Source of the DNA: a virus
Lineage: Duplodnaviria > Caudoviricetes
DNA: 46,503 bases
Virus record (IMG/VR): IMGVR_UViG_3300032255_000172
Location: 1-46,503 of that record
Direction: 5' to 3' (one strand)
Shown here: positions 1-46,503 of the stretch, piece by piece
Layout of the letters: every line of letters begins with the position of its first letter
How positions within the stretch are numbered: position 1 is the first letter of the stretch
The notes under the pieces: generated by a model
What the model was told of the DNA's origin: nothing
The model's input: only the letters and a program-made list of their open reading frames with translations
Databases searched by the model: none
Made by a program: the position numbers and the translations under genes

Positions 1-24
1 AAACTCAACCTTGTAAAAACATAT

Positions 25-675
25 CTAATAATTTAAAGACCTTAATAACTCTTCAATAAAATTTTTTTCCCTTTTGCCTTTATAAACGTTGAGTAGCTTT
101 GTATAATTTAACGCGGGCACAGACCTGATAGCCTGTTCATCAATTCGTAATCCTTCCAATAAGTAATCCAGGCCTTGCCAGGGTAATTTACGTAAATACA
201 CAAGATCTAGCAGTGCCCGCTCAGGCTCTGCCACGAGTGCAACCTGATGTTGTAACTCGTGCCGAGCAACCGCTTGAAGAAAATAACCAGGATTAGTCGT
301 CATACGACGAAATGAAAAATGACCCAACACTTCATGGGTAAACTGCATAGATTTACCACCGTGTGTCAAACTGACAATGGTATACACCGCTTCTGGAATC
401 CAACCATGAAAGCTTAATGCAGTCTCAACGGAAACATAACTACCTGGCACAATTTGTTGTGCCAGAGCAAAAGGTTGAACAGGCGCTGTACGATAATCAC
501 CTGACAACACGTACAAGCCACGCCGTGCTTTAAGTAATTCACCGGCTTTTAGGGCACGATTAACCATACCATAACGACGAGCATCACTTCCTCCTAGCAA
601 ACGCTCTAGCTGACGAGAAGACAAAATTCGGTGCTCGTCACCTGATTTAAGAATGAGTTCGGTTAATGGCGTCAT
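25..675 (-). CDS. AbiEi-like type IV toxin-antitoxin antitoxin / transcriptional regulator
   Basis: N-terminal wHTH with 'LKARRGLY', then 'SYVSVETALSFHGWIPE' and 'AEPERALLD', all typical of AbiEi family; partner toxin would lie left of the window. Confidence 0.8.
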   Translation of the reverse strand: MTPLTELILKSGDEHRILSSRQLERLLGGSDARRYGMVNRALKAGELLKARRGLYVLSGDYRTAPVQPFALAQQIVPGSYVSVETALSFHGWIPEAVYTIVSLTHGGKSMQFTHEVLGHFSFRRMTTNPGYFLQAVARHELQHQVALVAEPERALLDLVYLRKLPWQGLDYLLEGLRIDEQAIRSVPALNYTKLLNVYKGKREKNFIEELLRSLNY

Positions 676-775
676 ACCCTTAATTTACAGAAACTTCCAT
701 ATAATGCAAGTTTCTAGAATTAAATATGTTCTATCTTTGGTGCTTGCTTGATAAGAGTTAGAGGTGTGCTCTAAC

Positions 776-817
776 AAAAACAGCCAGATAAACCTGCTGG
801 CTAACTGACTGTTTTTT
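776..817 (-). terminator. probable terminator downstream of the tRNA 3'-end copy
   Basis: Imperfect hairpin (AAAAACAGCCAG...CTGACTGTTTTT) with A/T tracts immediately 3' of the duplicated tRNA end. Confidence 0.5.
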
Positions 818-825
818 ACTTTGTT

Positions 826-871
826 TTGGTCGGGACGACAGGATTTGAACCTGTGACCACCACACCCCCAG
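826..871. repeat. prophage att site, left copy (46-bp duplication of tRNA-Pro 3' half)
   Basis: TTGGTCGGGACGACAGGATTTGAACCTGTGACCACCACACCCCCAG is identical to 42675-42720. Confidence 0.97.
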
Positions 872-971
872 AATGATATTCAAACCAGCTTAACATATTG
901 AAATATATAAAGATAAGGCTTTATAACAAACCCTAAAACATGGTGTTTATGTGCGTTTGTGGTCTATATAA

Positions 972-1000
972 AACAACAACTTACGCGCTTCTTTACCGAA
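972..1000. promoter_or_regulatory. putative integrase arm-binding site and IHF-like site near left att
   Basis: TCTTTACCGAA (990-1000) recurs twice in tandem near the right att (42595-42616); AAACAACAACTTA (972-984) resembles the IHF consensus WATCAANNNNTTR. Confidence 0.6.
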
Positions 1001-1101
1001 CGTTTTTTGCATATTCTCGGCCTATCCCAATAAGGCTCAAGCGCTCTTATTTGGCACCATATGATGAAACGCTACTGCACTACCTCACGCTTTAGAAGCA
1101 G

Positions 1102-1314
1102 TTATTTAATCGCATTTCGCTTCAGTTTAATCAGCGTTAAATTACGCGATGATGTGTCGTTGTCGCCAGTACACCTTTTACAACTGGCCACTTTATCGCT
1201 GTACTTTAACATCAGCTTAGCTAGTAATAACTGCTGGCCTCTGCTTAAATTGTGTTCTATATTATTTTCATCTAAATTTATATCCACTAACTCTAGTTTT
1301 TTTCCCACACCCAT
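1102..1314 (-). CDS. hypothetical protein (70 aa)
   Basis: ORF with purine-rich AGGGAAGG just upstream of ATG; no recognisable family. Confidence 0.4.
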   Translation of the reverse strand: MGVGKKLELVDINLDENNIEHNLSRGQQLLLAKLMLKYSDKVASCKRCTGDNDTSSRNLTLIKLKRNAIK

Positions 1315-1727
1315 CCTTCCCTACTCTGCTCAATTAGTCGCATACTGAGAGTTTAGATGCGATTACTTCACAACTGATCCCCTTGCCCTGATAAATAATT
1401 ATTTGCCTTAATTCATCATTATTTATGTGGAAACTTTTCCTTTTAGCTGAATTAGCTCAAATCCAATCTTAGACATTTTAGAAGTGATCTAGACTTAATC
1501 TGACACTTCAGCCTAGAAGTGACTGCCTCAAAACACCACTTTGCGGACAGTCACTATAGACTCCCCAGTAGCAGACATTCACCAATTTACATATTCGTTA
1601 ATAGTCACTTTGACCTGATACATGATATATTGCTCTTAGCAAATCGGGGTCCGTACTTGCTAATTTCAATAATAGACAGGGTTTTTGATTTTTATAAAAA
1701 TCAATATCTTAGAGTTTTTAACAGAAT

Positions 1728-1778
1728 TTACTAATGTCTCTATACGGACCGACAGGGTCCGTATAGTAATAGTTATAT
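1728..1778 (+). other. attC/attI-like site heading cassette cluster 1
   Basis: Perfect 11-bp hairpin CTATACGGACC-gacag-GGTCCGTATAG (1740-1766) followed by core GTTATAT (1772-1778), which is complementary to the end of the downstream gene (AAATATAAG). Confidence 0.5.
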
Positions 1779-1797
1779 TTATTAAGGAATAATTCAC

Positions 1798-2469
1798 TTG
1801 AGAATTCTACTATCAATATTCGCATTTTTTATATTTTCCCTAAGCGTCTATTTCGGCCACGAATTACTTGAATCAAATAAGCTATCAGGTTCTGAGTTTG
1901 TAGCACTTATAATAGCCTTTGCCGTAATTAGTTTAGTAATATCTTTCTCATCTGAAGTTCAAGAGTTTTCTATCGCGGGTAGTATAGTAAAATTAAAAGA
2001 AGTCAAAAAAGATGCAGAAAATTCAATCAATGAACTTAAATCTGCAAGAACTGAAACATTCAGATTTTTGCTTAGCCTAACTAAAAAATATTCAGGTGGC
2101 TGGGGTGACAGCGATACGGTTGATGAAAGACTACCTGATTTTTGGTTCCTGTATAACCAAATAGTTAAATTTGGATGTGAAGAAGATTTAAAAAAAGATA
2201 TAGCAGACGTTGTATATATTTTACTCAAAGGTCAATTAAATAGTATTTCATATAGTAGTGATGATATTGGTGAAAAATATAATTCTAATAATATTCTTCC
2301 AACGCCTGATATTTTAATTGTTGAGGCGCTTGAAAATACATCTGTAGAAAAAGCAGCCAAACGTGGTGTACGTGATGGTTCTGTAGAAAAAATTAAAGCT
2401 TCTTTGGTGGTTGGGCTTGATGAATACAAAAAACTTTATGTACTCCATGAGGGCATTAAAAAAATATAA
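1798..2469 (+). CDS. cassette-borne hypothetical membrane protein (2 N-terminal TM segments + coiled coil)
   Basis: TTG start with AAGGA RBS; two hydrophobic segments; stop codon lies in the attC R'' box. Confidence 0.85.
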   Translation: MRILLSIFAFFIFSLSVYFGHELLESNKLSGSEFVALIIAFAVISLVISFSSEVQEFSIAGSIVKLKEVKKDAENSINELKSARTETFRFLLSLTKKYSGGWGDSDTVDERLPDFWFLYNQIVKFGCEEDLKKDIADVVYILLKGQLNSISYSSDDIGEKYNSNNILPTPDILIVEALENTSVEKAAKRGVRDGSVEKIKASLVVGLDEYKKLYVLHEGIKKI

Positions 2470-2586
2470 GGCGTTCAAAAAGGACTAATAACCCGTAACT
2501 TGAATTACATTCTTCAGTTACACTACAAAACTAACAATAACAAAAGTTCACTACTGGGTTATCAGCCCTTTAACTGGGCGTTAGCT
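2464..2586 (+). other. attC site (123 bp, VCR-like arms)
   Basis: ATATAAG (R'', AAC>AAG variant) ... GTTAGCT (R'); arms GCGTTCAAAAAGGACTAATAAC / GTTATCAGCCCTTTAACTGGGCGTTAG pair imperfectly. Confidence 0.85.
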
Positions 2587-2598
2587 GCAGGTAAGAAT

Positions 2599-3069
2599 AT
2601 GGATTTCACAGTATCATTAGGAACTCTTCTAAAAATAGCTGGTATTTCAGTAGGTACTTATGTTTTGCTCCCACTTTTTTTAGTTCTAAGGGATTATCTG
2701 TTATGGCAAATTATTGATCGTTTCATAATCACTGAAGACTTAGAAAATAAAATTAATTTATATTCTGCTTGCCTTGTGCAATGGAATAATGAATACGTAG
2801 GCAGTGCTACAATTCAAAATACAGCCGGTATAGTTCGATACTGCATAGATGAGGCTGACGTATCAAAAGAAGAATTGACAAGCTATAGAGAGAACAGGGA
2901 TAAATTACAGAGTGAAATGAATAAAACAATATGGTTTATTCAGCGACGAAGTAATTTAGTTTCATGGCTATTAAAACACTACAAACAAGATTCTGATAAC
3001 CCAATTAAATTAATGCATGAAGCTTCTAATTTACGAGCTAAAGAGTCATATGAAAAAAATAACAGCTAA
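2599..3069 (+). CDS. cassette-borne hypothetical protein with N-terminal TM segment (start revised to MDFTVS at 2599)
   Basis: The ORF-track start (2500) runs through the attC; ATG 2599 lies just after GTTAGCTG; gene ends in CAGCTAAC, the exact complement. Confidence 0.8.
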   Translation: MDFTVSLGTLLKIAGISVGTYVLLPLFLVLRDYLLWQIIDRFIITEDLENKINLYSACLVQWNNEYVGSATIQNTAGIVRYCIDEADVSKEELTSYRENRDKLQSEMNKTIWFIQRRSNLVSWLLKHYKQDSDNPIKLMHEASNLRAKESYEKNNS

Positions 3070-3153
3070 CAATGCGCTGCATCTGACCAACCAATACGCC
3101 GTTTCGCTGCCATACACTCTGTATTGCTCGCCAGCTGAGCTTAAGCGTTAGCC
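3064..3153 (+). other. attC site (90 bp)
   Basis: AGCTAAC-aatgcgctgcatctgacc ... ccagctgagcttaagc-GTTAGCC; canonical R''/R' boxes and paired arms. Confidence 0.9.
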
Positions 3154-3163
3154 CTTTCAGGTC

Positions 3164-3847
3164 ATGGAAACGATAGATAACATTAAGCTAATTGATAATG
3201 GATTGAGGCATATCGAATTTGAAATGCTATCTGATGGCCCAAGCCTATTTCGTGTTTTGAGAGAATCCCATTCAGTCTTTTATCGCTCTATGATTGAGGT
3301 TTTAAGGGGTTCAGATAATTTCTTTATAACGGGAAGAAATAATGATAAAGACAAAAAACTATCCTTCAAATCCGGCAATGACAGTTGGAAAGAGGTAAAA
3401 AAAGGAGCGTTTGTTAATGGGTGTGAAAGAGCTTGGAAATTTACAGAGCCAGAAGAGTGTGCTGAGCCGAACAGCTTAGATGAGCCAATTACTGATGAGG
3501 AGTGGATAAAAAATCAAAAATGGTTAGTCGCTTTCTATGAAGCTTTAGCAATGGTTCAATCTCAGCCTTTTATGCTCAGATTTACATGCAGCAATATATT
3601 GACCGTGTCAGATGATGAAATGAAGACTCTAGAGTGGGCTCACGAGAAAATAAGAAATGAATATGAGCACTTTGTGCCAAAACTATACTCATCTGATCAA
3701 ATTGAATTAAAGACTGGTGCGTTACTTTTACTAGATAAATCCGAATATTTATTATTTGAATCAGGTAATGTGGTTTGTCCAGATAGTGGTATATTAAATA
3801 AAATAAGGGTTAAAATTTGTTGTTTACGTTTCAAATTAATGGTCTAA
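3164..3847 (+). CDS. cassette-borne hypothetical protein with HEPN-like RxxxxH motif
   Basis: 'KIRNEYEH' in a helical C-terminal region; cassette bounded by GTTAGCCC and GGTCTAAC. Confidence 0.75.
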   Translation: METIDNIKLIDNGLRHIEFEMLSDGPSLFRVLRESHSVFYRSMIEVLRGSDNFFITGRNNDKDKKLSFKSGNDSWKEVKKGAFVNGCERAWKFTEPEECAEPNSLDEPITDEEWIKNQKWLVAFYEALAMVQSQPFMLRFTCSNILTVSDDEMKTLEWAHEKIRNEYEHFVPKLYSSDQIELKTGALLLLDKSEYLLFESGNVVCPDSGILNKIRVKICCLRFKLMV

Positions 3848-3868
3848 CAAGCGCATCGTGTGCGACCG
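3842..3868 (+). other. truncated attC (left arm only)
   Basis: GTCTAAC-aagcgcatcgtgtgcgacc is a typical attC left arm overlapping the stop; downstream GTTAGAA (3891) lacks a complementary arm. Confidence 0.6.
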
Positions 3869-4056
3869 TTGAATGTCTGCTTTCTTACGCGTTAGAACTA
3901 TCTTCAATGCCTGCTTCTGAGACTCAACAGGCATTGAAATTAAAGTGTGGCTTTAAATTTTAAATGATAATTAACATCGGAAAGTAAGTGTGCAGGGATA
4001 CACGCCGGATCTAAAGAAATAGTTTAGTTGAAAGATTATGTATGAAACTCGTCGGG

Positions 4057-4088
4057 ATAAAAAAGACAGGCCCGTACGCTACGGGCCT
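4057..4088 (-). terminator. rho-independent terminator of small-peptide gene
   Basis: AGGCCCGTA-cgc-TACGGGCCT perfect stem with a T-run on the minus strand, 9 nt after the stop codon. Confidence 0.85.
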
Positions 4089-4096
4089 ACTCCATT

Positions 4097-4186
4097 TTAG
4101 AAGTACTGGAATAGAATAATCACCTTCTCAATGATTTGGATGATCTGTTCTATGATGGAAAATATGTGTGTGGGTAAATTTAACAT
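4097..4186 (-). CDS. 29-aa hydrophobic/amphipathic peptide, candidate type I toxin (MLNLPTHIFSIIEQIIQIIEKVIILFQYF)
   Basis: Translated by hand; strong SD GAGGAG; own terminator; below the ORF-track size cutoff. Confidence 0.65.
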   Translation of the reverse strand: MLNLPTHIFSIIEQIIQIIEKVIILFQYF

Positions 4187-4276
4187 TTGCTGCTCCTCTA
4201 GCTGATGGGGAGCCACCCAGATTGCATAATTGCAAATATGGGCTTGAATCTGTGGCTGAGAGTTATATACTAAATA

Positions 4277-4363
4277 ACGATCTCCACAGATCTAGTGTCT
4301 CGGCTCCTAAGCTGACACTCAGTCCCTCTCATGGCCGCCAAGCATATGGGAGGGATTTTTTTT
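4277..4363 (+). ncRNA. candidate sRNA antitoxin (~85 nt)
   Basis: Promoter-like TTGAAT(4244)-16 bp-TATACT(4266); terminator TCCCTCTCAT...ATGGGAGGGA-T8; contains GCTCCTAAGCTGA complementary to the peptide SD region. Confidence 0.5.
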
Positions 4364-4616
4364 GCCAAAAATATATTTAAAAAAAAATAAAACATTTATG
4401 GCTTGATGTTAAAAAGAATACTTTTATCCACAAAACATTGTCAAGAGAAATAAATTAATATTCTATATATGAAGTTTCTAATATTTCAGGATAAGTCACT
4501 ACGCTATAGGGTATGTTGAATTTTGGGTATTTAAAAAATATTAAATTAAACAAAATATTACTAAGTAATGCAAAAAAAAATGGATAAAAAAAAGAAAAAT
4601 AAAAACAAATAAAGTG

Positions 4617-4645
4617 TTGACTACCGCCCCAATGGGGCGTATATT
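4617..4645 (+). promoter_or_regulatory. sigma70 promoter with internal palindromic operator
   Basis: TTGACT-17 bp-TATATT; CGCCCC-aat-GGGGCG sits in the spacer. Confidence 0.75.
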
Positions 4646-4695
4646 ATTAATCAACGGCAAGGCAACCCGCCCAGCCAAAACAACCGGAGAAATCC

Positions 4696-5142
4696 ATGTT
4701 TACACTTCAAGAAACGTTAATCATCAACCAAGCTAAAAGCATTCTTGCAACTAAGCTTTTAAATACACCCTCTTTCACCGACCCATCTGACGTTAAAACG
4801 TTTTGCCAGTTAGAAATCGGCCATTTAGAACACGAAGTTTTCGCCGCTTTATTTTTAAACCAACGCCACCAAATGATTGCCTTTGTAGAAATGTTTACTG
4901 GCACAATCGATGGCGCATCTGTTTACCCTCGCGAAGTTGCTAAAGCAGCACTGGCACACAACGCTGCTGCCGTGATTTTTACGCACAACCACCCTAGCGG
5001 CACAGTAACACCTTCATCAGCTGATGAACGCATCACAACGCGTTTAGTTGATGCGCTAAGCCTGTTTGATATCCGCGTACTGGATCACATCATAGTCGGC
5101 GTTAAAGACACCGCCTCATTCGCGGAGCAAGGGTTGCTTTAG
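4696..5142 (+). CDS. radC: RadC-family JAB/JAMM domain protein
   Basis: 'GTIDGASVYPREV', 'HNHPSG...S..D', 'LDHIIVG' motifs; short mobile-element-type form. Confidence 0.93.
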   Translation: MFTLQETLIINQAKSILATKLLNTPSFTDPSDVKTFCQLEIGHLEHEVFAALFLNQRHQMIAFVEMFTGTIDGASVYPREVAKAALAHNAAAVIFTHNHPSGTVTPSSADERITTRLVDALSLFDIRVLDHIIVGVKDTASFAEQGLL

Positions 5143-5209
5143 CAGCCCCGCCCCAGAGGGCAGGTTAAAACAACCCGCCCTCTTAACAAAATACAACCGG
5201 AGAAACAAC

Positions 5210-5545
5210 ATGAGCGAATCACAACCCAGCTATGGAAACCAAACGTTACCGCAAACTCTCGATGCATTTAAAAACAGAAATTGCACCAGGCTTTACACTG
5301 ACGATCAATACACACCCCCCACACCCGAGGACGTTAACCAGCTAATTACACTTTGTGGGTGGTCGCAAAACGATGCGGCGAAACTCGTGGGTGTTAAGTG
5401 GGATACAAAAAAGGGCTCATCAACTATACGCAAATGGAAAAGTGATAAGTCAAAAAAAGACCATCGCGAAATCCCGTATTCTGCATGGCGGTTAATGCTA
5501 ATTTATGCCGGTGTGGTAAACACCAGCAACCACGTTAACCGGTAG
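5210..5545 (+). CDS. KorC-like HTH repressor
   Basis: 'PTPEDV...SQNDAAKLVGV...TIRKW...IPYSAWRLM' parallels IncP KorC; GGAGA RBS. Confidence 0.7.
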   Translation: MSESQPSYGNQTLPQTLDAFKNRNCTRLYTDDQYTPPTPEDVNQLITLCGWSQNDAAKLVGVKWDTKKGSSTIRKWKSDKSKKDHREIPYSAWRLMLIYAGVVNTSNHVNR

Positions 5546-5549
5546 ATAT
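5274..5549 (+). repeat. 276-bp direct repeat, copy 1 (korC-like gene body)
   Basis: Near-identical to 7451-7726 (constant offset 2177). Confidence 0.95.
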
Positions 5550-5796
5550 AATTTCCTAAAAAAACTAGACCAAGATATTGAAATATTTGCAGACGGATAC
5601 GACAGAACTTTCCATGAAGCAACTAGATTTGAAGAAGTGCGACTTTGCAAAAAGGCGGCCGCTTCCACCATTAAAGCTGTCATTAAGGATTTTCTTATAT
5701 TTAGGCCCGAGTTAGTCAGATGCGGATAGGTTTAAAAAAGATTAATCACTCTGACTGTAAGTGATTGATATAAATGGATGTACAGTATATGTTATG

Positions 5797-5954
5797 TCCT
5801 AAAACCCCAATAACAAGGAATTATTTCCGCTTTTTGACCTTCAATAACAACCTTTAAAATAACCAAGTCGTAGATTTAGGGTTAAAAATTATCTTTTTTA
5901 GGTTGTTTTTGCGGGGTGATAACAGGAAAATATTCCATTAAACAGCTGTTAGCC
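5797..5954 (+). other. 158-bp attC-like element heading cassette cluster 2
   Basis: Imperfect terminal inverted arms ending in GTTAGCC; homologous at both ends and equal in length to 39067-39224. Confidence 0.65.
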
Positions 5955-5967
5955 TTACAAGGAAAGT

Positions 5968-6504
5968 ATGAAGCTTTTACTAATCACCTTATTATTTCTA
6001 CCAACTTTAGTTCATTCTGAGCAATGGTTTACGAATGGAGCACCTGACAATAAAAACAATCATTTAGGTGGTATTAAAGACTTCGGTGCAATGGTGTTAA
6101 TGACAACCAACTCTAAGAAAGCATTAGAAAATTGGTCTATCCCTACTAAAGGCGTAACAATACCATCCACTGAAATAGTAGAAAAAGGAAAACCAATTGA
6201 AGCTTTAGTCTTTTTCTCGGGTTGTTATAAAAATAAATCAGGAAACTGTATTACTGAAGTCGATTATGTAATCTACAAACCAGACGGCACCATATACGTT
6301 GAATATAAAGAAACAGAACTATGGAAAAACAAACCAGCTTTTCCACAAGGAAAAATTGGTCTAGCTGTAGACCGCGTGGGCTTAATAGCAGACCCTGAAG
6401 ACCCTATAGGTATTTACAAAGTTAAATGCACAGTAAGAGACTTAGTTGCTAATTATGAGTTTAAGATATTCACGTCTTTTAAAGTAATAGAGGCTAACAA
6501 GTAA
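5968..6504 (+). CDS. cassette-borne secreted hypothetical protein
   Basis: Signal peptide MKLLLITLLFLPTLVHS; cassette GTTAGCCT...AGGCTAAC perfectly complementary. Confidence 0.85.
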   Translation: MKLLLITLLFLPTLVHSEQWFTNGAPDNKNNHLGGIKDFGAMVLMTTNSKKALENWSIPTKGVTIPSTEIVEKGKPIEALVFFSGCYKNKSGNCITEVDYVIYKPDGTIYVEYKETELWKNKPAFPQGKIGLAVDRVGLIADPEDPIGIYKVKCTVRDLVANYEFKIFTSFKVIEANK

Positions 6505-6616
6505 ATTAACGTGGACCAAAAACCCTTAACTTCTATGGTATTTTTAATTTATACTACCAATCAATACAACATTAACTTGTCTACTGGGTTTTGGTCCAGT
6601 TATTAGAGCGTTATGC
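6492..6616 (+). other. attC site (125 bp)
   Basis: GGCTAAC ... GTTATGC; arms TGGACCAAAAACCC / GGGTTTTGGTCCA; shares internal motifs with 2464-2586. Confidence 0.9.
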
Positions 6617-6628
6617 GTAAAAAAAATA

Positions 6629-7084
6629 ATGAATAAAATTTCACTTATTATGGGAATTTGGGAGCAAGGCTACTTTAATAGTGACGAAGTAATAAAATGG
6701 GCAGACTCTCAAATCAACTCACTTGAAAAACCAGATGATGAATTAATCGAGCTATCCCTTAATGGCCCAAGTAAGTGTTTCAAATTACAACCGTATGAAT
6801 TCCCTAGAACTAAAGAGCTTTCATTCATTGAATCATTTTCATTAAGAATATTAAAACTAAATTTATCCTCTGACTCAGAAATTAATACTTTCATTAATTG
6901 GGCAACTAGTGCTGCTATGGGAGAAGACACAGAAAATAAAGAGGTCATGTTCTGCTATATGCTTGATGACTATCTAGGCTATAACAGCCCTGGAACTATT
7001 TCATACTTCAAAGAGAACATACAAGAGCTATTGCCAGCTTGTAAAAAAAGGGTAAGCTCATTATTAAATCAACTAAACGCATAA
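6629..7084 (+). CDS. cassette-borne hypothetical protein
   Basis: Cassette GTTATGCG...CGCATAAC perfectly complementary; stop in R''; attC truncated after ~7095. Confidence 0.85.
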   Translation: MNKISLIMGIWEQGYFNSDEVIKWADSQINSLEKPDDELIELSLNGPSKCFKLQPYEFPRTKELSFIESFSLRILKLNLSSDSEINTFINWATSAAMGEDTENKEVMFCYMLDDYLGYNSPGTISYFKENIQELLPACKKRVSSLLNQLNA

Positions 7085-7134
7085 CAATACACTCTGAGTC
7101 CATCGTCAATTAATTATTTGTATTTTATTTCGCC

Positions 7135-7450
7135 TTAATTTGTGCCTGTGATTTGGGTTTTCATTGACGTTAAACACGCCGCACCATTTGATACGGTGTT
7201 CTCACCTAATATCACAAAACGCCCGGCACCATAGGCAATAGTATTGTAATTTGCTGTATCATTATTTTTTGGGTAACTCCATATAATACCGTCAACCGAT
7301 GTAATGATGCCCGTGTAAGGGGGCCCGTGAGTTCGCCTACTGCCACAAACAAGCCGTTGGCATAAGTGATTGACCGCATGTGTGATTTAGATGGGTTGAC
7401 CTGAATGACCATGTGTTTAAATCTGGTGAAACCCATATCCCAGAATTGCC
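7135..7450 (-). pseudogene. frameshifted C-terminal fragment of an Asp-box/beta-propeller (tail-fibre-like) protein
   Basis: Pieces GIWVSPDLNTWS, RSITYANGLFVAVG and IITSVDGIIWS...IAYGAGRFVILG are separated by two frameshifts. Confidence 0.65.
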
Positions 7451-7726
7451 ACAGAAATTGCACCAGGCTTTACACTGACAAGCAATACACCCCTCCCACA
7501 CCCGAGGAAGTTAACCAGCTAATTACACTTTGTGGGTGGTTGCAAAACGATGCAGCGAAACTAGTGGGCGTTAAGTGGGATACAAAAAAGGGCTCATCAA
7601 CTATACGCAAATGGAAAAGTGATAAGTCAAAAAAAGACCATCGCGAAATCCCGTATTCCGCGTGGTGGTTAATGCTAATTTATGCCGGTGTGGTGAACAC
7701 CAGTAACCACGTTAACCGATAGATAT
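7451..7726 (+). pseudogene. 5'-truncated second copy of korC-like gene (repeat copy 2)
   Basis: Lacks RBS and the first ~21 codons of 5210-5545; the ORF-track N-terminus (7405) derives from unrelated sequence. Confidence 0.8.
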
Positions 7727-7914
7727 GACATTTATATTACGAGCGAAAAATCCAAATTGGGTTGCTGATTAATTCAATAAAAACACATTATGATAAAGTG
7801 TTATTTTCAGCTAATTTAGATTTATTAGTTTTTCCACTTAATTGAAGGCATCAGCAATCCTGAAGGACCTGATATTGATAGCATAGTGTTACCGAATACC
7901 CGTTTGAATTTATA

Positions 7915-8184
7915 TTAAACGTCTAATGCTGATGTATATGAGTTCATTCTCTTTATTCTTCCGTACACTTTTTCTTGTATATCAGGAAATAAATCAGTCA
8001 CGTCAAGCTCTACTGAAGATATTACCTCCTTACCTTCAGCCTCGGCTGTTGCTGTTGAAAACACCGACAATACTGCCATTACTTTATTATCTACATCCGA
8101 CCACCTTAGGTAGGCCAATTTGTGGTAAGCATCTGAGTGAGTCCCCCCACGAATTTCATCTGTTGCATCTATCATTAACGCCAT
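7915..8184 (-). CDS. small tail-associated protein (possible fibre assembly/chaperone)
   Basis: Last gene of the late operon directly after the tail tip gene; call by position only. Confidence 0.55.
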   Translation of the reverse strand: MALMIDATDEIRGGTHSDAYHKLAYLRWSDVDNKVMAVLSVFSTATAEAEGKEVISSVELDVTDLFPDIQEKVYGRIKRMNSYTSALDV

Positions 8185-8188
8185 AACA

Positions 8189-11100
8189 TTATCCTACAAA
8201 GTTCCAGCCTGTTGAGCCATTATTATTACAGTACAGTACGCCAGCGGAAGTTACCCATAACGTTCCCTTAACTGCTGTGTGAGTTGGAGCTGAAGAAATG
8301 GTAGATGGCACCAACACTACAGGCCCTCTGGAAGAGTTTGAACCACCAAATCTTCCTCCATACCCATTTGCTGAGTTGGCCCATACAGCATACTTGTCAG
8401 CTCCACTGACAGTTGCCTGCACTGCTGTTCCTGCTGAACTAATAAAGTGCCCTGATATTCCTGATATGCTACTAGCAAACACAGCATCTCCAGAATTTGC
8501 ATTTATAGCATATACTGCTACTCCAGTGCTAGCAGCTGCGTAAGCATTTATCGCCCTTCCTGAGAAAGTGTATCCAGAAACTCCATACCCAGCCCCTGAA
8601 GATCCCTGAACCCCTGTCAAGGTGCTAGCAGGGTCATTTAATCCTCCTAATACATACGCAAAATCCGTTCCATTACCGGTAAGCCCCATAGACGCTAAAG
8701 GACCTTGCACTGCTCCCCCAACTCCAGGCGGGACTCCAAAAAATTGAATTTCTTGAGACCCTGCTACATTAATTTCAACGCGCTGACCAGAGTTCGACGT
8801 TGAAAAACTTGATGACGTAATTGCTCCCGCTGTAACCGAACCCAAAATTGCACTAATTGCTGATAAATTTGCGACATTAATAGTACCTGCGGTAATCTCT
8901 GTTATAAACGATTCATCAATTGCGCCAGGGTCAAAATAACTCCCCATATTTGAATAAGTAATATTACCAATTAAAGTTGCAAATGCACCTGTGTTAACAG
9001 TGGCATTATTTGCGGGCAAATTACTACCGCCAATATTTACGCCCCACGTAGCGCCAACCGTAGCATTATTGGCAGGTAAATTACTACCACCGACATCAAC
9101 ACCCCACGTAGCACCTGCCGTCGCGTTATCGGCTGGCAAATTAACATTAGACCCTACAAATATATTTAATGAATCTATTCCGCCACTGGTGGATGTTTTG
9201 ATTATTTGCGCCATTACGCAATCAGTTTCTAATGGCAAAAATTGAAATCTAGTACCAACATTATCCTCAGCGTAAAACAAACCCGAAGCTTTAATATAGA
9301 CAACAGGGACTATTCTAACGTACGCAAGTCCATTCCATGCTGCGCTAAATCTGGTTAATGGGGACGCATCCGTCCACATAAGAAATACTAACTCAGTACT
9401 GGGTACTGGAATATTTCCTTCGTATTTAGTGTGTACTTGAGTATCAGCAAGTACGGTTCGCTTGCTACCATCTGGATGATAAAAACTCGATCCTTGAACC
9501 CTTACCTCTCCTATGTTGGAGACTCCTCCAACGGTAAGATTTTTAGTGAATACAATATCGCCAAACCCACCAACCGAAATACCTGCAGGTATATAATCAG
9601 GCAGATTAGCCACATTAGAATTCCAGTCAGCGCCAACGGTTGCGCCCGCCTGAACCGGCGCAAACGCTGTGGCATCTAACGTGGTGAGTGCCGCAACAGC
9701 AGACTCCTTACCCGAATAAAACACCGCCTTAATTAAATAATTGTAAGTGCCTGCAGCAAGCAAGGTAACATTAAAATAATTTAACCGTAAAAGATCCGAC
9801 AGCACCGTTGCTGTTGCCCACGCTGTACCTTCTCTAATTTCAAAATGCGACAGTTCCGTGGTAATAATACGATCCCACTTGAGAAGCGTATTTTCACCCG
9901 ATATTTCCGATGTGAAGTTTGAAACATTCGGCGGCAAATCGCTTTGCTCTTCTTCTATAACTTCCGGCTCCGGAATGTATTGCAACCCAAAAGCCGCATC
10001 AATCCAGTCAGACCCGGTGAACCCTAAAAAGCGCTGATCAACCGTAATTCCCGTTATACCTAAATCAACCATTTGTGCTGGCGTAATACGAGAGTGCTTT
10101 GTAACCTGGTCACCATCAAAAACCAAAACAGGCGTGCCCTGAACAGGGCAATCACCCTGTAATGCAACATGCCCTGTTACAAGCTCAGGCGGTGTTGATT
10201 GCCCATCAAGTACCACCAGCAAACCACCCGGCGCACCACCGCCACCACTACCCGCATAAACCTGCCTGCCCTGTACAACGGCACCACCACCCAACACACC
10301 ATCATCACCCGAGGTATCAATTGACCCCGAAACACCAAACGCCATACCGCCGCAAATAACCAGTAACCCGGCCCCACCATTACCACCATCGCCGCCATTA
10401 CCAACAACATAATAAGGATCGCCACCAGAACCACCATCACGGGTATATAAAAACCGTCCGCCCGCACCTGATGCCCCCCTTAAATCGGACGGCAACCCGT
10501 CCAATGATGCTGAATTATTTTGTAAATTATAGTTAGGCACACTCTGCAGTGCGCCCTCTGTTAATACGCCATCAACCAATGTGGCCATAAAAAAGTTAGA
10601 GCCCGACGCCCTAAGATTACCGGATGACTTTGTTGAGCCCAGCACGCCAGAGACACCTGCGCCCGCGTTATCGAGTATAGGCGTGCTAAACTCACCCAAT
10701 AAAATTGAGGTTGAATTATTATCAGAGAACAAAGTCGCACCCGCACCCCCAGCATGCCCCCTGCCCTTACCATCCATGTCGCCATTAATGGTGTAAAAAT
10801 TTTGAACCTTTAACGTAACATTTTGATCAAATGTAACTCTTACACCCGCCGCTAGTTCCAAGTTACCCAGGTAGTAATAAACCGCCGCACCGAATGTTGC
10901 CGCACCGCTTAAATGACCATCTTCAGTAATAACACCATTAACGATAGTTAAAACCGTTGAAAGCTCCACTCCCTCAGAGGCCCAATAAGCGCTATCCATC
11001 ACCTGATTAAATGTTGTTCTTTTTATTGTTCCCGCTTTTTGACTCGAGCCAAACAATTCTAACTTTACGTCACCGGTTAACCAATTTACCGATACCTTTT

Positions 11101-12634
11101 GAACCTCAAAAACACGATTTAATGCAATGGAATTTGGCTCATTAATATCTCGCACCTGAGCCAAATTAACATTAACCGCATCGCCCACCTCTAAATAATT
11201 TAACGAAGGCAACACGCTAACAGATAAGCGCAACGGCGGGCCGCTGAAACGATCGCGCACCTGATCGAAATAACCAAATATTGATTTGTCTGCAATCGCC
11301 CCCGTGTGCGCACCACGCAGTTTAACGGTTTTTTTCGTTGCTTCACCGTGTATCGCAATACTTTCTGCATCAATTAAAACTGAGTTTTTTGTATAATCTT
11401 CTTTTGAATAATCATAATTCCACTCAACATCAATATTATTAATAACCGCTGAGTAATCATGATTAAGGGCACCATAACTCACCACGTTAATCGCATTTAA
11501 TTCAACCAGGTAACCCGAGTTAGACAGCACGGGAGCCAAACGTCTAAGACCCAAGGCACCATCAGAACGCACCGGCATAAAACAACTGAGATAGAACAAC
11601 AATTCTTTTTCTATAAATTTTTTACCGTCGGTTTTTTCAACCCCTTCAAACCGAACATGCCGGCCCTTCTCCGTTGCGGTGTTCCATAAATCATTACCTA
11701 TACCCGTAAACTCAGCCAACCGAACATACTGAGTATCTACACCTAAATGAAAATTATTCGGTAACGTTTGACCAGGTTGGTTTTCTAAATTACCCGTAAG
11801 TAATGCATTAAGAATTTTAGGCGCCGGGCCTTCAAGAAAAACATGTTCAGTTATTTTCGTTTGACGATCATCAGAGCGCGCAACATCAATGGTATGCTCA
11901 GCAGCAAGTGTATTAAGCGCACCGCGCCCACCAGCTACAACCTGAAAAGACACGCCATCAGTAGCATGGGTAAACAATCCAGAGTGACAAAATTTTTCAT
12001 CATTTATACGCGCATACGAAACCGTTTCATTTGGTCTATCGGTGTAACTCGAATCATGCTCTATGGGTGGGAATTTTGTTAAATCGGTTTGATGTACCGG
12101 AATGTGAAGCTGAGTTGATGTGACCGACGCTGAAAGCGTTGTCGTTTCGGGGTCAAATATATCTTTGCGAGTAATGCGCTGAATATCAGAGCATTTAAAA
12201 TTATAAACACCATCCAGATAATCGGGGTCATCTATAACAAACATTAATACTGGCTGATAATCAGCCCAAGAAAATCCCTCATACGCAACATACAAAATAA
12301 CCTGTTTATGACGTAGACCCCGACCAAAATCTAACTTATCGCGTTGATATGCGGTAAGTGATTCATTCATATCAACCGCTTTAAAGCTCAATGCACCTAT
12401 CGTTGATAAGGCCTGATCAGGGTTAATAGATTGTGACTGACTAGAAACACTCTCAATTACATTTGCAATTACCAGCCCCGCCGCTACCGCGCCCGGAGGT
12501 GTTGCGGTATCGCTATGAGACGTTAAATAAAGAAGATCTGCATTTGCACTGTCAAAACTTATTTGCAAAACAGCACGCGGTGATTTACTGACAGATGAAT
12601 TAGCGCTTGCAAAAACAGTATTATCTTGTCGCAT
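8189..12634 (-). CDS. tail tip / central fibre (host-specificity) protein
   Basis: 1481 aa, after tape measure and distal tail genes; Gly-rich region, Fn3-like segment, NATVGATWG repeats, beta-helix-like C-terminus. Confidence 0.8.
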   Translation of the reverse strand: MRQDNTVFASANSSVSKSPRAVLQISFDSANADLLYLTSHSDTATPPGAVAAGLVIANVIESVSSQSQSINPDQALSTIGALSFKAVDMNESLTAYQRDKLDFGRGLRHKQVILYVAYEGFSWADYQPVLMFVIDDPDYLDGVYNFKCSDIQRITRKDIFDPETTTLSASVTSTQLHIPVHQTDLTKFPPIEHDSSYTDRPNETVSYARINDEKFCHSGLFTHATDGVSFQVVAGGRGALNTLAAEHTIDVARSDDRQTKITEHVFLEGPAPKILNALLTGNLENQPGQTLPNNFHLGVDTQYVRLAEFTGIGNDLWNTATEKGRHVRFEGVEKTDGKKFIEKELLFYLSCFMPVRSDGALGLRRLAPVLSNSGYLVELNAINVVSYGALNHDYSAVINNIDVEWNYDYSKEDYTKNSVLIDAESIAIHGEATKKTVKLRGAHTGAIADKSIFGYFDQVRDRFSGPPLRLSVSVLPSLNYLEVGDAVNVNLAQVRDINEPNSIALNRVFEVQKVSVNWLTGDVKLELFGSSQKAGTIKRTTFNQVMDSAYWASEGVELSTVLTIVNGVITEDGHLSGAATFGAAVYYYLGNLELAAGVRVTFDQNVTLKVQNFYTINGDMDGKGRGHAGGAGATLFSDNNSTSILLGEFSTPILDNAGAGVSGVLGSTKSSGNLRASGSNFFMATLVDGVLTEGALQSVPNYNLQNNSASLDGLPSDLRGASGAGGRFLYTRDGGSGGDPYYVVGNGGDGGNGGAGLLVICGGMAFGVSGSIDTSGDDGVLGGGAVVQGRQVYAGSGGGGAPGGLLVVLDGQSTPPELVTGHVALQGDCPVQGTPVLVFDGDQVTKHSRITPAQMVDLGITGITVDQRFLGFTGSDWIDAAFGLQYIPEPEVIEEEQSDLPPNVSNFTSEISGENTLLKWDRIITTELSHFEIREGTAWATATVLSDLLRLNYFNVTLLAAGTYNYLIKAVFYSGKESAVAALTTLDATAFAPVQAGATVGADWNSNVANLPDYIPAGISVGGFGDIVFTKNLTVGGVSNIGEVRVQGSSFYHPDGSKRTVLADTQVHTKYEGNIPVPSTELVFLMWTDASPLTRFSAAWNGLAYVRIVPVVYIKASGLFYAEDNVGTRFQFLPLETDCVMAQIIKTSTSGGIDSLNIFVGSNVNLPADNATAGATWGVDVGGSNLPANNATVGATWGVNIGGSNLPANNATVNTGAFATLIGNITYSNMGSYFDPGAIDESFITEITAGTINVANLSAISAILGSVTAGAITSSSFSTSNSGQRVEINVAGSQEIQFFGVPPGVGGAVQGPLASMGLTGNGTDFAYVLGGLNDPASTLTGVQGSSGAGYGVSGYTFSGRAINAYAAASTGVAVYAINANSGDAVFASSISGISGHFISSAGTAVQATVSGADKYAVWANSANGYGGRFGGSNSSRGPVVLVPSTISSAPTHTAVKGTLWVTSAGVLYCNNNGSTGWNFVG
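8995..9145 (-). repeat. 60-bp (20-aa) tandem repeats in tail tip protein
   Basis: NLPADNATAGATWGVDVGGS / NLPANNATVGATWGVNIGGS / NLPANNATV. Confidence 0.85.
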
Positions 12635-12638
12635 GTTG

Positions 12639-13034
12639 CTACACTTCTCTAACTTTCATTGAAATGCGCCACAAATTTGAACCATTTACACGCGACTCAA
12701 CGTAACCAGGTGAAGCAATAACAGCCATCGGATTATTAGGCACCGCAACTGAGCCCATAACATCTAAAACAAAAACTTCACCACCCTGTACTGAATCAGC
12801 AAACTCACGAATAAGATCGATGCTTTCATTCGTAATACTGCCAATTGTCATTTGGTGAAATATATCAATTCGCTGAATAACGGTTTCTTGTTGGCCGCCA
12901 ATCGACACATGGGTTTTTGATTTTGGTTTAACCGAACGATCGGCTAACTCTAGAACCACATCAATATCATAATTAACATTTACAACATGACCCGAAATTA
13001 GACTTCTTAAAGCCTCATAATTAATAGCCGCCAT
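12639..13034 (-). CDS. putative distal tail protein
   Basis: Position between tape measure and tail tip; size. Confidence 0.6.
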   Translation of the reverse strand: MAAINYEALRSLISGHVVNVNYDIDVVLELADRSVKPKSKTHVSIGGQQETVIQRIDIFHQMTIGSITNESIDLIREFADSVQGGEVFVLDVMGSVAVPNNPMAVIASPGYVESRVNGSNLWRISMKVREV

Positions 13035-15037
13035 TACTCTTCCAACTCATCGGCATTTCGCGTACCTTTACGAATTAAAACAAGATCTCTATTCTCAATG
13101 CCATTTTGAATCGCGGGCACAATTAAATCATCCACAATTTCATCCGTAATGATGCCTGTCACGTTAATGGTAAGCGAGCCACCGCCCGCACGTTCAGCAT
13201 CACGTTGTGGCAACGCATCACCTGAAACATTCCCACTATTCGGTGCACTCGGAAAGCTACCCAACGACGAAGAGCCTCCACCCGCACCGGCTAACTGAGC
13301 CAACCCTGTTGCAGCAATTAACCCCATAGAGACCACGCCCAAGCCGCGAATTGATGCCGCCGCCGGTGGGCCTGCAATTGGCCCTAATTCAGCCAGCGCA
13401 CGCGTTGCGGCAACCTCTGTTTGTATTTTTACTTGCGCAATAGCTAAGCCCTTTTCTAAAACGATAATGGCTTTCTGCGCTTTTTCATTACTACCCGCCA
13501 ACATTTTCAATAAACCAATCGCTTGATTAGCTACACTGAACTTCATTTGAGTAATTTGCCGACTGACACGGCTTTCAATAGAAGCACGTTTCTTTGCTTC
13601 CTTATTTGTTACCTGTGTCAACTTACCCTGATGTATTCGATCAGACTGTTCTAACTGTTCGTTTCTTTCTTGATCAGAAATCAAATTATTTTGAAAGTTT
13701 TCTTCGATTTGAAACTGGCGCTGCTCGTAAAATTCGCGTTCAAGCTCTCGGCGCGCCATAAGAGATTGCTCTAATAATGATTCTTCGTTTTGAAGCGACT
13801 GCGCGAAATTTTCGGCACCTTTTATTGATGCTTGTTTTTCTTTATCTAACTCGATACTTTGTTTTTTTATCTCAAGCGCCTGCTGTTGTTGCTGCTGTTC
13901 CGCTGCAATTTGTGCACGTTTTTCGGCAGCAGCTTGTTGCGCTATTTGCTGAGCTTCTTTTTCTTTAGTTAACCGATTTTCTATTTCTGCAGATAATTCC
14001 TGATTTACTCTTAAGTCTTCTTCAAGTATGACTAACCGGCGGCTTTGCGCAGCGTTGACATCATCGCTTATTACCGAGTCGTTTATTCTTTGCAGTATTT
14101 GCCCGCGTTTTTCTAGCAGGGTTTGCAGTTGCTGCTCGTCTGAAGGGTCTATTAAATTAGCTACGCGCTCCATGCCGCGAGCCATGCGGTTTAAAAATTT
14201 CTCAGCGTTGTCAGAAACCGCGCCCTCCGCTATGGCTTCCATAAAGCGGTTCCAGTTTTCGCTGACTAAATCGAGCGAACCGGCTAACCCTCCGCCCTCT
14301 GCAGTGCCCGCACCGCCTAATTGCTGTGCCAATGTATCAAGTATTAAACCTTGTGCTTTTGCTTGCTGCCCAGTCTCTAACATGGCTTTAATCATGTCTT
14401 TTTGGCTTTGGTTAAACGAAACACCAGAACGGCGCAATGCAGTTAAGCCGGTTAGTGGATCTTCAAGTGCTTTTGCAAGCTGCAGAGCAGATTGCTTAAT
14501 GTTGGTACCCATTACCGCGGCCATATCTTGCGAAAGCTCTAACGTCCGGGTAAAGGTTTCCTCTGATATGCTTTTAAACGTTAACAGCACACCGGCGGCT
14601 TCACGCACATCGCCTGCACTGGCTAATGTTGCGGCACCTATGCTACGTGATAAGTCATCTATTTGTTTAGCCGTTAACCCAGACGCACCACCCGTGGATT
14701 TTAATAATCCTTCAATTCTGAATAACTGTTTTTCATAATCTGCATATACGGTTAACGATGTTTTTAACGTTGTCGTTGCACCAGCAAGCGCCAACCCAAA
14801 ACCAACCGTTAATGGGTTTAAGGTTGAAAATAACGAGGCTATAGAAGAAAGCCGCCCAGCGGTGCCTCCTAATGGGCCCTGCATTGCTGCTGTGGCCTGT
14901 GCTGTGTTTCTGAAACCACGGGCCAGCTTATTGGTTTTCTTTTCGGTTTCTTTTAAGCGTTTTTGCAGGCGATCGAAATCACCCTTGGTTTGGTCATCTG
15001 TTTTAAATTTTAAAACTACGCTATTTGCTGCTGACAT
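13034..15037 (-). CDS. tail tape measure protein
   Basis: Ala/Gly-rich helical protein, 'QLAKALEDPLTGLTALRRSGVSF' lambda-TMP-like motif, long coiled coil. Confidence 0.92.
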   Translation of the reverse strand: MSAANSVVLKFKTDDQTKGDFDRLQKRLKETEKKTNKLARGFRNTAQATAAMQGPLGGTAGRLSSIASLFSTLNPLTVGFGLALAGATTTLKTSLTVYADYEKQLFRIEGLLKSTGGASGLTAKQIDDLSRSIGAATLASAGDVREAAGVLLTFKSISEETFTRTLELSQDMAAVMGTNIKQSALQLAKALEDPLTGLTALRRSGVSFNQSQKDMIKAMLETGQQAKAQGLILDTLAQQLGGAGTAEGGGLAGSLDLVSENWNRFMEAIAEGAVSDNAEKFLNRMARGMERVANLIDPSDEQQLQTLLEKRGQILQRINDSVISDDVNAAQSRRLVILEEDLRVNQELSAEIENRLTKEKEAQQIAQQAAAEKRAQIAAEQQQQQQALEIKKQSIELDKEKQASIKGAENFAQSLQNEESLLEQSLMARRELEREFYEQRQFQIEENFQNNLISDQERNEQLEQSDRIHQGKLTQVTNKEAKKRASIESRVSRQITQMKFSVANQAIGLLKMLAGSNEKAQKAIIVLEKGLAIAQVKIQTEVAATRALAELGPIAGPPAAASIRGLGVVSMGLIAATGLAQLAGAGGGSSSLGSFPSAPNSGNVSGDALPQRDAERAGGGSLTINVTGIITDEIVDDLIVPAIQNGIENRDLVLIRKGTRNADELEE

Positions 15038-15315
15038 GAATCAATTAACTCCATAGCTTTTAAATAACAATGCGGCTGCTCTAACAACCCACCTGATTTA
15101 ATTAATATGCCGTTTTTATAATGCTTATACATGCGGATATAAAACAGGCTTTCATCGCTAACCATCGGCAACAAACACGTATTAAATTCGCCTATTTCTT
15201 TGATGTACCATTTAGGAAAACCGGCAGCGCCATTTGAGCCAGGCATTACACCAGACTCGTCACAATGGTGGTGTGAGCACTCATCGCAATTAAATTTATC
15301 AATGTTTTGATACAC
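15016..15315 (-). CDS. tail assembly chaperone T part (gpGT via -1 frameshift)
   Basis: In the -1 frame of the upstream gene and open from the slippery site AAAAAAC. Confidence 0.75.
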   Translation of the reverse strand: MYQNIDKFNCDECSHHHCDESGVMPGSNGAAGFPKWYIKEIGEFNTCLLPMVSDESLFYIRMYKHYKNGILIKSGGLLEQPHCYLKAMELIDSCQQQIA

Positions 15316-15326
15316 TTCAATTGCGA

Positions 15327-15647
15327 TTATGAGTTTTTTCTTGCGTCACCTTTTAGCTCAGATTTGAGCATTATTTCAAAGCCGATGTCTTGCAAATACA
15401 AAGGCGGAATACGTTTAATATTTGCCGCTGAATACTTGACAGGATTACCATCAAAATCATTAAAATTTTCCCAACCAACGAGGCCGTACATAATAGCCAG
15501 GTTGTAATCAACAGCACCCGCCCGACAAACCTCAATATATTGAACACCATCGAGGCGCTTAATTTTCCAGCGCGTTGGGTTATCTTCTTTTTCATCAAGC
15601 TCAGACACAAATTCTTGCTCTGAGATCACTTCAATAGCTGTTGCCAT
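15327..15647 (-). CDS. tail assembly chaperone (gpG-like)
   Basis: Between tail tube and TMP; 'GLVGWENF.D.DG.PV.Y' motif; ends ...RKNS at the slippery site. Confidence 0.8.
   Translation of the reverse strand: MATAIEVISEQEFVSELDEKEDNPTRWKIKRLDGVQYIEVCRAGAVDYNLAIMYGLVGWENFNDFDGNPVKYSAANIKRIPPLYLQDIGFEIMLKSELKGDARKNS
15333..15339 (-). promoter_or_regulatory. programmed -1 ribosomal frameshift heptamer A-AAA-AAC
   Basis: X XXY YYZ in frame; the -1 shift reads KLIIAIEVYQNIDK into the next ORF. Confidence 0.8.
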
Positions 15648-15714
15648 AACGTAAATACTCTTAATTAATGCTATAATCTATTAATTTTTTAATAAATTAA
15701 TAGGACGTAAAATA

Positions 15715-16011
15715 ATGAATAAGTGGATCATTTTAATATCAATATGGCTTTCCGGCTGTGTAAGCACCGGCGACATCGCCTACCAAAGCCTTCAGCCATC
15801 CATTGATAAAAACGGTAATAAAACATTCGATTTTTATTACACCAAAGCCGTTGAGGATAGCTATTCAAAGGCTGGCGGAAAACAGGCGATGTTTGATTTT
15901 TTTATTCCAAGAGAACTTGCAAAACATGATTTTTGCAACAATGGATATACCCTACTAAAGAACACACAAATAGAACCCGGCTACTATATGCAGCACGGGC
16001 AATGTAAATAA
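15715..16011 (+). CDS. moron lipoprotein (possible superinfection exclusion)
   Basis: Lipobox LSGC; antisense to the tail operon; AT-rich upstream region and AGGA RBS. Confidence 0.75.
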   Translation: MNKWIILISIWLSGCVSTGDIAYQSLQPSIDKNGNKTFDFYYTKAVEDSYSKAGGKQAMFDFFIPRELAKHDFCNNGYTLLKNTQIEPGYYMQHGQCK

Positions 16012-16012
16012 C

Positions 16013-16936
16013 TTAGCTAAAGATCAGCGTAAACTCATCATCACCCGCTGACTCAGCCATGCCGCACCCGACATCGAGGGTGCGCACCCCATCACGATCA
16101 CCAGGGGATAAATCACGATAGTAAACAGCGGGCATAGTTATTTGATAACGATTACCCACAACACTTCCGATTAAACCCGTATCAAGCGCCAAGGTGTTAC
16201 CCAATTCGAAATCATTTTGCCAATCATTATCGGCAATTAATGTGTCTTCAGGGTCAAACGACCCATTGACATCACGGCCCGTAATACGCACTTCACCATA
16301 CCCATCAGACGATGAAATATCAGGTGGCGTTGCTAGTGTATTTGACAAATCAAAATTCAAAGAGCTAATAACTGCGCTATAACCGCCAATGCTAAAACCG
16401 GCACCAATAACGGGTGTAGGCACGGTGTTATCGTAAGCAGGCGAAATCATTGGTGTATCTGACTCGGAAGCAACATGGCCGGTAAACGTAAAGCTCATTT
16501 TACCCTGTGGCCCAGTTTCTAACTGAGGGTTAACATTACCTCGGCAACCCGTAAGAATAATTAATTTACCATCACGATAATAATAAAGCGTTATTGATTC
16601 ATGGCCAGTCGACACAGGGCTATAAGCAACCGATGTTAATGCCACAATTGTTTCACCTAATGCGCACGCGCGTAACAACGTGCCAATTTCAGGCGCAACA
16701 CCCGGTGAGCCACTGCCTTTAATTTCAACATCAAAGCTAATCGACATTAAACGACCGCCGAAAATTTGTTGCAGTTTACCAAGGTTTCCACGAATTGAAT
16801 TCCGTTCATTCATACGCAACCCCTCATTACTCCAATTCGGGTTTTCAACCAGAATCGCATCCCCTTCAACTGGAAGCGAATCGGTATTATAAGCCGCTTC
16901 TATTTTCGCCAGAATAATTTCACGATTAACTAACAT
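16013..16936 (-). CDS. major tail tube protein
   Basis: 307 aa; 'ILAKIEAAYNTD', 'LLRACALGET', 'ITGRDVNGSFDPE' typical of phage tube proteins; position. Confidence 0.85.
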   Translation of the reverse strand: MLVNREIILAKIEAAYNTDSLPVEGDAILVENPNWSNEGLRMNERNSIRGNLGKLQQIFGGRLMSISFDVEIKGSGSPGVAPEIGTLLRACALGETIVALTSVAYSPVSTGHESITLYYYRDGKLIILTGCRGNVNPQLETGPQGKMSFTFTGHVASESDTPMISPAYDNTVPTPVIGAGFSIGGYSAVISSLNFDLSNTLATPPDISSSDGYGEVRITGRDVNGSFDPEDTLIADNDWQNDFELGNTLALDTGLIGSVVGNRYQITMPAVYYRDLSPGDRDGVRTLDVGCGMAESAGDDEFTLIFS

Positions 16937-17054
16937 TTTCTTTTACCTCTGTTTTTACTACAGGTTTATTTTCAATCTTTTTATCAGCCTTGTTTTTTTC
17001 TTTATCAACAATAGTGCTGCCACCGTTTTTAATTTCATATGATTTTTTTGCCAT
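16926..17054 (-). CDS. small Lys-rich hypothetical protein (42 aa, MAKKSYEIKNGG...)
   Basis: Hand-translated ORF that fills the gap between tail terminator and tube genes. Confidence 0.55.
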   Translation of the reverse strand: MAKKSYEIKNGGSTIVDKEKNKADKKIENKPVVKTEVKENVS

Positions 17055-17056
17055 TA

Positions 17057-17491
17057 TTACGCCCCTGCGCTTGCTAGTGAATGCCGGTATGAAATTGAAA
17101 AATTCATCACCTGGCGGCCTATGTTTTTTTCCGCGTCACCTGATATCTCAGGCTCTTCATCACCCAACGGATTTGTGTCTATCACAAAATCAAGCCCTTG
17201 AGACCTATCAGCCATTAACGCAAAATAAACCTCTTCACGGATTTGATTTAACGCCGTATCAAACTGAGCATTAGTTTTTACATAGGCAATTATTTTTAAA
17301 TTTAAAACCCGCCTAATAAATGCAAGATTTTGAACGCCCTCTGGTATTTGATCCTCGCCTTGCTCTAAAACTAAAGCAGGTAAAGTCTCTAAAGGCTCAG
17401 AGCGACCACGCGAAATATTTTCGCCTGTTGTTGTTAAGCCTCCCAACAATGAAAATACAGTTTGCATTATGTTTTCAGCACGATGTGTCAA
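17057..17491 (-). CDS. tail terminator (gpU-like)
   Basis: Size, position before tail tube, 'LPALVLEQGED' motif. Confidence 0.75.
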   Translation of the reverse strand: MTHRAENIMQTVFSLLGGLTTTGENISRGRSEPLETLPALVLEQGEDQIPEGVQNLAFIRRVLNLKIIAYVKTNAQFDTALNQIREEVYFALMADRSQGLDFVIDTNPLGDEEPEISGDAEKNIGRQVMNFSISYRHSLASAGA

Positions 17492-17494
17492 AAC

Positions 17495-19315
17495 TTAAAC
17501 CTCATTAAAAATTAAATTAACAATACCGTTGCCATCGTTTTTAATATTTTTTATTGAATACAAAACACCTAGCACCGTTACATTAGTTCCGCGAGCAACC
17601 GCTGGCGTGATTGCTTCAATATCTTTTGCAATACAACTAAATGCAGGCGCTGACCCAACCACATCAAATGCCTCTATATATTCATTTTTGAAAATACCGA
17701 CAATACTAATTGCACTAATAACGGCAACATCACCAAGCTCAGATATGCTGAACATTTCACGTAAATCAGCTTCGGGTATTTTTGAATCTCTCTCAGGTGA
17801 AACAACTGATGGATCTATAATTAAAATATTATGTATAACCGGCGAACTTGATATAAGCGAAACCGAAAACGACTGAGTCACCGACAAAGCAACAACCGGC
17901 AAGAACATTTGAGGCACTGAAACAACAGCAGGAATACCAACAAATTGCGGCAAAACAACCACAGAAATATCGAAAACATTTATTTGTGAAACAGACGCTA
18001 TCAGCGACATACTTAACGATTGAACAGGTGTTTCGAGAGAAGCTACTGGCGTATAAACCTGTGCGCCAACGCTAACGACAGGCATCACTAACGTTTGGCC
18101 AGGCACAATCTCATTAAGCACCAAGACAAATACCTGTGAAACCGAATTTACAGCTGGCATCGTTAACGATTGAATTGGTAAAACTTCACTGACTACTGGT
18201 ACAAAAATCTGCGCTACAGAATTAGCAACCGGAATCGCTAATGATTGAACCGGTATAACTTCACTCACTACTGGCGAATAAATCTGTACTACAGAATTGG
18301 CAACCGGAATCGCTAATGATTGAATCGGAATAACTTCACTTACTACCGGTGGAAAAATTTGCGCCAGCGAATTAGTAACCGGCACCGTTAATGACTGAGC
18401 CGACAAAGACTGAGATAACGTTATATCGTTTATTGTGGCTGTTGATGACAACGCGGGCGCTGTTACCTGCTGAGTGGACGCTCTTTCAAATGAAGAAAAC
18501 GATCCAGTAAATGGCAGCTCAGTTGTACCTTGAGCGTAAATAATCATACCAATATGAACGGTTGCACCGAACGTGGGTTTATTATTTACGGTTGTAGCGC
18601 CCGTGCCACCATTTATCAGTATCCAGTTATTTGCACCCAAATCTGAATACGCGAACTCAATGGTTCGATCAGGCATAAGCCTTATGCGAATATCGCCGTG
18701 GGTAACGCCAGTGCCCGTAAACACATTAGCGCCTTCATCGGTAACACCACTAACGCCATTCAACGTTGATTTGCATTCGAGGGTTGCTGTGGCAGCGCCT
18801 CGATGCCCAACAACGGCAAACTCATAATCTAACGATGAAAAACCGTTATCAACATGGCACATTACGCCGGTAAAGGCGAAGCCGCCATTTGAGAAATGAT
18901 TGCCTTGCGGGTTGCCGACAGGCCCAATACCGACATCCCGAATAACGAATTCATCAAAACCCGATGCCGGAAACGCAACAGTTTGATAATGATACGTTCC
19001 AGAAAGCCCGTGGAACCACTCCGTAATATCACCGGGATTCGTTAAAACATCACCCGAATAATAACCGGCTCGATTGCCAATGCTATCAACACGGCCATCA
19101 TTTTGATGCGATAACCATTGTGAGTTTACGGGGCCGGTTCCATTAAATGCATCATCAATAAAAGTACCATTTGATACAACCGGCGCAATGGTTGACGCCG
19201 CACTACCAATAAGCGGCAGGTTAATTGTTTGAGGCAAATTTACAGTGTATTGATCAACATCGACAACGCGACTAGCACCACCACCGTTATCAGAATTAAA
19301 TACGACGAGACTCAT
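17495..19315 (-). CDS. head-closure (gpFII-like) domain fused to N-terminal beta-sandwich domain and 25-aa repeat stalk
   Basis: C-terminal ~95 aa ('GIFKNEY...PAFSC...RGTNVTV...DGNGIVNLIF') resembles head-tail joining proteins; ~9 tandem 25-aa repeats. Confidence 0.7.
   Translation of the reverse strand: MSLVVFNSDNGGGASRVVDVDQYTVNLPQTINLPLIGSAASTIAPVVSNGTFIDDAFNGTGPVNSQWLSHQNDGRVDSIGNRAGYYSGDVLTNPGDITEWFHGLSGTYHYQTVAFPASGFDEFVIRDVGIGPVGNPQGNHFSNGGFAFTGVMCHVDNGFSSLDYEFAVVGHRGAATATLECKSTLNGVSGVTDEGANVFTGTGVTHGDIRIRLMPDRTIEFAYSDLGANNWILINGGTGATTVNNKPTFGATVHIGMIIYAQGTTELPFTGSFSSFERASTQQVTAPALSSTATINDITLSQSLSAQSLTVPVTNSLAQIFPPVVSEVIPIQSLAIPVANSVVQIYSPVVSEVIPVQSLAIPVANSVAQIFVPVVSEVLPIQSLTMPAVNSVSQVFVLVLNEIVPGQTLVMPVVSVGAQVYTPVASLETPVQSLSMSLIASVSQINVFDISVVVLPQFVGIPAVVSVPQMFLPVVALSVTQSFSVSLISSSPVIHNILIIDPSVVSPERDSKIPEADLREMFSISELGDVAVISAISIVGIFKNEYIEAFDVVGSAPAFSCIAKDIEAITPAVARGTNVTVLGVLYSIKNIKNDGNGIVNLIFNEV
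17820..18475 (-). repeat. 75-bp (25-aa) degenerate tandem repeats
   Basis: QSLAIPVANSVVQIYSPVVSEVIPV-type units; GATTGAA recurs at 18168, 18243, 18318. Confidence 0.9.
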
Positions 19316-20436
19316 TACGATACCGTAATATTGCTGGCTGAAATAAAGGTATTACTCGCAGTTTTTCTTAACAAGATAAAGTAAGCACCCGCAACCAATG
19401 AAAGCCCCGTAATAGTTGCCACACCACTAACCGGTGTAAACGTGCCGCTTGCTTCGTTAGTACCATTCCAGTCTGAATAAATAATGTAGTCGTAACTTTC
19501 ATCCACAACAGGCGCATCTAATTCATCAACCAGGTTGAACGTGGTTTGAGTTATTGCGGCAAGCGTTGAAAACTCAACATTAACTGCCGAGGGCGAATCA
19601 TCCACACCATCATTCTGAGCGATATATACACGGTAAGTCGTGCCAGCTGTTAAGCCAGATATCGCAGACATAAATTGAATTGCCGAACCGATAGGTGCGC
19701 TGCTGCTAGGCGCTAAAACATCAGAACTATTTGTACCAGCTATTATTTGAGCAACAGACGGCGCAGGATCAGCCGTAGGCACGACAACGGCATACAATGT
19801 GCCCGACACTGTGTCAGTTGTTGCACCAGGCGTAACAGAAGTATCACTTACACCCACGGCCTGAGGAACGCTTAATACAGGCCCAGCAACTGCAGTTGGT
19901 CGAATAACCAAACCATTAAAACCAGTTGTACCGGCATCATCATTTGTTACTCTAAATACAATTTGATTGGCGCCATCTGGCGAGACATTTGATAGCGAGA
20001 AAAACTCACCCGTTGGATTGTTACTACCTATATTTGTGCCCGCAATAATGCCTCTAGTTTCAGAAACTGTTGTTGCGCCAATTGCACTACCGGTCATATT
20101 ATCTTGACCGGTAAAATTTCCATCTACATCACAGTAAATATCAACATCAACCGCACCATGACCAACCGGAAAGGTTAGCGTTATATCTATAGGCGCACCG
20201 CCTGTAAGATATTGATTAGATGAGTTTATTTCTATATCAGTTTGAGTTGCACCACCCGCAGGCGACGTATCAGCATCACCGCTTGATGTTGAATTTGATG
20301 TAAATATTACACCAGATGCGGCGCCCGAAATACCAACCAAATCAGCGCCAAACGTACCAAACACTAAATTATTAGCTGTCTCTGCAATCACATTTGCAGG
20401 GCCAAAACTAACTATGGTTTTTTCTGTTATAGGCAT
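19315..20436 (-). CDS. putative virion accessory protein with Fn3/Ig-like domains
   Basis: Thr/Gly/Ser-rich beta protein; 'ISGLTAGTTYRVY' Fn3 signature. Confidence 0.65.
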   Translation of the reverse strand: MPITEKTIVSFGPANVIAETANNLVFGTFGADLVGISGAASGVIFTSNSTSSGDADTSPAGGATQTDIEINSSNQYLTGGAPIDITLTFPVGHGAVDVDIYCDVDGNFTGQDNMTGSAIGATTVSETRGIIAGTNIGSNNPTGEFFSLSNVSPDGANQIVFRVTNDDAGTTGFNGLVIRPTAVAGPVLSVPQAVGVSDTSVTPGATTDTVSGTLYAVVVPTADPAPSVAQIIAGTNSSDVLAPSSSAPIGSAIQFMSAISGLTAGTTYRVYIAQNDGVDDSPSAVNVEFSTLAAITQTTFNLVDELDAPVVDESYDYIIYSDWNGTNEASGTFTPVSGVATITGLSLVAGAYFILLRKTASNTFISASNITVS

Positions 20437-20476
20437 AAATCACAATCCAATAAACTAAATTTAAAAACAGCAGATA

Positions 20477-20866
20477 TTAAAAAGTTAAAATACCGGATGC
20501 ATTCCAGGCTAAATTTATATCGTTACCATTTGGTGTTAATGGCAAACCTGTTGCGGTATCAAACACGGCAATAATTGAATCATTCGCTTCTACACCTGTA
20601 TTCGCCACAATAATCACGTACTCAAACGGATCACCGGCTACACCAGTAAACACAACATCATCAGCATCTAAAACACCACCAGTAACAGTTTTATTTGCCA
20701 GTGCAGCTGTTGCAATACGTTCAACTGCAGGTATATCAGCTCGACTTGTTTGCGTACCTTCGATATAAGTAAATGTCTGATTATCAACTAAAAGAACATC
20801 ATAGTTGCCCGTTAACCAGGCATTCAGTAAATTGGTTTTACCAACGGGAGCAATTGAATTTGGCAT
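20477..20866 (-). CDS. putative virion structural protein
   Basis: 129 aa beta-rich protein ('LDADDVVF', 'GLPLTPNGNDI'); in the late operon. Confidence 0.6.
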   Translation of the reverse strand: MPNSIAPVGKTNLLNAWLTGNYDVLLVDNQTFTYIEGTQTSRADIPAVERIATAALANKTVTGGVLDADDVVFTGVAGDPFEYVIIVANTGVEANDSIIAVFDTATGLPLTPNGNDINLAWNASGILTF

Positions 20867-20900
20867 AACATTTCCTATTATTTATTTTTTAAAATAGAAA

Positions 20901-20925
20901 TAAAAAAACCGCCGAAGCGGTTTTA
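20901..20925 (-). terminator. terminator after head genes
   Basis: AAAACCGC-cgaa-GCGGTTTT with a T-run on the minus strand. Confidence 0.75.
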
Positions 20926-20954
20926 ATATTTCATTTAACTAAAGTGAAAGCTAA

Positions 20955-21317
20955 TTAAGTAACCGCGCCCAGAAGGTTGGCGAATTGAACCTGCATTTCT
21001 AGCACACCAGCACCCGCCGCTTGTGCCGCAATTGCCGCATTACTAACATCACCCGTTGCAGGCGTTGCCGCATTATCATCAAATGCATTGGCAGATGAAT
21101 CAAACATAACCATTTCGCCGTGCGCAATAACGGCAGCCGAAACTTTAGGCACCTGAAACACACCAGTAAAACTAACTTCACCGCTGGCCGTATTTGCAAT
21201 ATCAACCGAAGCAATTGCAAGTTGCTGACCAACAACAACCACCTCGCCAGACACAACAGCCGCGCCTGTAGTATTTACCCAGGTGCGCGTGTTGCCGGGT
21301 TTAATATAATTGTTCAT
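20955..21317 (-). CDS. capsid cement/decoration protein (DUF2190-like)
   Basis: 'MNNYIKPG...VVSGEVVVVG...GVFQVPK' typical of the family; directly after capsid gene. Confidence 0.85.
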   Translation of the reverse strand: MNNYIKPGNTRTWVNTTGAAVVSGEVVVVGQQLAIASVDIANTASGEVSFTGVFQVPKVSAAVIAHGEMVMFDSSANAFDDNAATPATGDVSNAAIAAQAAGAGVLEMQVQFANLLGAVT

Positions 21318-21404
21318 AACAATTTACCTTCTATAAATTAATTAAATGAGTTTTAAATTAATGCCAGCAATCAATGACCGGCATTAACTTTGATTAATGA
21401 TCAA

Positions 21405-23444
21405 TTAAGCGCCTGGGTTTCTCCATGCGCCGCGATGATCAATTGCACCAACACCAAATGGCAATTCAACTTTCATTGCAATGCCTGATGTGCGGAAGTT
21501 TTCTTCTTCAACAACCCGCGGTTCACGCTGGCCATTAAGGAAAACAACTTCAAATACAGGCGCAACATTTGGATCACCTAACAAGTACCAGGCATTGCCG
21601 GCGGCACGCGGTGAATCCACAATGTCGCTAACTAACCCGTTTACCATGTTTGGCTTTTGAAGTTTGTTGGCCGTGTCTGGATCATACTGAGCGTCATTAA
21701 TAACACGCATTGAACCACCCAGCGCAGTAGGACAAACCGCAACATTAGGCATGATGTCCAAAAACTCAGCATCACCGCCGGGGGCCGTTTGTTTAGCCAT
21801 TGCAACTCGGCCCGCTTCAAGTGTGGTAACTGAAGGCACCGCGCCACTCGCCGCTAAATTACCGTGATCGGCATGGAATAAAACAGTGCCATCAGCCATA
21901 ACAGGGTTACTGTTAAGCAAGGCAAATACCGCACGATCAATTGAGCGATTACCCGCCTGACCTAAACTCGTTGCCATATCAACAATATAACCCGTATCAT
22001 CATTTACGATAATTTCAGGTGTAATGTTAATGATGTTGCCTTTGCGACTTGCACTGATAGAATTCTTTTCACCATCAGGAATATTTTTATTTAAATATTC
22101 ACCGTTTTCATTTACACCATCAAGGTTACCAATCAGGCCAGGTACAATTCGTTGCCATGCGCGAAAATCTGTTACATCGCCAACTTTGCAAAAACGCGCC
22201 CATTTAGACTGAGCCGCATTAAACCCCATAAGCACAATTTTGTGCATAGTGTTTTCGAGAATAACCGGAAAATCACTGGTTGTTTGTGCACCGCGCACCA
22301 CGTTTCGAGTTAAGGCTTTTTCTGCACGTTCAAGCGTAGACATGCCACGAACGTTTAACCCGGCTGACTCTAAACAGGCACCCGCCATTTCACTCATGGT
22401 CATGCCGCGGTAGGGGTTGGCGCCGTCTGCTTTTTCTTTACCAACTCGCGCAAGTATTGCGCTGCTCATACCAACCGCGGTTTTGTCGCGCGCATCTTCA
22501 AGGACTTCAACGCGACCCGCGCCCTGAGGTGTTAACGACTCTACACCATCGCCTAACATTGCCATTAATTTATCACTGGCAACCTGCGCAGTAATATTCG
22601 CATCTGCAATCACATTAGCAAGTAAAACGCTCACGCCGTCAACACTAGCAAAAGGTTTATACTTTGCGATTATGTCGTTGTTGCGTGCATTAATTTTTTC
22701 AACAGCACGCGCATCTGCTTCATCCTGATCAATCTGATTAATTTGATTTTCGTTTTCATCAACCGGCGTTGGCTTTGCCGCCGAATTCACCTGTTTTTTA
22801 GGCATGGGTATTTCCTCTTTAGGTTTAATAAATGCAGCGGCCGCCGCAGGTAAGTTTTGGTATCTGGATAAATTTAATGAAGCCGCAATACTTATCGGCT
22901 CTGTTGTCTCATCCACATACCCATCAGTAATAGCCTCATCAGCCATTAACCAATGATCATCACCATCATTTAATAATGGTAAAATCTCATCAACAGTTTT
23001 ACCTGTTTTACGCGCGTAGCTTGTCGCCATTGAGCTCGCGTAAGTATCCAGAACATCTGCATACTCTCGTATTTCTTTAGAGTTTCCAGCAATGCCGCCC
23101 CAGGGCGCATGAATCATTAACAATGCATTTTCAGCCATGAAAACAGTGTCGCCAGCCATTGCGATTAAACTGGCAATTGATGCCGCAATACCGTCAATAT
23201 AAACATTTATAATTGCGTCATGGCGGCGAAGCGCATTATAAATAGCGATGCCGTCGGTCACGCTTCCGCCGTATGAATTGATGCGCACGTTAATTTCATT
23301 TGAGTCAATTTGCTGCAGTTCGCGCACAAACTCACCAGCCGCAACACTTTCATTCCACCAACTTTCGCCGATATCGCCATAAATCAAAACCTCCGCGGGC
23401 TTATCATTACTCATTGCTTTAATGGTATAAAAACTATTCGGCAT
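21405..23444 (-). CDS. ClpP-like prohead protease / major capsid fusion protein
   Basis: 'INSYGG', 'DGIAASIAS', 'MIHAPW' S14 motifs then capsid domain 'TTSDFPVIL'; start placed at 23444 by GAGG RBS. Confidence 0.93.
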   Translation of the reverse strand: MPNSFYTIKAMSNDKPAEVLIYGDIGESWWNESVAAGEFVRELQQIDSNEINVRINSYGGSVTDGIAIYNALRRHDAIINVYIDGIAASIASLIAMAGDTVFMAENALLMIHAPWGGIAGNSKEIREYADVLDTYASSMATSYARKTGKTVDEILPLLNDGDDHWLMADEAITDGYVDETTEPISIAASLNLSRYQNLPAAAAAFIKPKEEIPMPKKQVNSAAKPTPVDENENQINQIDQDEADARAVEKINARNNDIIAKYKPFASVDGVSVLLANVIADANITAQVASDKLMAMLGDGVESLTPQGAGRVEVLEDARDKTAVGMSSAILARVGKEKADGANPYRGMTMSEMAGACLESAGLNVRGMSTLERAEKALTRNVVRGAQTTSDFPVILENTMHKIVLMGFNAAQSKWARFCKVGDVTDFRAWQRIVPGLIGNLDGVNENGEYLNKNIPDGEKNSISASRKGNIINITPEIIVNDDTGYIVDMATSLGQAGNRSIDRAVFALLNSNPVMADGTVLFHADHGNLAASGAVPSVTTLEAGRVAMAKQTAPGGDAEFLDIMPNVAVCPTALGGSMRVINDAQYDPDTANKLQKPNMVNGLVSDIVDSPRAAGNAWYLLGDPNVAPVFEVVFLNGQREPRVVEEENFRTSGIAMKVELPFGVGAIDHRGAWRNPGA

Positions 23445-24954
23445 CTTCTTTTCCTCGTTTATTTTCACTTGCGTTTTCTTTATCGCTTTTTTCTACATTA
23501 TCAATAACAGGCAATGGGTTTTTATCTTCAATCAATAACCCTCTATCTTTTAATTGCTGCTGCCACGCTTCTGCCTGGTCAAGCACATCAACTGGATTTA
23601 AACCCCGGCGACGAATAATTTCAGGGCCAGAGGCGTGCCGATTTTTTTCTAACATTTCCCACGACTTGGACTCTTTAACCGGATCTATCCACGGCATCTG
23701 CGGCGGGATATAAAGTGCATCATCAATTGTGTGTTCATCAACATCATCAGGTACTTTTAATTCACCCGAGGCAATTGCGATTCGCAGAAATTTTTCATAT
23801 GAAGGGCGAACAATACGGCTGGTAAACTCACCTGATATAATTTGATATGAACCGTAACCTTCTACCAATTCCTGCCGCTGACTTGAAAAAGTACCACTAT
23901 AATCTTTTGCCGAACTTGAATAAGTTACACCGCACCCGGAAGCAACTGCACGCAGCTGGCCTTTTCTGTGTGGCTCTAGTTGAGGATTAGGGCGGTTTGT
24001 GTCAATAGTGCCAACTGATTCACCAGGTCGCAGATCATCAAAAATCATGCCCGCCTGAAACCGCATATCACGTTCTTCAGAGCCATCATCTTTATTAAAT
24101 AATTCGGGTGTACCCTTAACGATAAAAGCGGCCATACTTGCCGCTACCTTTGCGGCAATTCGTTCGCTCTCTTCATAATCTTTTAAATCATCTAACCGCA
24201 ACATGACTGTTGCAAACACAGACATTCCACGCGCCTGATTAATGCGCTTAACCAGTTTGCAGTGCATCATGCGTTCAGCGGGTACACGCTTATAATCGGT
24301 TATGCGCAATGTATTAAAACCGGCCAACTCTTCAGGGTGTTGCTTATAAACAAAATACGCCATTGGCTTTAACCAGGCGTTACGCTCAACACCCTGCATA
24401 ACATTGTCAGCTGTATAACCAACCGGCACGTAATCTGATTCAAGCATTTCAATTGAATATGGCACAACCGTGCCATGTTCCAATGAAGGCACATTGCCCG
24501 CTACGTGCTGACCAAATACCTCGCCATCACGAAACCATGAACGCCCCATAATTCGTTGCGCACTTGGCCAATCGTGTTGCCAGGTTACCTCTGGGCGACG
24601 CATCCAATTAGTGTAAAGCCGTAAAATAGCACGCGAAAATTCCGTGTTTATTTTTCCATCTTTATTGCGCGGCTGAGGCTCAACCGAAATGCCTTTGGGG
24701 CCAATCGTATTAGCAACCAGCACATCTAAAACACCCGAAGCCAGATCGTGGTTTTCATCAAGAAACCGCGCCTGTTGTCGCATGGGTCTACTGGCTGAAT
24801 AATTAGATGTATTAGGCCCACCCGTTTCCTTGTTTCGCTTTCTCAAACGATCAGGTTTTGTGGCCTCATAATAAGATAATGCTTTTCTAGCCGCCGCACG
24901 ATTGAGCGCGCGCACCGGATCATAAGACGCAATAATTTTATCTAACAAATTCAT
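23434..24954 (-). CDS. portal protein, lambda family
   Basis: 'RDGEVF', 'QARGMS', 'WIDPVKE' motifs. Confidence 0.95.
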   Translation of the reverse strand: MNLLDKIIASYDPVRALNRAAARKALSYYEATKPDRLRKRNKETGGPNTSNYSASRPMRQQARFLDENHDLASGVLDVLVANTIGPKGISVEPQPRNKDGKINTEFSRAILRLYTNWMRRPEVTWQHDWPSAQRIMGRSWFRDGEVFGQHVAGNVPSLEHGTVVPYSIEMLESDYVPVGYTADNVMQGVERNAWLKPMAYFVYKQHPEELAGFNTLRITDYKRVPAERMMHCKLVKRINQARGMSVFATVMLRLDDLKDYEESERIAAKVAASMAAFIVKGTPELFNKDDGSEERDMRFQAGMIFDDLRPGESVGTIDTNRPNPQLEPHRKGQLRAVASGCGVTYSSSAKDYSGTFSSQRQELVEGYGSYQIISGEFTSRIVRPSYEKFLRIAIASGELKVPDDVDEHTIDDALYIPPQMPWIDPVKESKSWEMLEKNRHASGPEIIRRRGLNPVDVLDQAEAWQQQLKDRGLLIEDKNPLPVIDNVEKSDKENASENKRGKEDAE

Positions 24955-24956
24955 AA

Positions 24957-25166
24957 TTATGAAAAGCTCGCAACCGAATAACCGCGGCGGTCAGAGGCCT
25001 GATTATTTTCTTTGTTCACAATTTCTTGCCAATGAACTTGCCCATCTCTCACTTCTTTTAAGTTTGCACGATTAAATGTATTGCCATCAACGGTATATGA
25101 TTGACCGCGCAGAATTGTTTTTTCAGCTTCAATATACAAAGCCAACATGTCTGTTGCTGTACTCAT
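24957..25166 (-). CDS. head completion protein (gpW-like)
   Basis: 'AEKTILRGQSYTVDG..FNRANL'; between TerL and portal. Confidence 0.8.
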   Translation of the reverse strand: MSTATDMLALYIEAEKTILRGQSYTVDGNTFNRANLKEVRDGQVHWQEIVNKENNQASDRRGYSVASFS

Positions 25167-27272
25167 TTATAAACCCCAGCCATCTTTTGCACCAAACGGA
25201 TTACCCGCTGATTTATGTTTTTTAGAAACTTGTTTATTTGTATTTTTTTCAACAACTCTAAAATCAATCTCACTGTTGGTATCCCAAACATCAGCCCATG
25301 CGGGTGGTGAATCCCAATCAATTTCAGATAAACGTTTTTCAATCATGTACGCCTTAACGCCACCTTTACCATATGCATACAAATCAAAGGTTTCATTTCG
25401 CGCTTTTGAAGGGTTATCCCAACCCAAATCAGATCTAACCTCGGCGGTAAGCTCTTCATAAAACCAAAGGCTCAACCAATCCGGGTAATGCATATAACGC
25501 GGGCCGGGTAAATCACGTTTCATATCGGCTGATACTGAATCTTTTAATAAAGTCGTATTCAGCATCCACACAGGAACATCGCCACGCGCCTCAGCAGTAC
25601 GATCAGAACGACCAGAGTTATCTGGAAATCTTTTTAGAACAGTCGGCTTACGCGCATTAGGTTTAGCCCGTTCACCTTTAATCAACATGAATCGATTGTG
25701 TAATTGTTTCTTTTTTAATTTCCGCCAAAAGTTATACGCATTATCCGTAACGCCAGCTTTACCACCTGAGTCGCAAACCGTATTTAAAATAGCCATGCTT
25801 CTGCCAGACCCATCAGATAATGGGTAACTACGTTTAATGACTTTTTCTATTATCAAATCCCAATCTTCAATATAACCCGCAGGATCTAAAGGCAACGCTT
25901 CACCACCTGTTGAGCGCTTTGAAATATGAATATCAAACCGATCAACCAACCAATTTTCAAAACCAATGCCGTAAGCCATCACCTGACAAACAAACTTTGC
26001 GCCCTGCACATCGATTGATGCATGTAAAAATCGAGCCCCTTCTGGAACCATTCGTTTTGGTAAATCTTCTGCACGCTTCTCCAAGTCACTGGACGAAGTT
26101 TGTGAAATCAATCTACGCGGCAAATACGCTGTGCCTTGATCGACATTTGTTGTTGCTTTTAATGTTGTCTCTGTACCGGTAATTTCATAATCACGTAACG
26201 CATTAAGGTAACGCTGTATAATATTTTCCCAACTTTGATAAGCAGCCGCTGCGCCTGGCATCCAGAACGATGCGGTTTTTGATTTTCTTTTTTCGCCAGC
26301 AACTATATATTCACCGCATTGAAACTCAACATGGCAGCCCTCGGGCACCCATTTACCTTTTGCATTCATAGAATGCTTGTGTTTTTCATCAATTACGGAG
26401 CCGCACTCGGTACACTTCAAACCAATCGCGCCCGTTATTTGTGTGTCTGTGTGTCCGAATAAATCTTTATTAATGTTAAAACTAAAAGCCTCAATACCAG
26501 GACCAGGCATAAAATACGCATCACAACACGGGCACGGCATATACCACCGCCGCCGATCACCTTGGTTGTATAGCGATAAAATGCCACGCGTTGGTGGTGC
26601 CTCGTGTGGCGTTCTGGCTTTCCATTTTGGGTCCAACACCTCAAAACCGGGCGAGGATTCCGCCATAGTCATGCCGCGACTCATAAATGTTTGTGTTCGT
26701 TTTTGAGCTAATGAAAACGGAGAGCCTTCTTTATCTATGTCCTCGGGCATCCGGTCATAATCAGTTAACAGCATGAACTTAAACTCAGAACTTGAAAGCT
26801 GCTTTACTGTCGGCCAGATAATTTTTAAAACATTACCCGCTTTAAAATATTTTTCGTGTACGTTATCGTCTTGTTTATTTTTACTTAAATATTTGCCTAT
26901 CTCGGGAGAGTTTCTAAACATGCGACTGATGCGTAATTTAGAAAAATCTTTGGCTTTTTCTTGCGCTATATGAACGATCGCCATATCTGATGGATCACAC
27001 GTAACCATGTAACCTACGCCGCAATCAATCAAACCTTGCGTTTTACCAGTTCGAGCCGGGCCAACAAATATAACTGACTCAAAATCGCGCGACGAAAGCA
27101 CATCCATAGGCTCAAGCATGTACGGCGTAAGTGAACCATCCCATGGTGCCGTGCCACTACCTGAAGACTGGACGCGAACATATTTGCTCGCAGCCTCACT
27201 TACAAGCATTCGAACCGGTGGCCTTGCTAGTGCTGATACCTCTCGACGAACATCAGCGACAGAGGCATACAT
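25167..27272 (-). CDS. terminase large subunit (GpA family)
   Basis: Walker A GPARTGKT, CxxC pairs, 'SIDVQ', 'DSGG', 'RNETFDL'. Confidence 0.96.
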   Translation of the reverse strand: MYASVADVRREVSALARPPVRMLVSEAASKYVRVQSSGSGTAPWDGSLTPYMLEPMDVLSSRDFESVIFVGPARTGKTQGLIDCGVGYMVTCDPSDMAIVHIAQEKAKDFSKLRISRMFRNSPEIGKYLSKNKQDDNVHEKYFKAGNVLKIIWPTVKQLSSSEFKFMLLTDYDRMPEDIDKEGSPFSLAQKRTQTFMSRGMTMAESSPGFEVLDPKWKARTPHEAPPTRGILSLYNQGDRRRWYMPCPCCDAYFMPGPGIEAFSFNINKDLFGHTDTQITGAIGLKCTECGSVIDEKHKHSMNAKGKWVPEGCHVEFQCGEYIVAGEKRKSKTASFWMPGAAAAYQSWENIIQRYLNALRDYEITGTETTLKATTNVDQGTAYLPRRLISQTSSSDLEKRAEDLPKRMVPEGARFLHASIDVQGAKFVCQVMAYGIGFENWLVDRFDIHISKRSTGGEALPLDPAGYIEDWDLIIEKVIKRSYPLSDGSGRSMAILNTVCDSGGKAGVTDNAYNFWRKLKKKQLHNRFMLIKGERAKPNARKPTVLKRFPDNSGRSDRTAEARGDVPVWMLNTTLLKDSVSADMKRDLPGPRYMHYPDWLSLWFYEELTAEVRSDLGWDNPSKARNETFDLYAYGKGGVKAYMIEKRLSEIDWDSPPAWADVWDTNSEIDFRVVEKNTNKQVSKKHKSAGNPFGAKDGWGL

Positions 27273-27760
27273 TATTCTGCCAACTTATCTGCTAACTGAG
27301 CGCGCGCATTATCACATTCAGTTTCAATCAAATTAATTACATCAGAATCTAAACTACATTTCATTTCTAAAATATCAGGTAGAGTTTCTATCGTTCTGAC
27401 GCACGTTTTAACAACCTCAGCAATCTCCTGTGCTACTTCATTAACGGGTATCAAGGCGCCCGCTTCTCGAAGATATTTTGATTTTTCATTTTCACCCTTG
27501 TACCAATCTAGCCGATCTTTTGGCTGCAACACATCCGGGTTTTTGATTTCTTCAAAGCTTGGAAGTTGCCCAGATAATATCGCCTCTGCAGCCTCTGCAA
27601 TATGAAAAACATCATGTCCTTTTCGCTTCTTTTTTGGCACAACACCAGCAGCATGTAACCGCTTGCCTATGGTTTCTCGGGCTGAGCCAAACGCTTTTTG
27701 TAATTGAGATAAAGACCAATAAAAACGATCATCAAAATCAACAACTTGCGACTCTTCCAT
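27272..27760 (-). CDS. terminase small subunit (DUF1441-like)
   Basis: N-terminal wHTH, 'PKDRLDWYKGE', 'ETLPDILE'; upstream of TerL. Confidence 0.88.
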   Translation of the reverse strand: MEESQVVDFDDRFYWSLSQLQKAFGSARETIGKRLHAAGVVPKKKRKGHDVFHIAEAAEAILSGQLPSFEEIKNPDVLQPKDRLDWYKGENEKSKYLREAGALIPVNEVAQEIAEVVKTCVRTIETLPDILEMKCSLDSDVINLIETECDNARAQLADKLAE

Positions 27761-27824
27761 ACCCTTAGACCATAATATTTCTTACTGACGCCGAGACCAT
27801 AGAGCCCCTAAAAACTCATAATTA

Positions 27825-27870
27825 CCGCGGTGCAAATTACCCGTGGATAACGAAACCCTCAGGAGTACCT
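27825..27870 (-). promoter_or_regulatory. predicted cos site (cosQ-like AGGTACT; cosN with 12-nt end GGTAATTTGCAC at 27830-27841)
   Basis: Minus strand ACG-GGTAATTTGCAC-CGCGG mirrors lambda ACG-GGGCGGCGACCT-CGCGG, just upstream of terS. Confidence 0.7.
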
Positions 27871-27878
27871 TTATTAAA

Positions 27879-28472
27879 TTAAAATGATGTTTTTAACGCA
27901 GAACTTAATCGCTTACTGAAGTGACTGTTAAATTTATTTTTAACAACACCCTGAACAATTTTTGTAAACTCAAAACGCTTTGAGTATCTAACCTCTTTCT
28001 CAAATGCAACCACTAACTTTAATTGCTTACCGCCACGACCAAACCGCTCCCATACACCACTAACACCTTTGATCGTAGCAATAAATTGTTTCTTCTTTTT
28101 AACCAATCCTTTCTTTCTGCCAGGTATATTACCGAACTTATTTAGCCGCGCATTGAATGGCACACCAGTACCCTTTCCAGATGCTCTGCGTACGCCGCCA
28201 TGGATCTGATACTTAAGATACTCGTATGCCCAAGGTAATATAAACACCTCAGCTTTCAGGTTTAGCTTAGTAGAACGCTTAACCCTAAACGAATTAACCG
28301 TGGCCCTTGTTGGCCTGTCTAATTTTTTCTCTGCTTGAATTTTCAATGCCCTTTGCGAATCCAAAGCCACATCATTTATTGCTTGACTAGCCGCAAACGG
28401 AACCTGTTTCTTTGCTATAGCGCTCATGTTTTTAATCACACGATCAATATCAGACTGTAGGCTTATTTTCAT
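27879..28472 (-). CDS. gpZ-like tail completion / neck protein
   Basis: Basic protein, 'KQVPFAASQAINDVA', 'LDRPT'; displaced upstream of cos as in many GpA-type phages. Confidence 0.7.
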   Translation of the reverse strand: MKISLQSDIDRVIKNMSAIAKKQVPFAASQAINDVALDSQRALKIQAEKKLDRPTRATVNSFRVKRSTKLNLKAEVFILPWAYEYLKYQIHGGVRRASGKGTGVPFNARLNKFGNIPGRKKGLVKKKKQFIATIKGVSGVWERFGRGGKQLKLVVAFEKEVRYSKRFEFTKIVQGVVKNKFNSHFSKRLSSALKTSF

Positions 28473-28478
28473 TAATGA

Positions 28479-28751
28479 CTAATGCCCAGTGAACTGTCTG
28501 GCAGCATAAATAACAACAGAAAGCATCAATCCAATTGCGCCCAAAATACCCGTTGTGGCGAGCTTCTCAACAACTCCCCGCCAAAACTCTTTCTTTAATT
28601 TCTCCCGCTCAATTAACTCAGACAAATAATCATGTTGATCATTATGCTCTTCATGCGGAACCGCAGACATTCTCTCTTCTAACGCACCTAACCTCTCAGC
28701 TATTTCTACTAACAACCCCTGCTGTTCAGAATCCACACAACACCTTGCCAT
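28479..28751 (-). CDS. small membrane protein (possible holin-like)
   Basis: Single C-terminal TM helix; first late gene. Confidence 0.5.
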   Translation of the reverse strand: MARCCVDSEQQGLLVEIAERLGALEERMSAVPHEEHNDQHDYLSELIEREKLKKEFWRGVVEKLATTGILGAIGLMLSVVIYAARQFTGH

Positions 28752-28806
28752 TTATTAGCTATGTTTAAATATATTTAAAATTCACTTTGCGATATTGTAT
28801 TGACCA

Positions 28807-28910
28807 TAAAAAAGCCCCACACGATCCCGTGCAGGGCTAAGACAATAAACCTAATCAGTACCAATCTGAGGACATAAAAAAAGCCCTGCAGGGGAGCAAG
28901 GCTTTTCTTT
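28807..28910 (-). terminator. two tandem terminators in the late leader (tR'-like)
   Basis: Hairpins at 28812-28838 and 28880-28906, each followed by T-runs on the minus strand. Confidence 0.7.
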
Positions 28911-28937
28911 AGTGGCAATGAGTCTAGATTGACTGAT

Positions 28938-28967
28938 AATCTACGCTAACTGTGCGCACAAGGTCAA
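28938..28967 (-). promoter_or_regulatory. late promoter (pR'-like)
   Basis: TTGACC-18 bp-TAGATT overlapping the Q-like stop codon. Confidence 0.5.
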
Positions 28968-29356
28968 GCACTTATTTTAAAATTATTTATATTTTTCACT
29001 GCAAGCAAGTAAGCATGCACAAAACACTCGCCGCTATTTTTCAGCTCTCGGTATCTTGCATGTGAAATATTTAACATCTCTGCACCCTCCCTTGAACTGA
29101 CATTAAAATAATAATCTTGCTCTATCACCTTGAACACAAGTCGTCTTTCACGTTTTAAATGTACCAAAATCGCTTCAATTATTTCAGCCTCTTCACTATC
29201 ATAATCAACGACACCATTACCAGGAACAATTACAAAATTAGATTTACCAGGTAATTTTAAATTGGCACCACTGGTTGCTCGCAACCAGGCACCCCATGCG
29301 TTTATCAACGAACGCACCTCACCCAACTCATCATGCTGCTTTCGTATTGTTGACAT
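28964..29356 (-). CDS. antiterminator Q-like protein (start revised)
   Basis: 'LINAWGAW' N-terminus and C-terminal HTH; GAGGGG RBS before ATG 29356; followed by promoter and terminators. Confidence 0.7.
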   Translation of the reverse strand: MSTIRKQHDELGEVRSLINAWGAWLRATSGANLKLPGKSNFVIVPGNGVVDYDSEEAEIIEAILVHLKRERRLVFKVIEQDYYFNVSSREGAEMLNISHARYRELKNSGECFVHAYLLAVKNINNFKISA

Positions 29357-29558
29357 CTTCATACCCCTCATCGAATTGCCACTGTGAGCAAAAAACTGGC
29401 TTTGGGTAATTACCCGACACACTACAAGCAATCCCACCTATTGCCATGGCTCGTAAATCACGCTTACAACATGCACGACAACCTTTTTTGTGTTTAATAT
29501 TATTTATTTGTTGCAGCTCCAATACTTGCTCGGGATTGCGTGAATACAAATTTCTCAT
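29331..29558 (-). CDS. hypothetical Cys-rich phage protein
   Basis: ORF in early right operon with CxxC motif. Confidence 0.65.
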   Translation of the reverse strand: MRNLYSRNPEQVLELQQINNIKHKKGCRACCKRDLRAMAIGGIACSVSGNYPKPVFCSQWQFDEGYEDVNNTKAA

Positions 29559-29753
29559 TTAGCCCGCCTTTTTATTATTTAAATTAAAATGCTCATTGCA
29601 GCACGCCTCAGCAGCCTTCTTCTTAACCTCGTCACACCCTGCTCGAAAATAACCAATGGCCTGTTTTTGATACCAGGCAACATAAACCCTGCTACCGACT
29701 TTGCCACCCCAGCAAACCGTATACTTACCTTTCTGCTGGTAATACTCAGGCAC
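29559..29753 (-). CDS. hypothetical phage protein
   Basis: ORF abutting neighbours in operon. Confidence 0.65.
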   Translation of the reverse strand: MPEYYQQKGKYTVCWGGKVGSRVYVAWYQKQAIGYFRAGCDEVKKKAAEACCNEHFNLNNKKAG

Positions 29754-30223
29754 TAACCCAATAGCTCTTTTAGTTTTTCACGATGACTAGCGGCAAACTC
29801 TTTTGACGATTTATCCGAACCAATTTTTTTAATAAAATCCTTGTGAAAAACTTTCTGCTTGTTATTTGCACACAGGTAAACAAACTCTTGCAATTCAGGC
29901 GGCCATGTATCCTTCCGTGATACAGTTGCCCTCAAACCTGCTTTTATACTTTCAAAACTAAAACTTCTAAGCGTACCGGCCCAAATTAAATATGCCTCAC
30001 CACCAATCACACCTAAATTATTTTTAGCTTTGCCACCATAAAATTTCGTAAACTGCCCCCACAACCACATCATTGATTTTTGATGCTTATCAGTCGAAGC
30101 CTTCGCTGATGTCGATTCCGTATTCGCTTGCATGACGAGCCGCTGCTTCTCGCTGCTCTTGCATAAAACTTCCCGTTGCTCCGTGTTTATCACTTGCCCG
30201 CTTAGGTCGCTGATCGATTGCAT
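29753..30223 (-). CDS. replication protein P-like
   Basis: 'WPPELQEFVYLC' motif typical of lambda P family; follows initiator. Confidence 0.7.
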   Translation of the reverse strand: MQSISDLSGQVINTEQREVLCKSSEKQRLVMQANTESTSAKASTDKHQKSMMWLWGQFTKFYGGKAKNNLGVIGGEAYLIWAGTLRSFSFESIKAGLRATVSRKDTWPPELQEFVYLCANNKQKVFHKDFIKKIGSDKSSKEFAASHREKLKELLG

Positions 30224-31001
30224 CTAATTCACCTGATTTATTTTTTTTAATATATTCCCGGACTATCGGGTTGAGATACGAAACATTGAAATAACCACTG
30301 CTCGACGATTGAACCGCCCTGCCAATTGCCAGTTGCAAAACATCAGCACTCAACCCCAACACCAACCACTCGTCCATTAATTTTCGATTATGAAAATTAA
30401 TTAAACTTTTCTCATCGACATACGCGATTAAAAAATCATGAATCTCAGAAATTTTGGAGTAGTTAGTTAGTTTATAGTTAGATGTAAGAGGTGGGCTCCT
30501 ATTCAGAGCAGAACGTGTATCCTGTTCTGGCTCCTGTTCGTACCCTGTTCTGGTTCCTGTTATTTTTGAAAACCCCATATCAACAACGTTTGAGCCTGAT
30601 TTCATTGGCTCCTGATCGGGTTCCTGTTCGGGTGTATTACTGGCTCCTGTTCTGGCTCCTGTTTGTATCCTGTTCATTTGGACGGATTTATTCGAGGTCG
30701 CTAAAAGCAATTTAAAAACATTGGGACCAATGTCTTTTCGGCGTCTTATTAAGCCGATGGTTTCAAGTCGATCTAAAATTTTTCTAACCTGGCTTCGGGT
30801 ATATTCTAATTTTCCTCGACCTCGCAAAGCATCGACATACAAAAGTTCAGTAAAAAATGAATCGCTTATCCGATAAGACAAACCAGCAATGCCTGTTTTA
30901 AAATCTACTATTTGCTTAAGCTCAGCATAAACCTTATAAAGCTCAGCACGCTCATTAAACAGTTCACGCCGCTCTTCTTTATTTAAAGCCGCATTAGCCA
31001 C
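30090..31001 (-). CDS. replication initiator (O-like)
   Basis: N-terminal wHTH, internal DNA repeats, DnaD-like C-terminus ('SYLNPIV'); position after cII. Confidence 0.75.
   Translation of the reverse strand: MANAALNKEERRELFNERAELYKVYAELKQIVDFKTGIAGLSYRISDSFFTELLYVDALRGRGKLEYTRSQVRKILDRLETIGLIRRRKDIGPNVFKLLLATSNKSVQMNRIQTGARTGASNTPEQEPDQEPMKSGSNVVDMGFSKITGTRTGYEQEPEQDTRSALNRSPPLTSNYKLTNYSKISEIHDFLIAYVDEKSLINFHNRKLMDEWLVLGLSADVLQLAIGRAVQSSSSGYFNVSYLNPIVREYIKKNKSGELDAIDQRPKRASDKHGATGSFMQEQREAAARHASEYGIDISEGFD
30520..30675. repeat. iteron-like 12-bp repeats (putative origin)
   Basis: About 10 variants of (CTGGC)TCCTGTT in two blocks inside the initiator gene. Confidence 0.75.
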
Positions 31002-31454
31002 CTAACCATTCACCTGCATTGGTATAACTTTATCCAAGGTATTTTTTAACGTATTTAACGCCGCGATACTTTGCATAATTTCTCGTTTTACTTCTACCCG
31101 CTCTTTTTCTGTTAATTTTCCATCCGCCATTGCCAGCTCAACGGCCCTCATTACATCACCGCCTTCACTCGCAACATGTAAAGCTGCTTGCAAAATAGAA
31201 CTGGCCGTTTCTTTATTGCTTGATACAAATCGCCCGCCAAATAATCCGCATAAAATATCAAGCGGCTCAATATCACCTGTTGCATCAATAATACGAATAA
31301 ACTCGCTTACATTCGGCATGTTCACCGCATCACTGGGCTGAAGTTTTTTAATTAATGTTTTTTCTAAAACACCTATTTTTCGCGCCATCTTCGAAATGCC
31401 ACCAGCACGCTTACATGACTGATGCAAACTATGAAATAACTGCTCCACTCTCAT
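31002..31454 (-). CDS. phage regulatory CII-family protein
   Basis: 'EGGDVMRAV...ADGKLTEKE' motif; downstream of cro. Confidence 0.8.
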   Translation of the reverse strand: MRVEQLFHSLHQSCKRAGGISKMARKIGVLEKTLIKKLQPSDAVNMPNVSEFIRIIDATGDIEPLDILCGLFGGRFVSSNKETASSILQAALHVASEGGDVMRAVELAMADGKLTEKERVEVKREIMQSIAALNTLKNTLDKVIPMQVNG

Positions 31455-31521
31455 AACCCCCGTAAAATGCGGGAGACTCTATTTAGAATCTCCTCTACTA
31501 TTAATTATGAATAATCAATAC

Positions 31522-31737
31522 CTAAGCAGCCCTTTCAGGCTCTGGAAAAACGTCAGGGCGCAACTCATAACAAGTAACCGCGGAGTTCGTAGCTCGTTGA
31601 ATATCCAAACAGCGCTCTGCTGGTACTTTATTTTTCCAATTCGAAATAGATTGCTCAGAAACGCCTAATTTATTAGCTAATGACTTTTGATTACCAAGAA
31701 GTTGACACGCTTTATCAAGTGCTGATTTAGTTTTCAT
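31522..31737 (-). CDS. cro: Cro-like (YdaS family) regulator
   Basis: HTH, 'VPAERC', 'ELRPDVF'; divergent from repressor. Confidence 0.9.
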   Translation of the reverse strand: MKTKSALDKACQLLGNQKSLANKLGVSEQSISNWKNKVPAERCLDIQRATNSAVTCYELRPDVFPEPERAA

Positions 31738-31747
31738 AAGCCAAAAC

Positions 31748-31783
31748 TACAGCAACACTGTACTCAAATCAAGCATAATTTGA
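31748..31783. promoter_or_regulatory. OR-like operators
   Basis: TACAG-N5-CTGTA (31748) and TCAAG-N5-TTTGA (31769); related pair at 32347/32371. Confidence 0.6.
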
Positions 31784-31803
31784 TTTTATATGGATGATAT
31801 TTA

Positions 31804-32271
31804 ATGGAAAATAAAGCTATGACTGATTATATTAGCGACAGAATAAGCTTAGCCATTGAGGCGAGTGGAAAATCAAAGGCGATGATAGCCAAAGAAATAG
31901 GTGTTTCCGCACAAGCCGTTAGCAATTGGACAACCAATGGCTCCATTGATAAATATAACCTTATAAAACTATCACATGCGACCGGCGCATCAGAAAAATG
32001 GTTAATTTCTGGAGAGGATGACGATGCAACGGATAAAGCAATGGAGGCACCCTCTCAATACACCGTTACAGAGGCCTTAATACCCGAACTCATGGACGTT
32101 GTCGAATATGCTATAAACCACCAACTAAGTAGTTATTACAATAAATTACCACCATCAGCCCAGGTAAAACTCACATTTCAACTATATGAAGTTATCTACA
32201 GAGATCGTGCACTTCTTGATATCGCAAAAGACATGCAACCATCAACTCTTCTAAAAATGACCGGTAATTAA
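31804..32271 (+). CDS. CI-like XRE repressor lacking an S24 peptidase domain
   Basis: HTH 'IAKEIGVSAQAVSNW', 'WLISG'; helical C-terminus with no Ser-Lys peptidase motifs. Confidence 0.85.
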   Translation: MENKAMTDYISDRISLAIEASGKSKAMIAKEIGVSAQAVSNWTTNGSIDKYNLIKLSHATGASEKWLISGEDDDATDKAMEAPSQYTVTEALIPELMDVVEYAINHQLSSYYNKLPPSAQVKLTFQLYEVIYRDRALLDIAKDMQPSTLLKMTGN

Positions 32272-32294
32272 CCTTTCGGCACACCCTTAAATTC

Positions 32295-32318
32295 AGCCCG
32301 CTTTGCGGGTTTTTTTTC
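32295..32318 (+). terminator. terminator after repressor
   Basis: AGCCCGC-ttt-GCGGGTT followed by T-run. Confidence 0.85.
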
Positions 32319-32346
32319 GCCTACATAAAATATTTTAAATAAAATA

Positions 32347-32385
32347 TACAGTATTACTTGATTTTATAAGTAAAGCTATGCTTTA
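32347..32385. promoter_or_regulatory. OL-like operators
   Basis: TACAG-N5-CTTGA and TAAAG-N5-CTTTA, same 15-bp architecture as the OR-like sites. Confidence 0.6.
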
Positions 32386-32498
32386 CTATTGGTCAGGTCA
32401 TCAGCCAACACAGTTAATCTGGATACAAATAGTCAGCAATTTGCGACTTATAAAGTGCCCCAGAGGGATGACCGCCTTTTAATCACGGAGTGAAACAA

Positions 32499-32615
32499 AT
32501 GAACGTAGCTATTTGGTTGATAAGTACCGGTGTTATTTGCATAGCAGCAACCCTGTTTGTTGGTTGCGCTATTCACAACGGTATGAACGACAACGACAGT
32601 AAAGATGAAGATTAA
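32499..32615 (+). CDS. small membrane peptide (38 aa)
   Basis: Hand-translated MNVAIWLISTGVICIAATLFVGCAIH...; GGAG RBS. Confidence 0.55.
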   Translation: MNVAIWLISTGVICIAATLFVGCAIHNGMNDNDSKDED

Positions 32616-32730
32616 ACACCTGCCAGGTGCACTGCTGTTTACTCTGTTTTTAATGACCGCTTACAGCATTGAGGCTAAAGACCTCAGCTCTAAAGTTAAC
32701 CCTGTAACGACTTACTGCAAGATTTATTGA
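32605..32730 (+). CDS. small hydrophobic peptide (41 aa)
   Basis: Hand-translated MKIKHLPGALLFTLFLMTAYS...; overlaps previous stop. Confidence 0.45.
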   Translation: MKIKHLPGALLFTLFLMTAYSIEAKDLSSKVNPVTTYCKIY

Positions 32731-32737
32731 GGTGCCC

Positions 32738-33058
32738 ATGAATCACAAAAGCTATTTAGATTTATCTAATTGCAAAAACAATGCAATAAAAGAGTGGTTC
32801 TCAATGCAACTCATTATTCCAGTCGAAAAATCAAGACATGAATTTGATTTAGATGTTTTAGAAAGCGAATGCAACCCAGCATTTATATTTAATAAAAAGT
32901 GGCGCTGTGCCAGAAAACACCGGATTAAAAAAAGAACCCTAAGTAAATACCAAAAACATATATTAAAAATTAACAGCTTTGAACTCTGGAGTAAACCGAT
33001 AGGGTTTTCCTTCAGAAAAATACCCACTGGGGCTGTAATAAAACACTATCAAGACTAA
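32738..33058 (+). CDS. hypothetical phage protein
   Basis: ORF with GAGG RBS before ATG 32738. Confidence 0.6.
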   Translation: MNHKSYLDLSNCKNNAIKEWFSMQLIIPVEKSRHEFDLDVLESECNPAFIFNKKWRCARKHRIKKRTLSKYQKHILKINSFELWSKPIGFSFRKIPTGAVIKHYQD

Positions 33059-33078
33059 ACCGTTTTTAATGAGGCTGT

Positions 33079-33381
33079 ATGAGTTACCAATTTAGCAAAG
33101 AAACAATACAGCGTGTCGCCAGAAAACAATATGAACTTAACTACGAGGCAAGTATGGAAAAATCGAACGTAATTCATATAGACAATGATGCTTCACGACT
33201 ACTAGCCGTGAAATCGCTCATTGCTAGCAAACTGAGCAACTACCCAAAAGAAACCATTGACGAAGCTATGAAGTATGGTGCTTATCGTTTAAATCAGGGC
33301 GACACAGCATACCGCGCAATTTACAAAAGCATTCAACTAACTCGGCGCCTGGTTGAGGCACCGGGGCCAGCAGCAGCCTAA
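33079..33381 (+). CDS. hypothetical phage protein
   Basis: ORF with GAGG RBS; coupled to next gene. Confidence 0.7.
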   Translation: MSYQFSKETIQRVARKQYELNYEASMEKSNVIHIDNDASRLLAVKSLIASKLSNYPKETIDEAMKYGAYRLNQGDTAYRAIYKSIQLTRRLVEAPGPAAA

Positions 33382-33683
33382 TGAATAATGAAAACTACAG
33401 CATGCAGGACGCCGCAAGAATGTGCGGTATCGGCACGTTAAAACTTTTTGCACTACTGCGCGATAAACGCATTTTAACAAAGGATAATTTGCCTTACATG
33501 GAATATCGCGAAAAAGGATATTTAGATATTCACATATCAAAATGGGTACACGACACCATGGGCGAAATGGCACGTTCAAAAACGGTTGTTACGCCTTCAG
33601 GTATAGAGTTTATTAACGAATTAATACAGCGGCAGATTAACCGCAACCCTAAACAGCAAGGGCATTTTACGCCTGCGAGTTAA
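33381..33683 (+). CDS. antirepressor KilAC (ANT C-terminal) domain protein
   Basis: 'GTLKLFALLRDKRIL...NLPYMEY..KGY...KTVVTPSGIEFI'. Confidence 0.85.
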   Translation: MNNENYSMQDAARMCGIGTLKLFALLRDKRILTKDNLPYMEYREKGYLDIHISKWVHDTMGEMARSKTVVTPSGIEFINELIQRQINRNPKQQGHFTPAS

Positions 33684-33837
33684 CCAGTTAAAACCACTAG
33701 CGTTTTCTTAAAACTTAGCACTCTACTTTAGCGCTGGTGGTTTTTTTAAAAACAATAGTGAACGCTAAAGAGGAGTTAAACACTATCAAAAAAATAAGCC
33801 ACCGCTTAAACAAAACTTTAAACCTTGTAGGGGAAAT

Positions 33838-34194
33838 ATGATGTCAAAAGCTAGACCGGATCTGTTCAACCATGTTGTGGGCCAACTTCTTAATGGCCAC
33901 ACACAGAATGAACTAAGCGAGCATTTAGGCGATTGCGTTGCGGCAGTTCGAGATACAGGCAAACAAGCAACGCTCACGCTTAAACTTACCATTAAACCCG
34001 TAGGTCGTAATACAGGCCAGTACGAAATACGAGACCAAATCACTCACAACAAGCCTCAGCATGATAAAGGCATGACGCTGTTATTCGGTACGCCAGATGA
34101 CAATCTTCAACGCACCGATCCTAATCAAATGGATTTACAACTTAAATCCGTTGATGAACAAGCACCCTCCGAACTTAAAAAGGTAAATGAGTAA
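33838..34194 (+). CDS. YfdP-like phage protein
   Basis: 'AVRDTGKQATLTLKLTIKP', 'LFGTPDDNLQRTDPNQ'; usual partner of DUF2303. Confidence 0.7.
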   Translation: MMSKARPDLFNHVVGQLLNGHTQNELSEHLGDCVAAVRDTGKQATLTLKLTIKPVGRNTGQYEIRDQITHNKPQHDKGMTLLFGTPDDNLQRTDPNQMDLQLKSVDEQAPSELKKVNE

Positions 34195-35027
34195 TGGATA
34201 ATAACCCGCCAAATCAAATAAACAACACTCAGTCAGCGCTTGATGCTGGAAAATACATAGCCGAAAGTGCAAAAATTGTTGAAGTCGGCGGTATGCCTAC
34301 AACAATAATGCACAAAGACATGATATTAAAAGCCCATGAAGAGCTTTTAGAAAATCCGCTTAGAACTAAACAAATAGTAAAGCTTGAAACACCGGTTTCG
34401 TTTATCGAGTACTTCAATAAATTTGCAGATGATAAGTCAGCCATTTTTTGCAATGTCGATTCTGCGCAGTTCACCGGCGTAATTGATTATCACACCGAAA
34501 CAAAAGCAGCTTGGCTTGAACACCTGGTTAAATTTGAATGCAAAAAAACCAAGGAATGGCGAACGTGGTCAGAGAACGACAAAATAAAAATGGATCAAAC
34601 TGAATTCGCCTACTTTATTGAAGATAACTCAAAAGAGTTTAGCGACCCAGCAGGTTCAACCATGATGGAAATTGCATTAACACTAAAAGCAAAAAAGAAC
34701 ATTAACTTCTCAAGCGGGATACAGCTACAAAACGGCCAGGTTCAGCTCTCATATGTAGAAAAGATTGATGGTAGCGCTGGCCCAAAAGGCGAAATACAAA
34801 TACCTGATAAATTTAAACTGGGTATTCGCATCTTTGAAGGTGGCGACGCTTATGCAATAGAAGCGCACTTCCGATACCGCTTATACGATGGAAGTATAAA
34901 GATGTGGTATGAGCTTATTCGTGCACACAAGGTACACGAATCCGCTGTCGAAGACGTATTTGTAAAAGTAAAAAAAGACACGAAATGCCAATTAATTGTT
35001 CATGGTGATTTTTTGCATAGCCGTTAA
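34194..35027 (+). CDS. DUF2303 (YfdQ-like) protein
   Basis: 'SFIEY', 'VIDYH', 'QTEFAYFIEDN', 'IFEGG', 'FRYR' motifs. Confidence 0.85.
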   Translation: MDNNPPNQINNTQSALDAGKYIAESAKIVEVGGMPTTIMHKDMILKAHEELLENPLRTKQIVKLETPVSFIEYFNKFADDKSAIFCNVDSAQFTGVIDYHTETKAAWLEHLVKFECKKTKEWRTWSENDKIKMDQTEFAYFIEDNSKEFSDPAGSTMMEIALTLKAKKNINFSSGIQLQNGQVQLSYVEKIDGSAGPKGEIQIPDKFKLGIRIFEGGDAYAIEAHFRYRLYDGSIKMWYELIRAHKVHESAVEDVFVKVKKDTKCQLIVHGDFLHSR

Positions 35028-35105
35028 TAGCGAGCAACAACGAATTACCGTGGAAACGTAATGTTGACCGGCTGATTTAAAGCCGGTCTTTTTTAAAGGA
35101 AAAAA

Positions 35106-36605
35106 ATGAAAGCTACATTCACTAACAACCAACAAAATCTACCGTTACGCGATGAGTTAATTATTGATAACTTCGCCGGTGGTGGTGGAGCAAGCACTGG
35201 AATAGAAGCCGCTTTTGGTCGCCCAGTAGATATAGCTATTAATCATGATCGTGAAGCCATTGCTATGCACCAGGTAAATCACCCAAATACAAAACATTAT
35301 TGTGAGGATGTATTCGACATAGATCCTATAAAAGTTACAAAGGGGCAACCGGTTGGCCTTGCATGGTTTTCACCTGACTGTAAGCATTTCTCAAAAGCAA
35401 AAGGCAGCAAGCCTGTTGAAAAGAAAATTCGCGGTCTTGCATGGGTGGTTATTAAATGGGCTGTAAAAACAAAGCCTCGTGTCATCATGCTCGAAAATGT
35501 GGAAGAGTTTCAGACTTGGGGCCCCCTACTAGAAAACAATAAGCCTTGCCCTATTCGCAAAGGCCTGACATTTCGTCGATGGGTAAATCAATTAAAAGAG
35601 CTAGGTTATCAGGTTGAACATAAAGAGCTTCGCGCATGTGACTACGGCGCACCAACCATTCGTAAACGTTTATTTGTTATCGCGAGGTGTGATGGGTATC
35701 CGATAGTTTGGCCACAACCTACACATGGTAACCCTAAAAGCAAAGAAGTAAAAAGTGGAAAACTCAAACCATGGCTTACCGCTGCGCAATGCATCGACTG
35801 GAATATACCAGCACCGTCAATTTTTGAGCGCAAAAGAGCGCTGGTAGAAAACACCATGCGCAGAATAGCCAAAGGCATTATGCGCTATGTTATCAACTCG
35901 CCTAATCCTTATATTGTTAATTTTCACGGTATCACAATACCACACATACAACGACAATTTAAAAACAGCGTTGGCCATGGAATCGACCATCCATCTGGCA
36001 CACTCATGGCGAACGGAAGCGGTAAATCAGCATTAGTTACTGCATTTCTAACTGAACATGCTAATGCAAGCAACCAACGCAATTTCAATATAAAAGAACC
36101 TTTGCGTACTCAATGCGCACAGGTAAAAGGTGGACACTTCGCTGTCGTGGTCCCGTTTCTTGCAAAACACTATGGCGGTAATTACACCGGACCAGGTATA
36201 GGTATGCAGGAGCCAACCGGAACTGTAACCACAGTCGATCACCATGCCTTAGTCGCAGCGCTTATGGCACCCTATTACGGTTCCGGCTCTGGTGAAACTG
36301 GTATAGACATCTCAAAACCTTCACCAACAGTTACCAGTAAAGACCGCTTACAACTGATCACCGTTAACATCGATGGAAAGTCATATATTTTAACTGATAT
36401 AGGCATGCGCATGCTGCAACCCCGCGAACTCTACCGAGCCCAGGGTTTCCACGATGATTACATCATTGATATTGAAATAGACAATAAAAAACTGAGTAAA
36501 GCAGCGCAAGTAAGAATGTGCGGTAACAGCGTTTGCCCTCCGGTAGCAACCGCATTGGTTAAGGCTAACTTCGCACATGAACAGAAATACAAACAAGTGA
36601 TTTAA
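35106..36605 (+). CDS. orphan DNA (cytosine-5)-methyltransferase
   Basis: FAGGGG (I), SPDC (IV), ENV (VI), RKR (VIII), GNSV (X). Confidence 0.93.
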   Translation: MKATFTNNQQNLPLRDELIIDNFAGGGGASTGIEAAFGRPVDIAINHDREAIAMHQVNHPNTKHYCEDVFDIDPIKVTKGQPVGLAWFSPDCKHFSKAKGSKPVEKKIRGLAWVVIKWAVKTKPRVIMLENVEEFQTWGPLLENNKPCPIRKGLTFRRWVNQLKELGYQVEHKELRACDYGAPTIRKRLFVIARCDGYPIVWPQPTHGNPKSKEVKSGKLKPWLTAAQCIDWNIPAPSIFERKRALVENTMRRIAKGIMRYVINSPNPYIVNFHGITIPHIQRQFKNSVGHGIDHPSGTLMANGSGKSALVTAFLTEHANASNQRNFNIKEPLRTQCAQVKGGHFAVVVPFLAKHYGGNYTGPGIGMQEPTGTVTTVDHHALVAALMAPYYGSGSGETGIDISKPSPTVTSKDRLQLITVNIDGKSYILTDIGMRMLQPRELYRAQGFHDDYIIDIEIDNKKLSKAAQVRMCGNSVCPPVATALVKANFAHEQKYKQVI

Positions 36606-36621
36606 CCGAAAGGAACCGGTA

Positions 36622-36912
36622 ATGAAAAATTTAATATTTATATTATTACTCAGCATGAGCACACAAGCCAATGCAGACGGTTTTTATTTATTTGGAGGCG
36701 TGTACTCGTATGACGACGGCAACGTGAGCGGCACTAAAGCTGATTACGACGGTATATCACCAGACGCTTACTACGGCATTAAATATATTTACGACGTAAC
36801 AGATAGACTTTTTTTAAGTACCGGGTGGAAGCATCAGTCGAGCGTACCTTATAGAGAAATGGGTGCTGGATTCAACGGTGTGTTTGTCGATTTCAACTTA
36901 AAATTATTTTAA
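36622..36912 (+). CDS. secreted/outer-membrane beta-strand protein
   Basis: Signal peptide ending ANA; aromatic alternating strands; C-terminal Phe. Confidence 0.7.
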   Translation: MKNLIFILLLSMSTQANADGFYLFGGVYSYDDGNVSGTKADYDGISPDAYYGIKYIYDVTDRLFLSTGWKHQSSVPYREMGAGFNGVFVDFNLKLF

Positions 36913-36927
36913 CACTGGGGCAATAAC

Positions 36928-37278
36928 ATGAAATTACTAATATCACTAATCATATTTATTTCAATACCGTTATACGCATCAAATAAAAATATTTCATATG
37001 CTGAAAAAAAAGTAATTAAGTCATTTGTTGCAAAAGTGAACCCCACACTACTAGCGGCTGATGGCTGCTTACAAGAGCTAATAAATATAAACAAGCCAGG
37101 TATTCAATGCGAAAGCTACCATAAAAAAATAGATGAAGTTAACCAGCTTTACAGGAAAGTTAATTTAATTGACAAAAAAAAGCGAAACCACGCCATAGCT
37201 AACAACAACGAATGGTACAACGCATTTCTTTCATACGACAAATTGCAATTTATTGTTTTGAGGATTAATAAGATATGA
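36928..37278 (+). CDS. secreted hypothetical protein
   Basis: Signal peptide MKLLISLIIFISIPLYA. Confidence 0.7.
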   Translation: MKLLISLIIFISIPLYASNKNISYAEKKVIKSFVAKVNPTLLAADGCLQELININKPGIQCESYHKKIDEVNQLYRKVNLIDKKKRNHAIANNNEWYNAFLSYDKLQFIVLRINKI

Positions 37279-37568
37279 AATCATTTAACAACAAGCATCA
37301 GGCAATTAATGCATTAGCAATACCATTCAGCCTGATAGGTTTTTTAATGCTAATACTTGCATGGTGTTACCACGTTGCATTCCAGTGGGTGTTTTTACCC
37401 CGCGATAAGTGGGTTAATGTTTTTTCTTTACAGGCATGGAATCCACATAAACACTATCCTAACTGGTTTTGTTACTGGATGTGTACAGTCGAAGAAAACA
37501 TGATTGAGCATTTAAGGCTGATGAGAAATGCACTTGATAATGATTATTGTGATAGTAACGGGGAATAG
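37275..37568 (+). CDS. membrane hypothetical protein
   Basis: One TM segment; ATGA overlap with upstream gene. Confidence 0.65.
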   Translation: MKSFNNKHQAINALAIPFSLIGFLMLILAWCYHVAFQWVFLPRDKWVNVFSLQAWNPHKHYPNWFCYWMCTVEENMIEHLRLMRNALDNDYCDSNGE

Positions 37569-37570
37569 TC

Positions 37571-37798
37571 ATGGCATGGCAAAAAATATCACAATTCAGA
37601 GATGATGCATTTGAGGAAGGCTCAAAGCCTCAAATTCGCACTATAATAAACTGGATAGAAGCTGGGGAGCTATACGGGCGCAAGTTCGGTGGCCAGTGGT
37701 ATGTTGACCCTGACATTTCAATAGTACCGGGCAATACAACCCAGCCAGACATAAGCAACGAAGCAATGGAGCTAGTTAACCAAGCACAGGCATCATGA
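37571..37798 (+). CDS. xis: excisionase
   Basis: 'RTIINWIEAGELYGRKFGGQWYV' wHTH; ATGA overlap with int. Confidence 0.85.
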   Translation: MAWQKISQFRDDAFEEGSKPQIRTIINWIEAGELYGRKFGGQWYVDPDISIVPGNTTQPDISNEAMELVNQAQAS

Positions 37799-38955
37799 TA
37801 AAACGAAACGATAAAAATCAGGATTTAGCGGATAACCTTCATATAAGCAGCAAAAAAAAAGGCGTTACTTACTATTACTATTTACACCCTATCACTAAAA
37901 AACGCAGCGCCATGGGTTGCAACAAAAAAGCTGCCATCGAGGCCGCTAATTATTTAAACAGCCTACTCACAAAAAATGCGCCGTTAATTCAAAGCGTAAT
38001 TAACCCAAAAAAGAAAACACTTTTACAGGTTGTTACCGAATATAAAAAAAACGAAGTGCCAAACAAACCCTGGGCAAAAGGCACCGCAGATAATTACCGC
38101 TACCGTTACAATAAATTCGCTAAAGACTTAGGCCACCACATGATTGAAGTGGTAGACAGGCTAATGATAGCCAACTGGCTTAATGGTTTTGCCGTAAGCA
38201 ACGATGTGCACAACACTACATTATTTATTATTAAAGATATTTACGATTACGCCATATCCAGAAAATACTTAAATACCAACGAAGCCGCGGCCGTACGTAA
38301 AAAATCACTCTCTAAAAAACTAGAAGCCAATAAAAAAGCCCGGCAACGGCTCACAGTTGAAATGTTTTGGGCGATACATGATAAAGCACCTATCTGGTTA
38401 AAAAATGCCATGGAGCTATCACTAATAACCCTGCAGGCCCGTAATGAAATTATAAACATGAAATACGACCACCACCGGGACGACTGGCTATATGTAATAC
38501 GCCAAAAGGTCGCTGGCGAATCAGACTTTGGTTTTATCCGGATACAATCAACCACGCAAATTGATAACATTGTAAAACGAAGCCGCAACCAAATAATTTC
38601 GCCTTACATTATTCACTACAACCCAAAGCGCATGCGCAGGGACCAAATAATAAATAAAAATCACTGGTCATGCATAACACCCGGTTATTTATCAAACCAA
38701 TTCAAGGCCGCCCGTGAGAAATGCGAACTGTTTAACGACTGGAGCCCAAAAGAAAAACCCACATTTCATGAAATAAGATCACTCGGCGCACGTATCTACC
38801 GTGAGCAAGGCAGGCCAAAGCAATATATTCAAAGCCTTCTCACCCACTCAAACCAAAAAACCACGCAGATATACCTGGACGGCGGCGAATTAAGCGATGA
38901 ACATTTTTATAAGGTTGAGGCTGAGCTGGATTTGATGAATTTACCTAAGATATAA
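37795..38955 (+). CDS. int: phage tyrosine integrase (lambda-like)
   Basis: N-terminal arm-binding domain (YYYY.HP); catalytic R, HEIR, LLTH, TQIY. Confidence 0.95.
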   Translation: MIKRNDKNQDLADNLHISSKKKGVTYYYYLHPITKKRSAMGCNKKAAIEAANYLNSLLTKNAPLIQSVINPKKKTLLQVVTEYKKNEVPNKPWAKGTADNYRYRYNKFAKDLGHHMIEVVDRLMIANWLNGFAVSNDVHNTTLFIIKDIYDYAISRKYLNTNEAAAVRKKSLSKKLEANKKARQRLTVEMFWAIHDKAPIWLKNAMELSLITLQARNEIINMKYDHHRDDWLYVIRQKVAGESDFGFIRIQSTTQIDNIVKRSRNQIISPYIIHYNPKRMRRDQIINKNHWSCITPGYLSNQFKAAREKCELFNDWSPKEKPTFHEIRSLGARIYREQGRPKQYIQSLLTHSNQKTTQIYLDGGELSDEHFYKVEAELDLMNLPKI

Positions 38956-39066
38956 CAGGAAGAATATATTAAATGATTGCTTTCTCCCAAAGCAGCCATA
39001 AGTTAGCACTAGACTTATTCGCATTAGCAATGACTGATATATCAAAGAAGTACGATCCATCTTATC

Positions 39067-39224
39067 GCCCAACATCCCATTAACAGGGAATTAATTCCGT
39101 TTTTCTCCCTTCAATAACAATATTAATTCACATGAAGATACTGATTTATCTAGCAAAAGAGATTAAATTAGGGGAATATCTATAGGTTATAACTGGAAAT
39201 AGTTCACGTTAACAGATGTTAGGT
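39067..39224 (+). other. 158-bp attC-like element heading cassette cluster 3
   Basis: GCCCAAC (RYYYAAC) ... GTTAGGT (GTTRRRY) with paired arms AACATC..TTAAC / GTTAA..GATGTT; homologous to 5797-5954. Confidence 0.75.
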
Positions 39225-39243
39225 ATAAAATAGGATAAAACAA

Positions 39244-39720
39244 ATGGAAGCATCAGTTGTTGCTGCATGGTGGGGTGCAATCGTCGCTTCAATAGTCCTG
39301 CTATGGGACATTTTCAAATGGGCAACAAAAGGCGCTCGTGTTTCAGTTAATGCTATACCAAATATGCAAACTGTTAACACAGTTGAAGGAAAGCTCGATG
39401 ATAATAGGTTGATTTTAGTAGAGGCATTGAATACTGGCGATCTACCCTCAACCATTACGCATTTAGTTTTCTACCAATATGCATCTCATCTAAATAAAAT
39501 ACTAAACAAACCAAAAAATCAAGGCCTTATCCCTTATCAAGGTGCTGGCTATGAGCTTCCTCACTTGCTTAATCCTGGTACTCGTTGGACAGGAAATATA
39601 GACCAAAATGACATAGTAAAAAAAATTGGAGAAGACGGTTTATTTTATTGTGGCGTCATACATACTGCTCGTAAAAAACCCGTGCTCGCAAAAATCAATT
39701 TAAGTAATGAGAACACCTAA
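39244..39720 (+). CDS. cassette-borne hypothetical protein with N-terminal TM
   Basis: Cassette GTTAGGT...ACCTAAC complementary; stop in R''. Confidence 0.85.
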   Translation: MEASVVAAWWGAIVASIVLLWDIFKWATKGARVSVNAIPNMQTVNTVEGKLDDNRLILVEALNTGDLPSTITHLVFYQYASHLNKILNKPKNQGLIPYQGAGYELPHLLNPGTRWTGNIDQNDIVKKIGEDGLFYCGVIHTARKKPVLAKINLSNENT

Positions 39721-39796
39721 CACAATAAAATCAACATGGACAAAATAAGCACCACTTCGCTATGCTTTATTTTTCCAGTTATTAAAAACGTTAGCT
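39715..39796 (+). other. attC site (82 bp)
   Basis: ACCTAAC ... GTTAGCT; arms TGGACAAAATAAGCA / TGCTTTATTTTTCCA. Confidence 0.88.
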
Positions 39797-39822
39797 ATTA
39801 AGACAGGTCATAAAGGGCTCAT

Positions 39823-41205
39823 ATGAAAAAAGAAAAAGAAGCGACTCCTGAAAATATAAAGTTACTCGAAATAGAAAAAAAGTACCTTGTAGATCTTGAA
39901 TGCTTAAGAGAAATGCATTGCAACGTAATTCCTTTGCTTAATGAAAAAGATATAGAGCGTAAAAAATTATTAAATGAAACCATAAAACGTCTTTTTACTA
40001 ATCGAAATCAACTTAAAGGAAGAACTGATGAAAAAATATCAGGAGAACAGGATAAGTCAGAAGAGCCTGAAGAGAAAACGTCTAAATCTGAAACCAATAC
40101 CGATGAAGAAATAAATAAAAACGATAAGGATCCAATAAAATTAACAGGTAGAGATGCTGAGTTTTTAACATCAACAATTGGAAAGTTAAAGCGCGCTCAA
40201 AATTTATTTGAAAATCAAGCAATAGTAACTTTAGTATCGCGTTTTGATGAGTTTCTTGGTGAAATAATCAAACTAGTTCTTGGACAAAATCCTTCATGGT
40301 TAAAAAGCTCTGAGAAGACAATAACTTATAAAGAACTAATTGATCTTAAGTCAATTGATAAAGCCATTGAAGGAGTAATTCACAAAGAAGTTGAAAATCT
40401 TCTACGAGATTCACATGAAGAACAAATAAATTATGTTGATGAAAAACTAAAGCTAGGCATAGAACAAAAGTTTGAAAAGTATTCTGAGTTTTTAGAAATC
40501 GCAGAAAGAAGAAATTTATTCGTACATACAGGTGGAGTTGTTTCCCAGCAATACATTGATAAATGCAATAGCTTTGGAGCTGACATAAAAAAAACAAAAC
40601 AAGGTGACTGCCTAAGCTCTCACACAGAGTATTTTACAAATGCATTCATGGTATATTTTGAAATTGCATTAAGAATATCACAAGCATCGTATAGGCGGCT
40701 ATTCCCAAATGAGTTGGAAAGCGCAGACAGAGCTCTCAATAATCTTGCTATAAGATTTATGAATGAAGGTGAGTATATTTTGGCTGAAATTATAACTACA
40801 TTTGATCTTGCTATTCCCGACAAACTAAGGTCACAAGACACAGAGTATTTATATTTTGCATACATCAATCAAGCAATATCAAGAAAGTATTTAAATAAAG
40901 ATTTTGAAAAAGGTTTAAATGGCATTCATTGGAATGTGTTTCATCCTAAATATGCGCTTTGTTTGCACGCGCTAAGAGAAGAGTATGAAGAGGCATCAAA
41001 TCTTATGTATTCTAAAGAAATACAAAATGAAATAACTCAAGAGGGCTTTAGAACATGGCCTGCGTTCAGGGATTTCAGAGATTCACATCAATTCAATAAA
41101 GCTTACAAAGACATATATGGTATTGAGTGCGTACCAAATACCAATGTTTTTATTTCTGAAAACGATGATGATAATGAGACTGATGATAAAGAAAAAAGTA
41201 GCTAA
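39823..41205 (+). CDS. cassette-borne HEPN-motif protein with helical C-terminal region
   Basis: 'LVSRFDEFL' and 'ERRNLFVH' RxxxxH; cassette GTTAGCTA...TAGCTAAC complementary. Confidence 0.8.
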   Translation: MKKEKEATPENIKLLEIEKKYLVDLECLREMHCNVIPLLNEKDIERKKLLNETIKRLFTNRNQLKGRTDEKISGEQDKSEEPEEKTSKSETNTDEEINKNDKDPIKLTGRDAEFLTSTIGKLKRAQNLFENQAIVTLVSRFDEFLGEIIKLVLGQNPSWLKSSEKTITYKELIDLKSIDKAIEGVIHKEVENLLRDSHEEQINYVDEKLKLGIEQKFEKYSEFLEIAERRNLFVHTGGVVSQQYIDKCNSFGADIKKTKQGDCLSSHTEYFTNAFMVYFEIALRISQASYRRLFPNELESADRALNNLAIRFMNEGEYILAEIITTFDLAIPDKLRSQDTEYLYFAYINQAISRKYLNKDFEKGLNGIHWNVFHPKYALCLHALREEYEEASNLMYSKEIQNEITQEGFRTWPAFRDFRDSHQFNKAYKDIYGIECVPNTNVFISENDDDNETDDKEKSS

Positions 41206-41284
41206 CAAGAAAATCAACACTTACAACTTTGGGTTACGTCCTAAAAACAGTCCGTAATTCAACGTTGCAGGTTATTTTGGCGTT
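41200..41284 (+). other. attC site whose R' box is interrupted
   Basis: AGCTAAC-aagaaaatcaacacttacaac ... gttgcaggttattttggc-GTT. Confidence 0.8.
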
Positions 41285-41452
41285 GAGACTACAGAAAAAT
41301 CCCTAGAGTTATTTATTTAACAGAATATAGGCACTCACAGTTGCATAGAATATTTTTTGCAGTATAAAGGTAGATAAAAAATTTAAAAAACAGACCTATT
41401 TCGTAGGATGTTTTTTAACCAATATTTAGGCTGGAGTTTTTTCTACAGTCTT
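41285..41452. mobile_element. putative 168-bp MITE
   Basis: Imperfect TIRs AGACTacAGAAAAA / TTTTTCTacAGTCT, flanked by GTT on both sides; non-coding. Confidence 0.55.
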
Positions 41453-41481
41453 GTTAGATGATAAACAATACCAGGAAAAAT

Positions 41482-41880
41482 ATGGATAAAAAATTAAAGC
41501 ATCTAGATTTTATTCAGGGAGTCATCAACCGGCTTTCAACAAATTCTTTTCTATTAAAAGGGTGGAGCGTTGTCCTTGTATCAGCGTTATTTGCTTTATC
41601 TGCTAATAATTCAAACGTAAAGTTTATATTCTTGGCATACTTTCCCGCCATCGCATTTTGGGCGCTTGATGGTTACTTTCTTTCCATGGAACGTGGTTAT
41701 CGAAAATTATATGACAAAGTAAGAAAGCTGGATGCAGAAGAGATTGATTTCTCCATGGATACTCGTGAAGTGCATAGCGGCGCGAATACTTGGGCTTCAG
41801 CATTCCTATCAAAGACGTTAATTGTATTTCATGGCGCGCTCATTGGCGCGATTATTATTGTAATGATTATTCAAATGTGA
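41482..41880 (+). CDS. multi-TM membrane protein, putative effector paired with TIR
   Basis: Three hydrophobic segments; AGGA RBS before ATG 41482; 9 bp upstream of TIR gene. Confidence 0.8.
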   Translation: MDKKLKHLDFIQGVINRLSTNSFLLKGWSVVLVSALFALSANNSNVKFIFLAYFPAIAFWALDGYFLSMERGYRKLYDKVRKLDAEEIDFSMDTREVHSGANTWASAFLSKTLIVFHGALIGAIIIVMIIQM

Positions 41881-41889
41881 GGAACTACT

Positions 41890-42390
41890 ATGGCCAGAAA
41901 TTGTTTTTATAGTTTTCATTATGTGCCTGATTGCCAAAGAGCAGCGCAAATTAGACAAATTGGTTCAATTGAAGGCAATAAACCAGCTTCAGATAATGAC
42001 TGGGAAACTGTAACCAAAGGTGGTGATACGGCCATTAAGAACTGGATTGCAAATCAAATGAAAGGGAAATCATGTACTGTGATATTGGTCGGTAGTGGTA
42101 CTGCAAATAGAAAGTGGATAAATCACGAAATACTCGAATCTTGGAAGGCTGGTATGGGTGTTGTTGGGATTTACATTCATGGCATTAGAAACCTTGCCGG
42201 CGAAACATCAACAAAAGGGATAAATCCCTTTGATTATATTACCCATGGTACAACCCAGAAAAAGCTTTCAACTATAGTGAATTGCTATAACCCTGGCGGC
42301 TCAACCAGTAAAGAAAAGTATGATTGGATATCGCAACACCTAGCTAACGCCGTAGAAGAAGCAATAAAGCTAAGAAAAGAAAACCCATAG
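41890..42390 (+). CDS. ThsB-like TIR domain protein (DUF1863/MTH538)
   Basis: 'CFYSFHY', 'SDNDWE', 'CTVILVG..TANRKWINHEI' with the catalytic Glu. Confidence 0.9.
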   Translation: MARNCFYSFHYVPDCQRAAQIRQIGSIEGNKPASDNDWETVTKGGDTAIKNWIANQMKGKSCTVILVGSGTANRKWINHEILESWKAGMGVVGIYIHGIRNLAGETSTKGINPFDYITHGTTQKKLSTIVNCYNPGGSTSKEKYDWISQHLANAVEEAIKLRKENP

Positions 42391-42403
42391 TGTTACTAAG
42401 AAC

Positions 42404-42497
42404 ACCGAACGAATAAAATCAATATTGACAAAATAAAGCACTGCTGAATTCTAACGTTCTGAGTGCCTGTTTTTTTAGCAAGATTTTATAGTTCCCT
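42404..42497 (+). other. degenerate terminal attC
   Basis: Left arm resembles 39715 attC (AATAAAATCAA..GACAAAATA); ATAAAATC/GATTTTAT pair; ends in non-canonical GTTCCCT. Confidence 0.6.
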
Positions 42498-42585
42498 ATA
42501 TTATCTAAAATCATATTTCGAGGACTATAAACTGCGATTAAAAAACAAACAAAAAAGTGGTAACTAACCCCTTTTTTACGTAATT

Positions 42586-42616
42586 ATTCCCGAATCTTTA
42601 CCGAATCTTTACCGAA
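42586..42616. repeat. tandem putative integrase arm-binding sites
   Basis: ATTCCCGAA, TCTTTACCGAA, TCTTTACCGAA; same motif at 990-1000. Confidence 0.65.
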
Positions 42617-42674
42617 TAAATACAGTTGATACTCTATAAAAAATTTTTAACTTATTGTTTTTTATAGAGCTTAA

Positions 42675-42720
42675 TTGGTCGGGACGACAGGATTTGAACC
42701 TGTGACCACCACACCCCCAG
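42675..42720. repeat. prophage att site, right copy
   Basis: Identical to 826-871. Confidence 0.97.
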
Positions 42721-42752
42721 TGTGGTGCGCTACCAAACTGCGCTACGCCCCG
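42676..42752 (-). tRNA. tRNA-Pro(GGG)
   Basis: CGGGGCGTAGCGCAG...CCACA-CTGGGGG-TGTGG...GTTCAAAT...CGACCA; 77 nt with CCA end. Confidence 0.97.
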
Positions 42753-42788
42753 AATAGGCGGTGAATTCTACACTGAGTGGGGGTTTGA

Positions 42789-43113
42789 TTAAAGTATTTT
42801 CTTAGTTATCAAAGAGGATGTAAGCCCAACTGAAACAGCATCGGAAATGGCACGTAGGCTTTTACCCTGATGTCTCAGAGACAGCACGCGATTGATTAAT
42901 ATCTGCTCACTTTCATCTTGCACAAGATCACCACCCTCGCCCACACGCTAGCCAAAAGGTCCGTTGCCCCCCTATGCACTTCACTTCCTCTCCCTTCTCT
43001 TTTTCACTGCTTTTAACATCACTGATACGCTCAGCGATTCGGTCACGTTCAAATTCAGCGAAAGCCGCAACAATTGTGAAAAAATTCTCTGACACCGTTG
43101 CCGGTGACACCAT
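42789..43113 (-). pseudogene. serine recombinase (resolvase) remnant
   Basis: 'FFTIVAAFAEFERDRIAERI' helix E; N-terminal catalytic part missing; HTH-like 'GKSLRAIS' in another frame. Confidence 0.75.
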
Positions 43114-43155
43114 AACCGGTATACTCAGGAAAATTTAATTTAGTGACCGACACTC

Positions 43156-46100
43156 ATGTTTAACCTCTCGCACACCAACATCAAAAATGAAACCGACACC
43201 AACAGCTATCGCCGTGGCTTGCAATACTTTGAGCAAGGGCTGGTGAAAAGCCTGGAGATAGAGCAAGTGGATGTGGATATGGTGGTGTTAATGGCCCGTG
43301 TGCAGGGCAACAGGCCAACGCCCTATACTTTGGAAGTGGATATTGAAAAGGCAGCGGGTAACACGGTGATGATTAATGGCCAGTGTAGCTGCCCAGTGAG
43401 GCATAATTGCAAACATGTTGTGGCTGTTTGCCTTGAATTTGCTGCGAATGCTGGTCGGACCAGGGTAGACGCCAGCCTGTTCTGGTTAAACAATTTCATT
43501 CAAGCCAGCTCTCCACAAAATAGCACCCCCCCACAAGCTAATGAATCTATTTTTTATTTATTAAATTCGGCTAACAAACCCAATGAACTCGAAGTCACGC
43601 TGGTTGTATGCCGACATTTAAAAAAAGGCGGCTTAGGCAAAAGTAAGCGCACTGACCTTTATCGAATCGTTAACCAGTACGCACGTGCAAGCTATGTAAC
43701 CGACAATGATGTAGAAATAGCCCAGTTATTGGAAGCTCAAAACAATAGCATGTGGGCCGGCACAAAAACCTATAGCATCAAGGGTGAGCTGGGCCATTTA
43801 TGCTTAAGCAAAATATTGGCGACATCACGCTGTATGTATAAAAGTGCTGACCAGCCAATTATTCAGCAAGGCGCTTCACGTGCTCTGGAACTTAACTGGC
43901 ATAAAGAAAAAAATGGTGATTGTCGACTTAACATTAATATTGAACCCGCTGCACTGATTCTCAATACTGTACCGGCTTTTTATTTTGATATTGATAACCA
44001 CGAAATTGGCCCTCTATCTAACGCAGATTTTAATACTCAACAATGGGATATGTTATTAAGCGTGCCAACGGTACATGCGGATAACTGTGCCGCATTTAGT
44101 CAACAACTGATTACTCAGCTTCCCAACATTTCCATTCCACCCCCAATAGAAATGGAAACACTCAACATCGAAAATGAACGACCGAAACCCTGTTTAGAAT
44201 TGATCACAGAAAATAATTTTACAACAGGTGAGCGAACTCACATCATGCGTTTACGTTTTGCTTATGCTGATTATGAAATTAATGTGTTACCGATATACCC
44301 CGTCGTCAACACACTTGAAAGCTCACGTATTATTAGCGTGCATCGCGACATTGATTTAGAAGAAGAATTTATGGAGCGAATATTTGACGAGGACTTTCAG
44401 GGTGTCATCCTCAATATTGGTGATAACTTATCGCCTCAAAACAGTTCAGAACAAACTGAACATGATAAGGCTGATTTTGGTTTTGTTAGCCCGAATAATT
44501 TAGCGCCGATGCAATCGCTAGAACTATGGCGATTTTTTATAGAAGACACAATTCCACAACTAAAAGCCGAAGGCTGGAATATAACGTTTGATTCAAGTTT
44601 TAAATTACAGTTTCATCAGGTCACAAACTGGGAAAATGAACTTGAAGCAACGATTGATGAGAGCAGCATTAAAGATAAAAACGACTGGTTCGAATTGCGT
44701 TTTGATCTTGATGTAAAAGGTAAAAAAATACCGTTATTACCGCTCGTTGCCAATGTACTTAAACACTATGACCCCAGTGATTTACCTAAAAACCTCACCT
44801 TACCCCTACCCGCCTACATGGGTGAAGGGCAATACATAAAAATACCTGCTGAGCGTATACAGGGTATTTGTGAAATTTTGTACGAACTGTATAACCAACA
44901 AACATTAACCGCACAGAATTTTAATGCAGAAAATGGCAGTATACGCTTAAGCCGTTTCGATGCCCCGCGCCTCGCCGAATTAGAAGAACACAACGAAGCG
45001 ACCTGGCGTGGTGGAAAAACCATGCGCGACTTAGGTCGCAAACTCAAAAACTTTAAGGGCATAAAAAAAGTCGCGCCACCGAGGGGTTTAAAAGCCACAT
45101 TACGTGACTATCAACAGCAAGGTTTTAACTGGTTACAGTTTTTACGCAGTTATCAGTTTAATGGCATTCTTGCGGATGATATGGGCCTGGGAAAAACCGT
45201 ACAAACCCTTGCCCATTTATTAAAAGAAAAAGAAGCTAAACGATTAAACAAGCCCTGTTTAATTGTTGCACCCACCAGCTTAATGAGCAACTGGCGACGC
45301 GAAGCTGAACAGTTCACGCCTAAACTCAGCGTTTTAATTCTGCAGGGTGCAGATCGAAAGAAACAGTTTAATCAAATAGAAAATTACGATCTGGTGTTAA
45401 CGACCTTCCCGTTAGTGGTGCGCGACCAGGAAACCTTGCTGGCACTTAATTATTATTATTTAATTCTCGATGAAGCGCAGGTAATTAAAAACCCTAATGC
45501 AAAGGCCGCTAAACTGGTGCGCGAAATTAAAGCTGATCACCGTTTGTGTATTACCGGCACTCCGATGGAGAATCATCTGGGCGAACTATGGGCTTTATTC
45601 GATTTTTTAATGCCCGGTTTTTTAGGTAACAGCAAAACCTTCACTCAACAATTTCGTAACCCCATTGAAAAACACGCTAACAATGAAGTTCGCGAACGTT
45701 TAGTACATCGTATTAATCCTTTCATGTTGCGCCGCACTAAAAGCGAAGTGGTACTGGAGCTGCCCGATAAAACTGAAATTATTCGTTCGATTGCATTCGA
45801 TAAAAAACAGGCCGCACTGTATGAAAGTATTCGTTTATCGATGCAGAAAAAAGTCCGCGATGCGATTAAAGATAAGGGTTTATCCCGTAGCCACATCACC
45901 ATACTCGATGCACTGCTAAAACTCCGCCAAACCTGTTGCGACCCGCAACTCATGTCATTGCCACAGGCTAAAAAAGTAAAGTCATCTGCCAAGCTAGAGA
46001 TGTTAATGGAAATGCTGCCGGAGATGATTGATGAGGGGCGTAGAATTTTAATTTTTTCACAGTTTACAAAAATGCTCGGAATCATTGAAAAACAGTTAAT

Positions 46101-46503
46101 TGAATATAAAATCAGTTACAGCAAACTTACCGGGCAAACCACCAAACGTGAGCAGGCTATCGATAAATTTCGCAGCGGTAACGCAGATGTTTTTTTGATT
46201 AGTCTTAAAGCCGGTGGTGTTGGTTTAAATTTAACCGCGGCCGACACGGTGATTCATTACGACCCCTGGTGGAACCCGGCGGTAGAAAATCAGGCAACCG
46301 ATAGAGCGCACCGTATTGGCCAAAACAAAGCGGTATTTGTTTATAAGCTGATTATCGAAAATACACTGGAAGAAAAGATAATGGCGATGCAGGCACGTAA
46401 AAAATCATTAGCTGACGGGGTTTATGATAAAAATAAATCGGCTAAAGATATGCAGTTGACGGCGGATGATTTGCAGAAGTTGTTTGCACCGTTGGTGGTT
46501 TAG
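43156..46503 (+). CDS. SWIM zinc finger SNF2-family helicase
   Basis: CSC..CKH SWIM; DDMGLGKT, DEAQ, TGTP.EN, QATDRAHRIGQ. Confidence 0.95.
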   Translation: MFNLSHTNIKNETDTNSYRRGLQYFEQGLVKSLEIEQVDVDMVVLMARVQGNRPTPYTLEVDIEKAAGNTVMINGQCSCPVRHNCKHVVAVCLEFAANAGRTRVDASLFWLNNFIQASSPQNSTPPQANESIFYLLNSANKPNELEVTLVVCRHLKKGGLGKSKRTDLYRIVNQYARASYVTDNDVEIAQLLEAQNNSMWAGTKTYSIKGELGHLCLSKILATSRCMYKSADQPIIQQGASRALELNWHKEKNGDCRLNINIEPAALILNTVPAFYFDIDNHEIGPLSNADFNTQQWDMLLSVPTVHADNCAAFSQQLITQLPNISIPPPIEMETLNIENERPKPCLELITENNFTTGERTHIMRLRFAYADYEINVLPIYPVVNTLESSRIISVHRDIDLEEEFMERIFDEDFQGVILNIGDNLSPQNSSEQTEHDKADFGFVSPNNLAPMQSLELWRFFIEDTIPQLKAEGWNITFDSSFKLQFHQVTNWENELEATIDESSIKDKNDWFELRFDLDVKGKKIPLLPLVANVLKHYDPSDLPKNLTLPLPAYMGEGQYIKIPAERIQGICEILYELYNQQTLTAQNFNAENGSIRLSRFDAPRLAELEEHNEATWRGGKTMRDLGRKLKNFKGIKKVAPPRGLKATLRDYQQQGFNWLQFLRSYQFNGILADDMGLGKTVQTLAHLLKEKEAKRLNKPCLIVAPTSLMSNWRREAEQFTPKLSVLILQGADRKKQFNQIENYDLVLTTFPLVVRDQETLLALNYYYLILDEAQVIKNPNAKAAKLVREIKADHRLCITGTPMENHLGELWALFDFLMPGFLGNSKTFTQQFRNPIEKHANNEVRERLVHRINPFMLRRTKSEVVLELPDKTEIIRSIAFDKKQAALYESIRLSMQKKVRDAIKDKGLSRSHITILDALLKLRQTCCDPQLMSLPQAKKVKSSAKLEMLMEMLPEMIDEGRRILIFSQFTKMLGIIEKQLIEYKISYSKLTGQTTKREQAIDKFRSGNADVFLISLKAGGVGLNLTAADTVIHYDPWWNPAVENQATDRAHRIGQNKAVFVYKLIIENTLEEKIMAMQARKKSLADGVYDKNKSAKDMQLTADDLQKLFAPLVV

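Follow-up and report, generated by a model that had tools for sequence, protein, structure and literature searches.

Phage-borne and related cassette arrays

Integrase-less cassette arrays have already been described in phages, one of them with its own attI, in a study that reported 17 phage CALINs and showed that attC sites carried on phages are substrates of IntI1 in vivo (Qi et al. 2023, PMC9892861). The array with its own attI is a CALIN in the Shewanella prophage M16-3 (MZ568829), which also contains a complete integron and is thought to be cryptic (PMC9892861). By our reading of record MZ568829, this attI-headed array is the one between tail genes. The locus studied here resembles M16-3 in that a temperate phage carries an attI-headed cassette array without an adjoining intI. 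The two differ in that M16-3 encodes an intI itself and has a single attI type, whereas here there is no intI and there are three putative attI of two families. In addition, the phage integrase (Int) and att pair look intact in this prophage, and its cassette content has turned over with respect to a close relative.

Other systems also bear comparison. Like CALINs, the arrays are attC clusters without an integrase, but CALINs are defined by attC alone, whereas these arrays are also attI-headed (PMC4889954). IntegronFinder matches only class 1-3 attI, and exactly, so attI of the families described here (A and B) would be missed (PMC4889954). SALINs and attG sites likewise involve an IntI acting elsewhere than at its own platform; the targets here, however, appear to be true attI homologues rather than short genomic sites (10.1101/2022.09.11.507474). 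Sedentary chromosomal integrons, described as defence banks, share cassettes mostly of unknown function, with one candidate defence pair in our case (10.1101/2024.07.02.601686). The present arrays differ in being phage-carried and in that only one of eight cassettes matches defence models. An original prediction, made from the bare DNA sequence, had cited as background that cassettes are rich in defence genes. The moron and defence hotspots of P2/P4 phages similarly place variable cargo by int/attP and at the tail end, but the hotspot here is built on integron sites, and a term search of that source gave no instance of "integron" or "attC" (PMC13586616). In the literature outside most subscription journals, we found no report of multiple solo attI in one prophage. 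Landing pads without an enzyme would offer a testable route by which temperate phages may refill their accessory hotspots and CALINs may arise, and this locus supplies matched parts for it: three phage attI, two intact cognate IntIs (at loci L166 and L230) and relatives with other cargo. Screens based on attC alone miss dispersed attI platforms, which recur in the host's bacterial order.

The prophage and its cassettes

The window, meaning the whole stretch of 46,503 nucleotides that we analysed, has the marks of a lambda-like integrating prophage, here in an uncultured bacterium: an arm-binding tyrosine integrase, an att duplication, and terminase, portal, capsid and repressor genes (Table 1). 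The right copy of the perfect att repeat overlaps tRNA-Pro(GGG), and the tRNA-SNF2 gene order on the attR side is also found in the two genomes nearest the host (G031 and G126). Int contains the catalytic motifs (R, HxxR, H and Y). The original prediction named it as the only tyrosine recombinase, and there is indeed no intI: the score of Int on TIGR02249, the IntI model, is 15.9 bits against a cut-off of 265, and tblastn with four bacterial IntI found no intI or intI remnant in the window, the best match being Int itself (E 0.018). At none of the arrays does an intI adjoin the attI, as it would in a complete integron. On excision, the three clusters would indeed form one accessory region around attP, but the name "tail tip" given to the flanking gene (8189-12634) reflects its position only, as it has no Pfam or PHROG match.

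Table 1. Predicted features of the prophage and its cassette arrays, in window coordinates
Feature	Position	Strand	Evidence and remarks
attL, duplicate of tRNA-Pro 3' end	826..871	.	46 bp; 100% repeat of 42675-42720
Dispersed non-coding repeat upstream of array 1	1442..1552	+	80% to L136:2663-2773
AGCAGACATT motif	1570..1579	+	at intI start position of intI-linked copies; exact inverted copy 3872-3881
Solo attI, family B (array 1)	1620..1772	+	crossover G at 1772; 83% to G085:C41:413-579
Cassette 1: 223-aa gene 1798-2469, attC 2464-2586	1773..2580	+	CM E 0.0011; core 7/8; phrog_8083 (unknown function)
Cassette 2: 156-aa gene 2599-3069, attC 3064-3153	2581..3147	+	CM E 0.00036; core 8/8
Cassette 3: 227-aa gene 3164-3847, short degenerate attC 3842-3897	3148..3897	+	core 7/8; CM E 2.6
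radC-like JAB gene and putative small regulator, in the array 1-2 interval	4696..5545	+	PF04002; not a cassette
Solo attI, family A, copy 1 (array 2)	5749..5948	+	crossover G at 5948; HMM E 2.5e-40
Cassette 4: 178-aa gene 5968-6504, attC 6492-6616	5949..6610	+	CM E 1.2e-5
Cassette 5: 151-aa gene 6629-7084, R'' at 7078, truncated attC	6611..7219	+	core 8/8
276-bp duplicate (95%) of 5274-5549	7451..7726	+	two copies bracket array 2; missing from L004
Lambda-type phage integrase, not IntI	37795..38955	+	PF09003 (Arm-DNA-bind_1) and PF00589
Solo attI, family A, copy 2 (array 3)	39030..39218	+	crossover G at 39218; HMM E 3.6e-20
Cassette 6: 158-aa gene 39244-39720, attC 39715-39796	39219..39790	+	CM E 0.0038
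Cassette 7: 460-aa gene 39823-41205, attC 41200-41288	39791..41282	+	CM E 0.0005
Gene-less hairpin unit	41283..41453	+	predicted fold runs end to end
Cassette 8: membrane protein 41458-41880, TIR protein 41890-42390, degenerate attC 42404-42497	41454..42497	+	PADLOC
attR and intact tRNA-Pro(GGG)	42675..42752	-	46-bp repeat; tRNA at 42676-42752

Judged by their sequence, the cassettes are true integron cassettes. A covariance model (CM) trained on 20 attC sites, all from outside the window, gave 15 matches, of which five fell between E 1e-5 and 0.004 (the attC of cassettes 1, 2, 4, 6 and 7, all on the bottom strand) and the other ten at E>=0.93. The attC model thus bore out five of the eight cassettes (E<=0.004) but not the three terminal sites, which are truncated or degenerate in every array (for cassette 5, E 4.1 at 7079; for cassette 8, no match). 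When the R boxes were enforced, the predicted bottom-strand folds of all five intact attC had one or two single bulges in the R''-side arm, and the bottom strand was predicted to be more stable than the top in each, as expected of bottom-strand folding with extrahelical bases; z-scores of unconstrained folds were mixed (-3.1 to +0.8). By the rule that a CALIN has at least two attC and no adjoining intI, arrays 1 and 3 qualify with two intact sites each, and array 2 has one.

Core (GTTRRRY) and inverse core pair at 8/8 positions in four cassettes and at 7/8 in three. The core pairs of these seven plus-strand cassettes are as originally listed, but the eighth cassette is in fact two units, a gene-less hairpin (41282-41453) followed by a cassette with a transmembrane (TM) and a TIR protein. 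The core of this last cassette is more likely GTTAGATG at 41453, with 6/8 paired positions, than the start first proposed, with 4/8. Several other contigs of the same runs map to 41323-41456, showing that the hairpin unit is a repeat. The TM/TIR pair is a candidate defence pair resembling the PADLOC candidate PDC-M50 (PDC-M50A E 6.5e-56, PDC-M50B E 1.7e-61, ThsB), and a 78%-identical pair forms a core-bounded cassette in another array (L154). An assignment to Thoeris was rejected: the TIR protein matches ThsB, but its partner matches PDC-M50A instead of ThsA. Among the remaining cassettes, the attC of cassette 4 resembles, at 74%, an attC next to the G031 intI, and the proteins of cassettes 4 and 7 have 45 and 95 homologues, themselves excluded, two of the latter annotated PF18735. 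No G|TT-to-G|TT excision joint was present in contigs of four runs, contigs being prone to drop rare variants. Cassette 4 is uncovered in runs X2 and X3, an observation that we do not count as evidence.

Leader modules and their flanks

Homology indicates that every array is headed by a solo attI, two of family A and one of family B, which the original prediction had missed. Members of both families are homologous to regions directly beside a divergent intI in genomes of the host's order, with the homology ending at G|TT. An HMM of four bacterial copies recovers the family B module at E 7e-38; its counterpart in G085 adjoins a divergent IntI (C41:657-1598), and homology ends at G|TTA. The family A HMM was made from nine bacterial copies, and copy 1 is 87% identical over 93 nt to a module (L160) that abuts a divergent intI. 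Family A lies beside a divergent intI at three of the 15 loci examined (L160, L162 and L166; TIGR02249 390 bits), the start of the gene lying some 220 bp ahead of G|TT, and family B does so at L230; other genomes have copies of each family that lack an intI. Because each array has its own attI, an IntI acting in trans would have a proper target. The phage copies retain 88 (copy 1), 75 and 86 of 96 conserved columns and far fewer spacer columns (62/108, 55/108 and 57/107), as expected if the attI had been under selection.

Among 97 genomes from the host's order, 13 have family A matches, 11 of them HMM-confirmed. In other groups, it was absent from 32 and from five genomes and gave two weak chance matches among 16; a sample of 400 genomes from the class yielded two (one full solo copy, one partial), with at most two candidates scored per genome and one genome unscored. 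Six further intI regions (L125-L130) had no match to family A. IntI above the cut-off is encoded in 58 of the 97 genomes of the order. The host was originally proposed to supply the integrase, but neither of the two nearest genomes has an IntI like those linked to family A or B: that of G031 is only 43% identical, and G126 has none at E<=1e-40. An exact-pattern search of metagenome contigs for a host integron returned seven matches, namely two window-identical contigs, one L001 contig and four chance coding matches.

The AGCAGACATT motif, which we defined after seeing these same sequences, precedes 13 of the 17 solo copies, and an inverted copy sits at the end of array 1, within the degenerate attC of cassette 3; a literature search for it returned only unrelated primer sequences. 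The dispersed repeat upstream of array 1 has partial matches in four genomes (G121, G040, G034 and G033). Promoter-like counts in the modules are at chance (20 vs 25.3 and 16 vs 15.0), and inspection by eye gave no clean LexA box; no RNA dataset was listed among the runs that contain the locus. We rejected a reading of the module as a long attC: although its arms form imperfect inverted repeats, the covariance model does not match it, and elsewhere it abuts intI.

Array turnover and origin

A close relative with a backbone 95-97% identical differs at all three arrays, so cassette content does turn over between close relatives, as had been predicted. Records L001 and L004 and run X2 have the same junctions and are counted as one relative lineage; the Int of L001 is 97% identical and uses the same tRNA site. 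At array 3, L001 has the same attI, its distal half deleted, and then an unrelated 254-aa cassette gene in the slot of cassette 6 (BLASTP E 0.15). Identity is 53/60 before G|TT and 19/63 from 27 nt after it, and the likeness extends 8-27 nt beyond the crossover, above background (6/1081 leader pairs are as high); a run contig has the same replacement. At array 2, L004 carries a different, perfectly core-paired cassette, the change falling at R'' and the DNA downstream of the R'' of cassette 5 being common to both. Recombination of the top strand cleaves at R'', but its frequency is lower by orders of magnitude (PMC5027507), and hence array 2 is explained equally well by a deletion between TAACAA microhomologies. 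At array 1, the block from 1539 to about 3866 is replaced, attI included; divergence starts upstream of the attI, at the point where the relative's contig leaves the window inside the dispersed repeat. The forecast that content would swap exactly at G|TT thus holds loosely at array 3 and fails at the other two.

We think it probable that the phage carries three integrase-less attI platforms, likely acquired as blocks, which were then loaded and trimmed by IntI in trans and whose array ends were eroded by deletions. The platforms, each an attI with two to four cassette units, are related to two chromosomal integron families of the host's order and would have arrived in the phage ready-made. IntI supplied in trans would then load and trim cassettes on phage DNA, while ordinary deletions would wear away the array ends. 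The cassettes may be expressed from a promoter within the attI module, and the lysogen could benefit from them, for example through defence by the TIR pair. The cassettes, the missing intI, the turnover and the attI targets all agree with the repeated capture via a host IntI that was originally proposed; the lack of a cognate IntI in the nearest genomes does not. The IntI encoded in 58 of 97 genomes of the order, the family A-headed array of L136 and the in vivo recombination of phage attC reported by Qi et al. count in favour as well. Also against capture by IntI, no array breakpoint lies cleanly at G|TT, two of the three A-linked intI contain an internal stop, and L001 has lost the distal half of its attI; because solo attI are common on chromosomes, blocks could be copied without IntI touching the phage. 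It is conceivable, if doubtful, that this is all that happened, with homologous or repeat-mediated exchange bringing in copies of attI and cassette blocks from solo-attI arrays on chromosomes, which then decayed in the phage. The block difference at array 1 would fit such a history, as would the short motif flanking the solo copies, the terminal attC damaged in three of three arrays, the lack of a cognate IntI nearby, and the two family A copies, which are only 61% identical and lie apart in a weakly supported tree. Array 3, where the attI stays and the cassette changes close behind G|TT, argues against it, as do the conserved columns kept in phage copies, although selection in a chromosomal donor could do likewise.

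The other explanations fare worse. Complete integrons are known in temperate phages (PMC9892861), homology to the intI-linked copies begins exactly at the intI start, and an internal stop breaks two of the three intI genes linked to family A, all of which would suit integrons that entered the phage whole and lost intI in place. Yet there is no trace of intI in the window, three separate clean losses would be required, and chromosomal copies and the unrelated prophage L136 share the intI-less junction and the motif, indicating that the loss predates entry into this phage; this improbable reading is largely refuted. Insertion de novo into ordinary phage DNA, followed by growth through attC x attC recombination, draws on the attG/SALIN finding that many genomic positions outside att sites can receive cassettes from IntI (10.1101/2022.09.11.507474). 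It is very improbable, given that all three arrays begin at 150-200-bp homologues of intI-adjacent attI and not at phage DNA; the opening position of every array refutes it, but the right end of array 2 could still have formed in this way. The low GC of the arrays (34% vs 42% in the core), and a crude hairpin score with many weak matches genome-wide, might have suggested chance GTT/AAC pairs in AT-rich morons or a misassembly. Both are refuted by the covariance model, with its gap between E 0.004 and 0.93, and by the attI homology to intI-linked regions; moreover, the junctions are common to relatives, and one run X1 contig spans 7629-41375, though X1 is possibly the source of the window.

We raise, as speculation, a two-tier form of capture. 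Solo attI pads may themselves be mobile: they would part from intI at a short repeat, and a second recombination system would carry them between chromosomes and prophages, so that temperate phages would collect several IntI specificities and load from the integrase of the current host. If so, integron arrays would be a renewable supply of phage morons.

Pattern scans for more phages with such pads returned, for family A, the L001 and L136 contigs and four chance matches, and for family B none. In L136, the family A attI heads other cassettes; three attC score E<0.03 there, and the 30-kb record lacks an IntI. Phages L002, L005 and L006 are too distant for comparison, and the covariance model gave no attC match in the record of L002 or of L006. 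L002 has non-cassette cargo downstream of int, and L006 carries the radC-like JAB gene and regulator pair at 76% nucleotide identity.

Cassettes and attC sites in the prophage

The window holds a lambda-like prophage between perfect 46-bp repeats at tRNA-Pro(GGG), with genes for terminase, portal, Clp-capsid, tape-measure, repressor and arm-type Int. Of the genomes found, G031 and G126 are closest to the host: they encode a flanking SNF2 protein 82% identical to that in the window and have the same tRNA-SNF2 order. Their taxonomic order also includes the uncultured gammaproteobacterium whose MAG is the source of L060.

The original prediction described eight integron cassettes in three arrays without intI. 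The feature is real: four cassettes pair core and inverse core at 8/8 positions and three at 7/8, five attC sites match a covariance model (CM), and neither an intI gene nor a remnant of one was found within the window. For the CM, 20 attC were aligned that came from Pseudoalteromonas, Desulforapulum, Vibrio and phage M16-3, four sources outside the window; at E<=5 it matched the window at 15 sites. Five of these (E 1e-5 to 0.004; the next match is at 0.93) lie inside the arrays on the bottom strand; the terminal site of every array does not pass the CM. In predicted, constrained folds, the R''-side arm of all five has the anticipated extrahelical bases, in the form of single bulges, and the bottom strand is more stable than the top in each; z-scores from folding without constraint were mixed.

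The unit claimed as the eighth cassette is a gene-less hairpin plus a TM+TIR cassette. The two genes of the latter recur, 78% identical, in another array, where they form a cassette bounded by cores. Of cassettes 1-8, cassette 8 alone matched defence models (PDC-M50A/B and ThsB); for the genes of the other seven, Pfam, NCBIfam and PADLOC gave no hit. The hairpin unit also occurs in other contigs of runs X1-X3, which diverge at 41456, and may represent a kind of attC-like repeat that the CM does not detect.

attI modules at the array heads

Judged by sequence, every array starts at an attI, a feature the original prediction missed. Arrays 2 and 3 have a common upstream module, family A, at equal distance to the G|TT crossover. 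Within the host's order, 13 of 97 genomes match it (11 confirmed by HMM, two short-box only). A divergent intI starts ~220 bp before the crossover in 3/15 fetched loci: the IntI of L166 scores 390 bits against TIGR02249, and the intI genes of L160 and L162 each contain an internal stop. With an HMM of nine bacterial copies, those in the window score E 2.5e-40 and 3.6e-20. Over 200 bp, family A consists of conserved blocks with fixed spacing and several TAAC-containing boxes; two of its boxes we take to resemble IHF sites. Of the 96 block columns, the three phage copies retain 88, 75 and 86, against 62/108, 55/108 and 57/107 spacer columns. The two window copies share 61% identity and a tree with weak support does not group them, so separate acquisition is probable. 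Array 1 has a leader of a second family, B, with 83% identity to the stretch adjoining the intI of genome G085 and homology that stops at G|TTA. IntIs linked to families A and B are 48% identical.

The majority of bacterial copies are solo, that is, without an adjacent intI, a label that for two G033 copies describes a short flank only, the contig ending 120-170 nt upstream. Genome G088 has three family B copies, none beside its intI. In both families, solo modules lie at the start of small cassette arrays, and one genome can have them at several chromosomal sites, with a maximum of three full copies; two stand in tandem in G121. The IntI of G031 has a different attI. In L136, an unrelated prophage with terminase and DarB-like genes, family A lies directly behind phage genes and is followed by other cassettes (3 attC at E<0.03, CM); IntI was not found in this 30-kb record.

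The motif WGCNGHCATT occurs within 130 nt upstream of 13/17 solo copies (<=1 mismatch; 8 exact) versus 0/4 intI-linked copies, a contrast biased because the motif was defined on the very sequences counted and this stretch is coding DNA in linked copies. Its position in solo copies is where intI starts in linked ones. At the end of array 1 stands an exact inverted copy; no good one was found at arrays 2 and 3. A later copy, L256, has the motif with one mismatch and a flank in common with G033. We regard the motif as a lead on how solo attI landing sites (pads) leave intI, and not as a result.

Turnover between relatives and its possible mechanism

L001, a related prophage at the same tRNA site, has main backbone blocks 95-98% identical to the window. 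At array 3 it retains attI-A, followed by one unrelated cassette gene that replaces the array; run X2 contigs have the same joints. L001 and the window match at 53/60 positions before the crossover, 8/8 and 10/19 just after and 19/63 beyond. Since this leader similarity exceeds background (6/1081 pairs), the breakpoint lies near G|TT, though perhaps not exactly at it. The predicted exchange exactly at G|TT is thus approximated at array 3, but array 2 changes at R'' and array 1 as an attI-inclusive block. In L004 (95-96% identical), a different perfect-core cassette ends array 2 and the DNA from TAAC onward is that of the window, which reads as an exchange at R''. Recombination of the top strand does cut there but is far rarer (PMC5027507); deletion between microhomologies fits array 2 equally well. 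At array 1, a 3292-nt X2 contig tracks window 843-1539 and departs, and another rejoins near 3866, so the whole attI-B block differs. X2 joints were placed at 80% likeness; that at 6614-7081 has one side of just 27 nt and is accepted since L004 has it too. L001, L004 and X2 have junctions in common and count as one relative lineage. Hence the window differs from this lineage at all three arrays, through at least two kinds of event.

We lean towards an account in which attI-headed platforms would enter the phage as blocks, IntI supplied in trans would add and remove cassettes, and deletions would wear away array ends. IntI action on the prophage is what we infer. An IntI is selective for its own attI but lax for attC (PMC2095811). 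Any IntI of the 58/97 genomes of the host's order that encode one could therefore excise cassettes, and loading at these attI would need the cognate enzyme, which was not found among G031, G126 and four genomes that carry solo copies (IntIs 40-45% identical; all assemblies incomplete). The main rival, that ready-made blocks were copied into the phage and then stayed inert, seems to us less likely. Qi et al. 2023 (PMC9892861) suggested capture by a homologous or illegitimate route; they counted 3 complete integrons, one In0 and 17 CALINs (attC clusters without integrase) among 10,705 phages, and report that IntI1 recombines phage attC sites and that M16-3 carries an attI-headed CALIN. Cury et al. 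2016 left CALIN origin open. Phage CALINs are thus already published; within the literature portions retrieved, our search found no report of a phage with several solo attI families, nor of cassette turnover between phage relatives. With attI pads, cognate enzymes and relatives with different cargo, the question is directly testable.

Other elements

Recombination between the 276-bp copies around array 2 would delete that array. Many IntIs of the host's order (L129, L193-L210) are 450-500 aa open frames with an N-terminal extension.

Coordinates of features in the window and in other records
Record	Position	Feature
Window	826-871; 42675-42720	46-bp repeats
Window	3872-3881	Inverted WGCNGHCATT
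Window	5274-5549; 7451-7726	276-bp duplication of a small putative regulator gene, flanking array 2; absent in L004
Window	7212-7463 (minus strand)	Short ORF remnant, presumably resembling a tail-fibre or beta-propeller repeat fragment
Window	41282-41453	170-bp hairpin unit without a gene; GTT core on either side
Window	42789-43138	Broken serine-resolvase fragment between tRNA and SNF2 gene; absent in G031 and G126
L002 (72%-identical relative)	11258-12833	Non-cassette genes filling the slot after int, presumably a gp37/gp38-like gene plus partner
L222-L229, L214, L231, L242, L245, L256		Solo chromosomal attI loci (G033, G117, G121, G102, G118, G079, G088, G457)
L227	2454-6000	Solo attI near tRNA-like attachment end of another integrated element
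L171		As L227
L153 (Pseudoalteromonas sp. HL-AS2)	11770-12010; 15400-15625	Another attI-like module, two copies heading cassette arrays; LexA-like box; weak similarity to family A; 24 kb without intI
L158 (KX853513)	4680-5678	IntI-like gene (42% to L126) among phage genes
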